Source: a phage. From it: a stretch of 64,000 nt of DNA. The number at the start of each line of letters is the position of its first letter. Positions within the stretch are counted from its first letter, which is position 1. The position numbers and the translations under genes are program-made. Where the stretch lies: the sequence record PV467748.1; one strand, 5' to 3'. Below the pieces are notes generated by a model. The model was not told where the DNA came from. It saw only the letters and a list, made by a program, of their open reading frames with translations, and did no database searches. Below, piece by piece: positions 1 to 64,000 of this stretch.

Positions 1-2210
1 TAAGCCGCTTCCACGGCTTTCATGAATTTAACGATTTGAGCTACAGAAGCCTCGGTAATGGATGTTCCACGACGATACATGTAGTCCGAAACTAAATGGT
101 AATCAGATTCAAACTGTAGAGTCATTTTATCATTGTTACTTGAAGCATTATTGGTTAACGTATTGAACGTCGTGTTACAGATTTTCTTGATAACAGAAAG
201 TTTGTCATCAGTGATATACCCATGGAAATTCATATAACGGAATATATCATAGAAATTGCTCAGACGAGTATATGCTTCAGATACCGGCTTGTCACTGAAA
301 TACTTAGTCATGAAACCAAGCTCAGGGAACTTAGCGATGATTTCAAGATAATATCTTGCACGGGTATTGCTACCAATGTAGCCATCAATATCTACCGCAT
401 CCAATGCTTCGGCATAAGCTTCTAATGTAGCTTCCATCAAGCATTCGCATTGGCCTAACTTTTTAATCTTTTTGGCAATCTGAGGGCGGATGACATGGAA
501 TTCAGTAGCACCAATCAAATTAGCCATACGACACATGGTAGTGGTGTTGATGTCAAAGATACCATAAGCTTCGTCCATTCCCATGATATCAGAACGATTG
601 CCAAACAGAACATAACCTGTAATTTCTTCTGCTTCAGCGGCAGTTAAGTACAGGGTTTCATTAGCCCAACGCCCGTTTTTAATGAACCAACGATAAGCAC
701 TTGGTGATTTAGGACGCGGTTCTGACGAACGAACAGTAACCGGAATCCATGGCTTAACAATTTTATTCAGTTCAGAGACTTTATAAAAATGAATTGTGTC
801 GCCTTTAAAAAGTTCTTTAACCTTTTCAAGTTGCTGCATTTGCAACATTGAATTTGGGTCGACGAAAATAAGGTCTGTTCCGTATTTAGGAATATTGTGC
901 TCTTTAACAATTTTCTTGGCTGAAGCGCTGTTGTCCATTGCCAGGGCCCAAAGTCCTCGAACCAGAGGTACACGGCCCTTTTCATCATCATAAACAACAT
1001 GGATTTCTTTCTTATTAATGCCTAATAAATTACTAAGTCCTGCTACCGAAGAAGTATTACCGCTCGGCTTAATTCGTTTCAAACGCGGGTCTGAAATGAT
1101 TTCGTAAACCACACCTAAATTAATAAGGTCGTTTTGAAGGGTATAACGCTGGTATAATTTCTCATATGTCAATTTTTCTGTAGTAAACAGGCTAGTTCCA
1201 CCTTTTTTGGTAAGATAGTCACGAGCACTGTAACCAAGGTTAGAAAGGTCACGATAAACATGGCGTGGATTATCAGATTCAACCCATTCCTTCGTATCAT
1301 TTTTAAAGACCACTGCATCTAGTGCTTCAATACGGGTTGCAATATTTTCCATCGTACGTTTATCAAGAGACAACACTTCACGAGACGGAGCAATATCCAG
1401 TGAACCCATAGGGAACTTAATATAAACTACATCATGGCGAGTACGCATCCATGTGCCTTTATTATAAGCAGAATCCAATGGATAAACAATACCACCATAA
1501 ACTGCATAAAGCCCTGAACGTTCGAAGCTGCCATAATTTGTAGTGGTTACAGGATGATAATCGTCAAATTCAGGGAAATAATCAACTTCAACGCCATCAA
1601 CATCACCGAGTCCAATGAAAGGCCGCATGATATAACGAACTTCAGTTTCGAACTTACGGAAGTCTTCTTCGTCCACAGGAACTGTGATTTCGATGCCTGT
1701 TTTATCACCTGGCTGCATAGGTTCTACGAAAGTAGGTTTAATCTGTGGCCCATCACCATCCATATATGCTACATAACCACGAACTTCACCATTATGCCAT
1801 GAAGTGATATTAAACGTTTCGGTATAACTGAACGGAGATTTTGAACCAAGGCCAAAGCCACCGATGAAATCGTTAGAAGCGGTTTTGGATGATGCGAAAT
1901 AAGAGTTATACAACCCGGTTTCGTTTTCATCACCACGAATCTGGAAATCACTCATACCCGGACCGAAGTCACGGCACACAAAGCGAGGGTCCAGTTTACC
2001 AGGAACCTGTACTTTCCAACGTTCTTTATTACCATTCAGAATATGAGCGTCAATCATGTTAGTAATTAGTTCACGTACTACAGCACGTACTTTATTACTA
2101 TAAAGGTCTGATGACAAAATTTTAAAGACCTTAGGCGATGCCTGGATAGTAAAGCCTGTGGACTTAGCACCATTACCAATGATTTGTTCTTTTTCGGTTT
2201 CAATAATCAT
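1..2210 (-). CDS. rIIA: rIIA protein, N-terminal part (gene runs off the left edge of the window)
   Basis: ATG at 2210; translation MIIETEKEQIIGNGAKSTGFTIQASPKVFKILSSDLY... matches remembered T4 rIIA N-terminus; frame open to position 1; synteny with rIIA.1 and gene 39. Confidence 0.85.
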   Translation of the reverse strand, partial: MIIETEKEQIIGNGAKSTGFTIQASPKVFKILSSDLYSNKVRAVVRELITNMIDAHILNGNKERWKVQVPGKLDPRFVCRDFGPGMSDFQIRGDENETGLYNSYFASSKTASNDFIGGFGLGSKSPFSYTETFNITSWHNGEVRGYVAYMDGDGPQIKPTFVEPMQPGDKTGIEITVPVDEEDFRKFETEVRYIMRPFIGLGDVDGVEVDYFPEFDDYHPVTTTNYGSFERSGLYAVYGGIVYPLDSAYNKGTWMRTRHDVVYIKFPMGSLDIAPSREVLSLDKRTMENIATRIEALDAVVFKNDTKEWVESDNPRHVYRDLSNLGYSARDYLTKKGGTSLFTTEKLTYEKLYQRYTLQNDLINLGVVYEIISDPRLKRIKPSGNTSSVAGLSNLLGINKKEIHVVYDDEKGRVPLVRGLWALAMDNSASAKKIVKEHNIPKYGTDLIFVDPNSMLQMQQLEKVKELFKGDTIHFYKVSELNKIVKPWIPVTVRSSEPRPKSPSAYRWFIKNGRWANETLYLTAAEAEEITGYVLFGNRSDIMGMDEAYGIFDINTTTMCRMANLIGATEFHVIRPQIAKKIKKLGQCECLMEATLEAYAEALDAVDIDGYIGSNTRARYYLEIIAKFPELGFMTKYFSDKPVSEAYTRLSNFYDIFRYMNFHGYITDDKLSVIKKICNTTFNTLTNNASSNNDKMTLQFESDYHLVSDYMYRRGTSITEASVAQIVKFMKAVEAA

Positions 2211-2217
2211 ATTTTTC

Positions 2218-2421
2218 TCAATTCAGGTTACGTTTAAAAAGGTCTGCCACTTCAAGGAGCTCGTCCTTAGTAGCGATGTCGTTAAGTATTTTATATCTGA
2301 TTTCTTTAAAGCGTTCTTTAAAATCCTCAGCCGCATTGATATCAAAAAATCTCTGGATTAACCGGAATTCTTTATGGACGGCTTTATCAAACAAATCAAT
2401 ATTCACTTTAAAGTTTGTCAT
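2218..2421 (-). CDS. small protein in rIIA.1 position (67 aa)
   Basis: ORF immediately upstream of rIIA as in T4; no motif recognised. Confidence 0.5.
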   Translation of the reverse strand: MTNFKVNIDLFDKAVHKEFRLIQRFFDINAAEDFKERFKEIRYKILNDIATKDELLEVADLFKRNLN

Positions 2422-2731
2422 TTTTAACTACCTCATGTTGAGCATATTCTCTGGTAGAACCTAGTTCAGCCAGAATTCTTCTCATAGAACCCATTGTACT
2501 TTTGTGCTCTCTGTGGCGATACATTATCTCTAAAACCTTTTCCTGGACAACAGGAGAGAGCGCCTGGTTATCTTTAATCTTTAAGGCAATAGATTTTACA
2601 GCCTTAAGGTATTCAAGTCCCTTACCGCTTGTAGTCACTACTCCTTCGTCCTTACAGTTACGAATGGCTGTTTCCATAAAGGATAAAGCCAGGTTGTCAG
2701 TGTTCACTATACTGTTATCTTGCATAATCAT
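2408..2731 (-). CDS. hypothetical protein (107 aa)
   Basis: ORF between gene 39 and rIIA.1; not gene 60 (topoisomerase subunit is contiguous here). Confidence 0.45.
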   Translation of the reverse strand: MIMQDNSIVNTDNLALSFMETAIRNCKDEGVVTTSGKGLEYLKAVKSIALKIKDNQALSPVVQEKVLEIMYRHREHKSTMGSMRRILAELGSTREYAQHEVVKNDKL

Positions 2732-2779
2732 ATTCTCACCTCTTAGAGAATCGTATCATACTTTTAATCAGTTGTAAAC

Positions 2780-2805
2780 CCCGAAAAGGGCCCGAAGGCC
2801 CTTAT
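2780..2805 (-). terminator. hairpin with UUCG tetraloop on the minus-strand RNA
   Basis: aagggcc-cgaa-ggccctt inverted repeat on plus strand; reads GGGCC-UUCG-GGCCC on the transcript. Confidence 0.5.
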
Positions 2806-3023
2806 TAGTTACTTGAATCGACCTTATAGACCTGTCCGCGGGTTTGGTAAACTTCGCCGTCCCATGTTTCAACTGTGATAGTAACGTACTCTGCAAAAAG
2901 AGGACGTGTATCTGTCCAGAGATAACCATATTCACCTGTGACGAGCGTAACCCAGTACTTTCTCATAAAGTCTCCTTTTGTATGGCACCAATTAGTACCA
3001 TACGTATTTATTACGACATCCAA
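2805..3023 (-). CDS. hypothetical protein (72 aa)
   Basis: ORF only. Confidence 0.35.
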   Translation of the reverse strand: MDVVINTYGTNWCHTKGDFMRKYWVTLVTGEYGYLWTDTRPLFAEYVTITVETWDGEVYQTRGQVYKVDSSN

Positions 3024-4828
3024 GCCTTACGGAGTTGAGGGTCATTACCAAGGAGCATTTCGAACTGTTCTTTCCAATCTTCAGGTAATTGGACAACATC
3101 AAATTTAGGGTCTTGAATCATTCGTCGGTATTCGGCTTTCTCAAGAGAACCGAGACCTTTAATATAACGAATAGAATGTTTTGGTAGAGAGTCCTTAGCT
3201 TTGGTATAACTAGGTACATCATAGAACCATTCCTGTTCTTTACCAACCTGAGCAATGATTACAGGAGTCTTACAGAAACGAATTCGTCCCTGTTCAAACA
3301 ATTCCGGCCACTGACTAAAGAAAGCTAATAACGAAGGATAAATCGAACCAGTACCATCCACATCGGCGTCAGTCATGATAGCAATATTACGATAGTTGGT
3401 TTTATCTGCAGGCTCACCAATAACCAGTCCAGTGATTGCACAGATATCAAACAATTCTTTGTTCTTCATGATATCGGCAGCGGTCATACCCCAGGTATTC
3501 ATAACCTTTCCGCGTAACGGATAACCGCCTTGGAGGTCTTTATTACGAACTTCAATGAAAGGACCCATTGCAGAATCACCTTCCGTAAGGAATAAAGTCG
3601 TATCAGCATCTTTGCCATACATATTGGCTTTAATATGCTTATGGACCTTGGCTTTCAAAGCTTTCTTAGCAGCTTTTGTTTCGGCGGCTTTTTCAGCAGC
3701 GAGTTTACGTGCTAAAGCTGCTTCGACAATAGGCATAATCAACCCATCGACCTTAAGAATAGCCGTTGCAATTTTCTTAGCATCGATTTGGATATGGTTA
3801 CGAATCTCACCAAACGGAGAGGTTAATCGCTCTTTAGTCTGTGAATCAAAACGCATATTGCTCATATCACGAATGAACATGACCATCGTAAGGCATTCTT
3901 TAACACGAGCCTTAGTTACTTCTATTCCTTTATATTTCTTTTTAATACCAGGCAGAAGGTGCTCACAGATATCATCGAACACACATTCAACGTGGTGGCC
4001 ACCATTCTTAGTATGGATATTGTTTACATACGTCAGTTGACGGAACCCGTCCGGAGAAGGAGTAAATGCCATCGAAACATTATCAGTTTCTTGGATTACA
4101 AAGTCTTCACCAAATTGTTTAGCATACTTTTTAAAGTTGCCATCTACTTTTTTACCATTAAAAGTAAATTGAATATCAGGATAAATTACGGCCAGTGTTT
4201 GAAGACGGTCTAATGTAATATCCAGATAAATTTGGGACAGGCTATTTTCTTCGAAATGGTTAAAGTCTGGGGTGAATATAACCGAAGTACCCTTACCTTT
4301 AGATTTCTTAGTAGACCAACCTTTGTTTTCCATTCCATTGGAACAGTTAACAGTAATCTCATTCTCGCCATCAGAGGTGATGCCTGTGAACAAAACAGAG
4401 AAGATATTAGTTAAACTACTACCAACACCGTTCATACCACCTGTCTTACGCTCAGCGTCATCTCCAAAGTTACCACCGGCCTTTGGAATAGTCCATGCAG
4501 CTACAGGACCTGGAATCTGTTCACCGTTTTGGTCAGTAACCATTGCTTGAGGAATACCACGGCCATTATCAGAAACTGAAACCTGATTATTCTTAATTTG
4601 AACATCAATTTTATTTGCGAATTTAAAATTGGTACGAATAGCTTCATCGACAGAGTTATCAATGATTTCGTCAATTAATTTAACCAGTCCAGGAACATAG
4701 TTCACCTGGGTAAAATTACCAAACAGGAATCGACCGTGAGCTTCATTAGCACTTGAGCCAATATACATCCCACTACGTTTTTTGATATGTTCAATGTCGG
4801 ACAGTACTTTAATTTCATTCTTAATCAT
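3011..4828 (-). CDS. 39: DNA topoisomerase II large subunit (GyrB-like ATPase), contiguous 605-aa form
   Basis: MIKNEIKVLSDIEHIKKRSGMYIGS... GHKL ATPase and TOPRIM-like motifs; size matches the fused gp39+gp60 form of T2-type phages. Confidence 0.9.
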   Translation of the reverse strand: MIKNEIKVLSDIEHIKKRSGMYIGSSANEAHGRFLFGNFTQVNYVPGLVKLIDEIIDNSVDEAIRTNFKFANKIDVQIKNNQVSVSDNGRGIPQAMVTDQNGEQIPGPVAAWTIPKAGGNFGDDAERKTGGMNGVGSSLTNIFSVLFTGITSDGENEITVNCSNGMENKGWSTKKSKGKGTSVIFTPDFNHFEENSLSQIYLDITLDRLQTLAVIYPDIQFTFNGKKVDGNFKKYAKQFGEDFVIQETDNVSMAFTPSPDGFRQLTYVNNIHTKNGGHHVECVFDDICEHLLPGIKKKYKGIEVTKARVKECLTMVMFIRDMSNMRFDSQTKERLTSPFGEIRNHIQIDAKKIATAILKVDGLIMPIVEAALARKLAAEKAAETKAAKKALKAKVHKHIKANMYGKDADTTLFLTEGDSAMGPFIEVRNKDLQGGYPLRGKVMNTWGMTAADIMKNKELFDICAITGLVIGEPADKTNYRNIAIMTDADVDGTGSIYPSLLAFFSQWPELFEQGRIRFCKTPVIIAQVGKEQEWFYDVPSYTKAKDSLPKHSIRYIKGLGSLEKAEYRRMIQDPKFDVVQLPEDWKEQFEMLLGNDPQLRKAWMS

Positions 4829-4839
4829 GTTATTTCCTC

Positions 4840-4882
4840 ATGTAGTAGGAGAATATTATCCCATTTCACTTAAAGCATAAAA
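4840..4882 (-). promoter_or_regulatory. candidate MotA-dependent middle promoter upstream of gene 39
   Basis: minus-strand TTATGCTTTA (MotA-box-like) followed ~12 nt later by TAATAT; lies directly after the terminator hairpin. Confidence 0.35.
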
Positions 4883-4897
4883 GGGCCGAAGCCCTTA
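4875..4897 (-). terminator. UUCG-tetraloop hairpin
   Basis: aagggc-cgaa-gccctt; downstream of the lipoprotein gene. Confidence 0.5.
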
Positions 4898-5155
4898 ATC
4901 AAATCGAATGGTCGACTTTTTAAAGAATAATCCAGAACAAACCGTTCCTTCAACCCTTTTACCTGTCGGACCTACAGCAATAAAGCCTGTACGTTGGAAA
5001 TCATCTTCAGAACAACCGAATAGGTTATATCCTGTGATTTGGATTTGTTCGTAGCCATTTGCATCTAATACACGGGTAGCATTATCGGCATCAGTACAAC
5101 CAACCAACGAAACTGCTAGTACAAGAGCTGCAATAGAACGATTAACATATTTCAT
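4895..5155 (-). CDS. predicted lipoprotein (86 aa)
   Basis: N-terminal signal peptide with lipobox LVGC. Confidence 0.5.
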   Translation of the reverse strand: MKYVNRSIAALVLAVSLVGCTDADNATRVLDANGYEQIQITGYNLFGCSEDDFQRTGFIAVGPTGKRVEGTVCSGLFFKKSTIRFD

Positions 5156-5161
5156 AATTTC

Positions 5162-5338
5162 TCACTTAGTTAGTAGGTCGTAAAACCCGCCGTTAACATG
5201 TTTAGGAGCCGAGACTAACCGAACAGCCAGCCGATGGCAATCAGGGCAAACATCATTATCTCTTTCAGAGATTTTCTTGATTTTTTCGTATTCTTTTGCA
5301 CAGTCTTCGGATTGGCATTTGTAATCATAAAGTGGCAT
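5162..5338 (-). CDS. small zinc-ribbon protein (58 aa), not in the ORF track
   Basis: MPLYDYKCQSEDCAKEYEKIKKISERDNDVCPDCHRL...; two CxxC pairs; SD AAGGAA before ATG at 5338. Confidence 0.4.
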   Translation of the reverse strand: MPLYDYKCQSEDCAKEYEKIKKISERDNDVCPDCHRLAVRLVSAPKHVNGGFYDLLTK

Positions 5339-5339
5339 A

Positions 5340-5726
5340 TTATTCCTTAAAGTGGGCTTTCAACATCTGGTAAACGGTCCAGGCTTCAGAATTATTGGAG
5401 ATAGTGATTTTGGTCAAAGGGAATTCGCTTGGCTCAGATGGAGCTGCGTCTTCAGACTGGTCTTCGTCTTCACTGTCAACTTCAACCATTTCTGTAAAGA
5501 ATTTACGCTCACTAGCGTATATAACCATATCTTTATTATCGCCGTAAACCAGGTCGAAGTTGATTACGCATCCGTTTGAAATTTTAACCGGGGAAAAACC
5601 TTCACCTTCAATAATAACATCGGCTACAATATTATTGATATCTCTACGACGGAATTCAGCTTCTGCCGCATCATCTTTAAAATAGTACCATTTACCTTTT
5701 TCAAATTCGAGTTCTTGATTAAGCAT
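5340..5726 (-). CDS. hypothetical acidic protein (128 aa; start refined to MLNQELEFEK)
   Basis: ATG at 5726 with SD; start overlaps the stop of the upstream ORF (ATGCTTAA). Confidence 0.45.
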   Translation of the reverse strand: MLNQELEFEKGKWYYFKDDAAEAEFRRRDINNIVADVIIEGEGFSPVKISNGCVINFDLVYGDNKDMVIYASERKFFTEMVEVDSEDEDQSEDAAPSEPSEFPLTKITISNNSEAWTVYQMLKAHFKE

Positions 5727-5937
5727 TGTAAGTTTCCTTCCAGAAGTCGGTGCCTTCAGCAGTGATTTCACGGAACACTGCATAGATAGGGTTTTTATCA
5801 CCTTGATTTTCGTATACATAAACCGACGATAAATGAGAAAACGCATCAGAATGTTCCTTTTGAACCACGATTAAATCAGGGTTGAACAGAACATCTTCAA
5901 ATTCTTCACGAGTCGAGTTCACCGTAACTTTAGCCAT
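5719..5937 (-). CDS. hypothetical protein (72 aa)
   Basis: ORF preceded by an early-promoter-like element at 5941-6000. Confidence 0.45.
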   Translation of the reverse strand: MAKVTVNSTREEFEDVLFNPDLIVVQKEHSDAFSHLSSVYVYENQGDKNPIYAVFREITAEGTDFWKETYNA

Positions 5938-6011
5938 TTTATTTTCCTCTCATTTGTTGATAGGGTAATCTTATCACTACCCTATCTTGTTGTACACTAC
6001 TTTTTTAAATT

Positions 6012-6578
6012 TTATGCAAAATGAATATCAGCATACTCAACGATAAAGCTTTCAGGGACTACTTTAAAGGTTCCAAGGAACACAATATTATACAGTTTAA
6101 CCCCTTCTTCAACCCATTGGTCTGTGATATAACCGGACATGCTAGTAGTTTCATAAGTCGGGCCATACTCGCAATTGTATTCAAACGGTTTAGGTGAAAC
6201 AAAAAAGACACCTTTGCCTAATTTCCATTTAAAATCAACACCAACATGAGATTGGTCAATAGTTTCAACGTCTTGAGCTACTACGCCACGGATATCATTG
6301 CTTTCACATACATACCCATCATGGGATTCAACTTCTTCAACTACAGGAGCGATGTATCCGGTAAATTCAGTAGATTCCAAGAATTTAGCACGCACATAAG
6401 CGAATTGGGTTTCAGTTTGACCATTTTTAGGAATGATACGCACTTTTACTTCAGAATTTTCTACACTGACACCTTCTTTAAGTTGGATGCTAACAACTTC
6501 AACTAAACAGCCTGCGGCTTTTGAACGAGACTTTTTGGATACACGAACAATACCGCCGATATCGGAAATAGTAATCAT
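6012..6578 (-). CDS. hypothetical protein (188 aa), paralog of 6652..7200
   Basis: shares C-terminal TDQWVEEGVKLYNIV... motif with the neighbouring ORF. Confidence 0.5.
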   Translation of the reverse strand: MITISDIGGIVRVSKKSRSKAAGCLVEVVSIQLKEGVSVENSEVKVRIIPKNGQTETQFAYVRAKFLESTEFTGYIAPVVEEVESHDGYVCESNDIRGVVAQDVETIDQSHVGVDFKWKLGKGVFFVSPKPFEYNCEYGPTYETTSMSGYITDQWVEEGVKLYNIVFLGTFKVVPESFIVEYADIHFA

Positions 6579-6651
6579 AATTTTTCTCTCTTGGTTAAAG
6601 GTTTATTCTCCATGAGAGCCATTATAACATGGCCCTCGATAAAGTAAACTA

Positions 6652-7200
6652 TTAATTCAATACATTAACCACTGCACTACGAGGTACTACACTAAAATCA
6701 CCAGCATGTACAACGTTCAGAAGCTCAACACCGTCTTCAACCCACTGGTCTGTTACCCATCCACAGATAGGATTATCAAAAGGACGACGGATAGACACAG
6801 CACGAGTTAGAAGGTCGGTAGGGTCTTGTTCTTCAACTTCTTGGAACAGGATGAACTCATCTTCATAAACCAGGGTTTTCTCAATTTTGTTATTGTCTAA
6901 ACGACGGCCGTGGAGAATATAGGCTTTAGAGAACCACTCACTTTTGGCAAATTCTTCAACAATAAATTCGCCTTTACCAAAAACATCAGTCAGGGTTTTA
7001 TGGCCGGAAATCAAGGCCTTAGTTTTAATTTCAGGTTCAACCGGTTTGTAGGTTTTGCCGATTTCGATAGTCTGAGTAGTCATAGTGGTTTCCTTAATTT
7101 CCAGTGGTTTAACAGGGCATACATAAGTGCTTAAAACATCAAAATCAATCAGTTTAGCTGCAGGATTTGGTGTATATTCAGGGTTATAATTAAATTTCAT
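6652..7200 (-). CDS. hypothetical protein (182 aa), paralog of 6012..6578
   Basis: C-terminal TDQWVEDGVELLNVV... motif. Confidence 0.5.
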   Translation of the reverse strand: MKFNYNPEYTPNPAAKLIDFDVLSTYVCPVKPLEIKETTMTTQTIEIGKTYKPVEPEIKTKALISGHKTLTDVFGKGEFIVEEFAKSEWFSKAYILHGRRLDNNKIEKTLVYEDEFILFQEVEEQDPTDLLTRAVSIRRPFDNPICGWVTDQWVEDGVELLNVVHAGDFSVVPRSAVVNVLN

Positions 7201-7706
7201 AATTTTCTCATTTCAATAAAATCTACGAGTTCGGCATAGGATTTGCGGAACATTAATTGACGGCTACCAATGACAACCTCATCTTCAGGGATTTCGTAAA
7301 CAGCAAGATAGAATCCTTTAGAAGATAATTCTTCACGCTCTTCACGAGTGAACCAGCGCATCATATCATACTCGCTGGCAAAAGCAAAATGGTAGAGATT
7401 AACAAACCAACCTGGAATATAATCATCACAGCCTTCATAATCAGGCTGGTTCCACTTAGTTCTAATGCTTTTATTAGAATTTTCCACCAACAACTTGTCT
7501 TGACCGGGTAGCGGAATATTTTTATTATTGGTATGGTGGTGCCTAAAATTGGGTCTGTCGAAACCTACTTCCAATAACCAGCCTTCACTCCATTCGTCAA
7601 ATGAGCCTCTATATGGTGTTAATTGGCGGCACTGTTGGTGAGTGATTGCTATGACATCGCTGTTATCTAAGATACTGAACGATGACTCAACTCGATAAAT
7701 TTTCAT
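7197..7706 (-). CDS. hypothetical protein (169 aa)
   Basis: ORF with upstream early-promoter element (7718-7766). Confidence 0.45.
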   Translation of the reverse strand: MKIYRVESSFSILDNSDVIAITHQQCRQLTPYRGSFDEWSEGWLLEVGFDRPNFRHHHTNNKNIPLPGQDKLLVENSNKSIRTKWNQPDYEGCDDYIPGWFVNLYHFAFASEYDMMRWFTREEREELSSKGFYLAVYEIPEDEVVIGSRQLMFRKSYAELVDFIEMRKL

Positions 7707-7766
7707 TTTGTTCTCCTCATGTTGATAGGGTAGATAATATCATGTCATGAGGAGAAGTAAACACTT

Positions 7767-8441
7767 TTATCGATTTTTTACACTTAACGGGTCCGGATTC
7801 TCAGGGACATCTTCCAGGCCCAAGGCATAACGTTGAGCATATTTCAGCATCAAGATGTCCTTGGCACAGTCATGGATAGAGTCATGAGCAACAAAGCCAT
7901 TCAATGTTCCGTTAGGCAGAGGACACATGCTCAATCCGCGAGTCAGTGAATAGGCTTCGATAGCCGTACGGATATCACGTTGGTTCCAGAATTTAACCGG
8001 TTCTAATTTACTGGTATCAATTTCATTCTCAGGAACACCTTCAGAACGATAAGCATCGCGAATAAGGTCGACTAAGATAGGAAAGTCAAATGACATTCCA
8101 CGACACCACATCTGTGATTTCCACTGGTCCACTTCGTTTTTACGGCAGTATTCCAGGAAATTACCGAGACCGATAGAAGTGCTCACATCAATTTCAGATG
8201 GCGCCAGGTTTTTACGTGCTTCAGGCCCTTGCTCCTTCCACCACTGCAACGTGCTTTTAGAAAACAGTCGTTTATCACGTTGAGAAGCGAGGTCAAATTT
8301 AATACGAAGGCCGCGTTGAGTAAGCTCTTCAAACGATTCTACTACCTCTGGATTAGGGTCATAAGCAATTACGGCGAGGTCAATAACCGCTGCATTTTGG
8401 GTAGTGGCAAAGGTTTCAAAGTCAATAATTATATCTTTCAT
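7767..8441 (-). CDS. dexA: exonuclease A (DEDD-type 3'-5' exonuclease)
   Basis: IIIDFET (Exo I) and HDSIHDC (Exo III) motifs; 224 aa; position upstream of dda as in T4. Confidence 0.75.
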   Translation of the reverse strand: MKDIIIDFETFATTQNAAVIDLAVIAYDPNPEVVESFEELTQRGLRIKFDLASQRDKRLFSKSTLQWWKEQGPEARKNLAPSEIDVSTSIGLGNFLEYCRKNEVDQWKSQMWCRGMSFDFPILVDLIRDAYRSEGVPENEIDTSKLEPVKFWNQRDIRTAIEAYSLTRGLSMCPLPNGTLNGFVAHDSIHDCAKDILMLKYAQRYALGLEDVPENPDPLSVKNR

Positions 8442-8677
8442 TTAACGTACCTCATAAGGTCTCGGATTTGGCCGACCGTATAGTCTTCAATATAAACCGA
8501 AGAGATATTGTCGTCCATCAGTTTTTGCACCGCAATAAAATCACTTTCAATCTCTTTAAGAGAGTTCAGGACAGTATGGGCCTTTTGCCTAATGCCGATA
8601 TTATTTTGGTTGACTTTAATAATATATTCCGTCTCGAATTTCAACTTATAAAACTGGTCTTTAGTTACTTTAATCAT
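8438..8677 (-). CDS. hypothetical protein (dexA.1 position)
   Basis: ATG at 8677 with SD GAGGAAAAT. Confidence 0.4.
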   Translation of the reverse strand: MIKVTKDQFYKLKFETEYIIKVNQNNIGIRQKAHTVLNSLKEIESDFIAVQKLMDDNISSVYIEDYTVGQIRDLMRYVK

Positions 8678-8684
8678 ATTTTCC

Positions 8685-10016
8685 TCAAACATAATAGGCA
8701 TCAGTACGAGCACGGGTAATACTAACATAAGCCAGCTGTGAAGCTAAATTGGCATCTGCCATGTGCATGCACGGAGTATAGATGAAACTGTTTTGGACAG
8801 TAAGGCCCTGTGATTTATGAACGGTGCTCACCGGAAGAGCTCGAACCTTAGTGAACATTCTCTTAGCTTTCCAGAAATCAGCCCACTTAGGCTTCTTACC
8901 ACTACCACGCATGGCTTTGTACTCTGTAGCCACCTTAGCCAAGAAATAATGGAACTTCTCAACTGAAGCCTCATCGATAACCTTTAAATGCTCTACGTAG
9001 TACTCATCGTCTTCATCAACAGATTCAACCTGGAGGTCCCAGTAATTAATCATTTGACGAGTGCCTACATCCTTAGCAGACAAAAACAATGAGGTATGGT
9101 TCACATCCAGAATACGAACCATTTGCCCGTTGTTAAAAATGGTTTCAGAGAATTTCTTACCATCGTATTCAAGTTCCTTCATAAAAGGCTCTTGCATCAC
9201 TAGGATTTCACCCTTGATATAAGGTGCATCAGTTTCATAAAGCTTTTTACGAATAATGCTATTCAGCTTTTCAACCGATTTATTTGTATAAGCAAACATC
9301 CTATTTTCAAATAAGGCATCCGCGTCTTTTACGATGGAAAAATAATTCATCATAAAATCTTTTAAAGCCGTTTGAGATTTAAAACCATGGACCCCGTGAC
9401 CTTCAAATATACAATCTCTGAACCATCCACCGTTACGGATTTCAGTAGCAACCTCAATGATAGGAGCATTACTACGCATCACTTCAGTCAAATGTAATTG
9501 TTTGATTTTTGGATGTGTAAAGAATGGAGACAACTGAGGGCTACCATCACTTCCAGGTTCCACTGGCTGTAGCTGAGCTCTGTCGCCAATCCCTAATACA
9601 GTACACCATGGTGGCACGGAGGATTCAATAATCTTAAACAGCTTACCGTCAATCATCGAGCCTTCGTCAACAACTAGAACATTACATTTGCTCAAGTCAG
9701 GAGCTTCGCGTTGTTCAAAGATGTCCTGGTCTTCGTACGTAGTAGGGTTAATTTTTAGAATTCTATGAATTGTTGATGCTTCTTGACCTGCGAGTTTCGA
9801 CAATACCTTTTTGGCCGCATGAGTAGGCGCAGTCAAAATAACTCCGAGTTCACCATTCTTGACTAGATGGTCAAGAATAAATTTGGTAAGGGTTGTTTTA
9901 CCTGTACCAGCAGGACCGTTCAATGTAATCCATTCACCCTTACGTCGTTTAATAGCTTCAATGATTTCTTTAAAGGCAGTCCGTTGCCCAATATTCAAGT
10001 CTTCAAATGTAATCAT
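8685..10016 (-). CDS. dda: Dda DNA helicase (SF1)
   Basis: NGPAGTGKTT Walker A, VVDEGSM Walker B; near-collinear with remembered T4 Dda. Confidence 0.9.
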   Translation of the reverse strand: MITFEDLNIGQRTAFKEIIEAIKRRKGEWITLNGPAGTGKTTLTKFILDHLVKNGELGVILTAPTHAAKKVLSKLAGQEASTIHRILKINPTTYEDQDIFEQREAPDLSKCNVLVVDEGSMIDGKLFKIIESSVPPWCTVLGIGDRAQLQPVEPGSDGSPQLSPFFTHPKIKQLHLTEVMRSNAPIIEVATEIRNGGWFRDCIFEGHGVHGFKSQTALKDFMMNYFSIVKDADALFENRMFAYTNKSVEKLNSIIRKKLYETDAPYIKGEILVMQEPFMKELEYDGKKFSETIFNNGQMVRILDVNHTSLFLSAKDVGTRQMINYWDLQVESVDEDDEYYVEHLKVIDEASVEKFHYFLAKVATEYKAMRGSGKKPKWADFWKAKRMFTKVRALPVSTVHKSQGLTVQNSFIYTPCMHMADANLASQLAYVSITRARTDAYYV

Positions 10017-10312
10017 GCCAATTTTACTCGCTTAACATATAAAGTGTCTAAAACTAATTTCAATTCTCGGGCCCGTTCTTTGGTAGGAAAAACAGTTTTT
10101 GTTTCCCACTTATCAAACCACCATTTTCTTGGCGTGCACACTGTTTCAAGGCGTCCAAGCCGAAGATATCTTTTTGTTGAGATTTCATAAGCCTCTAAAG
10201 CAGTGTCGGCTCCAATCTTTGACGAATACAAAGTCACTTCACCGGCATCTTCTAATGGAATTTCATACCCGTCTTTGTCCTTGTGAACTAATACATATGC
10301 ATAGTACATCAC
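10013..10312 (-). CDS. hypothetical protein (dda.1 position)
   Basis: ORF only. Confidence 0.45.
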   Translation of the reverse strand: MMYYAYVLVHKDKDGYEIPLEDAGEVTLYSSKIGADTALEAYEISTKRYLRLGRLETVCTPRKWWFDKWETKTVFPTKERARELKLVLDTLYVKRVKLA

Positions 10313-10313
10313 G

Positions 10314-11048
10314 TTAACCTCTAATCAGTGAAAAAATTGAAGCATTCAGCGGGAGACCTTTTTTCAACTTCAATTTGTCAATAAAAGAAAGGTGTTCTAA
10401 ACGCTCCAGACCTTGGATAATTTTATCATACATATCGTAACGCGTTTCTGCTTCAGACAATTTAAACTTGACGCGCCAATCGGGTCCACCAATTAAAGAT
10501 TTAAGGCCTTTTTCCATAGTACCGATTGAAGCGTTAGAACCATGGATACGAGCCTTAACCGCGATGACAGAAGGGGTCTTATCAGTAGCTCCTGATTTAA
10601 TAAGGTCCTTAAGACGTTTTTCACGCTTTTTAAGGCCTCTTTGAGTATCTTTAATATTTTTAACTATTTTACGAATTTTATAATAGTTATCGGGGGTTAC
10701 TTTAAAACTATTAGGCATTTTAGAACTACCTGAAATACGGACCGCTAAACGGGTTTGTGCGCGTTTCAATTCGTCTAGAGACAAATCGGCACGTAAGCTG
10801 TTGTACTTAACTTTAACCGGGATTACATTACCTTCAATATAACCGATATCATTATTAAAACGTTCAAATGAAATCTTATCACTAACTGAATTCTCATCAA
10901 AGCTCTCGCCTGAATAAGCACACACTTTTTGTTCGAGAAGTCTACGAACATACTTACTAGACAGATTGAAGTCCTTACCACGTTTTTTGGCGGAAGCTTT
11001 AGTGTGTTCGCGACGTTTATAAACCTTTAATTCAAATTCAGGGGTCAT
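10314..11048 (-). CDS. srd: Srd-like protein (244 aa)
   Basis: size and position between dda.1 and modA as in T4; sequence not verified from memory. Confidence 0.45.
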   Translation of the reverse strand: MTPEFELKVYKRREHTKASAKKRGKDFNLSSKYVRRLLEQKVCAYSGESFDENSVSDKISFERFNNDIGYIEGNVIPVKVKYNSLRADLSLDELKRAQTRLAVRISGSSKMPNSFKVTPDNYYKIRKIVKNIKDTQRGLKKREKRLKDLIKSGATDKTPSVIAVKARIHGSNASIGTMEKGLKSLIGGPDWRVKFKLSEAETRYDMYDKIIQGLERLEHLSFIDKLKLKKGLPLNASIFSLIRG

Positions 11049-11082
11049 GATATTTTTCTCATCTTACGGACGATTAGTTGAT

Positions 11083-11125
11083 ATGTCTATAGTATCACGG
11101 TACTCGATAAAGTAAACACTTTTTT
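11083..11125 (-). promoter_or_regulatory. T4-type early promoter upstream of srd
   Basis: minus-strand GTTTAC-N17-TACTAT (plus: gtctatagtatcacggtactcgataaagtaaacac). Confidence 0.55.
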
Positions 11126-11186
11126 GCTTTAAATTTTCGACGGTATAATGAATCAAGGACTTTGCCTTTCAATTAAACCGGGTGGT

Positions 11187-11801
11187 TCAGTAAGAAAGAA
11201 CGGAAAGATTCCAAATGGTGTAATTATTCCATTTAGGATTTCTCTCAATAGAGTCTACGCGCAGCGTAGTTCCCGCAGGGAACATCATCTCATCTTCATC
11301 ATTGATTAATTGTAAGTTTGCTACACGGGTAGATTCAGGAAATGCACCTGGGAACTCTTCAGGGGGTGCAGCACATAACATTTTAAAGATTTCTTCCTGA
11401 TAATTGTATACAAATGGTGCATCATTAATACAAAAGATATTAAATGTTCCATAGAAGTTATAAGATGCAAAATTCCTTGCCACGTTGAAGTCTTTAGAGA
11501 AGCTCATTACTCGGTCGAATTCAATTACGGCACCTACACACATTGTGGACTCTAGATACTTCATAGTCTTTTTAGATATGCCGCGATAGAGCTTATCAGG
11601 CACTACAGAAGTCAGGTTCTTACGAATAATTTTGTTCAGAGTTTCTTGGATGCAATCCGGTTTATTTTCCATACACTGCCAGAGGGTACTCTGTTCTAAA
11701 TCAGAATACACCTCATCAATTTCTATCTGAGTATTCTCACGGAAATCATCGCATTTAGCGTTGTTGATAAATTCTGCTAATTTATGGCTTGGATATAACA
11801 T
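11187..11801 (-). CDS. modA: ADP-ribosyltransferase ModA-like
   Basis: paralog of the next gene; conserved YRGI...SFS...Q/E core; synteny. Confidence 0.5.
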   Translation of the reverse strand: MLYPSHKLAEFINNAKCDDFRENTQIEIDEVYSDLEQSTLWQCMENKPDCIQETLNKIIRKNLTSVVPDKLYRGISKKTMKYLESTMCVGAVIEFDRVMSFSKDFNVARNFASYNFYGTFNIFCINDAPFVYNYQEEIFKMLCAAPPEEFPGAFPESTRVANLQLINDEDEMMFPAGTTLRVDSIERNPKWNNYTIWNLSVLSY

Positions 11802-11855
11802 ATTATTCTCCTCAGTCGATAGAAAGATAGTACCACAAGCTTCCTTGCCTGTAAA

Positions 11856-12425
11856 CTAAAAATCCAACATTTTTAAATGAATTGTTTTATACTCGATTTC
11901 ATACGGGTCTCTTTTGACGGTTTCGATTGCAACAATCTCAAACCGCGATTGGCTGGAGACCATGAACTCACATTCAGTTTCAACCATATCATAGAGGTCA
12001 ATACGGGTTTCATCAATTTCAAGTTCATCTACATTCCCTGCAAGAACAAGGTCGATAGCATGATTGTAGTAGTCGAAAATGAACGGTGCATTCCTGAGAC
12101 TTAAAATGGTTTTGGTTCCATATTCCCATGCCCCTGCGAACTGACGAGCCTGAGAGTATTGTGTACTAAAAGAAGTAACGCGACCAGGAGACCATTGACA
12201 ACCTACTGAAAGGAGCTCTAATTGCTCAAGTTCTCTGGTGGTAATCCCGCGATAAAGCTCTACAGGAACGGCCGAAGTAACATGCTTACGAACCAGTTTA
12301 TCGAGGTCGTAATGAAAGTTAGGGTCCTTTTTAGCATCCAGACATTTCTCTAACAAGGCTTGTTCAGATTTTGAAAATTTGGAATTGATTCGGTCTTGAT
12401 AAAGACATTTTCGTTCGATATTCAT
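11856..12425 (-). CDS. modB: ADP-ribosyltransferase ModB-like
   Basis: paralog of modA (YRGITTRE...SFSTQYSQARQF); promoter with TATAAT at 12438-12478. Confidence 0.5.
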   Translation of the reverse strand: MNIERKCLYQDRINSKFSKSEQALLEKCLDAKKDPNFHYDLDKLVRKHVTSAVPVELYRGITTRELEQLELLSVGCQWSPGRVTSFSTQYSQARQFAGAWEYGTKTILSLRNAPFIFDYYNHAIDLVLAGNVDELEIDETRIDLYDMVETECEFMVSSQSRFEIVAIETVKRDPYEIEYKTIHLKMLDF

Positions 12426-12480
12426 ATGACCTCCAGTGATTTAGAGGTCATTATAACATGAAGGGAGGAGGTGTAAAACT

Positions 12481-12669
12481 TTATTTTACCCAAGGAGCCC
12501 AAGGTGGAGGGTCTAAGTAATAAGAAGCTAGGTCACTAAGGACCTCTTTAGGCAACTTAAAACCATGCTTCTGTATAATCATATCAAGCTCATTGACGAG
12601 GTCAACAGGCGGCTCCTGAGTTGTTTCAGGCTCAGGGTCTGGGATGACGAACATATCAAATAAGTCCAT
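12481..12669 (-). CDS. hypothetical protein (62 aa)
   Basis: ORF only. Confidence 0.35.
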   Translation of the reverse strand: MDLFDMFVIPDPEPETTQEPPVDLVNELDMIIQKHGFKLPKEVLSDLASYYLDPPPWAPWVK

Positions 12670-13160
12670 TAGTAACCACCAATAGGGCCGTACTCGTACA
12701 TACGAGCTCGCACCTTAGCATCACGAATAGCGTCTTCAGTCATGGTAAAGCGCAATCCAATATCAAAGTGCTTCCAAATCTGACGTTCAACTTCAGTAAG
12801 GTCTTCGATAGTAGAAATCAAATACGTACGGCCTTTAAGACGTTCATTGGACATTCTATCAGTATCTTTATAGAAAATATCCATGGTTCCTTCGGCATAC
12901 GGGTCTGCCGGATAACGATAACCCTTGATATGCAATGCTTCAGCCAGGCTAAAAGGACAATCTTCAGCAACATCAACATTTTTGTTATGGTAAGCCTTCA
13001 TCATAATATTTTCAGGCAGCTTAATATCTTTTAATCGTGTTTCTAACTGGGTTATAGAATTCATACCATTGTCAACAAAGATAAGACACACTGTAGCATC
13101 ATAAGGACGCGTTTGTCCGGCAGAATCACGAACAAAGAATTCTAGTTCATAAACTTTCAT
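12669..13160 (-). CDS. hypothetical protein (163 aa; mrh position)
   Basis: ORF only. Confidence 0.45.
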
Positions 13161-13314
13161 TATGTTTTCCTCTTCTTAGTTTACCTACTAAAGGGCCATC
13201 CGGAATATTATTTTCTCGAATGTATTTCTCGTTTTCTTCCATCATTTTACTACCAATTTTAAGAAGCAAATCCAATGCCTCTTTAGCTTGTTTTTCGGCC
13301 TCTTCAGTAGTCAT
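13147..13314 (-). CDS. small protein (55 aa), not in the ORF track
   Basis: ATGA start/stop overlap with upstream ORF; [17 protein letters not shown]... Confidence 0.3.
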
Positions 13315-13511
13315 GATTTATCCCCATAGATGTCACGCATAATTCTAAGAGCTTCGCGTTCTAATTTCTTTTCGCGTTCTTCACGGATACCTTTAAGAAT
13401 CCATTCTTCGGAGTCGCGTTTCATTTCTGCATTGGCTTGGTCTAACCACCCGTCATCAAGATAATCGCCAGGACGGTCTAGCCAATCTTTAAGCCATGAT
13501 AAAGGTTTCAT
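13311..13511 (-). CDS. hypothetical protein (66 aa)
   Basis: ORF only. Confidence 0.35.
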
Positions 13512-13846
13512 TAATCACACGAGCCGGACGATGAGTCACAGCTTCCTGAGTCATAAGACGAATAAGAAGAATCACCAGTCCAAGAACTGACAGCCGCCGC
13601 AACCATAATAGGAGTGGTATCAATATGGCTTGTGCGACGAGCTTCTAGATGTTCTTTTAACTTTTTAGAATTCAATGGAAGAGCGCCAGGCCCCACATTA
13701 CCTGCTTTTTCAGGTTGACGGATAACTTCTTCCATCATACCATCGCCTACATAAACATATTCCCTTAACTTAACGTCTGATGGACTAATAGGAACCGGAC
13801 CTTCGCCTGGGGTAATTTTGAATAAATTCTTAAGCCACTGAATCAT
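13511..13846 (-). CDS. hypothetical protein (111 aa)
   Basis: ORF only. Confidence 0.4.
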   Translation of the reverse strand: MIQWLKNLFKITPGEGPVPISPSDVKLREYVYVGDGMMEEVIRQPEKAGNVGPGALPLNSKKLKEHLEARRTSHIDTTPIMVAAAVSSWTGDSSYSSYDSGSCDSSSGSCD

Positions 13847-14076
13847 AGGAAACCTCTCACAAATTTTACATCGCCATTGTCTAAGCGGATTTCTGCATTA
13901 AATTCTACAGAATTATCTTCATACATCATAAAAGAATGCGTAATAACATCGTCATGATACCCTAACCCGTATTTAAGCGAAACTTCTTGAGCAATCAAAG
14001 CACCTACTGCATTATTAGGTTTAATCCAACGATTTAACATAGTGTTCTCCTCTATAAGATAAGACCATCTTAACAC
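13843..14076 (-). CDS. hypothetical protein (77 aa)
   Basis: ORF only. Confidence 0.4.
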   Translation of the reverse strand: MLRWSYLIEENTMLNRWIKPNNAVGALIAQEVSLKYGLGYHDDVITHSFMMYEDNSVEFNAEIRLDNGDVKFVRGFL

Positions 14077-14095
14077 GGCCTTCCTAGAAAGTAAA

Positions 14096-14130
14096 CCCTT
14101 AAAACCAAAAAAGGAACCCGAAGGTTCCTT
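14096..14130 (-). terminator. intrinsic terminator downstream of soc
   Basis: aaggaacc-cgaa-ggttcctt hairpin followed on the transcript by UUUUUGGUUUU. Confidence 0.65.
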
Positions 14131-14134
14131 ATAA

Positions 14135-14368
14135 TTAAACTACTGGGGTTGGCGTGAACATTGCTGCGTTCTTAGTTCGCCAATCGGCTGCATCAGTCAC
14201 TACAGTAGTATAGGCTGCAACGGCCGAAGGGAAAGTCTGATAATGAGAGTCTGCAATACGGTGCTCGTTTGAATAAATCTCAAACGGGACCGAAACCTCA
14301 GTACCTTTAACTTCTTTACCTTCACCAGCTGGATGTGTAAAGGTTTTGATATTAACGAAACCACCCAT
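14135..14368 (-). CDS. soc: small outer capsid protein Soc
   Basis: GFVNIKTF...HYQTFPS..AAY matches remembered T4 Soc; 77 aa. Confidence 0.8.
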   Translation of the reverse strand: MGGFVNIKTFTHPAGEGKEVKGTEVSVPFEIYSNEHRIADSHYQTFPSAVAAYTTVVTDAADWRTKNAAMFTPTPVV

Positions 14369-14397
14369 AATTAACTCCTTTGTTGTTTAATTACAGG

Positions 14398-14410
14398 TGT
14401 ATTTATAACT
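14398..14410 (-). promoter_or_regulatory. late promoter (TATAAATA) for soc
   Basis: plus tatttata at 14400-14407, ~32 nt upstream of the soc ATG; soc is a late gene in T4. Confidence 0.55.
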
Positions 14411-14413
14411 TAA

Positions 14414-14929
14414 TTAATAGCCATTATCCTGACGCTCAAAGTTAGCTTTATTTTTCAGATAATAAAGTTTGAACAATTCTTCAGCGGACATATTAAGGCC
14501 GATAGCCATGTTTAATACAAAATGGATTATATCCACAAGTTCAAATTTAATTTCAAGCTGGTCTTCAGGAGACATTTCTGAAATAGGTTTAGCTTGTGCT
14601 TCTTGATAACGAGCTTTCCATTTTTTCCAGACGGCAGATGCATCTTTTTCACCTTTAGACATTTCACCAAGTGAAGTTAAAAGTTCACGGAATTCATCAT
14701 CAATACAGTCTTTCTGCTCACGCATCCAGGCAACAACATCGCCTGCAGTGGCCAGTTTATCCGGGTGGTAACAATAATCGCGGTCATTAGCCAGACGAAC
14801 CTGCAATGATTTCTGCATATCAAGCATAACTTGCAGTGGGTCGGTGCCTTTGATAATTGCGTTATCATAAGCCAGAGCAGCTTTATCAACACCTGCAATA
14901 AGTTGTGAGCATTCGTTAAAGTGTGCCAT
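14414..14929 (-). CDS. 56: dCTP pyrophosphatase (dCTPase/dUTPase, MazG-like)
   Basis: position after soc and before primase; ATG at 14929 with SD AAGGAAAAA; track start is an upstream TTG. Confidence 0.65.
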   Translation of the reverse strand: MAHFNECSQLIAGVDKAALAYDNAIIKGTDPLQVMLDMQKSLQVRLANDRDYCYHPDKLATAGDVVAWMREQKDCIDDEFRELLTSLGEMSKGEKDASAVWKKWKARYQEAQAKPISEMSPEDQLEIKFELVDIIHFVLNMAIGLNMSAEELFKLYYLKNKANFERQDNGY

Positions 14930-15019
14930 TATATTTTTCCTTTTCAATTCATTAGTAAGTTAGATAATTATAAACTGTTAGATTAAAGCGAATAAATATT
15001 AATTTAACAGGAGGATAAC

Positions 15020-15220
15020 ATGGGTAGTATTTTTTACCAAATCTGGAAATTGGCCGAAAAGAAAGACAAGAAAATGATGATAGGTTTTCTTGCGCTAGAC
15101 GTATTCCTTTGGAATCTTTTAGTAGTCCCTGTAGCCGCTAGCCAAGGGATAATTTTACCAGCGGTTACAATGGAACACGTATTAAGCATAATTGGATTCT
15201 TTAGCGGAGTTCCTGCCTAA
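15020..15220 (+). CDS. small hydrophobic protein (66 aa) on the opposite strand
   Basis: strong SD ACAGGAGGATAACATG; one predicted TM segment; convergent with gene 61. Confidence 0.35.
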   Translation: MGSIFYQIWKLAEKKDKKMMIGFLALDVFLWNLLVVPVAASQGIILPAVTMEHVLSIIGFFSGVPA

Positions 15221-16245
15221 ATTTTAGAATATTTTGAAAGTCTCATTTTTGCCATTAAACCTTGGGCTATATTAGCTTTCATATATGCCAGTACATCATT
15301 TATATCAGCTTTATCTTTCATAATCATATCATTTATATCTTTAGAAGGCCATGGAGCCTTGTCCCAGAATAGAACCCTTTCGCCAGCATCAACTAATCGT
15401 TGCATACGCTTAATTGTGTCAGGATGGCGGGGTTCATTGTCCATCACCCAGGCACGAGTTTCTTTACATGGAACCATAGCCAAGTCCAACGACCCGCCAG
15501 TAATTGCTATTGCATTCGGAACAAACAAAGAGTCAATAGGGCCTTCCATTACCCACACCAATTGACGTTCGTCAACTGTATCCATTCCATATATTTTTGT
15601 AGCTTGGTCATGAGCTTTTATTGTAATATATTTTTGTGGAGCGTCTTTACGTAAGGCTCGACCCTGAAAACTTTCAATTTGTTTATTCTTATTGAAAATA
15701 GGAATAACCAAACGAGGCTCAGGCCTTTCTTTAGAATAGGTCCCTGGATTGACAGAGTTCACCAATGCAGGCCATTCTTTAGTAAACCATAAGCGATTCC
15801 ATTTGTTTTCAGGAATGCAACGCATTGTCACATATTTGATAATAGGATGGTCCTTCGGCATTCTATCTAATCGTTCACAGAAATTAAGCTTTTCGATGAC
15901 AGGCATCTTAGCTTTAATTTTTTCAGATATCTCCACCTTAGGTGCAGCTTGTCTCCCGAACGATTGCTCTTTATGTTTCTCAAGAATATATTCTCGATAT
16001 AAATCCGGCTCATATTCGTATAGATACTTCTTAATTCCTGCTGAATAGTCGCAGTTAAAACAGTGCAGCATTACAGAGCCATCATTAGCCGGATAGGCCC
16101 AAAAACGAGCTTTGTTCTCATCTTTTTGGGAGTCGCCACATACACGACAACGACAGTTTAATTTAAAATCACTACCAGTTACTTGTCTGAATTTAGGTTG
16201 GTAATTCAAGGCACGTACAGCAAATTCTCTATCGACATATGACAT
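15217..16245 (-). CDS. 61: DNA primase
   Basis: 342 aa; zinc-ribbon CRCRVCGD...CFNC and TOPRIM-like core. Confidence 0.85.
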   Translation of the reverse strand: MSYVDREFAVRALNYQPKFRQVTGSDFKLNCRCRVCGDSQKDENKARFWAYPANDGSVMLHCFNCDYSAGIKKYLYEYEPDLYREYILEKHKEQSFGRQAAPKVEISEKIKAKMPVIEKLNFCERLDRMPKDHPIIKYVTMRCIPENKWNRLWFTKEWPALVNSVNPGTYSKERPEPRLVIPIFNKNKQIESFQGRALRKDAPQKYITIKAHDQATKIYGMDTVDERQLVWVMEGPIDSLFVPNAIAITGGSLDLAMVPCKETRAWVMDNEPRHPDTIKRMQRLVDAGERVLFWDKAPWPSKDINDMIMKDKADINDVLAYMKANIAQGLMAKMRLSKYSKI

Positions 16246-16283
16246 TATTTTTCCTTGGGCCCTAAATTAATAGAGCCATTATA

Positions 16284-16445
16284 TCATTCGTTTTCGGATT
16301 TTTCTTTACGCTTTTTAGATGGGATTTGTTCAGGCCCTTTATTGACGACCGCACCTGAGGTAGTTCCGGAGGCAATAGCAGTAGGATTACCACCTGCATC
16401 GCCTGCGACCATATCTTCGTTCATAACTTCTTTAAAAGATTTCAT
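16284..16445 (-). CDS. small protein (53 aa; 61.1 position), not in the ORF track
   Basis: MKSFKEVMNEDMVAGDAGGNPTAIASGTTSGAVVNKGPEQIPSKKRKEKSENE; SD AGGAG 4 nt before ATG. Confidence 0.35.
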   Translation of the reverse strand: MKSFKEVMNEDMVAGDAGGNPTAIASGTTSGAVVNKGPEQIPSKKRKEKSENE

Positions 16446-16461
16446 AGGCTCCTGGCCTTAT

Positions 16462-16653
16462 TTATATTACGAAAATAGCTTTATCACCATTTGCATCAGT
16501 GACTTCATAGGTATCTTCGTGGTAAAGTGGAATAATCCAAGTCACACCATCATCAGCAATAATATGGATAGCTTCTTGGTCTTTTGATATGATTTCATAT
16601 TCTTCGAATAACTCGAATACAGAAATCTTAGAGCCCGTACACATTGCACTCAT
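16462..16653 (-). CDS. hypothetical protein (~63 aa)
   Basis: ATG at 16653; track start is an upstream TTG. Confidence 0.35.
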   Translation of the reverse strand: MSAMCTGSKISVFELFEEYEIISKDQEAIHIIADDGVTWIIPLYHEDTYEVTDANGDKAIFVI

Positions 16654-16849
16654 ATTGTTCCCTTCTTTCAATCAGTTGGCGATGGGCCTTTTTAAGTTTA
16701 CGAAGCTGGCGCTTAGTCGGCCGTGCAACATAAGCTTGAGTAGTTACTCGTCCAAAAACACCGTACTTAGGTGAAGGAGAATCGATAAAGACTTCCCACT
16801 GGCAGGAGTAACCATATACCGCTTTAGAGAATTGAGTTAAAACAAACAT
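16628..16849 (-). CDS. small basic protein with RPTKRQLRKLKK motif (family member 1)
   Basis: shares xPTKxQxR motif with 17637..17876, 41607..41792 and 48462..48686. Confidence 0.45.
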   Translation of the reverse strand: MFVLTQFSKAVYGYSCQWEVFIDSPSPKYGVFGRVTTQAYVARPTKRQLRKLKKAHRQLIERREQYECNVYGL

Positions 16850-16850
16850 A

Positions 16851-17291
16851 TTAACCTCGATTCATAAAGGCATTAAAAATCTGGTCGTCGATTGAATAAA
16901 CCGGAGCTTCCAGAATTTTCAACAGACTGTTTTTGATATACTTGCTAGGGATATCCATATTAACGAGGTCGTTCAATTCGTTGTCCGGGTGGATATCTTT
17001 AAATTCAAACCCATCAAACTCAACCTTGTCAGGAATACCATCGGCGAAAAAATAAACCAATTGGTGCATTGTATTGCATGAAAATAATTTAGACCTCACC
17101 GCAATAAGTTCTTGCCAATGGTTTAATTCTCTGTTAAGAAGTTTATGAGCCATTGTAATTCGATCATCGCTATCAACAAGAAAATAACCTAGGTATTGGT
17201 GGTCGTCGCTCCAAAACATCCTGTATGCTTGTGCATTTGGATTTTTACAACGAAGCTTTTTGATAACTAAATTCCTGTTAATCTTATTCAC
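16851..17291 (-). CDS. hypothetical protein (146 aa)
   Basis: ORF only. Confidence 0.45.
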   Translation of the reverse strand: MNKINRNLVIKKLRCKNPNAQAYRMFWSDDHQYLGYFLVDSDDRITMAHKLLNRELNHWQELIAVRSKLFSCNTMHQLVYFFADGIPDKVEFDGFEFKDIHPDNELNDLVNMDIPSKYIKNSLLKILEAPVYSIDDQIFNAFMNRG

Positions 17292-17577
17292 CTGTCACCT
17301 CTTTAACGATATTTTTGTTATCGAAATTAGCATCACAGTACAGAACATAGTTATACTGCATAACACCACTAGAAGCCAATTGGTCAGATACTTCTTTAAC
17401 CATATCAGGACGGTCGCGTTTAGTGATGTTCATGATATCAGCATAAATCTGATGCTCAACCGCTTCTTGATCGGCAGTCATAGACCATTCACAAAGGTCT
17501 TTATCCAATCCGGCAGTTACCGGAGCCGTGCCACATGATGCTACTGTAAGGATTGCTGCGATTAATAACTTTTTCAT
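17284..17577 (-). CDS. sp: Spackle periplasmic superinfection-exclusion protein
   Basis: 97 aa; signal peptide; DKDLCEWSMTADQ...VMQYNYVLYCD matches remembered T4 Sp. Confidence 0.85.
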   Translation of the reverse strand: MKKLLIAAILTVASCGTAPVTAGLDKDLCEWSMTADQEAVEHQIYADIMNITKRDRPDMVKEVSDQLASSGVMQYNYVLYCDANFDNKNIVKEVTGE

Positions 17578-17597
17578 TTTTAACTCCTCATTAGTGG

Positions 17598-17640
17598 ATA
17601 GGTCTATAGTATCACTACCATAGACTGATGTAAACTTTAT
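17598..17640 (-). promoter_or_regulatory. T4-type early promoter upstream of sp
   Basis: minus GTTTACATCAGTCTATGGTAGTGATACTATAGACC; SD GAGGAG before the sp ATG. Confidence 0.6.
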
Positions 17641-17876
17641 TTTAACGAATCTTCCAAATAAATTTTACGGAATTTACGTTTGGTCTGACGAATCTGACGC
17701 TTAGTAGGCTTCACAGGAAATTCGAAGAACTCTACATATTCCTGTTCGTAATCATTATGACCTACCGAAAGAACTAGTTCCCAGTTGTTTACATTTCGTT
17801 GGATAAACATCTTATGCTTACCAAAAGATTTATTCCAAAAAGAACTAGGAGTTGGCTTCATTAATACAATATTCAT
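17637..17876 (-). CDS. small basic protein with KPTKRQIRQTKRK motif (family member 2)
   Basis: motif shared with three other small ORFs. Confidence 0.45.
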   Translation of the reverse strand: MNIVLMKPTPSSFWNKSFGKHKMFIQRNVNNWELVLSVGHNDYEQEYVEFFEFPVKPTKRQIRQTKRKFRKIYLEDSLK

Positions 17877-18017
17877 TTATTCCTCGTCTTCATGTTTATG
17901 AGCAATTTCTTCGAATTCATGGTCACAATCTAAACAGGTTGCGTTGTCCCAAGCATCAAATACTGCCTGGTCTTCACATACCGAACAACCACATACTACA
18001 CATTCAACCTCTTCCAT
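17877..18017 (-). CDS. small Cys-rich protein (46 aa), not in the ORF track
   Basis: MEEVECVVCGCSVCEDQAVFDAWDNATCLDCDHEFEE...; TAAATG junctions on both sides; SD GAGGA. Confidence 0.35.
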   Translation of the reverse strand: MEEVECVVCGCSVCEDQAVFDAWDNATCLDCDHEFEEIAHKHEDEE

Positions 18018-18221
18018 TTAGATTTCCTCAATGCGGGCATCATATTCAAAAACTTTATTATCATTAACAAAGGCTTTCACTAGTGCATTATTCACTTCTG
18101 CATACTGCACTGTAACCCATTCAATCATTTTTTGGTCACTAACATCCAGCGCAGTTTCTTTGGTAAACATATTACCATTTTCAAACCAACCAATAAACAC
18201 TACGTTCTCTAATTTATACAT
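18018..18221 (-). CDS. dmd: Dmd-like antitoxin (copy 1)
   Basis: VVFIGWFENGNMFTKE...VQYAEVNNALVKAFV matches remembered T4 Dmd. Confidence 0.75.
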   Translation of the reverse strand: MYKLENVVFIGWFENGNMFTKETALDVSDQKMIEWVTVQYAEVNNALVKAFVNDNKVFEYDARIEEI

Positions 18222-18416
18222 TTAGATTTCCTCAATACGGGCATCATGTTCATAAACTTCTACGTCGTCGACATACGCCTTAACCAAAATACTATTGACT
18301 TCAGCGAATTGGGTAGTCACCCACACGATATCGTTTTCACGCACTGAAGCTTCTTTGGTAGAGGTGTCGCCGTTATTAAAACAGCATACAAATTTTACCT
18401 TAACCAATTTAGTCAT
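18222..18416 (-). CDS. dmd: Dmd-like antitoxin (copy 2, diverged paralog)
   Basis: VKFVCCFNNGDTSTKE...TTQFAEVNSILVKAYV; both copies end ...DARIEEI. Confidence 0.7.
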   Translation of the reverse strand: MTKLVKVKFVCCFNNGDTSTKEASVRENDIVWVTTQFAEVNSILVKAYVDDVEVYEHDARIEEI

Positions 18417-18746
18417 TTAGATTTCCTCGCAGAAGGCCCATTCAGCATGATAAACCGTAGCACCTTTAGTATCATTTAAACAAACCACATCTACCGGAGC
18501 AATTACACGATAAAGACGGGGTTCTCCTCCCACTGAACGAGCTGCACGTCCAGCATAAATCTTAGCCAAACCGATATCTTCAGTAAAGAACACTCGATTC
18601 AGGTTTTTCTTACGACCGGTTTCAGACAAAACTCCTGTTTCCTCAGGAGGACAAAGCATATTACCGATATTAGCAACACTACAACTTCCATGGTAATACA
18701 CTTTATATTCTGCTTTACAGTCGATGGTTTTCATTTTGTTCTCCAA
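18417..18746 (-). CDS. hypothetical protein (109 aa) with YYHGS motif
   Basis: own promoter at 18752-18790; T4 has no gene between 41 and dmd as far as I recall. Confidence 0.45.
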   Translation of the reverse strand: MENKMKTIDCKAEYKVYYHGSCSVANIGNMLCPPEETGVLSETGRKKNLNRVFFTEDIGLAKIYAGRAARSVGGEPRLYRVIAPVDVVCLNDTKGATVYHAEWAFCEEI

Positions 18747-18751
18747 GTTGA

Positions 18752-18790
18752 TAGGTCTATAGTATCATGCCTACAGGAGATGTAAACCCT
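18752..18790 (-). promoter_or_regulatory. T4-type early promoter
   Basis: minus GTTTACATCTCCTGTAGGCATGATACTATAGACC. Confidence 0.6.
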
Positions 18791-18816
18791 TAAAACAAAA
18801 AGGAGCCGAAGCTCCT
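18788..18816 (-). terminator. intrinsic terminator downstream of gene 41
   Basis: aggagc-cgaa-gctcct hairpin followed by a U-rich tract. Confidence 0.55.
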
Positions 18817-20255
18817 TAAAATTTGATAGATGCTGCTAAATCGTCCAAATCACTTCTATTAACACGCGTCTGTCTATTGACCTCGGCTTGACGATTCATC
18901 TCACCTGTAGCCTCACGTACGGTGTTCACTGGGCCTGGGTTGGAATCGTCTTCAACTTCGTACCAACGTTGATTTCCTTTCTTAACACCAATCTTAAATT
19001 TGTTGTAGTAGCTCTTATCACCATAACGAGATTTAAGCTGCTTAACCATCTGCATACCCATCTGAGCAAATTCTTCTGTCTCGACCACACCTAACATGAA
19101 GTCTGCAGTGTGTGCAATACCAAAGGATTCAGCGATATCAGCCATATCGATTTCGGCTGCAACGTTCGCGCCACGAGTAGTCTGGGCCGCAGTCCACAGC
19201 AATAATTTCTTCTCTACTGCAAGGCCACGTAGTTCTTCGGCAACCATCTTAATCAATCCGTAACTGTTTTCAGAGAAAACTTTCGTACGAGACGATGCAC
19301 AGATGGCCAAGTAGTCAACGATAACGACCTGTGGGACAAAGTTTTGTTTGAGCTTGTATTCGTTTAATAATGCACGGAATGTATCGGCATTCGCACCGCC
19401 GGTAGGATACTGTTTAATCTTTAAACGACCTAAGGTAGCAGTTGAACGCCATTTATCCATCTTAGCTTTATATTCGGGCCACGAGACATGACCATCATCG
19501 ATATCATCCAGTGATACGTCCAGAAGGTTGGCATCAATACGCTTAGCACATACTTCCTCTGCCATCTCCATGGAGATATAAAGAACATCGTAACCGGATT
19601 GAAGGTAATCAGCAGCCAATGAACAAAGACCAAGAGACTTACCTACGTTTGTTCCTGCCAACAATACGTTTTCAGTACCAAACTCGGCACCGCCCTTGGT
19701 AATCTTATTCAGAATATTAAGTCGGAATGGAACTTTACGTGCTTTATCGGAATAACTTTTGAATCGTTCTTCATAGTCATCCATCCAGTCATGACCTAAT
19801 TCAGAATCGAAACAAATCGATAATGCATCACGCATGATATCTGGAATAGCACCAATACCTGGAAGTTTTCTATTTTGTTGCTCAACCGGAAGGTCGGCAT
19901 TAGTTTGGATTTCAATGATTTTTGAAGTTGCATTATACATCGCTGCTTTCTGAACGTATTTCTCCGTCTCTTTAACCAACCATTCTTGGTCTTCAGGTCC
20001 GGCATTCAGCGAACTTAAAAGCTCTTTAGCGCCTTGGTGTTCAACTTCTGAAAGCGTACTGTTATCTAATGCAATGCTCAATGCGTTCTTAGAAGGCACT
20101 GCATTATATTCATTGACGTGTTTTTTAATTTCTTTGAAAAGGGTCTTTGCAGGACCCTGGTCAAAATAAGAATCATTCATATAAGGCCAGACCTTAGTGA
20201 AATAATCACTATTGCCTAACAGTTGAGCCAAAATAGTTTCTACCACTTCCACCAC
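18816..20255 (-). CDS. 41: replicative DNA helicase (DnaB-like)
   Basis: 479 aa; collinear with remembered T4 gp41 (KVWPYM...GPAK, LLAGTNVGKSLGL). Confidence 0.9.
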   Translation of the reverse strand: MVEVVETILAQLLGNSDYFTKVWPYMNDSYFDQGPAKTLFKEIKKHVNEYNAVPSKNALSIALDNSTLSEVEHQGAKELLSSLNAGPEDQEWLVKETEKYVQKAAMYNATSKIIEIQTNADLPVEQQNRKLPGIGAIPDIMRDALSICFDSELGHDWMDDYEERFKSYSDKARKVPFRLNILNKITKGGAEFGTENVLLAGTNVGKSLGLCSLAADYLQSGYDVLYISMEMAEEVCAKRIDANLLDVSLDDIDDGHVSWPEYKAKMDKWRSTATLGRLKIKQYPTGGANADTFRALLNEYKLKQNFVPQVVIVDYLAICASSRTKVFSENSYGLIKMVAEELRGLAVEKKLLLWTAAQTTRGANVAAEIDMADIAESFGIAHTADFMLGVVETEEFAQMGMQMVKQLKSRYGDKSYYNKFKIGVKKGNQRWYEVEDDSNPGPVNTVREATGEMNRQAEVNRQTRVNRSDLDDLAASIKF

Positions 20256-20569
20256 CTCTTAGATTTAATTTTATCCAGTTCTTCTTGTATTTGCATTGTA
20301 ACACATTTTTCTACATGAAGCGCTAGCTCTTCTTTTCGGTCTTCGGAAGGTGTTCCGAAATCAACCGACACTTTTCCATCTTTCTCAATAACAATATTCA
20401 TCACATAAACGATGTGAGCAGTGCCATCAGGTAATGTAAGCATAATTTCCTGCTTAACAGAACCCATTGACTTACGGATTATATCTAATGATTTCTCATA
20501 ATAACGAGGGTCACTAGGACCCTCTTCGGTATCTTTAACAAAATTATCTAAATCAGATAAATCAGTCAT
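20240..20569 (-). CDS. 40: gp40-like protein (109 aa)
   Basis: position between 41 and uvsX as in T4; sequence not verified. Confidence 0.45.
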   Translation of the reverse strand: MTDLSDLDNFVKDTEEGPSDPRYYEKSLDIIRKSMGSVKQEIMLTLPDGTAHIVYVMNIVIEKDGKVSVDFGTPSEDRKEELALHVEKCVTMQIQEELDKIKSKRWWKW

Positions 20570-21743
20570 GGTCGCTCACAAAATTCATATTTTCTAAATC
20601 GTTTTCGATATCAGCTGCGCTTTGAGTGTCGCCACTCAATTTAACTGCAACGTTCTTAGAGACACGAGAGTTAATAAGGTCGTTCACCGCATCATCGACT
20701 TCTTTAATAGAATTAATTGCACCAAGCTTATACTTATTCTCGATTGCTTCACGGAACGGGGCATGTTTAAACAGTGGTCCCCAGAACTCGACACAATCGG
20801 TAGCTTTAGCACGCCATGATTTTTCTTCTTGAACCATTTCACCTGTGGTTTCGTCAAGGAATGCACGATTATACCAACCAGCTTTAGGTTTCACAACAAA
20901 GCCAATATCAGTAGCCATTTCAAGCAATCCACTGAATGGGTCGATACCACCTTCAAAGTTCACAGTAATTGGGAACGTTGATTTCTCTTTAACAGTACGA
21001 GATTTTTCGGCCTTCAGGGTGAAGTCATAACCAGTGAGCTCGGTGCCATCTTTAACCTGACGTTTAGAGATAAAGAATACGGTAGAAGCAGAGTACAGAA
21101 TACCGGTACCGCCACCCATAATCTCTTTAGGATACATTCCACCAATTTCCATAGCCGTATGGTTAATTGCTACACAAGGGATATCCTTGATGGTCAGATA
21201 AGGTGTTACGATACGGAACAGAGATTTCAGTGACTTAGCACGGGTCATATCACCTACAACTTTCTCGTTCAAAGCATCTTCGGTTTCTTTCTTAGAAGCG
21301 GTGTTACCGATGGAGTCGATAAAGATAATAACCTTTTCGCCACGAGTAATTTCTTCTAATTGGTTGGTCATATCAACTTTAAGCTGTTCGACTGACTGGA
21401 TTGGAGTATGGACTACTCGTTCCAAATCAACACCCATCGAACGGAAATAAGATTCTGAAGCACCAAACTCAGAGTCATAGAACAAACAAATTGCGTCTGG
21501 ATATTTCTTCATATATGCCGCAACCATGGTAAGTCCAAACAACGTTTTAAAGTGTTTAGATGGAGCAGCAAAGATTGTCAAACCTGATTGTAAGCCTGCA
21601 TTCAACGCACCGCCTAATGCAATATTCAGCATAGGGATACGAGTAGGAACTTCGTCACGACCATTAAACAATTTAGATTTGGTCAGGTCGGCAGTCATTT
21701 TAGAAGTAGAAGCTTTAATCAAACGGGATTTTAAATCAGACAT
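20562..21743 (-). CDS. uvsX: UvsX recombinase (RecA/Rad51-like)
   Basis: 393 aa; near-collinear with remembered T4 UvsX. Confidence 0.9.
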   Translation of the reverse strand: MSDLKSRLIKASTSKMTADLTKSKLFNGRDEVPTRIPMLNIALGGALNAGLQSGLTIFAAPSKHFKTLFGLTMVAAYMKKYPDAICLFYDSEFGASESYFRSMGVDLERVVHTPIQSVEQLKVDMTNQLEEITRGEKVIIFIDSIGNTASKKETEDALNEKVVGDMTRAKSLKSLFRIVTPYLTIKDIPCVAINHTAMEIGGMYPKEIMGGGTGILYSASTVFFISKRQVKDGTELTGYDFTLKAEKSRTVKEKSTFPITVNFEGGIDPFSGLLEMATDIGFVVKPKAGWYNRAFLDETTGEMVQEEKSWRAKATDCVEFWGPLFKHAPFREAIENKYKLGAINSIKEVDDAVNDLINSRVSKNVAVKLSGDTQSAADIENDLENMNFVSDHD

Positions 21744-21820
21744 TATATTTTTCCATAGGCATCATTATATTTTACTCACGTTTTAAGATAGGGTAATTAT
21801 ATCACTTCACATTTACAGCG

Positions 21821-22714
21821 TTAAAGGACCACGTCCTCATAACTTGGCATTTCGTGCTCAGAATGGATATGGGCACCGAAATAAATGAATTCAGCTAGAC
21901 CAGGATGGAATACTAAACCAGGATTCTCATGATAAATGATATGAGGTCTTGATTTCAGAATCTGATAATATTCAACCTTACTCGGTTTGAATTTAATAAT
22001 CTCTACATCAGGACGATAGTCTTCACGTTTAAATGAATCATTCGGATCGGTGATATAAAGACGAGCACCTTCAGCTGCAGCTTGGTCTACAACTCTTTCG
22101 AATTGATAGCACTTATCTGAAATACGGAATGGGTGGAAAATACCATCAATTTTAATAGGCGCTAGACCATCAGAGTAACGCTCAATTACTGCAGGATTAA
22201 TTACCTTTTGGTCTACAAAAATCTTATCAGAGGACGCACCTCGTGACACCAGGACGTCTTTCTGGCATTGGTTCAAGACCGTAGTATAAATCGAACGTTC
22301 AACTGAAGACACGTCGGTATCAATAAACTCATCGATGTAATAACGAGGAACTTCAGGGTCCATTGTAATGTTAAAGTTGAATTGTACAGTATGGGCACCA
22401 TCATAACCAGTGATATCGGTTACTAAGCCTGAGCAGTCATAGTATTCTATTAACGAATCAACAACGAACTCATTTTCGGACCAAAAATGTTTACGGGTTT
22501 CATAAGCATTTTCTTTATACCAAAGTGGTACGAAATTCAGTTCTGGGAATAATTCAATGCATTCTTTGATATCGCTCGAATTTCTAGGATAAGCCAGATA
22601 ATCACCTGGGCAAGCACGGTTTAAATGGAGTTGGAAATTACCGTCCTTAAGGACGGCATATTCACCTGTTTCGTAACTACGCATACTGAAAATAGGAACG
22701 ATAAACAAACTCAT
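21821..22714 (-). CDS. hypothetical protein (297 aa) in the beta-glucosyltransferase slot; candidate DNA glycosyl/modification transferase
   Basis: sits between uvsX and 42 where T4 has beta-gt, but does not resemble remembered T4 beta-gt. Confidence 0.3.
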   Translation of the reverse strand: MSLFIVPIFSMRSYETGEYAVLKDGNFQLHLNRACPGDYLAYPRNSSDIKECIELFPELNFVPLWYKENAYETRKHFWSENEFVVDSLIEYYDCSGLVTDITGYDGAHTVQFNFNITMDPEVPRYYIDEFIDTDVSSVERSIYTTVLNQCQKDVLVSRGASSDKIFVDQKVINPAVIERYSDGLAPIKIDGIFHPFRISDKCYQFERVVDQAAAEGARLYITDPNDSFKREDYRPDVEIIKFKPSKVEYYQILKSRPHIIYHENPGLVFHPGLAEFIYFGAHIHSEHEMPSYEDVVL

Positions 22715-23409
22715 TTCAGGAAACCTCGGACGTAGTCAAAATCACGTTCAAACACGTGTGCACTTACCATGGTGTGGGAATATGTACCTAAACCGACACC
22801 ACACTGTTCAGCAATAAAGGCCATCAGTTTACCCTGCAGATAGAAATCCAGCTGCATAACAATAGCACAGTTCTGTGAACGCATATGGGTATGTGCATAA
22901 AGACGTCCATCACGAATATAATATGTTACCGAATCGGTACATGGATATTCTAAGGATTCGTCAGAATCAAGGAGGGCTTGGTCTTGTTCTTGGAGAATCT
23001 GGAACACAACGCGTCTTGAGTTAGGTTTCTCTTTAAGCTCTTTAAGTAGGGCTGGGAGTTGGGCCACAATTCGGGGTCCATAGAAAGTGTTGAAGTTTGC
23101 AGGCAATACGTCACTTTTCGGCTTATCAATGAACTTAGCAACATTAGGATATTCCTTAAATGCTTCGGCGGCGTCAGTACCACCGGAAATCATAAACTTC
23201 CAGAAAGATTCGGCATAATCATAGTTGATACGATTAATACGAGGGTCGGTGAACTTGAATGTGCTTGCATCCAGTACTTCAACTGAAGCAGAACCAATTT
23301 CATAACAACGGCCGATACGAGAATCAACTGCAAACTGTGGAGCTTCCAGGATTTCTTCGTTCATTTGCTTAAACGCGTTTTCAAAACTAACAGCGGTAAT
23401 GTGTTTCAT
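22711..23409 (-). CDS. 42: dCMP hydroxymethylase (thymidylate-synthase fold)
   Basis: EYPCTDSVTYYIRDGRLYAHTHMRSQN aligns with remembered gp42 catalytic-Cys region; NSRRVVFQIL. Confidence 0.7.
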   Translation of the reverse strand: MKHITAVSFENAFKQMNEEILEAPQFAVDSRIGRCYEIGSASVEVLDASTFKFTDPRINRINYDYAESFWKFMISGGTDAAEAFKEYPNVAKFIDKPKSDVLPANFNTFYGPRIVAQLPALLKELKEKPNSRRVVFQILQEQDQALLDSDESLEYPCTDSVTYYIRDGRLYAHTHMRSQNCAIVMQLDFYLQGKLMAFIAEQCGVGLGTYSHTMVSAHVFERDFDYVRGFLK

Positions 23410-23948
23410 TTATTCACCTTATTTTCAATATATTCATTCAGACGTTTTAATTCTACCATATCGACGTTAAGCAAGTTATTATAACCGTCGTGATTTAAGA
23501 TTTTAAACACGTTTTCAAAACATGTTTCATATTGGCGGATAGTTAGGTTGAACTCATCTTTGGTTAATTTAATAAGGTCATCTTCAAAGTCTTTATCCAG
23601 TGGATTACGGGTTAAAATAACCTCAATAATATTGAATTCAGATTTAAACCTTTTCCAATCTTCCAGTTCTACATAAGGGTCCATTTCACCACGAAGGAAT
23701 CCCGAGTAAACAATATTACTTGGATAACCACGGTCAAGGATGTAAACGAAATTAGGGTCTAAAAACTTATACAACGTCTCGACTAAAGCCTTGTCATTAT
23801 CGGTCCCTAATGAAATGCATTTGCCATTAATCTTTTTAGGGAAATCAATAAGACGATATTTCTTATCAGAATCAGATAAAAGCGATTCAATTAAAGTAGA
23901 CTTCCCGGAATTATCCGGGCCGTCGATAACAATGATTTTTGGTTTCAC
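23406..23948 (-). CDS. P-loop nucleotide kinase, thymidylate-kinase-like
   Basis: Walker A IIVIDGPDNSGKSTLI; Tmk-like LDRGYPSNIVYSG motif; no counterpart at this position in T4. Confidence 0.6.
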   Translation of the reverse strand: MKPKIIVIDGPDNSGKSTLIESLLSDSDKKYRLIDFPKKINGKCISLGTDNDKALVETLYKFLDPNFVYILDRGYPSNIVYSGFLRGEMDPYVELEDWKRFKSEFNIIEVILTRNPLDKDFEDDLIKLTKDEFNLTIRQYETCFENVFKILNHDGYNNLLNVDMVELKRLNEYIENKVNK

Positions 23949-24319
23949 GGATGATATGCCTTATAGGTTTCAAGAGTTCCTTCACGAACCATTTCTTTAA
24001 AGTGGTCAGGACGGATTGCTCGGTCATCGATGATAAAAGTATAACTTGGTTTATGCGTAAGCAAATTATGATATTTCAAACCAATCTTTTCAAGGTTCTT
24101 AACCAATGCGGGAACTACTTCAACTAAGATTCGACCCGGGCCGCATGAAGTCATGCCACGAGCAGTGAACAACGTAATCTCGTGGCCTTCATCATAAAGC
24201 TTATTAATCATGGACACCATTTCGGTGTCAGGTTTAAAGTTTTCGTAATCACGATTAGAGTCCCAGACCGTGATTGTGTTATCGATATCAAAACACAGAT
24301 GCATTAAATTTTCTTCCAT
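23945..24319 (-). CDS. HAD-superfamily phosphatase (small, capless)
   Basis: motif I CFDIDNTIT (DxDxT), motif II LFTAR, motif IV IIDD. Confidence 0.6.
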   Translation of the reverse strand: MEENLMHLCFDIDNTITVWDSNRDYENFKPDTEMVSMINKLYDEGHEITLFTARGMTSCGPGRILVEVVPALVKNLEKIGLKYHNLLTHKPSYTFIIDDRAIRPDHFKEMVREGTLETYKAYHP

Positions 24320-26007
24320 TGTTTGTGGAGTTCAGTAGAACCTGTAGGTTTATATTTTACACCGGTTTCCTGGTCAAGCAAAACCCACTTATCAGGACAA
24401 CGAGTGATAATTTGAGCCGTGATAGGGCCACGAACTTCATCGACAAATTCACCTGTAATAAGCTTACGCTTACGAGGATGCCGCTTCAGCAGCACACTCA
24501 GTTGGTATAGACCGTTGTAATAAGCACCCAGAGCTTTCAGAGGATTATTCTTAAAGTAACCTGCCAGTGCCATCCAAATAACGGCAATCCAGAGCTTGTG
24601 CTTAAATGTACACATCGGAATATCATCTAAAGACATAACCTTTTCAATATCAACGAATACACGAGTTCCGTTACGAGTTAATCCGCCCCATAGAGGGTCA
24701 GAGTTAAATTTGTCATAGCCATCGATAGAATAAAGCACCTTAGCTTCGTCATAAATCGCAGGGCCTTTAGAACTATTACCAAAATAACCACGTGGGTCGA
24801 TGATTTTAATATCACCTTCGTCCGACAACATAATATTACTGTAGTGCGGGTCACCATGAATAAGTTGGTATGGTTCTTTATGTTCAGACAGAATTTCTAG
24901 TGCATGGCGAAGAAGTTTTTCAGGGTCGCCTACCTTAAAGTCGTTAACATGGGTAATACCCTGTGGGGCAAAGCCTTCAATCAATCCGGCAATAGAAGCA
25001 TTACGAATCAGGACCTTGTCCAATACTTCTTTCTTAACATCAGAATACCATTGCTCATCGGACGGATTATCGATAGTTCCACCGAATGAACGTAATGCAC
25101 TAATGACCTTATAAACCATGAGGACTTTAGTTTCTTTAGACATAAACCGATAGGCATCTGCCATGGTGCGACCAAAGATACGTTCCATTTTAATGAATTC
25201 GCCTGGAGCAAAGTCTACAATGCTCGGAACAAATTCAGAATCAATAGAATTATACCAATTGATTTCTTTAGATTGGATTTCTTTACCTAATTCGTTGGTA
25301 GGTACTTTAATAGCCAGATTCTCAGTGAACTCTAATTTATTAAATTCACGGTTAATTTCAGAATCTTCATGGGCCCTAGCCAGTTTCAATTTGTCACCGA
25401 CATCAACCACAAAGTCCAGCTTACGTTCAGTCAAATGGACCATCGAATCCAGGTTGTCTGCAAGGTCTTCGCCATAATTAGAACGGTCGAAACCTGTCCA
25501 ATTAGCCACCTGATACAAACCAACCACACCACCGCCAGTACCAATTTCACGCAAGTACGGTTCTTCAAATGTAAAACGACAGTCGGTCCCATAGGTATAA
25601 CAGTAGTCGTTATCCCACTCAACTTTATGACCTTCAGGAATAATATCACACCAGTTAAACAAGACATTATGCCCGATGATATCTTCGGCAATGCAATCGA
25701 TAGCATGAGCTGAACCATTGGCGACGTCTACGTTACGAATAGTGAATTTAGGCTTATCACTGGTAATCATGTTAATGGATTTAATGTAACCCTTAACGAG
25801 GTCATTAAATTTGCTGTGAATAACCAGAATAATTTCATCTGATTGGTTACTATACAAATCATACAAATGTTTTAGTACTGTATGCTGTTTGTAGTTAACC
25901 AATACCTTCGGGATTTCGTTAGTAATTGGATACAACCGTGAGCCAAGACCCGCTCCTAAAATAACAACCTTTTTCATTATCTGTTCCTCAAGTGAATGTA
26001 GGTACAT
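24304..26007 (-). CDS. bifunctional nucleotidyltransferase (N-term) / small-molecule kinase (C-term) fusion, 567 aa
   Basis: N-term VVILGAGLGSRLYPITNEIPKVLV (sugar- or choline-phosphate nucleotidyltransferase signature); C-term HGDPHYSNIML...IKIIDP (APH/choline-kinase-like catalytic loop). Confidence 0.65.
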   Translation of the reverse strand: MYLHSLEEQIMKKVVILGAGLGSRLYPITNEIPKVLVNYKQHTVLKHLYDLYSNQSDEIILVIHSKFNDLVKGYIKSINMITSDKPKFTIRNVDVANGSAHAIDCIAEDIIGHNVLFNWCDIIPEGHKVEWDNDYCYTYGTDCRFTFEEPYLREIGTGGGVVGLYQVANWTGFDRSNYGEDLADNLDSMVHLTERKLDFVVDVGDKLKLARAHEDSEINREFNKLEFTENLAIKVPTNELGKEIQSKEINWYNSIDSEFVPSIVDFAPGEFIKMERIFGRTMADAYRFMSKETKVLMVYKVISALRSFGGTIDNPSDEQWYSDVKKEVLDKVLIRNASIAGLIEGFAPQGITHVNDFKVGDPEKLLRHALEILSEHKEPYQLIHGDPHYSNIMLSDEGDIKIIDPRGYFGNSSKGPAIYDEAKVLYSIDGYDKFNSDPLWGGLTRNGTRVFVDIEKVMSLDDIPMCTFKHKLWIAVIWMALAGYFKNNPLKALGAYYNGLYQLSVLLKRHPRKRKLITGEFVDEVRGPITAQIITRCPDKWVLLDQETGVKYKPTGSTELHKQWKKI

Positions 26008-26037
26008 TATACACTATTTTTAATAAATTGGTATTGC

Positions 26038-26538
26038 TTAAATCTTATCTTTACCGATTTCAATACACTGTTCTATTGCCGCCGGTACTTTGGTCTTGAG
26101 CTTATCGATTTGTTTCTTATAATCACGAGCTTTACCGAAGCTCTCGGTTTCGAGCATTTCGTAATAACGAGCCTCGTGGATGGAAATCTGTAGATTGATA
26201 TGATTTACACACATCGCATACAGTTTCTGCTTTTTGTACAAATCATCTTGACGCTTCATTTCTGCCTGGTGTTTGGCTAGTACCGCTTCACGCTTAGACT
26301 CTTGTTCACGTTGGAATTCGATTTCCCTTTGAGCATATTTTGCACAGTTATTACCGCATTGATTATTAGCTCGGGTATACACAAGTCCGGAACCAGCACG
26401 GAATTTCATTTCACCGTCATATTGTTTCTGTTCAGCTGCGATACGAGCTTTACCAACTTCATCAGCCGAAACTGCATCGCCATATTGGACCGCGCAACCT
26501 GATAGGAGCATACTCATTGCGATAATTAACTTTTTCAT
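26038..26538 (-). CDS. predicted lipoprotein (166 aa)
   Basis: signal peptide with lipobox LSGC; helical, charged remainder. Confidence 0.5.
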   Translation of the reverse strand: MKKLIIAMSMLLSGCAVQYGDAVSADEVGKARIAAEQKQYDGEMKFRAGSGLVYTRANNQCGNNCAKYAQREIEFQREQESKREAVLAKHQAEMKRQDDLYKKQKLYAMCVNHINLQISIHEARYYEMLETESFGKARDYKKQIDKLKTKVPAAIEQCIEIGKDKI

Positions 26539-26545
26539 AATATCC

Positions 26546-26683
26546 TCAATTAAAACAGTTATACTTAATTTGTGCTATAAGAATAATCCATCCAATGATG
26601 AGTGTCGGAATCATTGGCGGAATTGCCACTGCCCAGTAAATGGTAAAGGCAGACATTATAAGAAATAAAATAATTATTTTCAT
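26546..26683 (-). CDS. small membrane peptide (45 aa), not in the ORF track
   Basis: MKIIILFLIMSAFTIYWAVAIPPMIPTLIIGWIIL...; ATGA overlap with the imm stop. Confidence 0.3.
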   Translation of the reverse strand: MKIIILFLIMSAFTIYWAVAIPPMIPTLIIGWIILIAQIKYNCFN

Positions 26684-26916
26684 TGCTTGACAATAATGAT
26701 TTGTGCATTTGATTTACGTTCAGCGACGATGGCCCAGATTAAAGCCACTACCCAACCAATCATCGTCCAACCCAACAGGAGGTTTAGGAAGAAAATTCCG
26801 ACATTACTACGAGTGCCTCGCAGAAGAGCCAGAATCCATGGTAAAAAGTAACCGATGAACATAATAACCAGAGAACCGAATCCTAAAACACCAGCACTAA
26901 CGATTAAAGCTTCCAT
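26680..26916 (-). CDS. imm: superinfection immunity protein Imm
   Basis: 78-aa two-TM protein with LNLLLGWTMIGWVVALIWA motif; position between 43 and 42. Confidence 0.65.
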   Translation of the reverse strand: MEALIVSAGVLGFGSLVIMFIGYFLPWILALLRGTRSNVGIFFLNLLLGWTMIGWVVALIWAIVAERKSNAQIIIVKQ

Positions 26917-26935
26917 TGTAATTTCCTCATGTAGT

Positions 26936-26978
26936 TGATAGGAAGGATATTACCACGTTCCTTGTGGTATGTAAACAC
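26936..26978 (-). promoter_or_regulatory. T4-type early promoter upstream of imm
   Basis: minus GTTTACATACCACAAGGAACGTGGTAATATCC. Confidence 0.5.
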
Positions 26979-29690
26979 TTAAAAGTCGAACATATCAAAT
27001 AATGTTGCTTTTTTCTCGTAGTCGATTTTAGCAGACTCAGTAAAACCGGTCAGAGGCTTGATAAAGGTCTTTTGGAACAGTACGTTGTAGTCCATCCAAC
27101 GGAGGACCTGGTCGCGAATCTGAACCGGGAGTTCAATACCTGACGGCCATGCCATACAAGCTTCACCGAACGGGTTGCCTTCTTTAAGCGGCAGTACATA
27201 TACCTTTTCACCATCAACGATACGAGGCATAGTCAAATCACCCGCAGAAGCACGCATGTAAGCTAAGCAACCTTTGATGTGGTATGGGCATTTAGAACCA
27301 GGGAATCCGCCTTCATTATATTTCTCGATGTTGTTAGCACTGGATACTGCTGCAATGCTTACATAATCGAGTTCGTTAAATTCCTTATTAAACTGTTTGA
27401 AATATTCTTGCAAAGATGCCTCGCCTTCCTGAAGCATACGACGGATACATTCCTTCAGAGCTTTCTGAACTGCTTTAGGTGTACTTGATTTCTGAGTTTC
27501 GAGACCCATGATTTTCAAGTGTGGTTCAGCATAACGAGTACCTTCCATGTCCCAAACGTTAAGTGCATAACGTTTCTTGCCTGTCCAGAATCCACCAAGG
27601 CCTTTAGAACCAAGTGGAGGACCTGCGATAGCTTCTCGGTCCATGAACATCAAGTGTTGTTTGTTGTTCATGTACTCGCACATCTCACGGAAGCCTGCAT
27701 CAATAGCCGGTTCCATACGTTCGCGTGCAAATTTATCTAAGAAGTCAACCCAGTGGTTAGTATCACGGAATTTATCTTCGCCTACTTTATTGATGATTGC
27801 ATCCGCCTTAACATAAATGGAGTCAGTATCACCATAGAGCACGAACTTCTGATTTTCAGTCTTACACACGCTATTCAGATATTCGTTAACCTTACGTTCA
27901 ATCCATTGGAGGGCCATTTGACCAAACAGTGTGATTGCAGTTGCGTTCCTGAGGTCATAATAACGGAACCATACGTTACCAAGTGCACCATAAAGGGAGT
28001 TGATAAGCAACTTACGGTTAATCTGAGCAGTGTTACCTGCAACTTCAGTGAGCTCGGCTTTCTTCAACATTTCTCTTAAAGAAGGCGCTGACAGTGCTTT
28101 AATCTGGGCTTTGATTTCGTCAGAGAAGTCAAAACGATAATCGATATCCAGTGGACTATCAACTGAGAGATTAGGATTTTCCAATGCTTCTTTAATTAAC
28201 TCGCCATTACGTTGAGCTGCAAGCATGTAACCTTTATGTTCTTTACGCTGTAAGAACACCTTCGTGATTTCTGTCGGAATCACACCTTCACGGTCTTTAT
28301 AATACATCATACCGTTAGGAGAGCAACTGTAGGTGTCGCTAGGACGCTGAGCAGTTCCGGCAATATATTCATGTATCGGCGCGTTGGCGAATGTCCCTGC
28401 GATGGTCTCTGGGCTTATATTCACTTGTCGAATGATACTCGGGTACAGAGATGTAAGGTCGAAACTCATTACATATTTGTAAGCGTTAGGAATCGGTTCC
28501 TTAACGAAAGCACCAGGATAAGGTTGGACCACGTGTGAACGAGCTTGTGGAATTACCTTGCCTTGTTCTTTAAGGCTATTAAAGATAATAGCGTCCCAAG
28601 TCTTAATTGGACTAAACACCGACTGAATCTGCATCTTGGCATAATAACCCATGTCCAAACTCAGAAGAATGAACTGACGCTTCATATCAATCTGCACTAC
28701 ACGATATACGTCGATAATGTTATAGGAAATATATCGTTGGTGGTTCGTCTCACGTAACTTAGAGATTGGACCATCATATTTCAACTTACCCACTTTCAAT
28801 TCATATTCAGAAACATAATCCAGAGAATAAGAAGGCTGGTTGGTGAAGCTGAATTTTTTATAGAGGTCGATATAATCCAGAACAGAGATACCGAACAATG
28901 TAATGATTTCACGAGCACCGTACATGTTCTCAATAACTTTAACACGAGTTTTACGATGTGGGCTTAATCGCTTAGCAGTGTTCTCACCGAACAGATTTTT
29001 CAGACGGTTATAAACGTACGGTACGTCAAACGACTCAACGTTCCATCCAGTCAAAATCACAGGAGTTTTCTGTTGCCAGAAATTCAAGTACTCAAGCATC
29101 ATTTCTTCTTCAGAATTAAACGGAAGATAAACGATTTTGTCAATGATTTCCTGTGGAACTTCGTCACCACCTTCGTCTTGGAGTTTCTCAGCGATTTTAA
29201 TCGACCACTCTTCAACAGTACCATAAGGCGAAACTAAAAGGTCGAATACATAGAATTTATCGTCAATCGAGTCGTAGTGGGTAATGGCATCGATAGGATG
29301 TTTAGCCTGAGCTGGTTCAGGGAATCCATCAGGAGATGTTACCTCGATGTCGAAGTTAGCAATACGAATCTTAGAAGAATCATATTTGATTTCTTTACGA
29401 TAGGTATCAGACAAATAGGCTAATTTATAGTCGTCCATACCCAGGGCTTCGAGACCCATATCATCCATACGTTTCATCCATTGGGATGCATCACGCATAG
29501 AATCGAATTCTTTCTTAACACAACCCTTACCATAGATATCAATGTATTTTACGGCTTGCTCTGGATTAGCATGCATAAACATTGTAGGCTTGTATGGAAC
29601 TTCACGACTACGTTCGTTACCATTTTTATCGATGTAACGTTCGAGAATATTATCACCGATTTGTTCGACTGTCAAATAGAATTCTTGCAT
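26979..29690 (-). CDS. 43: DNA polymerase (family B), start refined to MQEFYLTVEQIG
   Basis: 903 codons; FDIEVT exonuclease motif, YGDTDS polymerase motif; collinear with remembered RB69/T4 gp43. Confidence 0.95.
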   Translation of the reverse strand: MQEFYLTVEQIGDNILERYIDKNGNERSREVPYKPTMFMHANPEQAVKYIDIYGKGCVKKEFDSMRDASQWMKRMDDMGLEALGMDDYKLAYLSDTYRKEIKYDSSKIRIANFDIEVTSPDGFPEPAQAKHPIDAITHYDSIDDKFYVFDLLVSPYGTVEEWSIKIAEKLQDEGGDEVPQEIIDKIVYLPFNSEEEMMLEYLNFWQQKTPVILTGWNVESFDVPYVYNRLKNLFGENTAKRLSPHRKTRVKVIENMYGAREIITLFGISVLDYIDLYKKFSFTNQPSYSLDYVSEYELKVGKLKYDGPISKLRETNHQRYISYNIIDVYRVVQIDMKRQFILLSLDMGYYAKMQIQSVFSPIKTWDAIIFNSLKEQGKVIPQARSHVVQPYPGAFVKEPIPNAYKYVMSFDLTSLYPSIIRQVNISPETIAGTFANAPIHEYIAGTAQRPSDTYSCSPNGMMYYKDREGVIPTEITKVFLQRKEHKGYMLAAQRNGELIKEALENPNLSVDSPLDIDYRFDFSDEIKAQIKALSAPSLREMLKKAELTEVAGNTAQINRKLLINSLYGALGNVWFRYYDLRNATAITLFGQMALQWIERKVNEYLNSVCKTENQKFVLYGDTDSIYVKADAIINKVGEDKFRDTNHWVDFLDKFARERMEPAIDAGFREMCEYMNNKQHLMFMDREAIAGPPLGSKGLGGFWTGKKRYALNVWDMEGTRYAEPHLKIMGLETQKSSTPKAVQKALKECIRRMLQEGEASLQEYFKQFNKEFNELDYVSIAAVSSANNIEKYNEGGFPGSKCPYHIKGCLAYMRASAGDLTMPRIVDGEKVYVLPLKEGNPFGEACMAWPSGIELPVQIRDQVLRWMDYNVLFQKTFIKPLTGFTESAKIDYEKKATLFDMFDF

Positions 29691-29747
29691 TTCATTTCCT
29701 TTATAGACGAGTGATTGTCTTTTGTTTGTTGATGAATCATTATACTC

Positions 29748-29772
29748 CAAAAGGGACCGAAGTCCCTTTGCT
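29748..29772 (-). terminator. UUCG-tetraloop hairpin upstream of gene 43 (terminator and/or translational operator region)
   Basis: aagggac-cgaa-gtccctt; followed on the transcript by TATAAT. Confidence 0.45.
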
Positions 29773-29987
29773 TAAATTTCTATTGTCTGACGTTTAATAG
29801 TTGAATTACCATCTTCGTCTTTAGTTTTAATCATAGCCTGGAAGACTTGCTGGCCAGGATGTAGTAACTTTTGGAGGTCCTTTTGAAATTCTATTTGGAG
29901 CTCTTCGGAAAGGTCAAAAATCGTTTGAGTTGGAGAAAGTCCGTATACCTCTTTAAGACGTTCACACGTTTCAATTTCAAGAATCAT
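29772..29987 (-). CDS. hypothetical protein (71 aa)
   Basis: ATG at 29987 directly after the regA stop. Confidence 0.35.
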   Translation of the reverse strand: MILEIETCERLKEVYGLSPTQTIFDLSEELQIEFQKDLQKLLHPGQQVFQAMIKTKDEDGNSTIKRQTIEI

Positions 29988-29988
29988 A

Positions 29989-30351
29989 TTAATTACCAAT
30001 GGTATACTTAGACAGTAGTTCCCAGTCATTTTTCTGCTTAAAGGAAATGACACGGAAATTATTAGTGATTTCGAACAGCTCAGAGTCGTCTACTATATCA
30101 ATCAGTCCCCACTCCTTAAGAAGCTGGGCAATTGAATCACGACGTTGGTAGTCTTCACCATCGATATCAACTTGGCGGCCATCCATACGTAACATCTCTT
30201 TAAAGTGGACGATATAATATAGCCCTTGCTTTTGCAGAATGTGGCAGGATTGATATAGTTTCTTTTCTTTATTATTAGCGATACCCATACGAGTTAGGGT
30301 CTCTTTCACTTTCAAGAAGTCTTCAGGTTGTTTCAGAGTAATTTCAATCAT
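29989..30351 (-). CDS. regA: RegA translational repressor
   Basis: MIEITLKQPEDFLKVKETLTRMGIANNKEKKLYQSCHILQK... near-identical to remembered T4 RegA. Confidence 0.9.
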   Translation of the reverse strand: MIEITLKQPEDFLKVKETLTRMGIANNKEKKLYQSCHILQKQGLYYIVHFKEMLRMDGRQVDIDGEDYQRRDSIAQLLKEWGLIDIVDDSELFEITNNFRVISFKQKNDWELLSKYTIGN

Positions 30352-30357
30352 TTTAAT

Positions 30358-30930
30358 TTACCATTCCAATGCTTTCTTTTTCAAGTCTTTTTGTTCTTTA
30401 ACATTTTTGGTTACGGATTTCAGGAACTCGTCCGTAACCAACCCTTTCATCTTCTTAAGCATCGCCGGAAGATGGCCTTTAATTTTATAAGTCTCGAGAT
30501 AACGATAAGCGTCATCATTATTAATTGAATGGTATTTCATCAATAAACGAGTAATAAAAACTACACTAACTTCATCATCATGGGCCTTAGCCCATTTACC
30601 AAATCTCTTACCCTTAGGAACCGCGTGTAAAAGATAGTTAAAATGACTTTGGTCATCAAGTTTCAAACAGTTAACCATTGCAGCTTGCATAATGCAATCC
30701 ACATGTTGGCTCAAACTATTATCGAGCCAAAATTGATTGTAGTTTTCCGACTGAGCCAAGTTACGTTGGTTCTTACCATATGTGATATCGTTCATAATGG
30801 CGAACAATTCGTTTTCAGCCTTTTCTTTAAATGAATCGGCCAAGGCTTGAATTGCCGCGTCATTACGTGATTTCCAAGCAACTTCATGTTCGTTCAGTTC
30901 GACGTCATCATCAAAAAGACTTATAGCCAT
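30358..30930 (-). CDS. 62: clamp loader small subunit
   Basis: 190 aa; position between 44 and regA. Confidence 0.7.
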   Translation of the reverse strand: MAISLFDDDVELNEHEVAWKSRNDAAIQALADSFKEKAENELFAIMNDITYGKNQRNLAQSENYNQFWLDNSLSQHVDCIMQAAMVNCLKLDDQSHFNYLLHAVPKGKRFGKWAKAHDDEVSVVFITRLLMKYHSINNDDAYRYLETYKIKGHLPAMLKKMKGLVTDEFLKSVTKNVKEQKDLKKKALEW

Positions 30931-31880
30931 TGGAGCTCCAGAGCAAGTTGGATGAACAGATAAGTCATGTGAATTTCTGGGTTAGCCGCAATACCGTGGT
31001 ATTGGTTATTTTCACCGACAATTTCATACATTCTAACAATGCTTGGCCCAGGCAATTTACCATAGAGTTCGTTAGCCAGTGACATAATAAAGTTGGAATA
31101 GTCATTGACATGGCGTGGAGCTAATGCACGGAGTTCTTTAAAGTTTTTATCTTTAAGTGCAGCCACTACTTCATCGATAGGCGAATTGGTATTCATTACA
31201 ATACTCAAAATGCCTGAATCGATTTTACCGCCGGACGAGTAACGGTCCAGTTGGTTAACTGTTTTACGGAAGTCAGGAAAGTTTTGTTTAACTAAAGCAG
31301 CAATAACTTTAAGGTCTTCGACTTCGATATTTTCGTTTTTACAGATTGCTACAGCACGATGAATCATTTCTTTCATCATGTTCGTTTGGTCAGTCGGAGT
31401 GGCTTCACCAAATTTAATAACACGACAGCGGGATTGAAGCGGGCTGATAATACCATCAATATTGTTTGCTGTAATAATTACAGAACAGTTTGAGGAATAG
31501 GCTTCTAAGAACGAACGAAGGTGACGTTGAGCTTCAGCAACACCAGCGCGGTCGAATTCGTCGATAACAATTACCTTACGTTTACCTTCGATAGATTTGG
31601 AAGATGCAAAACGAGTAAGTTCATTACGAACGAAATCAATACGGCAGTCAGAACCGTTAACAAACAGCATGTCTGAATTTGTATCAGCACACAATGCTTT
31701 AGCTACGGTAGTTTTACCTGTACCTGGTGAAGAAGAGACTAGGATAATGTTAGGGATTAAGCCCTTATTAACAATGGCTTGGAGGGTTTCTTTATCATGC
31801 GCAGGCAGAATACACTCAGATAAAGTACCTGGACGATATTTCTGTTCGAACATGAATTCATTATTGTTTACTGTAAGCAT
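30921..31880 (-). CDS. 44: clamp loader large subunit (AAA+)
   Basis: 319 aa; Walker A SSPGTGKTT, Walker B VIVIDEFD. Confidence 0.9.
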   Translation of the reverse strand: MLTVNNNEFMFEQKYRPGTLSECILPAHDKETLQAIVNKGLIPNIILVSSSPGTGKTTVAKALCADTNSDMLFVNGSDCRIDFVRNELTRFASSKSIEGKRKVIVIDEFDRAGVAEAQRHLRSFLEAYSSNCSVIITANNIDGIISPLQSRCRVIKFGEATPTDQTNMMKEMIHRAVAICKNENIEVEDLKVIAALVKQNFPDFRKTVNQLDRYSSGGKIDSGILSIVMNTNSPIDEVVAALKDKNFKELRALAPRHVNDYSNFIMSLANELYGKLPGPSIVRMYEIVGENNQYHGIAANPEIHMTYLFIQLALELQWL

Positions 31881-31942
31881 ATTAATTTCCTCAGGTTTGT
31901 TTTTACATTATACTCCAAGGGAGGAATATTCCTCCCTATGCT

Positions 31943-32641
31943 TTAGAACGAGTGGCTTGAGCCTGCTTCCATAGCCAATACATAAGAAGCTTGTGAACCT
32001 TCAAACTTGGCTGCGAAACGAGCGTCCTGACCTTCACCACGAGCCCATAACAGTACATGGTAATCGGCAGGCATCATTTTCATATTAGTTTTGTTGATAA
32101 TGAATTTGAATTCAGGGCCATCATGGTCTGCAACCACTAAGGAATACAATGGACGTGCCAGGTCCTTATCATCAACTTGTTTGTAGCCATTGATTACAAT
32201 TTTACCATTGTCTACAGTAATAGCAAATGTATCAATACTCAGTCCAGAGGACACACGCATCAACTGTTGGTAATCTTCGGCTTTAAGGTCAAAAATAACT
32301 TCAGCCACCGGGAACGGAATAGCTTTGCTTGGGAATGCAATTGTACTTGGGTCGGCAATAGGCCACTTAATAGTTGAACGTTGGTCTTTAATAATTAGAG
32401 TGGTTTGGTCTTCACTTACCGAAACTTCAGCGCTATCAGATACCAATGACAGAATACTTAAGAAGCCGTTCAAATCATAGATTGCGGCTTCGATATCAAA
32501 GGTATCACTTACAGTAGCTTCACCATAACTTGCACCCGTTACTGAACGAGTTAGAATAGTGTTACCAGGCTTAAGCATGATACCTGGGTTAATACTGGAG
32601 AAGTTTTTCAGAATGGTCAGAGTTTCTTTAGAGAATTTCAT
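31943..32641 (-). CDS. 45: sliding clamp
   Basis: collinear with remembered T4 gp45 (ITVDNGKIVINGY, KFEGSQASYVLAMEA). Confidence 0.9.
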   Translation of the reverse strand: MKFSKETLTILKNFSSINPGIMLKPGNTILTRSVTGASYGEATVSDTFDIEAAIYDLNGFLSILSLVSDSAEVSVSEDQTTLIIKDQRSTIKWPIADPSTIAFPSKAIPFPVAEVIFDLKAEDYQQLMRVSSGLSIDTFAITVDNGKIVINGYKQVDDKDLARPLYSLVVADHDGPEFKFIINKTNMKMMPADYHVLLWARGEGQDARFAAKFEGSQASYVLAMEAGSSHSF

Positions 32642-32665
32642 AATGTTTCCTTATCAAGTCAAAAA

Positions 32666-33079
32666 TTAAGCAATAACGATCATTTGTTTACGAATGGATT
32701 CAGGCAGAGATTTAATATACTCTGGAATCTGGGAAGCAACAATAGCACCGGCTTCAAGCAGTTGTTCGTCAAAATCTACGCAATAATCATCTTCGAGACG
32801 TTCAGAACCATCACGGTCGATAACCAGTTTAGCACCTGCGGCCAATGAATCATTATAATGGCGACGCATAATTTCTACCCACTTATCAGATACGTCGTTA
32901 TCAATGATACCGTAGAGCATGAACTTAGTTTCTTGTGGAAGAGACTGCAATCGACGTGCAGAGTCGGTATCAATATTCAGTACCCATGATTTACGGATAC
33001 GGTTTTGATTGTGTGGGTTGGAGTCAGTACGAATGGTTTTAACTTGGATATCTTTAACAGTAATAGCGTTAGCAAACAT
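32666..33079 (-). CDS. rpbA: RNA polymerase-binding protein RpbA-like
   Basis: position between 45 and 46; ATG at 33079 with SD. Confidence 0.45.
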   Translation of the reverse strand: MFANAITVKDIQVKTIRTDSNPHNQNRIRKSWVLNIDTDSARRLQSLPQETKFMLYGIIDNDVSDKWVEIMRRHYNDSLAAGAKLVIDRDGSERLEDDYCVDFDEQLLEAGAIVASQIPEYIKSLPESIRKQMIVIA

Positions 33080-33134
33080 AATATTTTCTCTCATTTGGTT
33101 GGTAGATGTATTATAAATCAATATTTTAAAGCAC

Positions 33135-33332
33135 TTAACGTTTAATCAAGTATTCATAAACGAACCAGGCAGGGTTCCTGTTCGACATGATTCTATCATA
33201 CTCTGACTTAAAAGCATTTCGGAGATAATCTTCAGTAACAAGATGTTCGTCTCCAGAGAAGTTGTTAACTAAAACATACCGCTTTAGTTCAGGAACGGCC
33301 AACAAATGCTGGCCTGTTATAAAATCACTCAT
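33135..33332 (-). CDS. hypothetical protein (65 aa)
   Basis: ORF only. Confidence 0.4.
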   Translation of the reverse strand: MSDFITGQHLLAVPELKRYVLVNNFSGDEHLVTEDYLRNAFKSEYDRIMSNRNPAWFVYEYLIKR

Positions 33333-35011
33333 TCCATCACCGTGAATCGTCCAACTTTCTTCATTTGAAGATGTTGGCCATAAGCTTGTGGGTCATGGTC
33401 TCGGTGAGAGATAATGAACACGTTCGTATCTTCAAGGCTATTCAAGATGGTTGCAATGCTCTTAACACCCTCGGCGTCAGTAGCACTGTCAAAAACTTCA
33501 TCAAGAATTAATGTGCTGATATTAACACCGGATACCTTTGAAGCAATATCACGCCAGGTAAAAAGTAGTGCGATATCAATACGTGCTTTCTCACCCTGTG
33601 AAAATGAAGCATAACTAAAGTCTTCACGTCCACGTGATTTAATCGTCTCATTGAATTCTTCGTCTAGGGTAAAGACGTAGTCGGCTTCCATAATCTTCAA
33701 ATAAGAATTTATCTGCTTATTAAAGATAGGAATGTATTTCTTAATAATGGAACCTTTAATACCGGTATCCTTCAACATTTCTGTTAGAATTCCACGATGA
33801 TATTTTTCCATTACCAATGTGGATTTGGTAGAGACGATTTTATCAAGCTCTGCTTGAAGCGTGGCAATCTCTTCGGCATTACTTACAAACTCTGCAGCTG
33901 CTTGGTCTATTAATACTTTAACCTTTTTAGCCTTCTCAACAGCAGTAACAGCTTGTTGCTTATGAGTAGCTATCTGGGATTTAATAGCCAGCGCTTTATT
34001 ACGTTGCTCAGTTACTTGGTCTTTAATAAGTTTGAGCTCTTGGTATTGCTCATTAATCTTATCCAAAGATTTTTGAAGCTCAAAGTTTTTATCCTTAATT
34101 TTAGTAAGGATATTACCATGCTCTTCTAACCCTTGCATACACGTAGGACAGCTGCCACCAGTTTCGTATAATTTCACGACCTTAGTAAAGGTTGCCATAT
34201 CATTCTTGATTGCAAACCCTTTATTGCTCAGGTCACTCATGGAGTCGCTAGGGTCATCGTCGACAATGACATTGAGTAATTCATCAGTTAGTTTTTCTAT
34301 ATTGCCCTTCGCAGTCCTGGCTTCTTTAACGAGCTCATCATACATTAATTGTAGTCGTGCCGCGTTCTCGCCGGATAATTTACGCTGACGCTCTTCGTTG
34401 TCATTATAAATTTTAATCTGTTGGGTAATAGAATCCTGTTTAACGTCTATTACCTGGATTTGGCTATTAGTCTCACGAATCAGAGATTTGTTCAACTTAT
34501 CCATATCCGCTAATACAGAAACCTCTAAAAGGTCTTCCACCAGCTTTCGACGCGCTGGGGTTGACAAACCCATGAAGGGGGTATACCCTGCCGTGCCAAG
34601 AACGACAATCTGTTTGAAGCTTGCATAGGACATTCCGATAAGCTGTTCAAATTCTGCTTGGAAGTCTTTACTGCTGGCAGATTCATCAAGACGTTCACCG
34701 CCACAAGAGATTTCAAAAACGTTCGGTTTTTGCCCACGTTTGATGTAGTATTCTTTGTCGTCATATTCCATCCACAGTTCGACCAAAAGGTCTTTCTTGT
34801 TACTTGAGTTAATTAATTGCCCTTTCTTAACATCACGAAAAGGCTTACCGAACAGAGCAAATGTAACAGCTTCAAGGAACGTAGATTTCCCTGCACCATT
34901 TTTACCTGTGACTAAGGTCTTTTGGACCTTATCAAGTTGGATTGTAATAGGCTGCTGGCCTACTGACATGATATTTTTATACGTTACTTTCTTTAACTTA
35001 AAAGTCTTCAT
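33329..35011 (-). CDS. 46: recombination endonuclease subunit (Rad50/SbcC-like ATPase)
   Basis: 560 aa; Walker A TGKNGAGKST, central coiled coil, C-terminal signature region. Confidence 0.9.
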   Translation of the reverse strand: MKTFKLKKVTYKNIMSVGQQPITIQLDKVQKTLVTGKNGAGKSTFLEAVTFALFGKPFRDVKKGQLINSSNKKDLLVELWMEYDDKEYYIKRGQKPNVFEISCGGERLDESASSKDFQAEFEQLIGMSYASFKQIVVLGTAGYTPFMGLSTPARRKLVEDLLEVSVLADMDKLNKSLIRETNSQIQVIDVKQDSITQQIKIYNDNEERQRKLSGENAARLQLMYDELVKEARTAKGNIEKLTDELLNVIVDDDPSDSMSDLSNKGFAIKNDMATFTKVVKLYETGGSCPTCMQGLEEHGNILTKIKDKNFELQKSLDKINEQYQELKLIKDQVTEQRNKALAIKSQIATHKQQAVTAVEKAKKVKVLIDQAAAEFVSNAEEIATLQAELDKIVSTKSTLVMEKYHRGILTEMLKDTGIKGSIIKKYIPIFNKQINSYLKIMEADYVFTLDEEFNETIKSRGREDFSYASFSQGEKARIDIALLFTWRDIASKVSGVNISTLILDEVFDSATDAEGVKSIATILNSLEDTNVFIISHRDHDPQAYGQHLQMKKVGRFTVME

Positions 35012-35232
35012 GTATTGTTCTCACGAATTGTTTGTTCGGCATATTCTAGCATTTCTTCGGAAGAAGCAAACACGTCGTCAAGTTCCATGGCCCATGAAAC
35101 ACCTTCAGAATATTCAGAAGTGACATACATAGTTCCGGTATACCAAGAACCATCCACGTCCCATTCTACATTACCAAACCAGCCATCGCCAATATGAAAA
35201 TCATGTTTATACATTTTCATCATTATAAGCAT
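35008..35232 (-). CDS. hypothetical protein (74 aa)
   Basis: ORF only. Confidence 0.35.
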   Translation of the reverse strand: MLIMMKMYKHDFHIGDGWFGNVEWDVDGSWYTGTMYVTSEYSEGVSWAMELDDVFASSEEMLEYAEQTIRENNT

Positions 35233-35470
35233 CCTTGATGCATGATTCAGCCATATGAATTAATGTTTCTGGAGTATCATCTACCATTACATTAAAGCTA
35301 AATTCTACAGCCCAATCAGTGGCAACATAAACTTTAATAAGCTCGTTGGTATCACGAGTGCTCACGGCTTCAAACCAGAACTTAATAATACTCGTTTGTC
35401 CATCGTCATCAATAACTGTGCAGTCATGCTCCAGTTCAAGTCCTGATTTTTTGAATTCATCTAAAGTCAT
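35207..35470 (-). CDS. hypothetical protein (87 aa)
   Basis: ORF only. Confidence 0.4.
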   Translation of the reverse strand: MTLDEFKKSGLELEHDCTVIDDDGQTSIIKFWFEAVSTRDTNELIKVYVATDWAVEFSFNVMVDDTPETLIHMAESCIKDAYNDENV

Positions 35471-36489
35471 CGTGTAACCTCATTATAAAGTTGTGCAGCC
35501 ATAGTCTTAAGGGCTTTAACATCGTCTTCGGTGTGACCATCAGGAAGGGCATCGATATAATCATACATCATATCCAAGAGGGACTTAACTTCATCTTCCT
35601 CTTCAGAATCATCGATATCAACGCTGTTATCTACCTTAGACACAATACGTAAAGAGTGAACAACCTTTTCAAGTTCAGATTCGAACTTGGTAAGCCCGTC
35701 ATCAATTTTATCGACTATAACACGAACCGCAATATTTGTAAAATCTTTGTAATCGATAGTCGCATTCGGGTAATGAATCTTACGATGCCAACAGGTTTCA
35801 TTGATGATGAAATCCATTTTATGCGTTTCTGTATCGAAAATCCAGAAGCCACGAGGGTCGTTCTCATCACCGGCAGTTAGGGTCCATGGCGTACCAATAT
35901 ACTTAACGTTTGCCGCATCAGAAATGGTGTGGAAGTGGCCAGACCATACTTGCTTATACTTCTTAAGGAAATCAGGTTCTAAACCATGTGATTTCATTCC
36001 TTTATAGAAATAGAAACCATTTAATTCCCAGTGGCCAATACAGAAATCTGCTGTAGTATTTTTGATATGGTCCATGATATCGGTCGTGTTTTCTTCACAC
36101 ATCCATGGAATCAAATCAATTTCGGTGCCATCAAAGTTAACCGTAGTAGGTTTTTCAATAACCTTGATATGGTCGTATTTACCCAGAACTTCAGAAGCCG
36201 CGTTCGGCGTCAGGGTGTTTTTGTAGTGCATATCATGGTTGCCAACGATAGTATACATGGTAATGCCGTTGGCTTTAAGCAAATCAGAGATTTCGCGAGC
36301 GAATTCCATACACTTATGGGTAATTGCTTTACGAACGTCAAAGATATCACCGTATTGAATCCATACAGTAATGCCATTTGCTTTAGAATAATTAATAGCG
36401 TCTTGGATACCTTGACGTTGGATATTTTGTACCCACACATCATCGGCCTTCACTCCAAGGTGCCAGTCACCTGTGTTTAATATTTTCAT
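35467..36489 (-). CDS. 47: recombination endonuclease subunit (Mre11/SbcD-like phosphoesterase), start refined to MKILNTGDWHLG
   Basis: GDWHLG, GNHD, GHFH phosphoesterase motifs. Confidence 0.9.
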   Translation of the reverse strand: MKILNTGDWHLGVKADDVWVQNIQRQGIQDAINYSKANGITVWIQYGDIFDVRKAITHKCMEFAREISDLLKANGITMYTIVGNHDMHYKNTLTPNAASEVLGKYDHIKVIEKPTTVNFDGTEIDLIPWMCEENTTDIMDHIKNTTADFCIGHWELNGFYFYKGMKSHGLEPDFLKKYKQVWSGHFHTISDAANVKYIGTPWTLTAGDENDPRGFWIFDTETHKMDFIINETCWHRKIHYPNATIDYKDFTNIAVRVIVDKIDDGLTKFESELEKVVHSLRIVSKVDNSVDIDDSEEEDEVKSLLDMMYDYIDALPDGHTEDDVKALKTMAAQLYNEVTR

Positions 36490-36629
36490 AAGCCAAGCAC
36501 CGTTATTGCAATGCAAAATAAAATTATTGAAATGACCCCGTCAGGAGTGGAAAAGAATCCTATCCAACAAGCTCGTGTGAATGTGTAGAATGCCATGAAT
36601 AACACGACATATCCTAAAAGTAGTTCCAT
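36486..36629 (-). CDS. small hydrophobic peptide (47 aa), not in the ORF track
   Basis: SD GAGGAG before ATG at 36629; stop overlaps gene 47 start (ATGA). Confidence 0.35.
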   Translation of the reverse strand: MELLLGYVVLFMAFYTFTRACWIGFFSTPDGVISIILFCIAITVLGL

Positions 36630-36639
36630 ATGTTCTCCT

Positions 36640-36678
36640 CAGTTGGTTCATTTTATCATCCGAATATAAAGCAAAAAA
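36640..36678 (-). promoter_or_regulatory. candidate MotA-dependent middle promoter
   Basis: minus TTTGCTTTAT followed ~12 nt later by TAAAAT; directly after the terminator hairpin. Confidence 0.35.
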
Positions 36679-36696
36679 GGAGCCTAAGCTCCTTTA
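36672..36696 (-). terminator. hairpin aggagc-ctaa-gctcct
   Basis: inverted repeat with U-run on the transcript. Confidence 0.45.
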
Positions 36697-36915
36697 CCAA
36701 CTAATACACCATACAGAGGTTCATGAGAAGACCTGAACTTAATAGGCTTATATGTAATAGTACCTTCGTTTTCTGCTTTAATACGAGCGGCTTCAAATTT
36801 AAGAATCATCTCGTTTTTGTCAGATTTAATCTTATCAAAATCCATCGAATTCGTCATTCATACGACCTCTTAAACTTTTTCGTATTCGTCATTCATTAGC
36901 CTGCAGTCCATGTTA

Positions 36916-37116
36916 TCATCGCTGCCACCATTTCTTAAGTTGATGCGAATCTACCCAAACCTTGGCTACGGGCTCAATCCGAAAAATTCCATCGGAATAC
37001 TGGCCGACCATTTTGTATTCGGTTTCGGACTGCTTAATACAGATATTACCGTATGAGCGAAGTCTAAAGGCGGCTCCAATAAGAAGCCGTTTAAAGGGTT
37101 TATTTACTAGAGCCAT
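36916..37116 (-). CDS. hypothetical protein (66 aa)
   Basis: ORF only. Confidence 0.35.
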   Translation of the reverse strand: MALVNKPFKRLLIGAAFRLRSYGNICIKQSETEYKMVGQYSDGIFRIEPVAKVWVDSHQLKKWWQR

Positions 37117-37411
37117 TGACGATTTCCCAAATTTGTTTGCGGGTAGATTCCCACATCAATTGAACAAGTTCATCAGTAACAGGTTGACGGTAAATACCAC
37201 GTAATTTAATTAAAGCGTACTTATATGCTTCAAAGTTGTTTTCAAGTACAGCGCCTTGGGCATGGAGATTTAAACGACGGATTTCACGAGCATTCTTCTT
37301 AAGAATCTTAGCCGCTTGCGAATTAGCTTCTTTAATATTGTGCTCTTCTAAACGTTGCTGGGCTTCTTCAATTTGCTCATCAGTCAATTGAGAAATGTCA
37401 TGGCTTTGCAT
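37100..37411 (-). CDS. hypothetical protein (103 aa)
   Basis: ORF only. Confidence 0.4.
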   Translation of the reverse strand: MQSHDISQLTDEQIEEAQQRLEEHNIKEANSQAAKILKKNAREIRRLNLHAQGAVLENNFEAYKYALIKLRGIYRQPVTDELVQLMWESTRKQIWEIVNGSSK

Positions 37412-37412
37412 A

Positions 37413-37643
37413 TTAATCCTTTGGAGTCAATTCAATAGTGAAGTAGAAATTAGCGTTCTCAACATGATAACGATAATCTACGTTATTGTCAGGAGAAGTG
37501 AATTCAATATTCCTGACGTTAAGTGGGTCAATATCAATAGGAAGACCTTTAACATCCCGTAATATCAATTTAATAAAATAAGGGAGTGCTTCGAAGTCTT
37601 CCATTCCATCTAAAAGTGGAGTGATATTAATCTGATGTTCCAT
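37413..37643 (-). CDS. hypothetical protein (~76 aa), start uncertain
   Basis: overlaps the 3' end of gene 55; no clear SD. Confidence 0.3.
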
Positions 37644-38184
37644 ATAAAAAATCCAGTTCACCAACTTTAGGTTCGGCACTCTTATCAGACCCTGGTGCTT
37701 TAGTTAAAGAGGTTTCATACTGTGTCATTTTATCGTAGATATCTTGGATAAAGGTTTCATCTGCAATACCTACCATATCGTCATCATTACTGTCGTAGAC
37801 ATTATGGACGAAGTAGCTATATTTCTTTGCCATTTCTTTACGTTCTTTTTTGATACGCTGAACGAAGGCATTAAAACAAGCCATAGTGATATATGCATGT
37901 GGGTTGTCGTATTTTGTTTCGTCGAAGTTGTGAAGACCTTTAATAGAAGCTTCGATTCCATCAGAAATCATTTCTTGCTTCCAGGATTGGGTATATCCTG
38001 AGAAGTTGAAACGTTTACTTAGTCCTTCAGCAATGAGCATAATAGCCAAGCCTATAACGTCGTTCTGACGAACTATTTTATTTGGATCGGTATTTTCTCT
38101 GAGCTCTGTTTTCCATTGGGTAATAGCTTTCAGAAGCTCCTTATTATTTACATAATTATTTTTAGTCAGTTTAATTTCGGTCAT
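37627..38184 (-). CDS. 55: late-transcription sigma factor
   Basis: 185 aa; NYVNNKELL...[34 protein letters not shown] near-identical to remembered T4 gp55. Confidence 0.95.
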
Positions 38185-38250
38185 TGTTACCTCAGATAAC
38201 TCAAATCATAGGTCTATTATATCATGGTATTTGAAGACCCGTTTAAAGCA

Positions 38251-38514
38251 TCAACGGAGTAAGCAATAAGCCTGAAATACGGTTTCAAGGATTTGTATGA
38301 ACTCGGAATAAGAAATTGTATCAGTACATCCATGTTCAGACATATATCCACAAAATTCTTTAAAAAGACCTGGATATTCACGATGGTTGTATTTGGAAAT
38401 ATGAGACTTCCATACTAAAGAAGTCTCACCACAAACAAACTCAACATCCATACAGTTATCTATTAAGAAAAATCCGAGACCTTCATAAGCGAGGGTGGTG
38501 GATACGGGTTTCAT
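38251..38514 (-). CDS. hypothetical protein (87 aa)
   Basis: ORF only. Confidence 0.4.
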   Translation of the reverse strand: MKPVSTTLAYEGLGFFLIDNCMDVEFVCGETSLVWKSHISKYNHREYPGLFKEFCGYMSEHGCTDTISYSEFIQILETVFQAYCLLR

Positions 38515-38777
38515 TGTAGGAATCGAGCTCCTTCTAATGCATCATCAAGATTATCAAACTCATCGACGTAATCAATACCGCCAACTTCATCTTTAGCGTA
38601 TAGCCAGTACCGTTTAAATTCATATTCGATAATAAAGTGGGCACCTTCAATCTGGAGAACCCCATCACCATTAAATTGGACTGCATAACCTGTAAAGCGG
38701 ACATCATCCAGGAGTTCTTCTTTCATAGCAATCATTTCCAAGTTTTTATCGTAATTAGAGAGTTTTATTTTAATCAT
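38511..38777 (-). CDS. hypothetical protein (88 aa)
   Basis: ORF only. Confidence 0.4.
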   Translation of the reverse strand: MIKIKLSNYDKNLEMIAMKEELLDDVRFTGYAVQFNGDGVLQIEGAHFIIEYEFKRYWLYAKDEVGGIDYVDEFDNLDDALEGARFLQ

Positions 38778-39103
38778 TTCGCAGCCTTAACAATTTTCAG
38801 GTCAACGAATTTTTTCTTACGTTGGTTTTTCATGCGGCGGATAGTTTTATCCGTAATTTCACCTGGCTGCCAAGCTTTAGATTCAACACCAAAGGCGGCC
38901 ACATCAAACTCGTCGAGAATATATTGAACCAGGATTTCACGAATACCATTCTTACCAATTTTCTGGTCTTTAGAATGCATAATTGGTAACAGTTCAGCAA
39001 CCCATTGGTCGAGAATTTCAGGAGTCACAAAACCTGTATTCATCAGTTCGTTTACTTTATCGAAAGCGAAAGAGTTCAGTACGTTTTTGATTGCTTGTGA
39101 CAT
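38774..39103 (-). CDS. hypothetical protein (109 aa; start refined)
   Basis: ATG at 39103 with SD GAGGAAA; consensus promoter just upstream. Confidence 0.45.
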   Translation of the reverse strand: MSQAIKNVLNSFAFDKVNELMNTGFVTPEILDQWVAELLPIMHSKDQKIGKNGIREILVQYILDEFDVAAFGVESKAWQPGEITDKTIRRMKNQRKKKFVDLKIVKAAK

Positions 39104-39139
39104 AATAATTTCCTCAGTTTTAAATTTATAATCCGTAGG

Positions 39140-39175
39140 ACCATTATACTCTGGTCCCAAGAGTTTGTAAACTAT
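39140..39175 (-). promoter_or_regulatory. early promoter with consensus hexamers
   Basis: minus GTTTACAAACTCTTGGGACCAGAGTATAATGG (17-nt spacer). Confidence 0.6.
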
Positions 39176-39372
39176 TTTTGTGCTTTGGCGCCTTTCCAAC
39201 CTTCGTACATCATTGCTGCGGAAATTAACAAAGCACCTGAGCAACTTGAATATTTGTGATTCCAAAACCAGTTCAGAAAAACTTCGTCATCAATACCTTG
39301 GGCTATCATATTTTCAAAGAACTGACGACGAGATTCGGCGATTCGCTGTGATAATTTAGATTCAGGATTCAT
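39172..39372 (-). CDS. hypothetical protein (66 aa; start refined)
   Basis: ATG at 39372 with SD GAGGAAA. Confidence 0.35.
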   Translation of the reverse strand: MNPESKLSQRIAESRRQFFENMIAQGIDDEVFLNWFWNHKYSSCSGALLISAAMMYEGWKGAKAQK

Positions 39373-39379
39373 ATTTTCC

Positions 39380-39673
39380 TCAGCTATATCGATAACACTC
39401 GTTTGATTTACGTTTTGCAACTTGATGAGAAGTATTGTAATCAGGTTCATCGTCGTTGTAAACATCTTTTTTCAGCTTTCTCACTTCTTTACGAAGCTGG
39501 CGATTCATTTCATTCTTAACTTCAGAATCAACACCGCGCATACGTTTCCACTTGTCAGAACGGAAGATATTTTCTTCAACTCGTTCCTGACTTACGCCGT
39601 CAGGCGCTTTACGGCGTCCGGAATAATAAAAATCTTTTACAGACAATTCTTTACGACGAATAGTTTTACCCAT
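39380..39673 (-). CDS. hypothetical basic protein (97 aa)
   Basis: ORF only. Confidence 0.4.
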   Translation of the reverse strand: MGKTIRRKELSVKDFYYSGRRKAPDGVSQERVEENIFRSDKWKRMRGVDSEVKNEMNRQLRKEVRKLKKDVYNDDEPDYNTSHQVAKRKSNECYRYS

Positions 39674-39675
39674 AG

Positions 39676-39930
39676 TTACCTCAGCAGTTTGTATCCAATA
39701 AGATGTTTAATGTACTGGATATCTTTGATATCCAAATCCAACTTAAGGTCTTTCAGACGGTCGGCCAGGGTCAAAAAGGTTACATGCTTCCAATTCTTAA
39801 CAGGACAGCAATAAGTTTTAGGGCCGTTGGCGATTTCAATATTCTTATCAGTGACGGTGAGAAAAATCAGGCGCTCATCATCCAGATTAAGGGTGACGAC
39901 ATTTTTCATTGAATGTAATTTCAGGCTCAT
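39676..39930 (-). CDS. hypothetical protein (84 aa)
   Basis: ORF only. Confidence 0.4.
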   Translation of the reverse strand: MSLKLHSMKNVVTLNLDDERLIFLTVTDKNIEIANGPKTYCCPVKNWKHVTFLTLADRLKDLKLDLDIKDIQYIKHLIGYKLLR

Positions 39931-40109
39931 AATTTGATTTCCTTAGCTATTGAACAAAACACGCTACGGTCACATACCATCATTGGAATATTTCTATGGT
40001 CCAGTACACGATACCATACGTCTGAATCGCTAGCAGCAATTACACGAACCGCACGCCCATTTACCAAATAATACTGGTCGGCTTTAATTTCTTTATCTTG
40101 GATAGTCAT
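39927..40109 (-). CDS. hypothetical protein (60 aa)
   Basis: early-promoter element at 40115-40165. Confidence 0.35.
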   Translation of the reverse strand: MTIQDKEIKADQYYLVNGRAVRVIAASDSDVWYRVLDHRNIPMMVCDRSVFCSIAKEIKL

Positions 40110-40168
40110 AATGTTCTCCTCATGTGTTGATAGGATAGACTATAACACGTGAGGAGAGGAAGTAAACA

Positions 40169-40486
40169 CTAATCTTCAATTAAATCTTGGTCATAACCAA
40201 GTTCAATCAAAAGTGACTTAAAGGCAGGAATATTTTCTATTTTCTTATTATCGACAAATATGACAGGATAGCGTATCGCTAAGCTCTTGAAGCCTGCACG
40301 TTTGGCCAATGATACTATAAGAGGCTTGTCATATACTGCGCCTGACAGCGTCTGGTTAATCACAGGATAGAAAGTATGTGGGATAGAAAGGGAATTTAGG
40401 AGCGATAGAACAGCAATGCACCCTGGACAGCGCATGACTGTCTCAGGGATACCGTAAATCTCAATTTTAGTTAACTTTTGGTCCAC
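40169..40486 (-). CDS. thioredoxin-fold redoxin (NrdH/glutaredoxin-like)
   Basis: CPGC active-site motif; 105 aa; T4 has nrdH in this region. Confidence 0.45.
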   Translation of the reverse strand: MDQKLTKIEIYGIPETVMRCPGCIAVLSLLNSLSIPHTFYPVINQTLSGAVYDKPLIVSLAKRAGFKSLAIRYPVIFVDNKKIENIPAFKSLLIELGYDQDLIED

Positions 40487-40763
40487 AGGAAATAACTCCT
40501 TGGTAGTCCCAGGTTTTTAGAACTTCGTCTTCATTAGTTCCGTACGGAACGTAAATCTGGATAAGGAACCCGGTATCATCAAAAGAGAAGTAGACAGTAG
40601 GTTTAATACCATGAATCTCTGACAGAGCATAGATGTCCTTGAGGTCTTCTTCCTTATCTTTAAAGAATTCTTGGTTCAGGTCACAGTCATGGAAGTACCA
40701 ATCATCACCAAACTTGTCCCATGCGGCCCAATTCAAAGCTACATATTCTTCAAAACGTTTCAT
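40467..40763 (-). CDS. hypothetical protein (98 aa)
   Basis: ORF only. Confidence 0.4.
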   Translation of the reverse strand: MKRFEEYVALNWAAWDKFGDDWYFHDCDLNQEFFKDKEEDLKDIYALSEIHGIKPTVYFSFDDTGFLIQIYVPYGTNEDEVLKTWDYQGVISCGPKVN

Positions 40764-40987
40764 TCTTTCACCTTCATCATTTTTACTATAACACTATGAA
40801 CAGCCTGGATTCGTTTGTTGAACTCAGACCCTTCAAGACCCTTTTCAGTACTCAGAGCACCAATAATCACGAACAGCAATCCAAACGGAATAGCCAGGAT
40901 TAAAAGGCACACGATAAACAGAACCAATGTAATATTGGCCAGGATATCAGAAACAGCATTACGAAATTTATTCATTAAAGAACCCAC
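40760..40987 (-). CDS. small membrane protein (75 aa)
   Basis: two hydrophobic segments. Confidence 0.4.
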   Translation of the reverse strand: MGSLMNKFRNAVSDILANITLVLFIVCLLILAIPFGLLFVIIGALSTEKGLEGSEFNKRIQAVHSVIVKMMKVKE

Positions 40988-41096
40988 ATATTAGTTACAA
41001 CAAATAACCATTGGGCAGGATACTCAACACCCATAATACGCACTGCATCGTTCAGAGATTCGGCTAAAGCATAAAATGTGTAGCCATAAAAATTAA

Positions 41097-41570
41097 TCAT
41101 TTAAGCGATTTCCTCAGTTGTTTTTTAAATGAACCGACCATTTGTTTCTTTGTGTCAGATTCATTATAAGTCATTCCATGTGAAAGCATTTCAGCAATCA
41201 TTTCTTCCTTACCTAATCTACTGAACTCTTTGGTTTTATCAGTTACAAAGGTAGGGTGAATAGGATTCTTGGAGCAATCATTCTCGAGGTACGCAACTAG
41301 ATTTTTAAGACACTCGAGGTAGTCGTTGCCACGACCTTTAAGACCAGAGCGTACAAATTGGTGTCTGCTGCGTCCTTCCCAGGCGTTACAAAGATTACAG
41401 AGCAACCCACGAACTCGTCCGGCTTGTGGCCCTTCTAAATCATGAGAGTGGTCTAAGTGGTTACTTTGAACATCCGTATTTAGATGTTGTTTACATACTA
41501 AACACAAGCCCTGTTGGTCTTTGTACATCTGTTCTTTTTGTTCTTTATAAAGCTTGCCAGTCAACAACAT
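41097..41570 (-). CDS. 49: endonuclease VII (Holliday junction resolvase)
   Basis: 157 aa; MLLTGKLYKE...HLDHSHDLEGPQAGRVRGLLCNLCNA near-identical to remembered T4 endo VII. Confidence 0.95.
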   Translation of the reverse strand: MLLTGKLYKEQKEQMYKDQQGLCLVCKQHLNTDVQSNHLDHSHDLEGPQAGRVRGLLCNLCNAWEGRSRHQFVRSGLKGRGNDYLECLKNLVAYLENDCSKNPIHPTFVTDKTKEFSRLGKEEMIAEMLSHGMTYNESDTKKQMVGSFKKQLRKSLK

Positions 41571-41606
41571 AATAAAACCCTTACCATTATTAGATAAGGG
41601 TATTTA

Positions 41607-41792
41607 TTATTTTTCGAATGTACTATAAAACGAGCGATGTAATCGTTTAAATTGACGCATCATCTTTTTGGTAGGTCGAGTGTATAACCCTACACAGGTG
41701 GCCATAAACTGGTCAGTAGGACTTCCTTTGATAAGAAGTTTCCAGAACTTTGCGCCATTTAATTTTTCAGTATAAATCAGTTCAGTTTTCAT
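41607..41792 (-). CDS. small basic protein with RPTKKMMRQFKR motif (family member 3)
   Basis: shared motif. Confidence 0.4.
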   Translation of the reverse strand: MKTELIYTEKLNGAKFWKLLIKGSPTDQFMATCVGLYTRPTKKMMRQFKRLHRSFYSTFEK

Positions 41793-41983
41793 CAGAACGG
41801 CCTATCAGCAAAGCGAAGTTGGGCTTCAAGCCAATGGATATAATCAGCTGCAGCTTTAATCAAGCCGGATTCTTCATCAGGTAACTTACGAGAATCTGAC
41901 AATTCATAAAGTGAATGTTCAATCAGACGGCCTTTATGACGGCCAATTTCAATTTTGGTACTCATAGCCATATTCCATATCAA
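41792..41983 (-). CDS. hypothetical protein (63 aa)
   Basis: ORF only. Confidence 0.35.
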   Translation of the reverse strand: MIWNMAMSTKIEIGRHKGRLIEHSLYELSDSRKLPDEESGLIKAAADYIHWLEAQLRFADRPF

Positions 41984-42191
41984 TTAAATCATTGTTTGAA
42001 GGTTCATTATACTCTATTTCGGAATTGTTGTAAACAGGTTCCTCTGGCTCGGTAGGTTCTATCGTATCCCACCGAGCGACATACCATGGCTTAACGGTCA
42101 CACCACCAACTTGACACTTCAAAATCAGGCTCGCCGTTTTCCCAATACCAAGGGCCAACTGGATGCCAATCGCCATGCTCATCTTCTTCAA
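41949..42191 (-). CDS. hypothetical acidic protein (start uncertain; overlaps upstream ORF by ~100 nt)
   Basis: track start is TTG; in-frame ATGs at 42182 and 42176. Confidence 0.3.
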   Translation of the reverse strand: MKKMSMAIGIQLALGIGKTASLILKCQVGGVTVKPWYVARWDTIEPTEPEEPVYNNSEIEYNEPSNNDLIDMEYGYEYQN

Positions 42192-42399
42192 ATTCTTCAG
42201 ATTCTAGCCCAACGTATTGCCATTGGACTTCATAAGCAGTGCCACCGATTACAACAGTATTCTCACCATACGGATTAGCCACAACAAAATCAATACCTTC
42301 TGCTTTAGCCAACCAAACCATGTATTCATAAAGTTTATATTCTAGGTCGTCTTCAGTACCATCACCTAGAAAAATGGTCTGTTCGTTTAATCCAATCAT
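42091..42399 (-). CDS. hypothetical acidic Trp-rich protein (102 aa)
   Basis: ATG at 42399 overlaps the stop of the upstream peptide (ATGA). Confidence 0.45.
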   Translation of the reverse strand: MIGLNEQTIFLGDGTEDDLEYKLYEYMVWLAKAEGIDFVVANPYGENTVVIGGTAYEVQWQYVGLESEEFEEDEHGDWHPVGPWYWENGEPDFEVSSWWCDR

Positions 42400-42557
42400 T
42401 TAAAGTTCCAGAATGAAGCACCAACCAGAAATAAAGGCCAACAAATCATAGACGTCAGCCACCAACAAAAGTCACCGGAATCATCTAATTTAGCTAGAGT
42501 CTTAGCATAACCAATACCGATGATAAGATACAAAACAACCAACGATAATTCAATCAT
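42396..42557 (-). CDS. small membrane peptide (53 aa), not in the ORF track
   Basis: MIELSLVVLYLIIGIGYAK...; ATGA overlaps at both ends. Confidence 0.3.
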   Translation of the reverse strand: MIELSLVVLYLIIGIGYAKTLAKLDDSGDFCWWLTSMICWPLFLVGASFWNFK

Positions 42558-42817
42558 TTGAAATATGCTCGCAGTTGGTCAAAGCCGCCAATAGAAGTTC
42601 CATCAGGAGCAAATACCTGAGGCATAGTCAAACCTACTTGAGATTCACGACCAAGAGCAGCCAGGAGTTCAGAAATCTTCTCGTCATCAAATACGCCTTT
42701 TTCCGGCATCACGTTAATGAATTCGTAAGGTTGCTTCTTAACATCAAGTAGACGTTTGGCATTATCACAGAAAACACAGCGGTGAATATTTGAATCATAA
42801 CCATAAACTTTAAACAT
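42554..42817 (-). CDS. nrdC: thioredoxin/glutaredoxin NrdC
   Basis: MFKVYGYDSNIHRCVFCDNAKRLL...MPQVFAPDGTSIGGFDQLRAYFK near-identical to remembered T4 NrdC. Confidence 0.9.
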   Translation of the reverse strand: MFKVYGYDSNIHRCVFCDNAKRLLDVKKQPYEFINVMPEKGVFDDEKISELLAALGRESQVGLTMPQVFAPDGTSIGGFDQLRAYFK

Positions 42818-42818
42818 T

Positions 42819-43070
42819 TTAAATTCCTAATACTTGTTTGAATGCTTCAGAACGGTCAAGTTCTGTTCCATATTTTTCGAGGTGTTCGTATTTTAAATCA
42901 TACACATCAGATAGTATATTATTATACGAACGAGTTAAAGCAGATTTCAATACTGAATAACTGTCCGGAAATTTACCGTGCTCTTTATAATAAGCTAGAG
43001 TAAGTTCACGAACCGCCTTATCGGCGGCCTCTACATATTCTTTACGCTTTGCCATTTTCGTCTCGCTCAA
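42819..43070 (-). CDS. hypothetical protein (83 aa)
   Basis: ORF only. Confidence 0.4.
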
Positions 43071-43263
43071 ATTTGTGCTTACAATGACGGCATTTATACT
43101 GAAGAGGGTTATGACGCCAATAAGTCAATTGGACCTGTTCAGTTCCACATTCAGGACAATTTGGAACATTCTTAGAAGCTCGTTCGCGACGTTCTACAAT
43201 TTTAATAATTTGATTCCAATCAGGAATACTTTGGTCGATATCATCGGCTAATTGGTATTTCAT
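43042..43263 (-). CDS. zinc-ribbon protein (73 aa)
   Basis: CPECG...CRHCKH. Confidence 0.4.
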
Positions 43264-44270
43264 TTCAACAGCTCCAGAGCTTGTTCAAGACGGTCTAAAC
43301 GATTGGTAGACTCTTCCCAAAGTTTCTTGGCAGCGGTATATTGGCCAGCCAGTTTTTTGTTAATAGCAAGGGCATCTTTATACGCTTTTTCTAAGGCAAC
43401 GATTTCCGGTAACTTGGATTTAGTAATTGGTGTAGGAGCCATGATAGGGCTGTTCAAGTCGTTAATCAAGTCTTCTAATGTAGCAGGCTCTTTATCAGTA
43501 TTCACAATTTCCTCACATTTTTCTTGGTAAATTTCGGCGTCAGTTTTTGGAACAGGGCATTTGATTTCGCGAACTGTTACCAAAACTTCATATCCTTTCC
43601 AGCCTAAGTGGTGTTTAACTTCTTGGGTCTCATATTTCTCTACGGTATCCATCAAAGCTAAGGCTTGTTCGATAGTATTCAAGGTATCGTAAGCAATATC
43701 TTGATACTTTACAACTTCCGCATCATCTTTAGGTTTCCTATTAGGTGACCAAATAACAGAAATAATAGCTTTTCCTTTATAACTATTTGTTTTAATCATG
43801 CAATTAGCCATCGGGTGAATAGTACGGCAATCACCGGAAACTATAGTTTTAGAGGCCGCTTTGAGAATTAATGCAGAGTTAGCCTTGAATTCGCTAACCC
43901 AACGTTGCGGAAATAAACTACTAGGGTCCATACCTTTAATTTTGATATAACTATTTATGGTATCACCAAACCATTTGTAGCTAACAACACGGTTGGAACC
44001 TGGGTGTTTCTCTTTGCCAAACTCTGAAAGGATGTCCTTATTGACCAGTCGCGAAAGCAGTCGAGAACCTTTAAATGTTTTAATGATATCATGAATGCAC
44101 AAACGGCCTGCAATCTTTTCGATTTCAGCTTTGAAACAGCGCGATAATGCATCATCAATTTGGTCGACCCATTTATTGATATTAGAAACTATTACCACAT
44201 ATGGGGTTAATGGAGGGGTATTGGCAGTGATATACGTAGTAAAGGCATTGATGTATTCGGTACGGGTCAT
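43260..44270 (-). CDS. hypothetical protein (336 aa; start refined) with C-terminal coiled coil
   Basis: ATG at 44270 with SD GGAG; promoter element at 44285-44335. Confidence 0.5.
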   Translation of the reverse strand: MTRTEYINAFTTYITANTPPLTPYVVIVSNINKWVDQIDDALSRCFKAEIEKIAGRLCIHDIIKTFKGSRLLSRLVNKDILSEFGKEKHPGSNRVVSYKWFGDTINSYIKIKGMDPSSLFPQRWVSEFKANSALILKAASKTIVSGDCRTIHPMANCMIKTNSYKGKAIISVIWSPNRKPKDDAEVVKYQDIAYDTLNTIEQALALMDTVEKYETQEVKHHLGWKGYEVLVTVREIKCPVPKTDAEIYQEKCEEIVNTDKEPATLEDLINDLNSPIMAPTPITKSKLPEIVALEKAYKDALAINKKLAGQYTAAKKLWEESTNRLDRLEQALELLK

Positions 44271-44329
44271 GATATTCTCCTCAGTAGTTGATAAAAGGAT
44301 TATACTCCATCCGTCCTTGGATGTAAACA

Positions 44330-45199
44330 TTATTTTAGAGCTAATAGTGCCGCGCGAAGCTTGTCACGTTGGGCTTCCATATTCTTGATGCTATTCAGAA
44401 CGTCTTGAATACTCTTTTTCTCATCTTCAATCTGACCATTTAAACGGTGGATTGATTCCTGAATGCTATCTGCATAATAGGTCTCAATAGGTTTCATCGT
44501 AGGGTTAGTAACAACCAAAGAATTATCAGGTTTAATTTTCCAATGATACGGTTCTGAATTGAATGGCCTCGGCACAGCAGTGGTTTTGAATTTGTCATAA
44601 GTAGCATACTGACCTACAGGCCCATATGACGCAGTGGAGATTCGACGTTCCATTTGTGGTTCCTTTTGTTGGGATTGATAAGGGGCATAAGACAAAAGAT
44701 ATTCACGAGTTAGTTTAACATTAAAATACACCGCATCAGGCCGTCCGGAACAATCAGCATATTCATCGGTTGTAACCTTATATGATTCTACGGCCTTAAT
44801 ACGAGTCATTGCTTCTCTGAATAAGGTTTCGAATGCTTCACGAAGGGCCTTATTGCCTTTTGAGGTAGGACGGAAACGAACTTGGATACCGTCAGCCAGA
44901 ATATTAATGACTAGGTTACGAGCCGTAAAATTAATATTCTTGATATTGACAGGAACCGTAGAAATACGTCCTGCAGTAGCCAAGAGGTCTTTAATATTAG
45001 CTCGTAATGTCGCGCCAAATAAATGAGCTGGGCTACGGCAATAATCGTTCAAAGAACTAATATAAGTTCCTTTACGGCCTACGCCGTAAGTGTAGTTACC
45101 ATTACGAATCTGGCCGAAGTCGGCCAGCCGATCGATAGCGATACGACGTGTGGTATCAAAATCATATCGGGAATATTCTTTACGCGTTTTAATGTTCAT
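44330..45199 (-). CDS. hypothetical protein (~289 aa) with C-terminal coiled coil
   Basis: start uncertain (45199 or 45223). Confidence 0.4.
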   Translation of the reverse strand: MNIKTRKEYSRYDFDTTRRIAIDRLADFGQIRNGNYTYGVGRKGTYISSLNDYCRSPAHLFGATLRANIKDLLATAGRISTVPVNIKNINFTARNLVINILADGIQVRFRPTSKGNKALREAFETLFREAMTRIKAVESYKVTTDEYADCSGRPDAVYFNVKLTREYLLSYAPYQSQQKEPQMERRISTASYGPVGQYATYDKFKTTAVPRPFNSEPYHWKIKPDNSLVVTNPTMKPIETYYADSIQESIHRLNGQIEDEKKSIQDVLNSIKNMEAQRDKLRAALLALK

Positions 45200-45200
45200 A

Positions 45201-45401
45201 TTAAAGTCCAAATAATTTTTCATAGAATTTAGCTAAAGGCCAAGTCACAATAGAAACTATTCCAAATAAAGCAAGCACTGGCCAAATAAAGGTAGCGAAT
45301 ACTGCTTCGCCACCTGAGCTAATTTCCATATGTTTGCGGCCAATCAGAACAGTAATGAATCCTAATGCAAGGTACAGAAGAATAAAACCTGCGATTTCCA
45401 T
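45201..45401 (-). CDS. small membrane protein (66 aa)
   Basis: two hydrophobic segments. Confidence 0.4.
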   Translation of the reverse strand: MEIAGFILLYLALGFITVLIGRKHMEISSGGEAVFATFIWPVLALFGIVSIVTWPLAKFYEKLFGL

Positions 45402-45403
45402 AA

Positions 45404-46376
45404 TTAATCCTTAAGAAGATTTAAGATATCGATATATTTCTGGCGTTCAGCCTTAGCTTTGGCATTCAGACCAGAGAGTCGGAAAATCTCATCATCTTGT
45501 TGTTGAATTGTAACATTCAAGCAAGTAAGCAAATTGCTAAAATACTCGATTTGAGCTTGATGCTTCTCATTGCTGCGCACCGGTACAGGTTCTGGTTTAG
45601 GAGCTTGTTCTGAATGCTCCTCAGCCTGGTCTTTAATTTTATAAAGTTTAATACGCTGACCCACTCCAGTTTCGGCATCACCAAAACTAAGAACACCGCG
45701 CTGTTCTAATACAGACAGGGCCAATCGGAGATGGAACTTCCAGTTGTCATATTGACAACCACTAAAAGTTGAAATGGTATACTCATTTTCATTTCCGGGG
45801 TGGTTAACAATATTAAAGATAATCCGATCACCTGAACCATTAGTCTTAAAGGTCATTTGTTTATCTTGACCTTTTGCAAGTCGAGCACCAAGAGCCAGTA
45901 GACGTCGTTGGTTGGCATGAAGGTCTTGAACAACTTCGTCAAATGACATCGTCATCACCTGAACCATTAGTCTTAAAGGTCATTTGTTTATCTTGACCTT
46001 TTGCAAGTCGAGCACCAAGAGCCAGTAGACGTCGTTGGTTGGCATGAAGGTCTTGAACAACTTCGTCAAATGACATCGTCGGGATTAAACGTCCGTAGAG
46101 GTCATAGCCTTTGTTATAATTTTTAAGAATAATTTTGGCATTAGCACGAGACAACATACCCGTTTTACGAAGAGTTTTCATGACTCGGTCTTCTAACGTA
46201 AACGAACCTTTAGTCTTGTCAAAGATTTTAGTGAAGTCATCTTTAACAGTACAAACGTTGAACTTGTCCCACATCATATATAGAACCTTTTCAACTACTT
46301 CTTTAGTACTCGGAATACGACCAAATTTAATAACTTTTTTAACTTCAGAACGAATTTGATTAATTGCCTGTGACAT
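45404..46376 (-). pseudogene. gene disrupted by a 127-bp tandem duplication (two overlapping ORFs; removing one copy restores a 281-codon frame)
   Basis: track ORFs 45404..45967 and 45939..46376 both contain MSFDEVVQDLHANQRRLLALGARLAKGQDKQMTFKTNGSGD; 973 nt minus 127 = 846 = 282 codons. Confidence 0.6.
45827..46080. repeat. perfect tandem direct repeat, 2 x 127 bp
   Basis: 45827-45953 is identical to 45954-46080 by direct reading. Confidence 0.85.
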
Positions 46377-46439
46377 AATAATTTCCTCAGTAAGTAATTA
46401 AGAACCTAGAACCATTATACCATCCTTGGTATAAAGCGT

Positions 46440-46964
46440 TTATGCGAGAACCGTCTTTAAACGCTCTTCAAATTTCTGAAGCAGAGCTTGGCGTTCAACT
46501 CGTTGTGATTTGTACTGCTCGATACGACCTGAAGTGAGGGCGTACTGTTCGTTTACTGATTCCCGCATGAATTCAGGAATCTCTTTACAAGCTTTGATTT
46601 CGTCAAACTTATCAATAACAGCTTGTTGTTCGGCAATCAGATTATCGAAATAAGCGATATCAGATTTAACGTTTGCCAGGTCGGATTCAGTAGGCATTAA
46701 ACGTTTGTTACGTTCAGCTTGATAAGCTTGATTGTTTTCACGACTCCAGTGAAGAGTACGTTTTTTGTTAGTGTTTTTATAGAGCTCTACAATACCAACT
46801 GAATCGATGACTGCAATCCAGTTCCAACGGCTTTTGTAAATCTCTCCTCCAGATACGGTAATCTCATTACCACAAGCAACGTCGTTAAAGAACTTGCTTT
46901 GTTTTTCAGATTTGAAATTACCATTGTTAAAATTAATCAGTGAAAAAATATCTTTAGCGTTCAT
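46440..46964 (-). CDS. hypothetical protein (174 aa)
   Basis: SD GGAGG; early promoter at 46975-47018. Confidence 0.45.
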   Translation of the reverse strand: MNAKDIFSLINFNNGNFKSEKQSKFFNDVACGNEITVSGGEIYKSRWNWIAVIDSVGIVELYKNTNKKRTLHWSRENNQAYQAERNKRLMPTESDLANVKSDIAYFDNLIAEQQAVIDKFDEIKACKEIPEFMRESVNEQYALTSGRIEQYKSQRVERQALLQKFEERLKTVLA

Positions 46965-46974
46965 GATAACCTCC

Positions 46975-47018
46975 AGTAGTTGATAGGTCTATAGTATCAT
47001 TTCTACTGGAGATGTAAA
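46975..47018 (-). promoter_or_regulatory. T4-type early promoter
   Basis: minus GTTTACATCTCCAGTAGAAATGATACTATAGACC. Confidence 0.6.
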
Positions 47019-47021
47019 CAA

Positions 47022-47363
47022 CTAATAGAAACTTTTTTCACCTGCTTGACCACTAAACCATGCGGATTGAGTGTTCTCTTTCCGTTGGTGTTTAATACGA
47101 ATAAGGTATTCGTTCCTGATGGCGCAGAGTTCATCTCTGAAGTCGACTGCCAACTTAACCTGCTTACGGTCTAGATTTATTAAGGCCTGGGTCTTCGCGG
47201 CCAAGGCCAGTCTCTTGTAGTCTCCTTCTTCACAATCGGTTTTGTAAACCTTCTCGGCGAATTGGTGTTTAAATTCATTATCATAGTCTTCAATAGACTG
47301 TTTCATGGCATTAGAGTATTTCAACTCTGCTTTTATAAGGTCATAACTAAATTGTTCGAACAT
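47022..47363 (-). CDS. hypothetical protein (113 aa)
   Basis: ORF only. Confidence 0.4.
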   Translation of the reverse strand: MFEQFSYDLIKAELKYSNAMKQSIEDYDNEFKHQFAEKVYKTDCEEGDYKRLALAAKTQALINLDRKQVKLAVDFRDELCAIRNEYLIRIKHQRKENTQSAWFSGQAGEKSFY

Positions 47364-47373
47364 AATTTCACCT

Positions 47374-48354
47374 TTATTTCAGAAGTGTAACTTCAGCGAT
47401 TTCGCTCCAGTCATTTTTATCGGTGGCAATGAAGTCCGCCAGATAAAGAGCCGTACGTAATGATACGTTACGAAGACGAGATACATTGGCCTTCATCCAT
47501 GCTAGAGCTTGATAAGTCTCAGCATCAGTCAGACCTCGGTTTTGCATCATATCAGTGGACAGGATAACGTCTTCAACACGAACCATAATCTCTTCATTCG
47601 AGTGAACTCCGAGGTCTAAGTAAACTGAACGAGATACTAAAGCCTGGAGGTGTGGAGCAAGTTTAGTGCCGCGTTCTAATTCACGGTCAATATCAACGTT
47701 GGTGATGAACACGATGGTGCCTTCATATTCGAATTCTTTATCGATATTTTTATCATCGAGGTAAGAACTTGAAGTGCTCCAGCACACCTTACGTTTTTCA
47801 CCGGTATCCAATGCCGCTTTTAACAGGTTCAGGATATCCATATCAGAGAATACATCGACATCATCGATAAGAAGAACACTATTAGGGCCGCGGTTATTCC
47901 AAAGCTGCTCGTAAAGACCGATTCCACTAATCTTTCCGTTGATTGATTTATATTCGATAGTTTCATTTTCGTGGGCATTCTGTAATGCTTTATCCAAAGA
48001 ATACGTTTTACCAATACCTGCGGCACCAGAGATGATAAGGGAACGAATTTTACCATCGATGATTCCGTTAGTCATCATGTTCATTACTTTAAAACGTTTG
48101 TTGATGCGGTGTTTCATTTCTTCAGCGGATTCAGTAACCACTACAGGAGCTTCAGCACCTTCCATTTCAACATCACATTTGAACACCCATATACCACGTT
48201 CAACACCATCAATCTGTACGAATACCTTGCCATCACCGAGGTGAGCTTCGGATTCATGAATTTTATTAGGGAACCAGGTTTTACCTGAACTCATGAACGT
48301 ACCAGAGATTTCATTACCGCGATAGATACCTTTGTTGATTTTGATAGTTAACAT
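47374..48354 (-). CDS. AAA+/P-loop ATPase (326 aa; start refined)
   Basis: Walker A ISGAAGIGKTYSL, Walker B VLLIDDVD. Confidence 0.55.
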   Translation of the reverse strand: MLTIKINKGIYRGNEISGTFMSSGKTWFPNKIHESEAHLGDGKVFVQIDGVERGIWVFKCDVEMEGAEAPVVVTESAEEMKHRINKRFKVMNMMTNGIIDGKIRSLIISGAAGIGKTYSLDKALQNAHENETIEYKSINGKISGIGLYEQLWNNRGPNSVLLIDDVDVFSDMDILNLLKAALDTGEKRKVCWSTSSSYLDDKNIDKEFEYEGTIVFITNVDIDRELERGTKLAPHLQALVSRSVYLDLGVHSNEEIMVRVEDVILSTDMMQNRGLTDAETYQALAWMKANVSRLRNVSLRTALYLADFIATDKNDWSEIAEVTLLK

Positions 48355-48444
48355 TATATTCTCCGTTTCACTCAGTAGATTTGATAGGTCCATAATAACA
48401 TGCTCTACGAGGTTGTAAACACTTTTTTGCACTAAACCCAAAAA

Positions 48445-48468
48445 AAGGACCCCGAAGGGTCCTAAATT
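48445..48468 (-). terminator. UUCG-tetraloop hairpin
   Basis: aggaccc-cgaa-gggtcct preceded by an A-run (U-run on the transcript). Confidence 0.5.
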
Positions 48469-48686
48469 GCGCTCCAATAATTATGGAAGCGGATATTATT
48501 GATAGCCCAGTTAATACAACGTCTTATCTGCTTAGTCGTAGGCTTGCATACGTACTTGAAATTGATTCTTCTACCGGTTTCTCTACAAACTACTTCAAGA
48601 TACCAACGACAGGTTTTATGAGGTCTTCCATATGACAGGAAAACCTTGATTTCTTCTTTAACGGTAATAAGAGTTGTGGTTGTCAA
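48462..48686 (-). CDS. small basic protein with KPTTKQIRR motif (family member 4)
   Basis: shared motif. Confidence 0.4.
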   Translation of the reverse strand: MTTTTLITVKEEIKVFLSYGRPHKTCRWYLEVVCRETGRRINFKYVCKPTTKQIRRCINWAINNIRFHNYWSAI

Positions 48687-49698
48687 GATACACCTCTTCG
48701 ACGAACTTGTCCCAGAACTTCATGTCTACCTTCTCAGGCATACCGTTCTTAGCAGCCTGGATGGCTAGGACTTCAACCAAATCAACAGTATCTTCAAGAA
48801 GTTCTTGAACTTCTTTAAATGGTAATTCACCGGCTTTAATCAGCTTAATGATAGAGGCTTCACGCAATGGGAACACCAGGTCGCCTGTTTGGTAGATTTC
48901 CAACAATTGATACCCTGCGCGATAAGCATGGCTCAGAGCTTTCCAGTCAATACCTTCGTTAGCTTCAGCTTTACGGGCCCGTTCACCATATTCCGCATCG
49001 AGCTTATTCAGAGATTGCTTGAGCTCGATTAAAGATAAAGTAGTTTGGTACTTACGTCCAAGAACAGTATAGAACGTTTGAGGGCCTGTTTTCTCATGGT
49101 TATGGAATACCCATTCACAGAATTCGTTTTCAGGGAGTCGATGTTTGATATCTTCTACCTTAGTGCGACGTTGCTTAGTAGAACCATCTTCTTGATAATC
49201 AACCCACTGTTCAGGAATCTGGTTGACTATTGCCAGTACACCACGCAGAGCAGCCAGACGAGAACCTTTAACACCATATTTAGAAGCTTGCTTACGGACA
49301 TACCCTAAATAGGCTTTCATGTTGGTTGTATAGAACCGAGAACGGTTGTCTTGGATAAATTTCCATACATCAGGTAAATCAGATTTAACCACCATTTCAG
49401 GCGGAGTGTGGAGCATATCCAGAGCAACGGTTTCGCCATCAGCAGCCAGTTTAAAGAAATATTTCAGGCTATAAAGCTCATGGTCAACATCATCTTTAGT
49501 GTTTTTGGAAGCAGTGTTATTCGTGTTCAGGTTGGTATGGTTCATAGCCGTACCTAACAGAATATCACGCGGATGCGGAACAAAGATTTCTTTAAAATCG
49601 ATATCAGATTCCGGAGTACTTGTTCCATAAAGGTGGCTACCGAAGTAGCCCTTCATAATTGTTCTCATTCTTTGTTCTCGAAGTGGATTACAGGACAC
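48658..49698 (-). CDS. pol-beta-superfamily nucleotidyltransferase domain protein (346 aa)
   Basis: YFGSHLYGTSTPESDIDF matches the GS-x10-DxD minimal nucleotidyltransferase signature. Confidence 0.5.
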   Translation of the reverse strand: MSCNPLREQRMRTIMKGYFGSHLYGTSTPESDIDFKEIFVPHPRDILLGTAMNHTNLNTNNTASKNTKDDVDHELYSLKYFFKLAADGETVALDMLHTPPEMVVKSDLPDVWKFIQDNRSRFYTTNMKAYLGYVRKQASKYGVKGSRLAALRGVLAIVNQIPEQWVDYQEDGSTKQRRTKVEDIKHRLPENEFCEWVFHNHEKTGPQTFYTVLGRKYQTTLSLIELKQSLNKLDAEYGERARKAEANEGIDWKALSHAYRAGYQLLEIYQTGDLVFPLREASIIKLIKAGELPFKEVQELLEDTVDLVEVLAIQAAKNGMPEKVDMKFWDKFVEEVYLDNHNSYYR

Positions 49699-50117
49699 AT
49701 CTTAGATTTACGAGCTTTAATGTATTGAATAACGATATTTTCTTTAGTTTCTCGGCCTTCACGCTCAGCTTGAATACGTTGCCATTCCTTTTCTTCTCTA
49801 CGGGCATCATACCATGCGTGTAAATTCATCGCACCAAATGCCAAACCGATGGATAGTGCAATAATAAGAGCTATTGTAATCAACCCTAAAGCAAACCCTA
49901 GACTCAACAGAACAGGAGTACTTAATACAAAGAAATGCTCTAATACCCCAGCGCCTGCAACAGTTAATCCAAAAAGCGTACTACCTGCAACAACAGCACA
50001 AGCAAAACAAGCCCAAACCATTTTCCAGAAATAAGCACACAAAGAGTGTGGTCGAGAATGACGGTCATAAAAACGGTCGTGTAATTTAACGTGCCAAGAG
50101 TTTGTGTTGATAATCAT
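49665..50117 (-). CDS. membrane protein (150 aa)
   Basis: several hydrophobic segments. Confidence 0.45.
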   Translation of the reverse strand: MIINTNSWHVKLHDRFYDRHSRPHSLCAYFWKMVWACFACAVVAGSTLFGLTVAGAGVLEHFFVLSTPVLLSLGFALGLITIALIIALSIGLAFGAMNLHAWYDARREEKEWQRIQAEREGRETKENIVIQYIKARKSKMCPVIHFENKE

Positions 50118-50127
50118 AATATTTTCC

Positions 50128-50688
50128 TTAAGAGTTCATAGTTGGGATAACAGAGTTCAGATAAGAGACTAAAGCCTTGAGCTCGTCTTTAGTAAATACC
50201 ACTTCACTTTCACCATCGTGTCTTTGGGTCAAGGATAGCAAATCACGACCCTGATATTGATACACGGTTAATTCAGTATCATAATCCAGTTCTTCTTCGT
50301 CGCCTTCAAAGGTTTCACTAGAGCGAATTACAGCATCTTGACCAGGCACTTTCCATTCGACTTCTGGCTTGCATTCTTCCTGGAACAGTTTGAAAATACA
50401 ATCAAAGAATTTATCAGAATCGCTGATGCTCAGACATTCAATACCATTTTCCAGATTAAACCCAGTTTCATTTTTATAGATATAGGCAAACACATCATCA
50501 TTGATATCGATAGGAGCACTATGTCGACCGTTAAGATAATCGTGTCTATCTAAAACCATTAAATCATAAAGCGGTTTAATATCAGCGATAGTCAGTACGA
50601 TTTTATCGTCTTCTTGTGAAAGCTCAATTGCGTTATTAACTACTTCAGCGGACAGTTCGCCAAACAATTCAGTTGTTTCAATAATCAT
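50128..50688 (-). CDS. hypothetical acidic protein (186 aa)
   Basis: ORF only. Confidence 0.45.
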   Translation of the reverse strand: MIIETTELFGELSAEVVNNAIELSQEDDKIVLTIADIKPLYDLMVLDRHDYLNGRHSAPIDINDDVFAYIYKNETGFNLENGIECLSISDSDKFFDCIFKLFQEECKPEVEWKVPGQDAVIRSSETFEGDEEELDYDTELTVYQYQGRDLLSLTQRHDGESEVVFTKDELKALVSYLNSVIPTMNS

Positions 50689-50698
50689 TTTCTATTCC

Positions 50699-50896
50699 TC
50701 AACGGTTATGTTTTAAAATACTATAAAGCTCTTCGACTTGGTCTGCATTCAGACAAATCATATCATTTTCTTGTTGGAGCGTAATTCCACCTTTTTCTTC
50801 CCAATCTTTAACAAAGACGTCATCGTCAGATTCTTCAACATCTGCTAAAAGGGCAATCACACCATCTTCAGAACAACCATTTGGATCGTATAACAT
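50699..50896 (-). CDS. hypothetical protein (65 aa)
   Basis: ORF only. Confidence 0.35.
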   Translation of the reverse strand: MLYDPNGCSEDGVIALLADVEESDDDVFVKDWEEKGGITLQQENDMICLNADQVEELYSILKHNR

Positions 50897-51016
50897 TTAC
50901 AATTTCCTCGCTAACCATGAAAAGAATAAACCGATTAAAATAGGGCCTATAATCATTGTTGACCAAGCCCAGGGTTCTAAGTAATAAATCATCTCATACT
51001 CCTGTGCCAATAGCCA

Positions 51017-51199
51017 TTATGCTTTCAACTCATTAAGATACTCAACCAATGCCGCTTTAGAGTTATCCAAATCTCGTTTACACTGCTCTATTGCGGAATA
51101 TGAATAGCCTTCACAATGTTCTACTGCACTATCATAAGAATCACGTTCAATAGCAGTAGCCAGTTTAAGGATTTGTTCAATCTGTTCAGTAGTTAACAT
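51017..51199 (-). CDS. hypothetical protein (60 aa)
   Basis: ORF only. Confidence 0.35.
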   Translation of the reverse strand: MLTTEQIEQILKLATAIERDSYDSAVEHCEGYSYSAIEQCKRDLDNSKAALVEYLNELKA

Positions 51200-51203
51200 A
51201 TTA

Positions 51204-51440
51204 TCACCAGTATTTGTTGATGGTAGAAATCAATTCTTGGGCTTGAGTAGTCTTCAGCTTACACCCACAACCCTTTAATGTATCTTTAAGGAGCCATGGT
51301 TCCTTGAGCTCGTCCTTTTCTAGGCGAATTCTGTATCCTCGATAATCGACAAAGATGCTTTGGTCGTCGAATATCTTAACCTCAAGAAGGCGGTTATTAA
51401 TTTCATATTCTAATGAAACCGTAGTACTTGTAAGTTTCAT
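51204..51440 (-). CDS. hypothetical protein (78 aa)
   Basis: early promoter at 51455-51498. Confidence 0.4.
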   Translation of the reverse strand: MKLTSTTVSLEYEINNRLLEVKIFDDQSIFVDYRGYRIRLEKDELKEPWLLKDTLKGCGCKLKTTQAQELISTINKYW

Positions 51441-51537
51441 TTTGTTCTCCTCATTAGTTGATAGGTCTATAGTATCACGTTCCTAGAGGATGTAAACACC
51501 TAAACGAAAAAAGGTCCCACCGAAGTGAGACCTTTGA

Positions 51538-51921
51538 TTATTCTAACGTTAACAAATATTTAGTCTGGTAAAAGACACCAGTGATATCGTCCAAAGTCGA
51601 CTGGATGGCCTTAGGAAGTGTATCATAGATTTTATCAGATGCTTTAAGAAGCTCGTCAAGAAAATCTACCGGGTCCTTAGGCAAGTCTGAAGCAGACGGT
51701 AATGATGCTTTATATTCTTTGCCACTGAATCCGAGATATTGCTCACTAAATTGGTCCAGTGGTCCTTGAACTTCTACATAATAGAAGTCATACGCTTTGT
51801 GTCTTGCATAGCTTTTGGTTTCTAAATGGGCTGACTTAAAATAGGCTAAAGAAACCAGTAGCCAACCAATATAAGAATCCACTTCAGACCCTCGACCGGG
51901 TACGAAATCATTGAACTTCAT
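51538..51921 (-). CDS. hypothetical protein (127 aa; rI.1 position)
   Basis: ORF only. Confidence 0.4.
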   Translation of the reverse strand: MKFNDFVPGRGSEVDSYIGWLLVSLAYFKSAHLETKSYARHKAYDFYYVEVQGPLDQFSEQYLGFSGKEYKASLPSASDLPKDPVDFLDELLKASDKIYDTLPKAIQSTLDDITGVFYQTKYLLTLE

Positions 51922-52201
51922 CTTCCACCTTCATTAGTTTTGCATAACGCTCTCCGATGGCACGACCTTCAATTGAGCATGTTTCTACAGTCTGACAACT
52001 TGAAATCTTCCAGGAAGCCGTAACATAGGCCCAATAGTCTTCGGAGGCCTTTACGCTAGGTCTACTCATTTGCGCATAAACAGGCATCGCACTACTAGCA
52101 AATGCATCCATCAATTTATCATGAGTATTATTTGCTAGTGAAACTGTAGGGCTTAAACATCCCGCCATAAGGATACAAGCCGCTGTACGGAAAATATCCA
52201 T
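51908..52201 (-). CDS. rI: lysis-inhibition regulator rI-like protein
   Basis: N-terminal signal anchor; C-terminal SSCQTVETCSIEGRAIGERYAKLMKV resembles remembered T4 RI; adjacent to tk. Confidence 0.55.
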   Translation of the reverse strand: MDIFRTAACILMAGCLSPTVSLANNTHDKLMDAFASSAMPVYAQMSRPSVKASEDYWAYVTASWKISSCQTVETCSIEGRAIGERYAKLMKVEDEVQ

Positions 52202-52287
52202 ACAAAAGTCCTTTGTTGTTTTATACTATTTGCCTTTCGGCCTTAACCGATAGCGATTACCAAAAGCTAAAGCTCTACGGTTAGTAT

Positions 52288-52300
52288 TATTATTTATAGC
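52288..52300 (-). promoter_or_regulatory. possible late promoter (TATAAATA) upstream of rI
   Basis: plus tatttata at 52291-52298; ~90 nt from the rI ATG, could be chance. Confidence 0.25.
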
Positions 52301-52572
52301 TTTTTAAGCTTACGACAATAAGAATAGAACACGTCGTTAAAATTATGCTCAGCCCAATTCCTCTGTATAGGCGAGGTAATGGAAAGCATATAATGGGCTT
52401 TAATTAAGTCCATCCCATTTTTATTAGGACATTCTTTATTATTAGCATTATACGTCGCCGCTACAACCTCTATCTCTCTTTTGTAAGCCACCTCATCCAT
52501 GATAGGCGAAAGAACAATATAAGAAATAGCCACAGCGAACGCTAGAATTAAAATCTTTGAATTTAGGTCCAT
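52294..52572 (-). CDS. membrane-anchored small protein (92 aa)
   Basis: N-terminal hydrophobic segment. Confidence 0.4.
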   Translation of the reverse strand: MDLNSKILILAFAVAISYIVLSPIMDEVAYKREIEVVAATYNANNKECPNKNGMDLIKAHYMLSITSPIQRNWAEHNFNDVFYSYCRKLKKL

Positions 52573-52579
52573 AGTACCC

Positions 52580-53152
52580 TCAACTCGTTATTTCTATCCA
52601 GTGCTTCCTGCACAATGACACGTAAGAATCGTTGCCACCTATAGAAACTTGGGCTCCGTCCTTAATTGCGACACCATCTTGGACCCTAGCAGTCATAGTA
52701 GCTTTACGGCCGCAATGGCACACACCTTTGTACTCAACGAGTTTATCTGCCGTAGCGAGTAATTCAGCAGAACCAGGAAACAGTTTACCCTGAAAATCAG
52801 TTCTTAGCCCATAGCACATAACTGGAACATTATAATTGTCTACTATCTTTGCCAGTTGTTTTATCTGTGCAGGTTCTAAGAACTGTGCTTCATCCACAAA
52901 CACACAGTGGATATCTTTTTGAGATTCAGCCCAACGATAGAACTCGTATAGGTCCATATCCGGAGTCACTGCATTAGCCTCTTGACTAATCCCTATACGA
53001 GACGAAATGGTATGGCTTGATTCTCTATTGTCTATCGCAGGCTTTAAAAGGAGCACGCCCATACCACGTTCTTTGTAGTTATGAGCTGCCGTTAGCAATG
53101 AAGCGGTCTTACCTGAGTTCATTGCCGCATAGTGAAACATCAAACTTGCCAT
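52580..53152 (-). CDS. tk: thymidine kinase
   Basis: MASLMFHYAAMNSGKTASLL...VFVDEAQF...CHCGRKA collinear with remembered T4 Tk. Confidence 0.95.
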   Translation of the reverse strand: MASLMFHYAAMNSGKTASLLTAAHNYKERGMGVLLLKPAIDNRESSHTISSRIGISQEANAVTPDMDLYEFYRWAESQKDIHCVFVDEAQFLEPAQIKQLAKIVDNYNVPVMCYGLRTDFQGKLFPGSAELLATADKLVEYKGVCHCGRKATMTARVQDGVAIKDGAQVSIGGNDSYVSLCRKHWIEITS

Positions 53153-53877
53153 TTAGATACAATTCCTCTATAAGAACAATCAGGATAACCTTTATTCAGG
53201 GCTATCTTTTTAAACATATATGCCGAGGGCTTATTAGATTCTTCCCATAGCATTTTCAATTCGTCATAATATTTCCAAGCCTCATTTCTAATAGGAGAAG
53301 GTTTTCCTTTCATTGCACCTTGTTTACCAAACATAGGATTCTTTTCACCCTTTTTAGAATCACTCATGTTTTTAATAGTAGCACATGAATGCTTAAAGCC
53401 TTTTAATTTTTTAGAGGCTTGCCCTATTTTAGCTTTATGTTCGTCTGTAAACCCTATTCTATTTGAATAGTGGTTCTGGCCTTTATTAGAAGTAGTGTGT
53501 TTAGAAGCTTCTATCCTCGCGTCGCTCCATTTAACTCCTTTTTTAGACCTAGACATTTTATATTTGGTCAATAAAGATAACTTGGACCCTTTCTTTTTAC
53601 CACGTCCGCCATCAGCAAAATTTAAGGAATGTTTTCCATATTTTAATTTAGCTTTTTCTACTAAAGGAACTTCAGCGTCGTAAGCTTCATCCTCAGTTTC
53701 AAAGAATTTTAATATACGGGTTTTATAAGGGTGTTTTTTGCAAATATTTTTAACAACAGTACCACTTCCAAAATACCCATCAGAAAGATTATCGGTAGAA
53801 TGTTTTCCTACGTAATAATAGTTGGCCTTGAGGGTTTTTATTACAGTTAAATAATTATAATGGAATTCCTTTACCAT
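53140..53877 (-). mobile_element. free-standing GIY-YIG-type homing endonuclease-like gene (Seg-like)
   Basis: N-terminal YYYVGKHST...YFGSGT; basic C-terminal half with repeated NUMOD-like KKG...NPMFGK elements; overlaps tk start. Confidence 0.45.
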
Positions 53878-53886
53878 ATTACCTTC

Positions 53887-54081
53887 TTAAAGACTATTCA
53901 CATAAGCAATTAATTCATTTTCTTTTTTAGAAAACTCATCTTCTTCATCACCATACGCATCCCAAGGAAGAGAGTTATCTAATTCACATTCTGTATTGAG
54001 TTCCATAAGCTCATGGATAAGCTCAAACAATTTATCTTTCTGTTCTTTACTCAGACTCATAACCATTGCACCTTTAAGCAA
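53887..54081 (-). CDS. hypothetical protein (64 aa)
   Basis: ORF only. Confidence 0.35.
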   Translation of the reverse strand: MLKGAMVMSLSKEQKDKLFELIHELMELNTECELDNSLPWDAYGDEEDEFSKKENELIAYVNSL

Positions 54082-54269
54082 TATTCTTCTACATGCTGTT
54101 TACGTTTATTTTTATCTATAAAAGTATATTCAACATATTCACCGATATACCATTTATCAGTATTGTGTTGACTTTTTATAGGGCATTTAGTTACTCGTGT
54201 TTCGGTCCAGTGCCGAATAATTTCCGCTTTGTTTTTAGGGTCAAATGGATGCGGGTAATGTGCTTTCAT
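54057..54269 (-). CDS. hypothetical protein (70 aa)
   Basis: ORF only. Confidence 0.35.
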   Translation of the reverse strand: MKAHYPHPFDPKNKAEIIRHWTETRVTKCPIKSQHNTDKWYIGEYVEYTFIDKNKRKQHVEEYCLKVQWL

Positions 54270-54720
54270 AATCCACCACTATTAAATCAATATCAGGAGT
54301 AAACATGTCGATTAATTTAGAAACCTTGTCCCAATCACCGCCAGCAATACCACAACCTATACGAGGAATATAAATTCTTGGTTTAAACAAAAGGTCATTT
54401 GCTTGTAGATTTAATTCTATCATACAGTTTACTAAAGCACCGTAATCAAGATTAGGGCCTGGTTCGTATTGGGTATATAAATTATAGCACATTGCAAATC
54501 CATTAGGCTTATGTTTAAAAACAATAGACATATCACCTAATTTATCTCGAGAGCCGTATTCGGTAGTAGTCTTATCAATTTCTAAAATTTTAGGATAAGC
54601 TCTTGCTAATTGACCTGCTACACCTGAACCCATAGTGTGAAAACAGTTGCACCCATGTGCAATAATATTACCTTGGAGAAACAGGGCGACGATATCGCCC
54701 TTAATATAATTAATAATCAT
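54241..54720 (-). CDS. macro-domain-like protein (ADP-ribose binding/processing)
   Basis: GDIVALFLQGNIIAHGCNC...MGSGVAGQLA resembles the GDI...N-A-AN...GGGV-GAI macro signature. Confidence 0.45.
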   Translation of the reverse strand: MIINYIKGDIVALFLQGNIIAHGCNCFHTMGSGVAGQLARAYPKILEIDKTTTEYGSRDKLGDMSIVFKHKPNGFAMCYNLYTQYEPGPNLDYGALVNCMIELNLQANDLLFKPRIYIPRIGCGIAGGDWDKVSKLIDMFTPDIDLIVVDYESTLPASI

Positions 54721-55073
54721 TTAGAGTTTAGTCCTCGGTTGTAAGAGTCAACGAGTCTGTCTACCATAGACGCGCACATTTCTTTGTACTTTTTATCAGA
54801 TGGAACACATTCAGTAACGTTTAGACGTTGCTCGTATCTTTTAGAAAGAGTTTTCTCTTTCATTCGGCGATGCTCGACGTCGTTCTGTCCATCTTTAAAA
54901 GCAGCTGTTATTTTTGAACTGAATTCAATAACACATTCAGTATTACTAGGATGACAATAATCTTTTGCTGTACGGGTAGCATACTCGACAATTGAATTAT
55001 TACTATCACCAACTTGTGACGCTAATACTCCCGGAGCAATCAACATAAGCGCTATAGTCATCTGTTTAATCAT
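54717..55073 (-). CDS. secreted protein (118 aa) with signal peptide
   Basis: MIKQMTIALMLIAPGVLASQ signal sequence. Confidence 0.45.
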   Translation of the reverse strand: MIKQMTIALMLIAPGVLASQVGDSNNSIVEYATRTAKDYCHPSNTECVIEFSSKITAAFKDGQNDVEHRRMKEKTLSKRYEQRLNVTECVPSDKKYKEMCASMVDRLVDSYNRGLNSK

Positions 55074-55613
55074 TTAATATACCGCCTCAAACATCTTTTT
55101 AGATTTTAGGTAATTGGCCTTTTCTAGAACTTCGGAAGCATATTTACTGCCTGCTTTGACGTCCCAGCCCGCATTATAAGAAGCAATCGCTTTTCTCAGG
55201 TCACCTTTGTGAACATCAATCCAATAAGACAGTTCAATGTAGGCCCAAGAGGCACTGTTCTGTCGTTTTTGGACCATACGAATTATTTCTTTATCAGACA
55301 TCTTCCAACCTACCTGTTGAACACGACTTCTTAACGTAGGCAAGTAATTTTGGAACATGCCATAAGCATGGTGCTTATCTTTATTTAAACCCTGATTAAT
55401 TCCGGCGGATGATTCCTGCCATAGTAATCCGGCCATGATATATCCTAATCCTTTTTGATTAGGGTTTTCTTTGAACTTTCCCGACTTTTGGTATTGTTCA
55501 CCGAAAGCATACGCATAATGTAAATTGTCGAGCTGCTCACTGTTGAAAGTAGGCTCTACGCTATAGGCAGACATACTAACTGTCAATAGTAAAGTGGCTA
55601 ATACTTTTTTCAT
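55074..55613 (-). CDS. secreted lytic transglycosylase (SLT domain)
   Basis: signal peptide; LWQESSAG (catalytic Glu-Ser), GMFQ, SYNAGW motifs. Confidence 0.6.
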   Translation of the reverse strand: MKKVLATLLLTVSMSAYSVEPTFNSEQLDNLHYAYAFGEQYQKSGKFKENPNQKGLGYIMAGLLWQESSAGINQGLNKDKHHAYGMFQNYLPTLRSRVQQVGWKMSDKEIIRMVQKRQNSASWAYIELSYWIDVHKGDLRKAIASYNAGWDVKAGSKYASEVLEKANYLKSKKMFEAVY

Positions 55614-55625
55614 GAGTCCTCATTA

Positions 55626-56084
55626 TTAAAGATAGATTACTTTCGTGCTGGTTTTACCTTCTAAACGTTTAGAGTTAACAAATGCCATACGACATTTTAA
55701 TGAATATCCTTTATCAGGATGTTTACGATCTACGGTCATACCCAACCATAAGGTTTTATCGGTAATCTCGAGACGCAGTGGGCGATACACTTTACCAGGG
55801 ACAATTTCAGATTCTATGTCAGGAAGAGGCTCCTGGATTAAAAATTCATGGATTTCTTTAACATGATTGTGGAGCTTCTTGAACAAAGAGAAAACGTATT
55901 TTTCGTCAATTTCACGTTGGATAGCACGGTCCAACAGGTGATTAGAGTACTTAATAAAGAAAGCTGGGACCCCGCTCTTGATGGCGGCTTTTTTGATGGA
56001 CGCGTTAAGTTCACGAAATTCGGTTTCGAACTGACGACGTAATTTGTTGCGGCGGATGAATACTTCTGAATTAATTTCTGACAT
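55626..56084 (-). CDS. regB: RegB endoribonuclease
   Basis: VFIRRNKLRR...KYSNHLLDRAIQREIDE collinear with remembered T4 RegB; 152 aa. Confidence 0.85.
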   Translation of the reverse strand: MSEINSEVFIRRNKLRRQFETEFRELNASIKKAAIKSGVPAFFIKYSNHLLDRAIQREIDEKYVFSLFKKLHNHVKEIHEFLIQEPLPDIESEIVPGKVYRPLRLEITDKTLWLGMTVDRKHPDKGYSLKCRMAFVNSKRLEGKTSTKVIYL

Positions 56085-56099
56085 TTTGTAATCTCCTGT

Positions 56100-56142
56100 A
56101 GTTGATAGGTCTATAGTACCACGTCTACAGGAGATGTAAACT
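56100..56142 (-). promoter_or_regulatory. T4-type early promoter upstream of regB
   Basis: minus GTTTACATCTCCTGTAGACGTGGTACTATAGACC. Confidence 0.6.
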
Positions 56143-56145
56143 GCT

Positions 56146-56397
56146 TTATTCTTGGAATGGGGTAAGTTTTCCGACAGCAGAACAAATTTCTACCAGCACC
56201 GGATAAAACTCTTTCACCTGTTCAAGGCGCTGGGCTGCGTACTGCAATTCACCTTCTTCAATACAAGCCGTTTGGTCGTCAAGCAAGTATTTGTGGTAGC
56301 CGGTACAGGCTTCACCGATGATGCGTTGGAATTCTTGCAAACTTTCGATTTTCATTAGTATTTCTCTTCCGGTTGGAAAACGGAACGACAGGCCCAC
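56146..56397 (-). CDS. hypothetical protein (83 aa)
   Basis: ORF only. Confidence 0.4.
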   Translation of the reverse strand: MGLSFRFPTGREILMKIESLQEFQRIIGEACTGYHKYLLDDQTACIEEGELQYAAQRLEQVKEFYPVLVEICSAVGKLTPFQE

Positions 56398-56633
56398 ATA
56401 CTAGCTTCTTTAAGACGGTCAATTGCATTACGAATCTGGGTAATGCGTTCATGAGCCTGGTCTAGTTCTTGTTCAGAAACCTCTTCGGCATCTAAGTTCA
56501 TATAATAGGTAACATGTTCTTCTTCTAATGCTTTAAAGATTAAGCCTAATCGAACTTCGGCATCTTTAATAGCATTCACTTTACTGATTTTGTCATCGGT
56601 ATGTGGCTTATAACCTTTGATATCTTCAATCAT
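56355..56633 (-). CDS. hypothetical protein (92 aa)
   Basis: ORF only. Confidence 0.4.
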   Translation of the reverse strand: MIEDIKGYKPHTDDKISKVNAIKDAEVRLGLIFKALEEEHVTYYMNLDAEEVSEQELDQAHERITQIRNAIDRLKEASMWACRSVFQPEEKY

Positions 56634-56848
56634 TTCACTTCCTCACCTGTTCCAATATCATATTCTACCAAACGAAGGCCGTCAGTCCAGCCTTGCACCG
56701 AGATATACGTAGTCGGGTAAATCACTTCTTTACCATTCCACTGACCGCCGTCCCAGACTTCCAGAAAGTCTTGTTCACCCGGCCCATTAAACCATTCAAC
56801 AAATCTCTTCAGAGCTTCATCAGAGCCTTCAATTGTCAATTTAGACAT
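56630..56848 (-). CDS. hypothetical protein (72 aa)
   Basis: ORF only. Confidence 0.4.
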   Translation of the reverse strand: MSKLTIEGSDEALKRFVEWFNGPGEQDFLEVWDGGQWNGKEVIYPTTYISVQGWTDGLRLVEYDIGTGEEVK

Positions 56849-57137
56849 ATTTTTTCCAGTCAGAAATCATATGAATCTCTTGGTCATACGTCAAGAGACT
56901 GCGAGTAATAATACCCTTACACGGCCCAGAGATGAACTCGAGAGTGAAGTAAGGAACCTGTTTCATTAATCGGATGCTTGGGGCATGACATCTAAAACGA
57001 GAGCCCTTAAAGGGCCCTGACATGAATACATATTCTAATGGATAGAAATAAGCATATTCGAAATTTGCAGTAAGGTCCTCTCTTCGAACCTTACGTGAGA
57101 AATAACAGAACTCAAAAAGTTCTTCATCAGTCATCAT
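56841..57137 (-). CDS. hypothetical protein (98 aa)
   Basis: ORF only. Confidence 0.4.
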   Translation of the reverse strand: MMTDEELFEFCYFSRKVRREDLTANFEYAYFYPLEYVFMSGPFKGSRFRCHAPSIRLMKQVPYFTLEFISGPCKGIITRSLLTYDQEIHMISDWKKYV

Positions 57138-57661
57138 TGCATTCCTATCACAAAGAACAGCGGCAGAGGTTTAGAACCCTGGCACATAAATTTGTTAATC
57201 ATTACCTGGTAAGCTTCATAGAACTTATCCATCGATGGAAGGCGCATTGGCTCTTCGATAATAATCAATAATCGAGTAACTGATAGACCACGATACTTAT
57301 GGAAGTTATCTTCGTCTAAAAATGATCGCACGGTATCATATACAATAAACCCAGGACCTTCTACTTGAAGATGTGGATGAGCCTTAGAAACCCTTTTTAT
57401 TACATTACAGATTTCGCGTGACCGGTGCGAAGAACTCGACATAACAATCACATCATTACCCTTGGAAACCCAATCAGCTGCGAACTGGGCAAGGGCACTT
57501 GTTTTACCTGTTTGGCGTCCACCGTCAAGTCGAAGAGTACCAAACTCTTGCATTCTTGAAGTAGGTTCGTACCAGGTGTATTGGTTTGAGTCTAAACGTT
57601 CAATGGCGCGTTCAGCGAAGGCGTGCATTAAGGTTAGATAAATGGGAGTTAAAAATTTCAT
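57134..57661 (-). CDS. P-loop NTPase (175 aa)
   Basis: Walker A GGRQTGKTSA, Walker B LLIIIEEP. Confidence 0.5.
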   Translation of the reverse strand: MKFLTPIYLTLMHAFAERAIERLDSNQYTWYEPTSRMQEFGTLRLDGGRQTGKTSALAQFAADWVSKGNDVIVMSSSSHRSREICNVIKRVSKAHPHLQVEGPGFIVYDTVRSFLDEDNFHKYRGLSVTRLLIIIEEPMRLPSMDKFYEAYQVMINKFMCQGSKPLPLFFVIGMQ

Positions 57662-57810
57662 AGTGGTCTCTTAGTTGTGGGGCCATTCCTTGGCACATAA
57701 TTCATCCCTTTCTGCATTTACCCATTACCGCACTTGGGCTCGACCTTATTACAGGTTGGCGGGAGTCCCTCACAGAATTGTGAGGTCCAGGTTGCTCCCA
57801 TTTTTAAAGA
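57662..57810 (-). other. GC-rich structured intergenic element (possible small RNA or regulatory structure)
   Basis: nested inverted repeats (cctcaca-gaat-tgtgagg flanked by gggag/ctccc and ccgc/gcgg); GC content well above neighbours; no promoter cassette. Confidence 0.25.
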
Positions 57811-58170
57811 TTAAAGATGGTCGAGTGCCGGGTTATGAGGCTTTTCTGCTTTAGCAGTATTTTTGTGCCAATCTGATTTAGAAACACGAATTGCATCCGC
57901 ACCGTAAGAGCTCTTAAGGAGGCCCTTTTTATTGTAAACACTTATAGAAGTAAGGGTGTCACCATTCCAAGTAGCATGGACGAAGTTGGATTTAGATTTA
58001 AGTTCTTTAGCCAGGCTCTGGTTGGTAGCCATGGAAGCAAAGTCTTTACCTGTAACTTTAAAAACTTCAGATGGGTTCAGCCCTTCTTTAGCCTTAGCCA
58101 ATTGTTCAGGAGACATAGCTTCGTTAATGCGCTGAGTAGATTCAGTAATAAATTGTTGGTAAGTTTTCAT
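57811..58170 (-). CDS. internal (capsid-targeted) protein
   Basis: N-terminal MKTYQQFITE matches the T4 internal-protein capsid-targeting sequence. Confidence 0.6.
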   Translation of the reverse strand: MKTYQQFITESTQRINEAMSPEQLAKAKEGLNPSEVFKVTGKDFASMATNQSLAKELKSKSNFVHATWNGDTLTSISVYNKKGLLKSSYGADAIRVSKSDWHKNTAKAEKPHNPALDHL

Positions 58171-58212
58171 ATTATTCCTTAAGTTGATAGAAGTATTCTA
58201 TCACGGATTTAA

Positions 58213-58629
58213 TTAAGCGTAAATAGCCTTGCCGTAATGTTTGTACCAGGTAGGACGCTGTGCAATTTTTTCGTCCAAACGAGCTTGTGAAATGGCGATA
58301 GAAGCTTCGTGAGGAACATAATCACCACGGAATTCCTGAGGAATGTCACTAATGTCCTGGACCGTAGTATCCTTGATATTAAAGCCACGTTTTAAACATT
58401 CAGCTATAAGCTCAATTTGACGCTTACGTAAAAATTCAAGCTTATCATAAAAGAATGTAACGTGGCCTGTACCAAGGATAAAAGTAGGACTGATTTTAAA
58501 ATCACGAACACGTTTACCGTTAGCAACATGCTTACGAACTGCACCGAAAACACGTGGTAATTCACGATATTCGGCCATTAAGTGTTGGTCAGCCAATTCA
58601 GATACTAAGGTAAGGTTGATACGAGTCAT
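58213..58629 (-). CDS. denV: endonuclease V (pyrimidine-dimer DNA glycosylase)
   Basis: 138 aa, near-identical to remembered T4 DenV ([31 protein letters not shown]...). Confidence 0.95.
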
Positions 58630-58680
58630 TTTTAATCTCCTGTAGTTGATAGGTCTATAGTATCATGCCTACAGGAGATG
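58630..58680 (-). promoter_or_regulatory. T4-type early promoter upstream of denV
   Basis: minus GTGTACATCTCCTGTAGGCATGATACTATAGACC with flanking dyad CTCCTGTAG/CTACAGGAG. Confidence 0.55.
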
Positions 58681-58711
58681 TACACTGCTTTTTATCTATA
58701 AGAGGGCTTTA

Positions 58712-59308
58712 TTAATTACCACGGGCTGCATTAGCAACGGCGTAAGCGTACTGAACATTAGCGTCTTTAAACGTACCTTTAGAGGTATCTATTTCTGCCT
58801 TAAAGCCACCTTTAGCCATAACATCAGCAAATTCTTTACGGAAAGCCATTGCATCAAGACCTTTCCATGTTGATTTGTGCTTGGCAAATTCAAGACCGGC
58901 GAAGTTGACAGCCTTAGCCAATTTATTATCAATAGTCCATTTACCTGCTTTAGGTACAACTACCGGGCCTTTCTGTTTAGAGAACAGTTTTAAATTCCAG
59001 CGACGAAGGTCGCCGTCAGCTTTAACAAAAGCTGCGTCCAAGTTACTAGCAACAACATCCTGAATATGGCCAAATTTAAGCCCATCAGCTTCAATATTTA
59101 GGTCGTTACGCCAGCGAAGTCCTTCCCAGGCGAAAGCTTTAAAGTCAGAAGCTTTTGTAGCTAAGTACCGTTCAATAGGAGCTGTTTTAGCATCAAAACC
59201 GTTTCCTGGGCGATCAACGCCGTTTCCTCGGTAAGTCCACTCATCTTTATTAATGCCTTGGACCTTTCCTACAGAAGCTTCGGCGATAAATTCTTTATAC
59301 GTTTTCAT
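58712..59308 (-). CDS. internal (capsid-targeted) protein, 198 aa
   Basis: N-terminal MKTYKEFIAE targeting sequence; early promoter and SD AAGGAA upstream. Confidence 0.6.
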   Translation of the reverse strand: MKTYKEFIAEASVGKVQGINKDEWTYRGNGVDRPGNGFDAKTAPIERYLATKASDFKAFAWEGLRWRNDLNIEADGLKFGHIQDVVASNLDAAFVKADGDLRRWNLKLFSKQKGPVVVPKAGKWTIDNKLAKAVNFAGLEFAKHKSTWKGLDAMAFRKEFADVMAKGGFKAEIDTSKGTFKDANVQYAYAVANAARGN

Positions 59309-59390
59309 ACGGGTTCCTTAAAGGTAAATATTTTAATTGGTCTGTTCAAGTAACTGTATATATACTATCACAATTCTAGGAGATGTAAAC

Positions 59391-59789
59391 TTATTTGTAA
59401 GTTTTCATCCAATTCTTGAACAAAGCCGCGACGTCTTTCTCTTTAACGTTCAGTTTAACGTCCAGCATTTTGCCACCAGCGGCACGTGTCTGACGAATCT
59501 TAGCCGTACCGGTTTCGCCGTTCCACTCAACATAATACTGTCCGGTGTTCATAGCGATACCATCGCCATAGTCTTCATTTTTAGAAGTGGTGAATGCCAG
59601 CTTCATAGTCTTAGATACACGAGCCTGCATGCCTGACTGTAGAGCGTTACGAACGCGAATAACCTGAGGAGTGGCCTGGGTCAGGTTCTCGTTCAGTTCT
59701 TCGGTGAACTCTTCGGATTCGAACATCGCCAAAAGTTCTTTAGATGCAGGAACTACATTCTCTGCGATAAATTCATTATAAGTTTTCAT
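59391..59789 (-). CDS. internal (capsid-targeted) protein, 132 aa
   Basis: N-terminal [10 protein letters not shown]; C-terminus ends ...NWMKTYK. Confidence 0.6.
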
Positions 59790-60270
59790 ATGCTTTCCAA
59801 GTACCTGTTTTAAATGTTGAAATCACGCGCTTAGCACGGTTAGGAGTTTGCTTGTACCAACGAGATTGAGCCAGGTTAACTGCCGCATCGTTCCAACGTT
59901 TCTGTTGGAGCATACGTAAAGAGTTAGTGAACCCTGCTACACCTGCTTCACCCATTTGGAAGACCATATTAATCAATGCGCAACGACGAACTTCGTCCAA
60001 CACATCATAAACCGGTTTCAATTTAGGATTACGCATTATAGCTCTACGAGCATTTTCCACTGAACGATTAAAGAGTTGTTCGGCTTCAGCCATAGTAATA
60101 CGACCATTACAAACTCGACCCATAAGCTTATCAAGTTCAGCGCGGGCAACATCTTTAGATGGGTTCTTGGTAACTAACTGGCCAATACCAATAGTCCAAT
60201 AACCTTCAGTGTCTTTATAAAGATTTAAATCAAGACCTTCGTCTTGACGTAACATATCAAAAATATCCAT
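59776..60270 (-). CDS. e: lysozyme (endolysin, T4 e type)
   Basis: 164 aa; [23 protein letters not shown]...[29 protein letters not shown] collinear with remembered T4 lysozyme. Confidence 0.95.
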
Positions 60271-60300
60271 AATACCTCCTGAGTATAGGAGGTATTTATA
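60271..60300 (-). promoter_or_regulatory. late promoter TATAAATA plus SD-sequestering hairpin for e
   Basis: plus tatttata at 60293-60300; inverted repeat cctcct-gagtat-aggagg at 60275-60292 pairs the SD with an upstream anti-SD. Confidence 0.6.
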
Positions 60301-60750
60301 TCAAAAGAGCGAATCTAAAACCTTAAACATCGACGGGCCCATGACATATTTCCATTGTGGACGTTTAATCAAGGCAAAGGCATCGAATTCAGGAATCGTA
60401 CGACCATCAGGGAACGTATGGTAAGCTGTACATTTGCAATTCTTGAACTGCTCGTGTTCCACAGGCACAGTATATAAGAACAGGTGTAGATTCTTATTGC
60501 TTGAATATTTGAACTCGCCTAGGTCTTTCAGGAATGCAGGATCGTATGCCGTGAATCCAATCTCTTCTTCGGTTTCACGCATTGCGGCTTGAATAGGCTC
60601 TTCGCCTGGTTCTACATGACCTTTAGGAATGTCCCATTTATGACGCATGTTCTCTGGATTACGAGAGCCTGTTACACGACCCATAACTAGTTCTTTATCA
60701 ACGGTCATGAACAAAATACCGGCAGATAGTTCTTTCACTTTCTTACTCAT
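60301..60750 (-). CDS. nudE: Nudix hydrolase
   Basis: Nudix box GHVEPGEEPIQAAMRETEEEIGF; position upstream of e; ATG at 60750. Confidence 0.8.
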   Translation of the reverse strand: MSKKVKELSAGILFMTVDKELVMGRVTGSRNPENMRHKWDIPKGHVEPGEEPIQAAMRETEEEIGFTAYDPAFLKDLGEFKYSSNKNLHLFLYTVPVEHEQFKNCKCTAYHTFPDGRTIPEFDAFALIKRPQWKYVMGPSMFKVLDSLF

Positions 60751-60979
60751 CGTCTCGTTTCCATGATTGGTTAAAAATATCTTGCATAATAATTTGAAGT
60801 CTATTTTCTGATGATGGACTTTCACTATCAGACACTTGAAGCATATAGTCACCAATAGGACAGAACATATTCATATCGCTTTCTAAATCTTCTTTGATTT
60901 TCTCTTCTGACGTTCCGGTATCATAGGAATACAGATAAGAATCACATGACTCAGATTTAATATAAATTGCAATACTCAT
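60743..60979 (-). CDS. hypothetical acidic protein (78 aa)
   Basis: ORF only. Confidence 0.4.
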   Translation of the reverse strand: MSIAIYIKSESCDSYLYSYDTGTSEEKIKEDLESDMNMFCPIGDYMLQVSDSESPSSENRLQIIMQDIFNQSWKRDDE

Positions 60980-61569
60980 TTACGGCATTCCTTAATAAAC
61001 TCATTTAAATTATGTTTGTTTTTACCTTCGTCGTAAAGACGTTGTTGACGACGTAAACGCCATGGCATTTCAATAGCCAAGCACCAAATACTTAAAGCAG
61101 CGCCAGCTGTGAAAAGATTCATTAATCCGGCGCCAATAATAGTTCGTTCTAGCGCATCATTCCAGTTAGCATCGATTAAAAATGAACTCAACACTAACAT
61201 TGGAAGTAAAGTAATAAAATACGCTACAACATATCGTCCGAACGTAAGCCATTCAGTATCGATGAGCTTAGCCTTTCCATCTTGGAGACAAATATACTTA
61301 TCGTCAGTGCGGGTGATTTTCTTTACCGGTTGCCAACCATTTACGATATAACCCATTCTGAACTCCTCAATTAAAAGCTGTTTCATTTCGGCAGTACAAC
61401 CTGACCAATCTATTGTACTGGCTGAAATTCCTTCATCACCGTCATCGATATTTCGCCAGGACTTTTTAATAATCATAGTCTCACCACTTGGGATAATAAT
61501 TCCGGCATTTTCCGACCGACGGATGAAGTTTGTATCAATACCCATACAACCAGGTTCATAAAGGGCCAT
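60976..61569 (-). CDS. membrane protein (197 aa)
   Basis: C-terminal hydrophobic segments. Confidence 0.45.
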   Translation of the reverse strand: MALYEPGCMGIDTNFIRRSENAGIIIPSGETMIIKKSWRNIDDGDEGISASTIDWSGCTAEMKQLLIEEFRMGYIVNGWQPVKKITRTDDKYICLQDGKAKLIDTEWLTFGRYVVAYFITLLPMLVLSSFLIDANWNDALERTIIGAGLMNLFTAGAALSIWCLAIEMPWRLRRQQRLYDEGKNKHNLNEFIKECRK

Positions 61570-62255
61570 TACCAGCCCTCCATAGGAAATTCCAGATATA
61601 CTTGAGCATTAACGCGGATTTCATTTGTAATCTTTTTAACACGGTCGGTATTACGAGACACACGACCAAACCAGCGCCACCCGTTACTTACTGCACGAGA
61701 ACCTGTATGCCATGTTTGCCAATCAAACTGGAGTAACGTGCGGTCAGGAGCATCCCACTTGGTTAATTCATTGGACTCAATTTTTTCCAGAACTTCTTTA
61801 TGCCACTGGCGATAGATAAGTTCGCCTTCAGGAATCTGACTGAACCAGGCAGTTCCGGTTGCAAAATGAGTAGGACACACATCAGCGTTAACAAGACCAA
61901 GAATATGTTCAGAATGGTATCGAGGATTATCATAATCAGGTTGGCCTGCGGTAATAAAGTGTTGACCCACCGGAATATCCGGGCGTGGTACATCATCATG
62001 GTGATAACCTGGGATAGCAGGATACCAACCAGGCATCAGCATATGAACCCGAGAATCAAATACGCATTCAACGGCTTTCCACTCATCAGGGAGATTAGTA
62101 ATAAAGCTACGAGTAATAGGACCACCATTTTGTGCAGCAAAATTCAAATCGCAGTTAAAGAACATAGGCTCGTTTTTAATATCATCATTAGAAATATGAC
62201 CTGCAAAACCACCTACTGCACGAGCTTTAGAATTAAAAGTTTTTGGACCGTTCAT
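61569..62255 (-). CDS. hypothetical protein (228 aa)
   Basis: ORF only; His/Asp-rich stretches. Confidence 0.45.
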   Translation of the reverse strand: MNGPKTFNSKARAVGGFAGHISNDDIKNEPMFFNCDLNFAAQNGGPITRSFITNLPDEWKAVECVFDSRVHMLMPGWYPAIPGYHHDDVPRPDIPVGQHFITAGQPDYDNPRYHSEHILGLVNADVCPTHFATGTAWFSQIPEGELIYRQWHKEVLEKIESNELTKWDAPDRTLLQFDWQTWHTGSRAVSNGWRWFGRVSRNTDRVKKITNEIRVNAQVYLEFPMEGW

Positions 62256-62269
62256 AATATTTTCCTCAC

Positions 62270-62482
62270 TTACTTTTTGTTGAAAAAGTACATTTTACCT
62301 TTAGGAGATAAGGATACACGAAGGGCGTTACCAATACCAACTGAACATTTAACCAGGTCAGCAGATTTCAATTCACCAAATGCTTGACGAAGGTCTCCAT
62401 CACGGGTGTTAACCATCAGGCATTTAGCACCAGCTGCACGAACTTCGTTTAACATGTTGATTGCTTGGTTAGAAAGTTTCAT
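62270..62482 (-). CDS. hypothetical protein (70 aa; start refined)
   Basis: SD GGAG before ATG at 62482; early promoter at 62505-62550. Confidence 0.4.
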   Translation of the reverse strand: MKLSNQAINMLNEVRAAGAKCLMVNTRDGDLRQAFGELKSADLVKCSVGIGNALRVSLSPKGKMYFFNKK

Positions 62483-62560
62483 TTTATTCTCCATTTCACT
62501 CTGTTGTTTTGATAGGTCTATAGTATCACACCTATAGACCTTGTACACTGTTTTGTGCAA

Positions 62561-63520
62561 TTATTTTTCGAAAGGACGAATTAAATGATGGTTATCTTGG
62601 AAACGCTTGATGTAGTCGTTTTCACCTAAAGTCTTATACATATTCACTACAGCTTGGTAGTTTTCCCAGGCGTACTCGCGGAACCAACCTGAAGTGATTG
62701 AGGTACACACTTTCTCAAGAGCCATATAAAAACTTAATGATGGTGAAATATTGAAATCATTAGGAACCTGTGAACGTTCTAGTGCCAGGACACAAGTTTC
62801 TTCATATACACCAGCCAGTTTAATAGCTTCAGGCAAAGCCTCGAACTTCTCACGAGAGGTCATGACTTCAGAACCTTCCTTCATATAAAAGGTATATGCA
62901 GGGCGTCCAGCCAATGCTACTGCTTCATGAATAGAGTCATGGTCCAGCGTATAAATGGTATCATTAAAGAACGATGATTTGTTTACGTCCAATTTAGGGT
63001 GAGAATAGCTCAACGTTTCTTTTTGACGTTGCAACATAATTTCCTGGAGTTCTTCGTTCAGGGTGATACCTTTATTACGAAGGTATTTGATGTGGGACAT
63101 AGTTTTCAAGAAGAACGGATTATTCTTCAGGAAACGATGAGAGGTTTTGATAGCCAGACAGATATCAGGGGTTGCCCAATAGAAACCAGTAAGACGGTCC
63201 TTTTTAATATGATTTTCAGCATATTTCAGGAGACGATAGCTTGAAGTGAAATCTTCGTCTTGAAGCTCACCGGTAATTTCTCGTACGTTAGTCAGGGCAC
63301 GAACGATATAAGCTTCAAAATAGGTTTCTTTACCGTTGTACATGCATTTAAAAGCCTGGACATCAGGGTTATCCACAGGAACATGAGCGCCGAACATACG
63401 TGCTTTAAAGTGATTCCATGAGCCTTGGTCGGCAATGAAATCCCAATCAGAATTTTCGATATGCTTACTTTCAATCAGACCTGCGTGGTGCAGTGCACGA
63501 GAACCAATAACTAGCATCAT
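62561..63520 (-). CDS. hypothetical protein (319 aa)
   Basis: SD GAGGAAA; loose GS...DWD nucleotidyltransferase-like pattern, not convincing. Confidence 0.45.
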   Translation of the reverse strand: MMLVIGSRALHHAGLIESKHIENSDWDFIADQGSWNHFKARMFGAHVPVDNPDVQAFKCMYNGKETYFEAYIVRALTNVREITGELQDEDFTSSYRLLKYAENHIKKDRLTGFYWATPDICLAIKTSHRFLKNNPFFLKTMSHIKYLRNKGITLNEELQEIMLQRQKETLSYSHPKLDVNKSSFFNDTIYTLDHDSIHEAVALAGRPAYTFYMKEGSEVMTSREKFEALPEAIKLAGVYEETCVLALERSQVPNDFNISPSLSFYMALEKVCTSITSGWFREYAWENYQAVVNMYKTLGENDYIKRFQDNHHLIRPFEK

Positions 63521-63547
63521 AATATTTTCCTCATTAATAAAGACGAG

Positions 63548-63700
63548 TTACTTCATATTTACCCAGTTCAGATTTTTTGCTTCAATACGCGTTGCGGCTA
63601 GATTAGCAGCCTCTAGTGAAGAAAATTGGACCACTTGGGAAGTATTCTGCCTTACGCCACCTTGTGGGTGAGTAACAAAAACAATAAGAACATTATACAT
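63548..63700 (-). CDS. small protein (50 aa), not in the ORF track
   Basis: SD GAGGAAA before ATG at 63700. Confidence 0.3.
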   Translation of the reverse strand: MYNVLIVFVTHPQGGVRQNTSQVVQFSSLEAANLAATRIEAKNLNWVNMK

Positions 63701-63721
63701 AATATTTTCCTCAGAGTAAAC

Positions 63722-63961
63722 TTAAATTTCAGCAACGTAATCGTTATGCAATTCCCACATATCATCAGAATTATTCTTAATGATAGGAATTATCTCATTA
63801 GAGATTTCTTCTGCATAAGGGTCATTGATACAGTGAGCATCTTCAAAACTAACACCGTAATCAGACTTCTTATAGGCAAAGCCATAAATCTTTTTAAACT
63901 TGACACGACTAATTCGTACCGGCTCATCAGACTTATCAGACAATGGAGAGTAATACCACAT
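63722..63961 (-). CDS. hypothetical protein (79 aa)
   Basis: ORF with SD. Confidence 0.4.
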   Translation of the reverse strand: MWYYSPLSDKSDEPVRISRVKFKKIYGFAYKKSDYGVSFEDAHCINDPYAEEISNEIIPIIKNNSDDMWELHNDYVAEI

Positions 63962-64000
63962 ATGTTCTCCTCGTTTGTGTAGGGTAATAGTAACATGATT

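Follow-up and report, generated by a model that had tools for sequence, protein, structure and literature searches.

The window, the whole 64-kb stretch of phage DNA analysed here, comes from a JS98-like T4-type phage. At 15020-15220 its plus strand carries an open reading frame (ORF) that is flanked by the minus-strand genes 56 and 61 and runs towards the latter. The features of the locus are the following:

14414-14935/47, minus strand: dCTPase gene 56, on the 5′ flank of the ORF
14991-14998, plus strand: late-promoter-like box AATAAATA, 21 nt upstream of the ATG
15009-15014, plus strand: Shine-Dalgarno sequence AGGAGG, with a 5-nt spacer (ATAAC) to the ATG
15020-15220, plus strand: coding ORF with ATG, 66 codons and TAA; product MGSIFYQIWKLAEKKDKKMMIGFLALDVFLWNLLVVPVAASQGIILPAVTMEHVLSIIGFFSGVPA
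15217-15220, no strand assigned: convergent stop overlap CTAA, where the ORF terminates with TAA and primase gene 61 with TAG
15217-16245, minus strand: primase gene 61, on the 3′ flank of the ORF and convergent with it

These coordinates and flanking genes agree with the first-pass annotation, which had placed a 66-residue plus-strand ORF between genes 56 and 61 and had described its 3′ end as overlapping the primase stop. The overlap amounts to 4 nt, in which the two stop codons have two bases in common. The Shine-Dalgarno sequence was correctly recognized as AGGAGG, but its spacing had been given as 6 nt instead of the actual 5 nt. The proposal that this is the only plausible plus-strand gene is compatible with a crude scan of the plus strand, covering ORFs of at least 45 amino acids outside the long minus-strand ORFs of the window, in which no rival ORF combined an ATG, a strong Shine-Dalgarno sequence and a protein-like sequence.

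Coding status of the convergent frame

Orthologs of the ORF fall into two subtypes, A in the window and B in T4, and their comparison bears directly on whether the frame encodes a protein. The frame of the ORF is the sole one of the six that is open in all 17 orthologs, and variable sites are distributed over codon positions 1, 2 and 3 as 36, 19 and 56. In seven unsaturated within-subtype pairs, dN/dS ranges from 0.06 (Kosakonia 305 versus PEi26) to 0.46, with a value of 0.24 for VR7 versus SP18, while three cross-subtype pairs give 0.56-0.68. For the window and kv_tblp2, pS is 0.78 and pN is 0.15. Directly 5′ of the ATG, 14 of 15 orthologs carry AGGAGG, GGAGG or AGGAG, and only GGAG is present in type B of NC-G. 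Conservation of the ORF and its frame in related genomes, which had been suggested as a check, is therefore borne out, since frame, Shine-Dalgarno sequence and position at the primase 3′ end are kept and the ORF evolves under purifying selection. Together, the conserved frame and dN/dS values below 1 support the earlier reading of a real plus-strand membrane-protein gene, and as far as sequence comparison can tell 15020-15220 is almost certainly a genuine protein-coding gene.

The opposite view, that this is a chance ORF in an AT-rich spacer spread by gene callers, could invoke the original annotations of JS98, T4, T2, VR7 (second copy) and PEi26, in which the ORF was left uncalled. It is effectively refuted by the sole open frame in 17 orthologs and by purifying selection, and is extremely improbable. 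An alternative candidate for the real gene, a 51-residue minus-strand ORF at 15034-15189, was discarded: PHROGs gave no match to it, its third codon positions are common with those of the plus-strand frame, and it contains 0-5 stops in orthologs, most of which are interrupted. As for other elements at the locus, Rfam gave zero above-threshold matches, inverted repeats are absent, and one weak 21-nt direct repeat is the only repeat found.

The late promoter-like box and predicted transcription towards the primase gene

T4 late genes are recognized by a TATAAATA-type box located ∼6-8 bp 5′ of the transcription start, without a −35 element. The box AATAAATA at 14991-14998 is of this type; it has the A at −13 that makes the commonest variant of the T4 late consensus TATAAATA (9 of 50 listed sites; PMC2988020). 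It is the single plus-strand copy within the 64-kb window. The known late gene soc has the perfect consensus TATAAATA, at 14400-14407 on the minus strand. The upstream AATAAATA had already been flagged, and it matches a late-promoter variant; of 15 orthologs, 13 have the corresponding NATAAATA 20-29 nt 5′ of the ATG (chance expectation about 0.01 per 45-nt window). In MX01, a perfect TATAAATA stands at the equivalent place, and the DNA directly 5′ of it is unrelated. On the strength of the box, the gene is very probably expressed late in infection. RNA polymerase with gp55/gp33, activated by the gp45 clamp, would start a few bases past AATAAATA and produce a short mRNA for a 66-residue inner-membrane protein. 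Searches of the literature on T4 ribosome profiling, small ORFs and transcription-start maps yielded nothing relevant on the locus, a DksA RNA-seq paper leaves it unmentioned, and a search for ‘ORF030w’ gave no result.

The 3′ side of the ORF raises the question of where such a transcript would end. There is no terminator-like site on either strand at the locus, and on the plus strand the sequence 3′ of the ORF folds no better than its shuffles (z = +1.0), so a late transcript is expected to run antisense into the primase gene. The late promoter itself could then be the point of the locus, supplying an antisense RNA into the primase gene, opposite to the read-through transcript from gene 61 to gene 56, and so shutting down early genes late in infection, the ORF being incidental. 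Overlapping stops without a terminator or stable structure, the near-invariant linkage to the primase 3′ end and the transcription of both T4 strands at different times at several sites (PMC2988020) are in keeping with this idea. Against it, retention of one open frame, a strong Shine-Dalgarno sequence, a similar length and a dN/dS far below 1 would not be seen in an incidental ORF, and neither would invariant residues across proteins that are only 20-30% identical; moreover, relatives exist in unrelated phages without a nearby primase. Antisense RNA as the main role is thus very improbable. It cannot be the sole function, but an antisense run into the primase gene may be a secondary effect beside that of the protein.

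Distribution of the family and the T4 copy

The window protein matches phrog_2024 (E = 5.9e-28, residues 1-64 aligned with positions 1-64 of the 65-position profile), as do all 22 diverse relatives. This family includes RB32 ORF030w, VR7 ORF033w, QL01 YP_009202759.1 and many ‘hypothetical protein’ entries. Its members resemble the window protein in length (61-69 aa), position and strand across Tevenvirinae. By its sequence, the window protein adds a new allele to phrog_2024 and has no distinguishing feature: it is 98.5% identical to the WG01 and LHE83 proteins, and no exact copy of it occurs in a collection of 15 billion proteins. The gene is already known, under a ‘hypothetical’ label in hundreds of genomes and as a PHROGs family without a function label. 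This family membership, the T4 copy and the remote relation to a holin family go beyond the first-pass annotation.

Matches to subtype A were found in 134 phage records and matches to subtype B in 716. Phages with both subtypes often have one copy frameshifted or truncated; this decay of one subtype argues that A and B are functionally equivalent proteins. The arrangement convergent with the primase 3′ end occurs in at least eight Tevenvirinae genera, and Dhakavirus, T4, Moonvirus and Kanagawavirus all share the ORF, its frame, its Shine-Dalgarno sequence and its position. In all inspected genera the ORF directly adjoins the 3′ end of the primase gene, except that a decaying second copy intervenes in VR7 and SP18 and a homing endonuclease in RZ. 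Its upstream neighbour is variable and may be gene 56, dam, a homing endonuclease or a hypothetical gene. The junction with the primase gene also varies, from an overlap of 21-24 nt in PM2 and Q7622 to an 18-nt gap in Mexia; T4 has the same stop arrangement as the window (TTAA).

The T4 copy lies at NC_000866 17738-17938, where nothing is annotated in the reference; the unannotated gap there measures 309 bp (17626-17934). A very large group of phages has T4 as its reference, and the T4 system of lysis and lysis inhibition is a textbook model. The gap contains a conserved membrane-protein gene that is apparently expressed late.

A predicted membrane hairpin and its probable link to PF11351

The product had been described as hydrophobic, which holds from residue 19 onwards, with 15-residue Kyte-Doolittle means of up to 2.07. 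The AlphaFold2 model contains three helices and is of moderate quality (mean pLDDT 70, with 78-83 over residues 21-50). The segments of the protein are the following:

15026-15064, plus strand: basic amphipathic N-terminal helix, residues 3-15 (AlphaFold2, pLDDT about 57-59)
15068-15142, plus strand: first hydrophobic (predicted transmembrane) helix, residues 17-41 (AlphaFold2, pLDDT 78-83, and hydropathy)
15143-15169, plus strand: turn, residues 42-50 (coil in the AlphaFold2 model)
15170-15205, plus strand: second short hydrophobic helix, residues 51-62 (AlphaFold2)

All members of the family have a K/R-rich stretch ahead of the hydrophobic core, and from the positive-inside rule the N-terminal helix is predicted to be cytoplasmic. 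In the first helix, W31-N32 (15110-15115) and P37 are invariant and A39 is near-invariant. G43 and L46-P47 are near-invariant in the turn, and the E52 column of the second helix is occupied by E or D in no fewer than 90% of the sequences in a set of ten diverse orthologs. According to the model, the two hydrophobic helices very probably form a membrane hairpin. With only 12 residues in the model and with acidic residues among them, the second helix also leaves room for a single-pass topology. A dual-start motif at Met19/Met20 was rejected as it is not conserved among orthologs. When the model was compared with viral structures in a fold search, the only matches beyond its own family were helical proteins without significance, a 66-residue helical model being uninformative in this respect.

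Evidence on ancestry comes from profile comparisons with PF11351 (GTA_holin_3TM). The window protein alone has no Pfam match at E ≤ 10, holin families included. Even the highest-scoring relatives, with 14-15 bits (E 0.03-0.07) in colinear alignments, stay below the Pfam gathering threshold of 24.8 bits, and a homolog search with P0126 alone recovered only close relatives, none of them from PF11351. When 1.84e9 representative proteins were searched with a profile, 22 clusters only were returned, among them relatives of 50-99 aa (E 2e-8 to 7e-4), and the short relatives match phrog_2024 in return (6e-11 and 8e-8). In tblastn, one short relative retrieves two bona fide PF11351 proteins, which score 78.8 and 57.9 bits versus the 24.8 cut-off. 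With hhalign, the profile built from T4-type proteins only gives 91.9% against the Vibrio phage 1.293.O holin, 79% (score 33.0) against a 40-sequence PF11351-like alignment and a weak 34.5% against CRP-125 gp44. Including the bridging relatives raises the values to 93-96%, with 95.6% and a score of 48.1 against the 40-sequence alignment. Sixty column shuffles used as a control reached maxima of 16.8 and 20.0, versus 33.0 and 48.1.

The aligned part is the hairpin only, corresponding to Pfam positions of about 66-116 of 123. PF11351 and the T4-type hairpin share the motifs W-N-F, P-x-A, G-x-x-L-P, an acidic residue and L-G in the same order; in the alignment the second helix corresponds to the last hydrophobic one of PF11351 proteins, and the latter have variable-length insertions exactly at residues 42-50, as befits a loop. 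From this profile-profile comparison, the hairpin of the ORF is probably homologous to the C-terminal hairpin of PF11351. Proteins of that family run to about 120-170 aa, their hydrophobic hairpin being preceded by a hydrophilic N-terminal region and followed by a charged C-terminal tail, whereas the T4-type proteins, of half the size, end at the hairpin. As judged from the alignments, the T4-type protein is probably a minimised PF11351 derivative from which both the N-terminal hydrophilic part (∼65 residues) and the charged tail have been lost.

The same conserved positions lend themselves to another interpretation, in which residues 1-41 would serve as a signal peptide and be cut off by signal peptidase I after A-x-(S/T/A), freeing a hydrophobic peptide of ∼25 residues to the periplasm or the outer leaflet. 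T4-type members fit such a signal in their basic n-region and hydrophobic core, and also around the site (VAAS|QG, AIA|HG, ALA|HG, ALA|YG), with P at −5, the near-invariant A at −3 and S/T/A at −1. Yet the core of about 20 residues is of transmembrane length, distant relatives have L, M or W at −1 against the −3/−1 rule, and the equivalent PF11351 segment is an internal helix. Cleavage is very improbable.

PF11351 comprises the holin of the gene transfer agent of Rhodobacter capsulatus (RcGTA) and those of many marine phages. Of ten neighbours tested for PF11351-like genes in viral contigs, nine matched one of four murein-hydrolase Pfam families, and the PF11351 member of Roseobacter phage CRP-125 occupies the T7 gene-17.5 position. 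The RcGTA endolysin-holin locus rcc00555/rcc00556 is needed for lysis and release (PMC5026251, PMC3423380). PF11351 is thus plausibly a holin family. The enterobacterial relatives of 69-99 aa share the adjacency to murein hydrolases: they are found near T4-type lysozymes, in operons or clusters, on siphophage-like contigs and in prophages. It is these relatives that bridge the T4-type hairpin and PF11351. One operon of this kind runs from an 82-aa relative through genes for 180 and 109 aa to the lysozyme gene. In prophages the relatives are accompanied by a conserved pair of genes for proteins of about 180 and 105 aa, one of which is weakly like a ‘minor tail protein’ PHROG. Given these unlabelled partners and the weak minor-tail likeness, the prophage context is no textbook lysis cassette. 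The prophage locus L018 had no megablast match in complete E. coli genomes.

TeaA, the holin of the Vibrio cholerae phage ICP1, was considered as a further anchor. It was put in PF11351 by remote homology by Hays and Seed, who showed its holin activity, and ICP1 displays T-even-like lysis inhibition (PMC7182436), which involves the antiholin ArrA. ORF136-139 of NC_015157 have no Pfam match at E ≤ 0.01 and no hhalign signal to the PF11351-like alignment or the T4-type profiles, and TeaA was left unused for inference.

Possible roles in T4-type phages

The best reading, offered tentatively, is that of a late inner-membrane protein of holin ancestry that would modulate lysis or membrane permeability. 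Behind the cytoplasmic basic amphipathic N-terminal helix, it would fold as a tight two-helix hairpin with both ends in the cytoplasm (N-in/C-in), the W-N, P-x-A, G-x-x-L-P and E residues being grouped around the periplasmic turn. Oligomers formed late in the cytoplasmic membrane could tune permeabilisation or the timing of lysis beside the T holin system, the protein acting as a co-holin, an antiholin or a lysis-timing accessory. A lysis-related role is the least secure step of this scheme and is to be considered somewhat doubtful. T4-type phages already own a different and well-characterised holin (T), and the ORF, whose neighbours in the window encode a dCTPase and a primase, is adjacent to neither the endolysin nor the holin genes of these phages. 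In addition, t-defective T4 fails to lyse and continues to accumulate phage, which rules out the ORF protein as a self-sufficient holin or depolariser.

A real late membrane protein may also have a job outside lysis, such as late superinfection exclusion or immunity, the countering of membrane-based host defence or the anchoring of an assembly step to the inner membrane, with the holin likeness reflecting ancestry only. In every genus the gene keeps to the primase 3′ end, at a distance from e, t, rI and the genes for the spanins, the PF11351 N-terminal region and charged tail are missing, and the swapping of the two divergent subtypes at a locus crowded by homing endonucleases and insertions is a pattern typical of accessory, arms-race genes. 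Prophage relatives, accompanied by two soluble proteins without known role, lie directly past tail-tip genes, a frequent site of exclusion genes. Counting against this view, there is no likeness to known exclusion or defence proteins (none in PADLOC or Pfam, and only noise in NCBIfam), and the sole family-level functional signal is that of murein hydrolases and a holin family. The exclusion genes imm and sp are early, whereas a late-promoter box is present here. A non-lysis role is rather unlikely on balance.

The bolder proposal that all T-even-type phages, T4 included, have an overlooked late component of lysis or lysis inhibition, which would tune T or sense the membrane and whose transcript would also silence primase by antisense, is distinctly unlikely; if true, one of the oldest models of molecular biology would gain a further component. 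More generally, holin ancestry provides a testable functional lead to replace ‘hypothetical protein’ in several hundred phage genomes, and the gene would exemplify a holin hairpin minimised and relocated outside the lysis cassette. Modulation of lysis timing would be relevant to burst size and to the engineering of therapeutic T4-type phages. Otherwise, the reference annotation is still corrected, and holin-derived hairpins would appear re-usable for other membrane functions.

Among small phage membrane proteins, the closest parallel in form is S21 of phage 21, a class II holin (pinholin) of 68/71 aa with two transmembrane domains in an N-in/C-in topology. The window protein resembles it in size, in its predicted two-helix hairpin and in its presumed late expression, and differs from it in having no charged C-terminal tail, no conserved dual start and no lysis cassette. 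Holins are expected to have at least one transmembrane domain and a charged hydrophilic C-terminal tail; the window protein has predicted hydrophobic helices and no such tail, its C-terminus (GFFSGVPA) being uncharged and its charged segment N-terminal. Homology to T4 Imm, Sp (spackle) or RI was not seen, phrog_2024 being the only PHROG match of the window protein. These three are small cell-envelope phage proteins, as is predicted for the window protein, but their genes are on the early strand, unlike the ORF, and RI and Sp have sizeable periplasmic domains for which the window protein has no counterpart. The Sp gene itself lies about 2 kb from the ORF, at 17284-17577 on the minus strand.

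A conserved gene between the dCTPase and primase genes

The window comes from a JS98-type T4-like phage of the genus Dhakavirus, and the 1.9 kb around the ORF are 89-93% identical to phages AnYang, MX01, QL01 and JS98. The ORF occupies the gap between the minus-strand genes 56 and 61.

Features around the ORF
14414-14935 (-): dCTPase gene 56, from the ATG used in relatives
14991-14998 (+): box AATAAATA, its sole plus-strand copy within the window
15009-15014 (+): Shine-Dalgarno sequence AGGAGG, 5 nt before the ATG
15020-15220 (+): ORF, ATG, 66 codons, TAA
Final four bases of the ORF, CTAA (both strands): place where the stops of the ORF and of the primase gene overlap
15217-16245 (-): primase gene 61, downstream of and convergent with the ORF

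The first-pass annotation had placed here, between genes 56 and 61, a hydrophobic protein gene with a strong Shine-Dalgarno sequence and a 3′ end overlapping the primase stop. The coordinates agree, apart from the spacing of AGGAGG, which is 5 nt and not 6 nt, and the product is indeed hydrophobic from residue 19 through the C-terminus, following basic residues 10-18. Its description as the only plausible plus-strand gene also holds in a simple scan outside the long minus-strand ORFs, which yielded no other plus-strand ORF combining an ATG, a strong Shine-Dalgarno sequence and protein-like sequence. A mechanical ORF listing starts gene 56 at TTG 14947 (14414-14947, minus strand, 177 aa); in relatives the annotated start is the ATG (here 14935), giving 173 aa (MAHFNE...) with its own AAGGAAA upstream.

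ORF 15020-15220 is a real, conserved gene. Its product matches phrog_2024, a PHROGs family of unknown function, over the full length (E=5.9e-28). This family comprises subtype A, the form of the window (MGSIFYQIWKL...), found by tblastn in 134 phage records, and subtype B, the form of T4 (M..KL..AIKG.KKR...), found in 716; ORF033w of phage VR7, likened in its annotation to RB32 ORF030w, is subtype B. The frame is conserved in related genomes, as expected of the gene first proposed: among six frames, the plus frame alone is open in all 17 orthologs, from at least eight genera. Nei-Gojobori pairwise comparisons gave dN/dS values of 0.06 (Kosakonia 305 vs PEi26), 0.13 (window vs QL01) and 0.24 (VR7 vs SP18, subtype B), and pS 0.78 with pN 0.15 for the window vs Klebsiella phage kv_tblp2. 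Variable sites number 36, 19 and 56 at the three successive codon positions in subtype A, and 38, 20 and 50 in subtype B. A purely antisense role of the locus is contradicted by this selection on the protein.

A 51-aa antisense ORF (15034-15189, minus strand) was rejected as a gene, having no family match and carrying stops in most orthologs. Its tendency to remain open is explained by the third codon positions that it shares with the plus frame. The same ‘shadow’ ORF is present in VR7 (locus L005, 1518-1673), while T4 and most others have stops there.

At the loci inspected, the small gene convergently adjoins the 3′ end of the primase gene with few exceptions, in which a decaying second copy (VR7, SP18) or a homing endonuclease (RZ) lies between. 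The upstream neighbour varies.

Upstream neighbour of the small gene
Window, JS98, QL01: gene 56
kv_tblp2: split NTP-pyrophosphohydrolase
Q7622, Moon, Kosakonia 305: hypothetical genes
Mexia: HNH endonuclease
MX01: dam and another ORF
T4: dam

T4 itself carries an intact ortholog of 66 codons (NC_000866, 17738-17938, plus strand; L014 3739-3939), with box GATAAATA, AGGAGG and a stop overlapping that of gene 61. The 309 bp that separate dam from gene 61, and that contain this ortholog, bear no annotation in NC_000866. The gene is likewise uncalled in T2 (LC348380) and in the original JS98 record, and is labelled ‘hypothetical protein’ in newer T4-type records. The exact T4-reference protein is recorded solely in read-archive assemblies, and the window's own allele is absent from a collection of 15 billion proteins. 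The ORF as such is already known, being a PHROG family that hundreds of genomes label ‘hypothetical protein’; what appears to be new, within the literature searched, is the observation that this gene is missing from the T4 reference.

A late-type promoter box

The box and Shine-Dalgarno sequence upstream of the small gene are conserved. The motif NATAAATA stands 20-29 nt before the ATG in 13 of 15 orthologs; in NC-G, the box stands before a decayed first copy of the gene. ATAAATA occurs in these loci at 2.2e-4 per base per strand, so that its chance per 45-nt window is ~0.01. In MX01, similarity to the window starts exactly at the box, the DNA upstream being unrelated.

Forms of the box
TATAAATA: MX01, kv_tblp2, Q7622, Kosakonia 305
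AATAAATA: window, JS98
GATAAATA: T4, PM2
CATAAATA: VR7, SP18, RZ, PEi26, Mexia
Outside these 13, ATTAAATA: Moon

Of 50 listed T4 late sites, 32 match the consensus TATAAATA perfectly and nine have A at -13, most of the remainder showing other single changes; T4 late transcripts are of either polarity (PMC2988020). An internal positive control for the motif is provided by the known late gene soc (small outer capsid protein), which is located on the early strand within the early region.

Late-promoter control in the window
14135-14368 (-): soc
14400-14407 (-): perfect late box TATAAATA, 31 nt upstream of soc

Given the conserved box, the variants known from T4 and the soc box, we infer that transcription of the small gene is probably late and gp55-dependent. 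Within the literature searched, this conserved late-promoter box appears to be new. Since neither a terminator-like site nor a stable structure was found on the plus strand downstream of the ORF, the late transcript would continue antisense into gene 61, with a possible side-effect on the primase gene. Directly adjoining the plus-strand AATAAATA, a MotA-like box CGCTTTA (14990-14984, minus strand) is followed after an 11-nt spacer by TATAAT (14972-14967); the whole (14967-14990) is a possible MotA-dependent middle promoter of gene 56. The 84-nt spacer may thus hold middle and late promoters back to back.

Two subtypes at a recombining locus

In gapriverviruses the two subtypes stand in tandem, B before A. 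Copy A has a frameshifted C-terminus in VR7 (L005 1295-1770), lacks its N-terminal half in SP18 (L008 1311-1620) and is partial in RZ (L016 1249-1626), where a homing endonuclease is inserted beside it. The order is reversed, A-B, in Dhakavirus NC-G (L015 1306-1698): copy A, which has a CATAAATA box and AGGAGG upstream, runs for 25 codons before a frameshift truncates it, and an intact copy B comes next. Both copies are apparently retained in VR25 and VR26. Where both subtypes occur, one has repeatedly decayed, which argues that A and B are interchangeable proteins and, together with homing endonucleases around the locus, suggests frequent replacement through recombination. Such endonucleases (segF, HNH, GIY-YIG, mobE-like) flank the gene in VR7, Mexia, Kosakonia 305, PEi26, RZ and AnYang; the locus is therefore a recombination hot spot. 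In MX01 (L017 1070-2409), an insertion of dam and a 186-aa ORF separates gene 56 from the small gene, with the junction exactly at the late-promoter box; dam occupies the same place in T4 (L014 2847-3626).

Two further records deserve mention. The 141-kb record of phage DCP80 (L024, PQ671644.1, 17620-30129), classed as Gaprivervirus, matches the window protein in three places and also has a siphophage-type module (endonuclease VII, 183-aa and 99-aa proteins, endolysin); the assembly may be mixed or chimeric. In the laboratory-evolved T-even phage T4_ev240 (L110 628-753, LR597657.1), the ortholog has lost 1 nt from an A-run around codon 16 and is thereby frameshifted. Either this is a sequencing error in the homopolymer, or the gene has been knocked out naturally, which would imply that it is not needed under laboratory conditions.

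A predicted membrane hairpin related to a holin family

The protein contains a hydrophobic hairpin with invariant motifs. In ten orthologs, down to 20% identity, M1, W31, N32, P37, A39, G43, P47 and G63 are invariant and L46, V49 and E52 at least 90% conserved; W31, N32 and P37 are still invariant across 41 sequences. AlphaFold2, run on the 41-sequence alignment, predicts helices at 3-15, 17-41 and 51-62 and a coil at 42-50 (mean pLDDT 70; core 78-83). By the positive-inside rule the basic N-terminus would be cytoplasmic and the topology a tight inner-membrane hairpin, N-in and C-in; a single pass with a short periplasmic tail is a possible alternative. In T4-type members, P(-5), A(-3) and S/T/A(-1) would fit a cleavable signal peptide; this reading is contradicted by more distant relatives, where -1 is L, M or W.

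The family is narrow: out of 1.84 billion representative proteins, a profile built on 41 T4-type sequences retrieved only 22 clusters at E<=0.001. The weaker clusters (E 2e-8 to 7e-4; 50-99 aa) retain the same core motifs and match phrog_2024 in return (5.8e-11, 7.8e-8). Several of these relatives match the Pfam holin family PF11351 (GTA_holin_3TM) below threshold but colinearly (E 0.03-0.07), and a ‘holin’ PHROG at 5e-4. With one relative, tblastn found two bona fide PF11351 proteins (cut-off 24.8 bits): gp44 of Roseobacter phage CRP-125 (57.9 bits), encoded between the tail-fibre genes and maturase A, the position of the T7 holin gene 17.5, and the annotated holin of Vibrio phage 1.293.O (78.8 bits).

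Profile comparisons by hhalign (probability; score)
A2 (T4-type only) vs CRP-125 gp44: 34.5%; 25.1
A3 (T4-type and relatives) vs CRP-125 gp44: 92.7%; 38.9
A2 vs Vibrio phage holin: 91.9%; 39.0
A3 vs Vibrio phage holin: 95.0%; 44.1
A1 (ten genera) vs 40-sequence PF11351-like alignment, our own build from viral contigs: 81%; 33.5
A2 vs the same alignment: 79%; 33.0
A3 vs the same alignment: 95.6%; 48.1
A4 (relatives only) vs the same alignment: 95.9%; 51.3

Control scores reached at most 16.8 (A2) and 20.0 (A3) in 60 query column shuffles; with reversed queries the score was 10.7. Profile comparison shows the hairpin, the C-terminal hydrophobic part aligned here, to be homologous to a holin family, a link through prophage intermediates that appears new within the literature searched. 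PF11351 proteins differ in having variable-length insertions exactly at the turn of the hairpin, as well as a ~65-residue hydrophilic N-terminal region and a charged C-terminal tail, both of which T4-type proteins lack.

PF11351 is plausibly a holin family. Of ten genes tested that neighbour PF11351-like genes, nine carry murein-hydrolase domains, from four Pfam families (Peptidase_M15_3, Peptidase_M15_4, Hydrolase_2, Glyco_hydro_108). The R. capsulatus endolysin and holin, rcc00555/rcc00556, are needed for lysis and GTA release (PMC5026251, PMC3423380); membership of rcc00556 in PF11351 is implied by the Pfam name. TeaA (Gp137) of ICP1 has holin activity and was assigned to PF11351 by remote homology (PMC7182436). 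Neither Pfam hmmscan at E<=0.01 nor hhalign recovered this assignment for ICP1 ORF136-139 (L111 12541-14097, NC_015157), and TeaA is not relied on here. ORF137 (182 aa) has a PF11351-like layout of hydrophilic N-terminal region, hydrophobic hairpin and charged tail.

These similarities point to membrane permeabilisation or lysis timing as a putative function. Three points argue against an autonomous holin: lysis fails in T4 t mutants, the small protein has no charged C-tail, and its gene is not linked to e or t. An accessory or regulatory role is for this reason tentatively favoured, in which the protein would act as a co-holin, antiholin or timing factor; a membrane role outside lysis, itself doubtful, is nearly as likely.

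The relatives outside T4-type phages lie beside lysozymes. In siphophage-like contigs (L021-L023), the operon reads relative (82 aa), 180-aa protein, 109-aa protein, T4-type lysozyme (161 aa). Prophages of the L018 and L025-L027 type, widespread in E. coli, Klebsiella, Serratia, Pectobacterium and Yersinia, have tail tip, DUF8377, an 88-aa TM/coiled-coil protein, lysozyme, GIY-YIG endonuclease, 186-aa protein, 103-aa protein and relative (96 aa). In these enterobacterial prophages and contigs the relative (69-99 aa) always accompanies two soluble proteins of ~180-192 and 103-117 aa (L021 6001-7610; L019 6001-7082; L018 4191-6297; L025-L027 6192-8291), with a T4-type lysozyme in three of four arrangements and a gene order that differs by phage type. 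Neither Pfam nor NCBIfam gave a match for the partner pair; the 179-aa partner weakly matches a ‘minor tail protein’ PHROG (7e-8).

Follow-up and report, generated by a model that had tools for sequence, protein, structure and literature searches.

Four short open reading frames (ORF1 to ORF4) in a T4-like Dhakavirus, found in a 64 kb stretch of its DNA (the window), encode products that share a short motif of the PTKxQxR type. This raises the question of whether the motif is an interaction module shared by proteins that are otherwise unrelated, as was suggested in a preliminary description of the sequence, or the best conserved part of a domain that the four have in common. The coordinates given in that description were correct, and the genes were found to be on the minus strand; a plus-strand reading at the same coordinates was rejected as it has stops throughout, and the minus-strand translations are open.

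Table 1. Predicted features of the four paralog loci, with positions in the 64 kb window
Feature	Position	Strand	Remarks
ORF1, 73 aa, TifA-family paralog	16628..16849	-	Flanked by 61.2-like gene and 61.1/primase genes; dmd-sp-61.x 'anti-TA island' region
ORF1 motif RPTKRQLR	16700..16723	-	Helix N-cap and first turns of basic helix; equivalent to T4 TifA R52-R59
ORF2, 79 aa, T4 gp61.4 (TifA) ortholog by position	17637..17876	-	Downstream of dmd, upstream of sp
ORF2 motif KPTKRQIR	17688..17711	-	
Two tandem dmd genes	18018..18416	-	Upstream of ORF2, common predicted early transcription unit; Pfam Dmd E 2e-20 and 1e-15
Promoter-like site	18786-18759		dmd/ORF2 predicted early unit
ORF3, 61 aa, minimal TifA-family paralog	41607..41792	-	Between pin remnant and gene 49 (endonuclease VII)
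ORF3 motif RPTKKMMR	41655..41678	-	M where Q is usual
Terminator-like hairpin and T-run	48446..48463	-	Directly after ORF4 stop; closes RlaP-ORF4 unit
ORF4, 74 aa, TTG start, most divergent TifA-family paralog	48462..48686	-	Overlaps RlaP gene 3' end by 29 nt
ORF4 motif KPTTKQIR	48522..48545	-	T replaces first K
RlaP-family nucleotidyltransferase (T4 NrdC.11 homolog)	48658..49698	-	Pfam PF10127 E 3e-12; 82% identical to T4 NrdC.11

The pattern [RK]PT[KT][KR][QM][ILM]R had exactly four matches in the six-frame translation of the 64 kb, compared to approximately 7e-5 expected analytically. No match to this 8-residue pattern was obtained in 500 residue shuffles, a check set beforehand in the preliminary description, and the motif is above chance. 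The 5-residue core of the motif was seen five times, four of them inside ORF1-4, where 0.06-0.19 would be expected. Each ORF is preceded by a GAGG-type ribosome-binding site and is start/stop coupled to the gene upstream, with an ATG start for ORF1, a TGATG stop/start overlap for ORF3 and a GAGG site located 6 nt upstream of the TTG of ORF4. Promoter-like sites of the early type were also seen, as was operon coupling. All four ORFs are under purifying selection, with dN/dS values of 0.05-0.27 against orthologs at dS of up to about 3 (0.05 for ORF1 against the VR25 ortholog, 0.09-0.27 for ORF2, 0.05-0.10 for ORF3 and 0.10-0.24 for ORF4). They look like genuine genes, and the explanation that the motif arose by chance or that the ORFs are not genes, to which their shortness (61-79 aa), the TTG start of ORF4 and its lack of annotation in some RefSeq records would lend themselves, is barely credible given the motif counts, the selection, the ribosome-binding sites, the full-length matches to PHROG and Pfam profiles and the orthologs in hundreds of phage records.

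The motif is found in ORF1 (ARPTKRQLRKLKK), ORF2 (KPTKRQIRQTKRK), ORF3 (RPTKKMMRQFKR) and ORF4 (KPTTKQIRRCINW), so that all four copies reported in the preliminary description are present, although ORF3 departs from the reported form in reading PTKKMMR. The Pro and Thr are invariant, and the RNA-binding positions that come next are K-R-R in ORF1 and ORF2, K-K-R in ORF3 and T-K-R in ORF4. The basic residues that were said to follow the motif are clear in ORF1-3, where 6-8 of the next 14 residues are K or R, similar to the TifA proteins of T4 and RB69, and only weakly present in ORF4 (3 of 14); a Pro-Thr followed by a basic cluster, as in the TifA family, is thus seen in ORF1-3 and in part in ORF4. 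The codons of the motif differ synonymously between the ORFs, showing that it is conserved as protein and not as a DNA repeat. A DNA-level repeat or mobile cassette was ruled out by these codon differences together with the unrelated flanks.

These residues have a published counterpart. T4 61.4 is TifA (ToxN inhibitory factor A), an RNA-binding inhibitor of the toxin ToxN (Srikant et al. 2022 eLife PMC9391042; Guegler et al. 2023 NAR PMC10853763). In T4 and RB69 TifA, P53, T54, K55, R56 and R59 cap and line a basic helix, and the protein needs them to bind RNA and to associate with ToxN (PMC10853763); in the P53A T54A and K55A R56A R59A mutants the binding of RNA and the inhibition of ToxN are both lost (Guegler 2023, PMC10853763). 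The ToxN endoribonuclease is finally sequestered in a ribonucleoprotein complex, and a variable loop of TifA tunes its specificity for ToxN. On sequence, the motif of ORF1-4 matches the published P53-T54-K55-R56-x-x-R59, that is, a Pro-Thr cap and basic RNA-binding helix.

The profile search that had been proposed for the four proteins assigned them all to one family, and judged by their sequences ORF1-ORF4 are paralogous, diverged members of the TifA family (Pfam DUF7279, PF23945). In the Pfam search ORF1, ORF2, ORF3 and ORF4 scored 67.5, 68.6, 53.4 and 45.7 bits (E-values of 9.5e-19, 4.5e-19, 2.5e-14 and 6.2e-12), all above the curated gathering threshold of 24.5 bits, and the matches span the 53-position profile, starting at 1, 2 or 6 and ending at 52 or 53. 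Homologs that were retrieved independently all contained PF23945. Full-length matches were also obtained to PHROG groups 3272 (ORF1 and ORF3; E 2e-32 for ORF3), 2375 (ORF2) and 8921 (ORF4; E 2e-35); PHROGs therefore breaks one homologous family into several groups, whereas PF23945 takes in all four ORFs. Neither PF23945 nor PHROGs 3272, 2375, 8921 and 12748 have an assigned function, none of the four proteins matched a model in NCBIfam, and a literature search under the name DUF7279 found no paper.

Members of this family are basic proteins of 60-100 aa that are nearly confined to T4-like and a few other virulent phages. An exhaustive profile search gave 26 representatives at E<=1e-3, three of which (P0003, P0016 and P0017) are long repeat proteins and were judged to be spurious, and the hallmark KPTK(R/K)Q(I/L)R was found in 23 independent cluster representatives. 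The size of the family is underestimated, as short proteins limit the sensitivity of profile searches. By profile search T4 has one copy (61.4) compared to four in the Dhakavirus, where each paralog occupies its own conserved genomic position, distinct from those of the others. No further divergent copies were detected by either a 4-sequence or a 27-sequence profile in the window or in the other 105 kb of fDHCT2, the closest relative.

Pairwise identity among the four proteins is low at 26-34% (27-48% to T4 TifA) and the motif is by far their most conserved stretch, which would suit four proteins with no other relationship, each of which had taken up one short linear motif, a portable module for interaction. 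This is nevertheless very improbable, as a single Pfam domain is aligned over positions 1-53 and is recognised outside the motif. After deletion of the motif and everything C-terminal to it, DUF7279 was still matched by ORF1 (E 1.3e-5), ORF2 (8.4e-5) and ORF3 (5.5e-4), meaning that the N-terminal halves match in three of the four, and ORF4 truncated in the same way gave a weak match (E 0.053). A Trp approximately 21-26 residues upstream of the motif Pro is invariant; W, P, T and R are the invariant residues in an alignment of 21 family sequences. The 'unrelated N-termini' of the preliminary description are therefore not upheld, and its shared interaction module stands in altered form: the proteins are related and the motif marks a shared element, the helix through which TifA engages RNA and ToxN, present by homology of the whole domain and not as a graft.

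ORF3 and ORF4 are also alike in predicted fold, both showing the three strands and capped helix of the TifA family in AlphaFold2 (AF2) models of moderate confidence (pLDDT 80 and 74, respectively) that are based on a shallow alignment of 21 sequences. In the ORF3 model strands at residues 2-9, 15-22 and 31-36 are followed by a helix at 42-60, with the Pro-Thr at P40 and T41, and in the ORF4 model strands at 3-16, 22-34 and 40-45 are followed by a helix at 51-73, with P49 and T50. In both, the helix starts at the residue directly after the Pro-Thr, in agreement with the published description of the TifA models. A fold search of the PDB with the ORF3 model found nothing significant (best E 0.48), a profile search of PDB sequences found nothing, and a fold search of viral predicted structures with the ORF4 model matched only uncharacterised phage proteins.

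The closest comparison is with TifA of T4, RB69, T2 and T6. It shares with the paralogs the DUF7279 family, the Pro-Thr-capped basic C-terminal helix with K, R, R-type positions (in ORF1-3), the predicted three-strand-plus-helix fold, small size and a pI of about 10. ORF2 additionally shares the dmd-tifA-sp position and a predicted early promoter; the gene order is two dmd genes, a 46-aa ORF, ORF2, a promoter-like site and sp, and identity to the T4 61.4 locus is 46.6%. This early-operon position upstream of sp is held by ORF2 only, with ORF1, ORF3 and ORF4 at other loci, and further differences from TifA are that the specificity loop around T4 F41 is unlike in length and sequence in every paralog and that the helix of ORF4 is much less basic. 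Orthologs of ORF3 in Tequatroviruses (74-79% identity) are likewise located between pin and 49. Dmd (T4 gp61.5), an antitoxin-like inhibitor of the RNase toxins RnlA and LsoA, is comparable as a small phage protein, made early, that counters an endoribonuclease toxin of the host, and its gene adjoins tifA, with two tandem copies in the window. It differs in belonging to an unrelated family (Pfam PF17587), in binding its toxins directly without RNA and in having no Pro-Thr-capped basic helix.

Whether the paralogs inhibit toxins at all can be asked for two of them from published data. ORF1 is identical at 70 of 73 residues to the tifA_vB_EcoM_005 protein and ORF2 at 75 of 79 to JS98 gp61.4 (tifA_JS98). 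In a panel that was without ORF3- or ORF4-type proteins, tifA_vB_EcoM_005 and tifA_JS98 did not neutralise six ToxN homologs or TenpN, seven type III toxins, and expression of the ORF1-type protein was verified in the screen (Guegler 2023, PMC10853763). The label 'ToxN inhibitor' is therefore unsupported for ORF1 and ORF2, as their near-identical orthologs neutralised no toxin tested. This result would fit paralogs that are general nucleic-acid binders and work for the phage itself, in its gene expression or the metabolism of its genome (for example in mRNA stability, the control of translation or the binding of DNA), and not against host defences. The same holds for the binding of TifA in vitro to RNA of many sequences and also to ssDNA and dsDNA (PMC10853763), and for the neighbours of ORF3 and ORF4, which adjoin the genes of recombination endonuclease VII and of an enzyme modifying RNA 3' ends, respectively. 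Such a role appears rather unlikely, however. The only family member characterised so far acts specifically against a toxin and discriminates between partners, and ORF1 and ORF2 belong to the dmd/adfA/tifA stretch for which the TifA authors proposed an anti-TA island. Related phages differ in whether they carry the paralogs and in how many (one in T4, four in the Dhakavirus), a pattern usual for accessory genes of counter-defence and not for core ones.

ORF4 has an alternative of its own, which is that it serves the RNA-repair nucleotidyltransferase RlaP as accessory subunit or substrate adaptor and does not inhibit a toxin. A homolog of RlaP lies directly upstream of the ORF4-type gene, ending within a few bases of its start, at seven of seven other loci in several genera, with variable downstream genes (four loci from a family-wide scan of viral contigs, confirmed by ORF4 alone, were used only for this adjacency count). 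The 29-nt overlap and the common terminator suggest that RlaP and ORF4 are co-expressed, and RlaP acts on damaged RNA 3' ends. Such a role beside RlaP is rather unlikely: RlaP/NrdC.11 is present in T4 and other phages without an ORF4-type gene, ORF4 evolves faster than RlaP (56-80% identity across loci compared to 68-97%), and characterised bacterial RlaPs work alone in vitro. Among the RefSeq records in which ORF4 is left unannotated is that of QL01.

The reading that we prefer, and hold to be highly probable, is that ORF1-4 are TifA-family paralogs consisting of a sheet and a Pro-Thr-capped helix, of which ORF1-3 would bind RNA, with partners that have likely diverged. Each paralog is predicted to form a three-stranded antiparallel sheet, with the invariant Trp in the second strand, packed on the C-terminal helix, and the motif (R/K)-P-T-(K/T)-(K/R)-(Q/M)-(I/L/M)-R would form the start of that helix, namely its Pro-Thr N-cap and first two turns. 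From the conservation of these residues we infer that ORF1-3 bind RNA through a TifA-like helix, and the diverged sheet and loop surface of each paralog may contact a partner of its own, for which a host RNA-targeting toxin or defence nuclease is the most likely candidate. Early in infection the phage would thus produce a modest repertoire of RNA-dependent inhibitors. ORF4 may work differently, as much of its helix charge is lost and it is tied to the RNA-repair enzyme RlaP. An extension of this model, in which the paralogs are diversified RNA-dependent 'trap' inhibitors, each fitted by its variable sheet and loop surface to another host RNA-targeting toxin or defence nuclease, and in which the ORF4 lineage, with its de-charged helix and constant translational coupling to RlaP, is dedicated to phage RNA repair, coupling the neutralisation of toxins with the repair of damage, is speculative and on balance improbable.

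With the TifA family and its motif already described, no new kind of system is revealed; the unstudied part is that four copies are carried by one phage, and neither TifA paper uses the word 'paralog' (PMC9391042, PMC10853763). The four-copy set and the linkage to RlaP are modest leads. Their practical value is as a pointer to TifA homologs outside the T4/RB69 clade, with four conserved positions compared to the one T4 copy, and the strict linkage of RlaP to ORF4 gives a way into the study of the phage RlaP/NrdC.11 enzyme. If each paralog neutralises a different RNA-targeting defence, these proteins of 60-80 aa would be compact probes with which to find such defences and to forecast the hosts that therapeutic T4-like phages can infect.

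Four small basic proteins of this T4-like Dhakavirus (ORF1 to ORF4) are encoded at the intervals given in the preliminary description, but on the minus strand, the plus-strand reading of all four being interrupted by stops. The window is a dense minus-strand gene array (G+C about 39%) and has 92-95% DNA identity to the Dhakavirus T4-like phages (fDHCT2, QL01, JS98 group). A GAGG-type ribosome-binding site precedes each ORF, and all four are coupled to the gene upstream, with a TGATG overlap at the start of ORF3, and a TTG start and 29-nt overlap for ORF4. T4 early-type promoter-like sites (TTTACA-N16/17-TAnnAT) lie ahead of the dmd-ORF2, sp-ORF1 and pin-remnant-ORF3 units, and hairpins 3' of ORF3 and ORF4. 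Orthologs are present in hundreds of phage records, and dN/dS against those in other phages was 0.05-0.27 (with dS reaching about 3). The QL01 RefSeq record (NC_028847) contains an ORF4 homolog at 7769-8023, equivalent to window 48462-48686 (family-profile E 6.5e-7); it is not annotated there, and the record shows no gene between NrdC.10 and the nucleotidyltransferase.

Features of the four loci, in window coordinates
Feature	Position	Strand	Remarks
ORF1	16628-16849	minus	73 residues, open frame; primase-61.x-sp-dmd-helicase region
146-aa gene upstream of ORF1	16851-17291	minus	position of T4 61.2 (adfA, anti-DarT factor)
ORF2	17637-17876	minus	79 residues, open frame; primase-61.x-sp-dmd-helicase region
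Cys-rich acidic 46-aa ORF (MEEVECVVCGCSVCEDQAVFDAWDNATCLDCDHEF...)	17877-18017	minus	two CxxC-like pairs; between dmd and tifA ortholog
First tandem dmd gene	18018-18221	minus	Pfam Dmd (E 2e-20 and 1e-15 for the pair)
Second tandem dmd gene	18222-18416	minus	Pfam Dmd (as above)
ORF3	41607-41792	minus	61 residues, open frame; gene 49 immediately downstream
63-aa ORF	41792-41983	minus	matches PinA profile positions 88-136 of 136 only (C-terminal third)
Sigma-70-like promoter-like site, 11/12	42034-42006		just upstream of 63-aa ORF, where rest of pin expected
NrdC.10 homolog	47374-48477	minus	AAA/STAND-like NTPase matches; C-terminal HTH
Promoter-like site	48419-48392		separates RlaP-ORF4 unit from NrdC.10
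Clean hairpin terminator	48463-48446		separates RlaP-ORF4 unit from NrdC.10
ORF4	48462-48686	minus	74 residues, open frame; between NrdC.11 and NrdC.10 homologs
RlaP RNA-repair-type nucleotidyltransferase (NrdC.11 homolog)	48658-49698	minus

The xPTKxQxR motif described for these proteins is genuine and occurs far more often than chance would allow. Translation of the 64 kb in six frames gives exactly four matches to the pattern [RK]PT[KT][KR][QM][ILM]R, one per ORF, against about 7e-5 expected analytically, and 0 of 500 residue shuffles gave a match. It is present in all four ORFs, but ORF3 has Met in place of the Gln. Synonymous differences among the codons of the motif indicate that selection acts on the protein.

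The N-termini had been described as unrelated, which does not hold, as a single Pfam domain, DUF7279 (PF23945; the TifA family), is matched by all four over essentially its entire 53-position profile (E 6e-12 to 5e-19), with scores well clear of the gathering threshold. Truncation just before the motif leaves family matches for ORF1, ORF2 and ORF3 (E 1e-5 to 5e-4) and a weak one for ORF4 (E 0.053). A 21-sequence family alignment shows Pro-Thr to be invariant, together with a Trp located 21-26 residues N-terminal to it and an Arg five positions C-terminal to the Pro. Membership of the TifA family is close to certain, and pairwise identities of 26-34% indicate that ORF1 to ORF4 are old paralogs.

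ORF2 has 46.6% identity (91% coverage) to the T4 gene 61.4 locus and, like it, has dmd on its upstream side and sp on its downstream side. Srikant et al. gave gene 61.4 the new name tifA (PMC9391042); amplification of dmd-tifA allows T4 to escape the toxIN type III toxin-antitoxin system, and TifA inhibits the endoribonuclease ToxN (PMC9391042). TifA is predicted by AlphaFold to form a three-stranded sheet against a basic C-terminal helix, and the P53A T54A and K55A R56A R59A mutants lost RNA binding, ToxN neutralisation and ToxN co-precipitation (Guegler et al., PMC10853763). T4 TifA reads R52-P53-T54-K55-R56-Q57-I58-R59, exactly the motif described here. The motif thus corresponds to the start of the RNA-binding helix in a known family, comprising its N-cap and first two turns. 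The proposed shared interaction element stands as a nucleic-acid-binding helix, but not as a module on unrelated proteins.

AlphaFold2 models built on the family alignment agree with the published description for both ORF3 (strands 2-9, 15-22 and 31-36; helix 42-60; pLDDT 80) and ORF4 (strands 3-16, 22-34 and 40-45; helix 51-73; pLDDT 74), the helix beginning at the residue after Pro-Thr. Among solved structures, no significant match was found by fold search with the ORF3 model (best E 0.48) and none by sequence-profile search; predicted viral structures, searched with the ORF4 model, gave uncharacterised phage proteins only.

Guegler et al. had 'tifA_JS98' and 'tifA_vB_EcoM_005' in their neutralisation panel, which contained no ORF3- or ORF4-type protein (PMC10853763). 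ORF2 is identical to JS98 gp61.4 at 75/79 residues and ORF1 to the vB_EcoM_005 protein at 70/73, and JS98 carries both types; these are recognised family members. Apart from the proteins of T2, T4, T6 and RB69, no homolog in the panel neutralised TenpN or any of the six ToxN homologs; expression of the vB_EcoM_005 protein was verified (PMC10853763). RNA binding by ORF1 to ORF3 may reasonably be inferred: all three retain K/R at each of the three positions identified by mutagenesis and, as in TifA of T4 and RB69, 6-8 of the 14 residues that follow Pro-Thr are K/R. In the published model the helix holds RNA and the variable sheet/loop surface contacts a specific protein, which ends trapped on abundant RNA (PMC10853763); on that model, a natural reading of four diverged paralogs is that they would be inhibitors with different partners. 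A less likely alternative is that the paralogs have a housekeeping function in the metabolism of phage RNA or DNA, which would be consistent with the binding of DNA by TifA in vitro (PMC10853763).

ORF4 deviates from the other three, reading T-K-R at the key positions and having only 3 K/R in the 14 residues after Pro-Thr. ORF4-type genes directly follow an RlaP-family nucleotidyltransferase gene (T4 NrdC.11 homolog, PF10127) in 7/7 other loci (QL01, Gaprivervirus VR26, a Jiaodavirus infecting Klebsiella and four viral contigs), the downstream genes being variable; in T4, RlaP adjoins NrdC.10 with no such gene between. Together, these residues and the strict linkage suggest a modified role. 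RlaP enzymes, of which T4 NrdC.11 is cited as one, add one or two nucleotides to damaged-RNA 3' ends and help restore tRNA function (bioRxiv 10.64898/2025.12.29.696909), and ORF4 is possibly a partner of RNA repair.

Several observations concern the neighbouring genes. Of the two tandem dmd genes that lie upstream of the tifA ortholog, only the first is present in JS98, with identical sequence; the second is an additional, diverged copy of the RnlA/LsoA antitoxin-like gene. The Cys-rich ORF has no Pfam match, nor have ORFs 41949-42191 and 42091-42399 upstream of the pin remnant. The gene for the Lon-protease inhibitor PinA appears truncated in this Dhakavirus, and is absent altogether from QL01. 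The AdfA-profile match of the 146-aa gene is confined to its last 14 residues (E 0.007). After the motif, ORF1 ends in a second conserved tail, EQYECNVYGL (16628-16660), to which SWEGIHCD[IV]xGL corresponds in distant family members (P0008, P0009, P0011, P0012, P0038). This tail is absent from T4 and RB69 TifA and from ORF2 to ORF4, and may be the signature of a subfamily that has an additional element.

A 27-sequence family profile detects exactly four members in the window; the other roughly 105 kb of fDHCT2, the closest complete genome, contains none, and the T4 genome as a whole contains TifA alone. The conserved position differs from paralog to paralog: in both Dhakavirus and Gaprivervirus the ORF1-type gene follows a 61.2-like gene (that of VR25 is already annotated 'similar to T4 gp61.4'), ORF2-type genes follow dmd, and in many Tequatroviruses an ORF3-type gene (74-79% identity) separates pin from gene 49, T4 itself lacking one. 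The motif observation rediscovers a curated, partly characterised family and its published signature motif. The word 'paralog' is absent from both TifA papers, and several homologs per genome are not discussed in their searchable text. What interest remains is in the presence of four paralogs, where T4 has a single copy, and in the conserved RlaP-ORF4 gene pair.

Follow-up and report, generated by a model that had tools for sequence, protein, structure and literature searches.

Two anciently diverged dmd alleles in tandem in the early region of a Dhakavirus, with a junction repeat that suggests cassette exchange

Introduction

Dmd was the first phage-encoded antitoxin demonstrated to act against a host toxin-antitoxin (TA) defence. 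In T4, dmd counters RnlA and LsoA, 61.4 (tifA) counters ToxN by inhibiting it, and 61.2 (adfA) counters DarT (PMC9391042, PMC11825919). For T4 Dmd (gp61.5; PDB 5HY3 chain B, with the related chain 5I8J), a host toxin target has been demonstrated and an RnlA binding groove described (PMC8266594).

Three described systems resemble the locus reported here. The segmental dmd-tifA amplifications of T4 are a precedent for microhomology recombination at this same locus; their repeats are identical and unstable, and are compensated by deletions elsewhere (PMC9391042). At the neighbouring gene adfA, the alleles carried by T-even phages differ in the DarT variant that they neutralise, a documented case of allele-specific matching to toxin variants, and they replace one another, their stacking in one genome being unreported (PMC11825919). 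Finally, Iyer, Burroughs, Anantharaman and Aravind (2022) predicted, from gene context, that phages of Escherichia, Shigella and Salmonella encode a type II TA system composed of a small ADP-ribosyltransferase (ART) of the p0068 family, encoded immediately upstream of a Dmd-domain antitoxin, and also described Klebsiella phages where Dmd is paired with a Mod-like ART; two Dmd genes go unmentioned there (PMC9503650).

Results

The locus belongs to a JS98-like, T4-like coliphage of the genus Dhakavirus (record PV467748.1), of which we analyzed one stretch of 64 kb, hereafter the window. It is an accessory early-gene block on the minus strand, downstream of gene 41. The gene 41 transcript ends at a hairpin resembling an intrinsic terminator (AAGGAGCTTCGGCTCCTT, then a T run; 18800..18817, minus strand), which is kept in JS98, WG01, KIT01, 04086 and fDHCT2. 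Just after it comes a promoter of the sigma-70/T4-early type, (G)TTTACA-16 nt-TG-TACTAT (18759..18786, minus strand), conserved across Dhakaviruses; a GTTTAC -35 element is the signature of T4-type early promoters (PMC1524935). This single early promoter drives five ORFs with zero intergenic spacing, coding in order for a 105-aa ART-fold protein, two Dmd proteins (Dmd-A, then Dmd-B), a 46-aa CxxC...CxxC protein, and a homologue of TifA/gp61.4. Each start directly follows the preceding stop, and the Shine-Dalgarno sequence lies within the final codons of the upstream gene. The initial annotation had recognized the first four of these ORFs as well as a promoter belonging to the first one, and all are indeed present on the minus strand. 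A second T4-early-type promoter (TTTACA-17-TG-TACTAT; 17606..17634, minus strand) precedes the spackle gene sp (17284..17577, minus strand), which codes for a periplasmic superinfection-exclusion protein (Pfam T4_Spackle, 144 bits; 69% identity to T4 Sp). Searches of the 64-kb window for tRNA genes and Rfam families gave no match.

The two small ORFs in the middle of the unit, dmd-A (64 aa; 18222..18416, minus strand) and dmd-B (67 aa; 18018..18221, minus strand), had been called Dmd-like on sight, and are real members of that family. Both largely exceed the cut-off of 27 bits of Pfam PF17587 (Dmd), the family of T4 Dmd, with 58.1 bits for Dmd-A and 73.1 bits for Dmd-B; both match PHROG 2102 (E 1e-28 and 5e-33 for the two ORFs); and phmmer searches against the solved Dmd chains give E-values from 4e-13 (Dmd-A with 5hy3_B) to 8e-22 (Dmd-B with 5i8j_A). 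They are also single-domain proteins of the expected size (60-67 aa including T4 Dmd), and lie in the same place as their T4 counterpart, in an early unit after gene 41 and before 61.4/tifA, with a like early expression signal. However, T4 has one dmd gene where two are present here, and it directly follows gene 41 with nothing between, which also agrees with the earlier statement that the first ORF of the unit has no T4 counterpart at this position.

Dmd-A and Dmd-B share 54% of their residues. Their divergence lies mainly in the N-terminal half, and the C-terminal ...VKA(F/Y)V(N/D)D...DARIEEI is common to both, as had been noticed from the letters. Dmd-B is the canonical-type allele, as found in JS98, whose Dmd it matches with 100% aa identity (the dmd-B of JS98 being 98.5% identical to that of the window), against 67% with RB69 Dmd and 57% with T4 Dmd. 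Dmd-A is a divergent allele of the type found in WG01; it shares 86% of its residues with the Dmd of WG01 and 97% with dmd_2 of fDHCT2. Both retain the family core W-x-T-x-Q-x-AEVN-x-x-LVKA. The N-terminal segment F-x-GWF-x-x-x-x-MFTK(E/D) of T4 and RB69 Dmd is present in Dmd-B, which keeps F-x-GWF-x-N-x-x-MFTKE together with the AEVN-x-ALVKAF helix, whereas Dmd-A (FVCCFNNGDTSTKE) and WG01 Dmd (FVGHFANGDTATKE) have other residues in its place, the Dmd-A type having CCF/GHF for GWF and T(S/A/T)TKE for MFTKE; this segment is a conserved motif and not a formal criterion of the family. Unlike T4 Dmd, both are extended at the C-terminus by ARIEEI, a tail whose codons belong to the junction repeat described below. 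An exhaustive profile search of 1.84 billion representatives retrieved about seven small Dmd clusters at 50% identity, and the family is therefore tiny; a word-indexed homologue search with Dmd-A returned four near-identical proteins only.

The tandem arrangement of Dmd-A and Dmd-B is rare and already present in sequence databases. It occurs in only four phage records (fDHCT2, ABTNLsp5, KIT01, and 04086), in two of which both genes are annotated as dmd; the count of 800 Dmd-like places in 795 records implies a fifth record with two such places beside these four. Most relatives carry a single dmd: JS98-type phages have dmd-B alone and WG01-type phages dmd-A alone. We found no discussion of the tandem in the literature on Dhakavirus Dmd, KIT01 or ORF040c.

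Nucleotide identity between the bodies of the two genes is only 54-63%, and 22 of 56 third codon positions agree (39%); Dmd-B shares more with RB69 Dmd (67%) than with Dmd-A (54%). The description of the locus as a duplicated dmd thus stands as to the number of copies, but not in the sense of a recent local duplication, which is excluded by this old divergence, by the closer relation of Dmd-B to RB69 Dmd, and by the circulation of each copy alone. At the sequence level, these comparisons show that dmd-A and dmd-B are alleles of the Dmd family that separated long ago, and either one is found alone in other Dhakaviruses. Both are under purifying selection, with omega values of 0.04-0.06 for dmd-A and 0.10-0.17 for dmd-B among the three closest tandem genomes, and values of 0.5-1.35 in some phage pairs that derive from very few substitutions. 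Moreover, the tandem phages fall into the same two groups for either gene (the window, fDHCT2 and ABTNLsp5 on one side, KIT01 and 04086 on the other), a congruence that fits a long co-inheritance of the pair.

Three gene junctions of the unit carry the same 15-mer, GAGGAAATCTAAATG, which combines a Shine-Dalgarno sequence, a stop and a start, and is present in exactly three copies in the 64 kb where 0.01 would be expected. On the minus strand, these copies lie at the boundary of the ART gene with dmd-A (18414..18428), which is the left edge of the dmd-A indel in JS98; at the boundary of dmd-A with dmd-B (18219..18233); and at the boundary of dmd-B with the 46-aa ORF (18015..18029), which is an edge of the dmd-B indel in WG01. 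The last two belong to a near-identical stretch of 27 nt (GATGCCCGYATTGAGGAAATCTAAATG), and the final eight codons of dmd-A and dmd-B are 96% identical, against 54-63% in the bodies. In an alignment of seven phages every indel edge falls on the 15-mer. Together with the placement of its three copies at the junctions, this suggests that GAGGAAATCTAAATG mediates cassette exchange via short homology, although the junction could be conserved simply as the carrier of a ribosome-binding site.

The first gene of the unit codes for a protein with a YYHGS motif, homologous to RB69 ORF040c and PHROG 2110 (18417..18734, minus strand). It had been described as a protein of 109 aa, which corresponds to the longest reading of the ORF (18417-18746) from a TTG; the ORF is real, yet its start is most likely the ATG at 18734, giving 105 aa, since a GGAG precedes this ATG by 6 nt and the homologues are 105 aa long. 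Fold comparison, in line with the structural approach initially proposed for this protein, assigns it to the ADP-ribosyltransferase fold, closest to Arr and Tpt1. The NAD-binding H-G-[ST] motif is found as Y14-H15-G16-S17 on the first strand, formed by residues 13-18, H15 and G16 being invariant in 42 homologues. For the second and third active-site positions, where the superfamily has Y or H on strand 2 and E/D/Q or a hydrophobic residue on strand 5, the candidates (R47/F49/F50/T51, Y60, and E103) are all invariant or nearly so. Sequence searches of the PDB retrieved nothing, either with the single sequence or with a profile of the 42 sequences. The protein scores 15 bits with Pfam Arr-ms (PF12120) for a cut-off of 25, a profile that six of the 42 homologues match (best E 5e-5), and 12.9 bits with NCBIfam rifampin_ARR (NF033144) for a cut-off of 130. 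Being below both thresholds, it is excluded from the Arr family, and is Arr-like in fold without being an Arr. Its nearest known relatives are Arr, the NAD-binding domain of Tpt1/KptA, and the anti-CRISPR ART AcrF11; of these, Arr is longer by about 35 residues, and Tpt1/KptA has an RNA-binding N-domain with no counterpart here, its NAD-binding domain being the comparable part. We observed zero amino-acid changes among seven Dhakaviruses, and homologues are spread over 610 phage records, some of them from phages of Klebsiella, Acinetobacter and Aeromonas. The ART, a protein of minimal Arr/Tpt1-like fold, is strongly constrained and would be an expressed enzyme.

Downstream of the dmd pair lies the Cys-rich ORF that had already been noted there (17877..18017, minus strand). 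It codes for an acidic, zinc-ribbon-like protein of 46 aa with the pattern C6xxC9...C28xxC31 (PHROG 13952), for which all zinc-ribbon matches are sub-threshold; the ORF adjoins dmd in 58 phage records and is missing from KIT01. The last gene of the unit (17637..17876, minus strand) codes for a gp61.4/TifA homologue of 79 aa with a basic motif, VKPTKRQIRQTKRKFRK. It scores 68.6 bits with Pfam DUF7279 (cut-off 24.5) and has 47% identity to T4 TifA (E 3e-15), with which it shares the central basic cluster PTKRQIRQ-x-KR-x-FRK. The slot of 61.2 is occupied in the window by a 146-aa protein that has only its last 14 residues in common with AdfA.

Discussion

The composition of this block matches the published anti-TA roles of dmd, tifA and adfA (PMC9391042, PMC11825919), which accords with its initial description as a candidate counter-defence hotspot. 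By analogy with T4 Dmd, we infer that Dmd-A and Dmd-B would bind an RnlA/LsoA-family HEPN toxin, a host RNase, and block it as soon as infection has begun. Dmd-B, which keeps the canonical GWF...MFTKE, would probably have a specificity like that of T4 and RB69 Dmd, and Dmd-A, whose N-terminal segment is replaced, would probably address a different toxin variant; that the altered segment shifts specificity is a guess, along the same logic as the AdfA alleles. Two antitoxins for two toxins is plausible from these sequence features, and the presence of both alleles would extend the set of hosts that a phage escapes. As for the origin of the tandem, the repeat of 15-27 nt shared by the ends of the ART gene, dmd-A and dmd-B may allow the tandem, A-only and B-only states to interconvert by recombination, either through unequal exchange between co-infecting phages, which would stack both alleles, or through deletion between repeats, which would remove one of them. 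The T4 amplifications likewise yield a tandem dmd-containing unit at this locus, through short-homology recombination; however, the present tandem joins alleles that diverged long ago, in a single stack that several natural isolates appear to inherit stably. We give a probability of roughly 60% to this account as a whole, that is, diverged dmd alleles stacked via the junction repeats, both directed against RnlA/LsoA-type toxins and together providing broader host coverage.

An older event may also have produced the pair, namely a tandem duplication in situ in an ancestor of Dhakaviruses, followed by faster divergence of Dmd-A and by differential loss that left most descendants with B only, some with A only, and few with both. 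We regard this origin as possible, though less likely than not. It would explain why the ARIEEI tail is present in both alleles and missing from T4, RB69 and the other Dmd clusters, and it agrees with the congruent groupings of the two alleles among tandem genomes, with the nesting of JS98 dmd-B among the alleles of tandem phages, and with the fact that deletion between the junction repeats gives exactly the JS98 and WG01 structures. Yet a tail that is 96% identical next to bodies saturated at third positions suggests that this tail was recently homogenised or exchanged rather than inherited from a shared ancestor, and the proximity of Dmd-B to RB69 Dmd requires strongly unequal rates. This alternative concerns origin only and leaves the functional prediction unchanged. 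That two copies merely raise the total amount of Dmd with one and the same specificity seems improbable to us: T4 did repeatedly amplify dmd-tifA in tandem under selection, raising the dose of inhibitor, but selection acted on tifA and dmd was a passenger (PMC9391042), and the copies were identical, unlike Dmd-A and Dmd-B with their 54% identity and remodelled N-terminal segment, each of which is kept alone in other phages. A single copy suffices in most relatives, so one of the two might be a decaying, functionless relic, but this we find hardly credible given that none of the five tandem genomes has lost or disrupted either ORF, that both keep the family core, and that each is the sole dmd of other phages; omega well below 1 for both in the closest genomes likewise disfavours a pseudogene.

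The ART raises a different issue, since following the proposal of Iyer et al. it could be a toxic effector having one or both Dmds as its antidote or regulator, in a phage-borne TA-like pair. As in their predicted systems, whose p0068 family resembles our ART by description, there is no gap between the ART gene and dmd, which abut or overlap within one transcription unit both here and in RB69, and the copy that adjoins it is the divergent dmd-A. However, the two genes often occur apart in our survey, and their co-occurrence is not consistent: T4 has a Dmd and no ART, and ARTs are found in Klebsiella, Acinetobacter and Aeromonas phages, genera absent among the listed Dmd hosts. They lie in other contexts, with unrelated genes after them, in Acinetobacter phage 133, Aeromonas phage 44RR2.8t, and a Klebsiella Slopekvirus. 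An obligate pairing is thereby rejected. Moreover, the neighbour of the ART is Dmd-B in JS98-type phages and Dmd-A in WG01-type ones, and the demonstrated target of T4 Dmd is a host toxin (PMC8266594). We therefore consider such a pair unlikely, and the ART is probably an independent module rather than a partner of Dmd. A more speculative reading, which we hold to be rather unlikely, is that Dmd-A has been re-targeted away from RnlA/LsoA and that GAGGAAATCTAAATG is a dedicated docking site for antidote cassettes, serving their swaps between co-infecting phages. Dmd-A would then act on a separate toxin lineage widespread among the bacteria that these phages infect, or on the phage's own ART, in which case the ART, Dmd-A and Dmd-B would represent a phage-borne effector and its dedicated regulator beside a classical anti-RNase antitoxin. 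Many of these phages were isolated from poultry-associated, non-K-12 strains.

The ART, with about 600 records of T4-like phages and an invariant sequence in seven Dhakaviruses, is arguably the more valuable experimental target of the locus. For the Dmd family, two proteins with 54% identity, each occurring alone in sister phages, offer a ready comparison for mapping the determinants of specificity. Under the preferred reading of stacked alleles, a genome with dmd in tandem could test whether host range is widened by allele stacking or by one generalist inhibitor, and the occurrence of one exact 15-mer at all cassette boundaries suggests a simple and testable route by which phages may exchange such inhibitors.

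The early block between genes 41 and 61

Over its first 25 kb the window matches Dhakavirus genomes (JS98-like T4-type coliphages) throughout, with Escherichia phage fDHCT2 as the best match (94.8% identity); neither tRNA genes nor Rfam matches at gathering thresholds were found in the whole window (1-64000). The dmd locus belongs to a block of early genes flanked by gene 41 (helicase) and gene 61 (primase), all on the minus strand, and the four ORFs of the initial annotation are present as described. Gene 41 ends at 18816 and is followed by a terminator (hairpin and T run, 18817-18800). The separate promoter proposed for the unit is found 3' of it, as a T4-early-type motif, TTTACA-16-TG-TACTAT (18786-18759); a GTTTAC -35 element is a signature of T4-type early promoters (PMC1524935). 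Five ORFs then follow with zero intergenic spacing: an ADP-ribosyltransferase (ART)-fold protein carrying the YYHGS motif (18734-18417), dmd-A (64 aa, 18416-18222), dmd-B (67 aa, 18221-18018), a 46-aa Cys-rich ORF (18017-17877) and a 79-aa TifA/gp61.4 homologue (17876-17637). A second T4-early-type promoter (17634-17606) precedes spackle (17577-17284).

Two long-diverged Dmd proteins

Both small ORFs are, by sequence, clear members of the Dmd family: Dmd-A and Dmd-B score 58.1 and 73.1 bits against Pfam Dmd (gathering score 27), and both match PHROG 2102 and two Dmd chains of known structure, 5hy3_B (T4 Dmd in complex with LsoA) and 5i8j_A. Dmd-B and the one Dmd of JS98 have the same sequence (100% identity); the Dmds of RB69 and T4 are 67% and 57% identical to it. 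Dmd-A shares 86% identity with the one Dmd of phage WG01, and its identity to all other Dmds compared, Dmd-B (54%) included, is only 47-54%. The gene bodies share 54-63% nucleotide identity, and of 56 third codon positions just 22 match; we reject a recent duplication on these grounds. The last eight codons of the two genes are identical at 23 of 24 nucleotides.

The family core W-x-T-x-Q-x-AEVN-x-x-LVKA is kept in both proteins. Dmd-A differs most at residues 10-20, where FVCCFNNGDTSTKE replaces the F-x-GWF-x-x-x-x-MFTK(E/D) of T4, RB69 and Dmd-B, and from this altered segment we infer a possible change in toxin specificity.

Distribution of the tandem

In T4 there is, as initially stated, only one dmd, which follows gene 41 without any gene between, and RB69 also has one, versus two in the window. 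In a tblastn survey Dmd-like sequences occur in 795 phage records, 23 of which carry the A type (at least 80% identity). A probe spanning the A/B junction matched a contiguous tandem in four records and no more, namely fDHCT2 (annotated dmd_1/dmd_2), KIT01 (dmd for both genes), ABTNLsp5 and 04086, so the arrangement is rare but not new to databases; our literature search found no paper discussing tandem dmd. Dmd is a very small family: 1.84 billion representative proteins contain about seven clusters of it at 50% identity, and Dmd-A and Dmd-B thus cover much of its known diversity.

Phages with dmd-A, whether as the only copy or in tandem, were for the most part obtained from poultry, ducks or non-K-12 hosts (O78, DE017, BL21, Salmonella, Shigella), and several Dhakaviruses with dmd-B only (dhaeg, dhabil, JS10) were isolated on K-12, an rnlAB carrier. 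This difference may reflect different toxin targets or isolation bias.

A junction repeat and the origin of the tandem

In an alignment of seven phages, all presence/absence boundaries coincide with one and the same sequence. JS98, lacking dmd-A, has a gap exactly from the end of the ART gene to the end of dmd-A, and WG01, lacking dmd-B, one exactly from the end of dmd-A to the end of dmd-B. The 15-mer GAGGAAATCTAAATG, which combines Shine-Dalgarno, stop and start, is present in exactly three copies in the 64-kb window (0.01 expected), at the ART/dmd-A, dmd-A/dmd-B and dmd-B/46-aa ORF junctions, and the dmd-A and dmd-B ends have 27 nt in common with one mismatch. These boundaries and common ends fit a gain or loss of cassettes through recombination between short homologous stretches. 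At the same locus of T4, tandem amplification of dmd-tifA units via microhomologies has been demonstrated (PMC9391042).

The tandem itself may have been built by stacking two alleles; the tail, nearly identical in genes that are otherwise saturated, speaks for a recent exchange or homogenisation. Alternatively, the tandem may be an old duplication of which most lineages have since lost one copy; the A and B alleles group congruently among the tandem phages, favouring long co-inheritance.

Escherichia phage KIT01 (L005, 1696-1960) keeps both dmd genes and has neither the 46-aa ORF nor a tifA homologue. The C-terminus of its Dmd-B reads ...ECDYRSNEK in place of ...EYDARIEEI, so the third junction repeat was lost with the deletion.

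The ART-fold protein

The ORF upstream of dmd-A, initially given as 109 aa, is real, and its more likely start is the ATG at 18734, which makes it 105 aa long, since GGAG lies 6 nt upstream of this codon and all homologues have about 105 aa. It belongs to PHROG 2110 and is a homologue of RB69 ORF040c. An AlphaFold2 model built with 42 homologues is confident (pLDDT 86.4), and its only confident Foldseek match is Arr (probability 1.00, TMq 0.61). H15-G16 of the YYHGS motif are invariant in the homologue alignment; the H-G-[S/T] motif is found in Arr, Tpt1 and PARP-type ARTs. The protein fails family thresholds, and we rejected its assignment as a true Arr.

Expression of this ORF had been set beforehand as a check. 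Seven Dhakaviruses show no nonsynonymous differences in it, against 5-17 synonymous ones per pair, and identity to Aeromonas and Acinetobacter phage homologues is 63-75%. The gene is under extreme constraint, and we regard its expression and function as almost certain. Its homologues in Aeromonas and Acinetobacter phages occupy quite different genome positions than in the window. Conservation of this strength is unusual in a mobile accessory gene and points to a target that is itself conserved.

A phage toxin-antitoxin system of a 'p0068-family' ART and a Dmd-domain antitoxin has been predicted from gene context in Escherichia, Shigella and Salmonella phages (Iyer et al., 2022; PMC9503650). 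We found ART in 610 phage records; many of these phages infect Klebsiella, Acinetobacter or Aeromonas, and in all three examples inspected the neighbours are unrelated. T4 has Dmd without ART. Both observations weaken an obligate pairing; for these reasons we treat ART as an independent module, a putative early effector, and regard a toxin-antitoxin-like relationship as an unlikely alternative.

Other genes of the block

The 46-aa ORF (PHROG 13952) has the expected cysteines, C6xxC9...C28xxC31, plus an acidic tail; its zinc-ribbon matches are sub-threshold only, and it is kept beside dmd in 58 records. The 79-aa homologue of the ToxN inhibitor TifA (PMC9391042) belongs to Pfam DUF7279, is 47% identical to T4 TifA and shares with it the basic cluster PTKRQIRQ-x-KR-x-FRK. 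A second DUF7279/TifA-like paralogue (73 aa, 16628-16849, minus strand; 67.5 bits) shares 34% identity with T4 TifA and has PTKRQLRKLKKAHR as its basic cluster, so that two TifA-family genes stand in the block beside two Dmd genes. The end of this 73-aa ORF is overlapped by a 69-aa TTG ORF (16462-16671, minus strand). The homologue of the latter in RB69, ORF033c, is 66% identical and begins to align at residue 8; translation therefore probably starts at the ATG of residue 7 (MSAMCTGSK...).

In the slot of T4 gene 61.2 (adfA, anti-DarT factor) lies a 146-aa ORF (16851-17291, minus strand; PHROG 8539), of which only the last 14 residues (SIDDQIFNAFMNRG) are common to T4/RB69 AdfA, at 100% identity, the rest being unrelated. 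This looks like another cassette replacement with the 3' junction kept. Between gene 41 and the ART gene, Salmonella phage ABTNLsp5 carries an additional gene of 125 aa (L003, 2893-3270), a counterpart of RB69 ORF041c. It was inserted with its own terminator and early promoter copy, and the promoter motif therefore stands on both sides, an arrangement that fits promoter-cassette-mediated shuffling in T4-type hyperplastic regions.

Functional implications

The description of this region as a counter-defence hotspot is correct and already established, since dmd, tifA and adfA (61.2) have published targets, respectively RnlA/LsoA, ToxN and DarT (PMC9391042, PMC11825919), and for AdfA it is documented that individual alleles match particular toxin variants (PMC11825919). 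Against the literature searched, three features are new: a natural stack of two dmd alleles that diverged long ago, an exact repeat at every cassette junction and the absolute conservation of the adjoining ART protein.

In none of the five tandem genomes is either dmd ORF disrupted, and among the three closest (window, fDHCT2, ABTNLsp5) dmd-A has a dN/dS of 0.04-0.06 and dmd-B one of 0.10-0.17. Two Dmd antitoxins covering two toxins are a plausible candidate function for the pair, and one that is easy to test.
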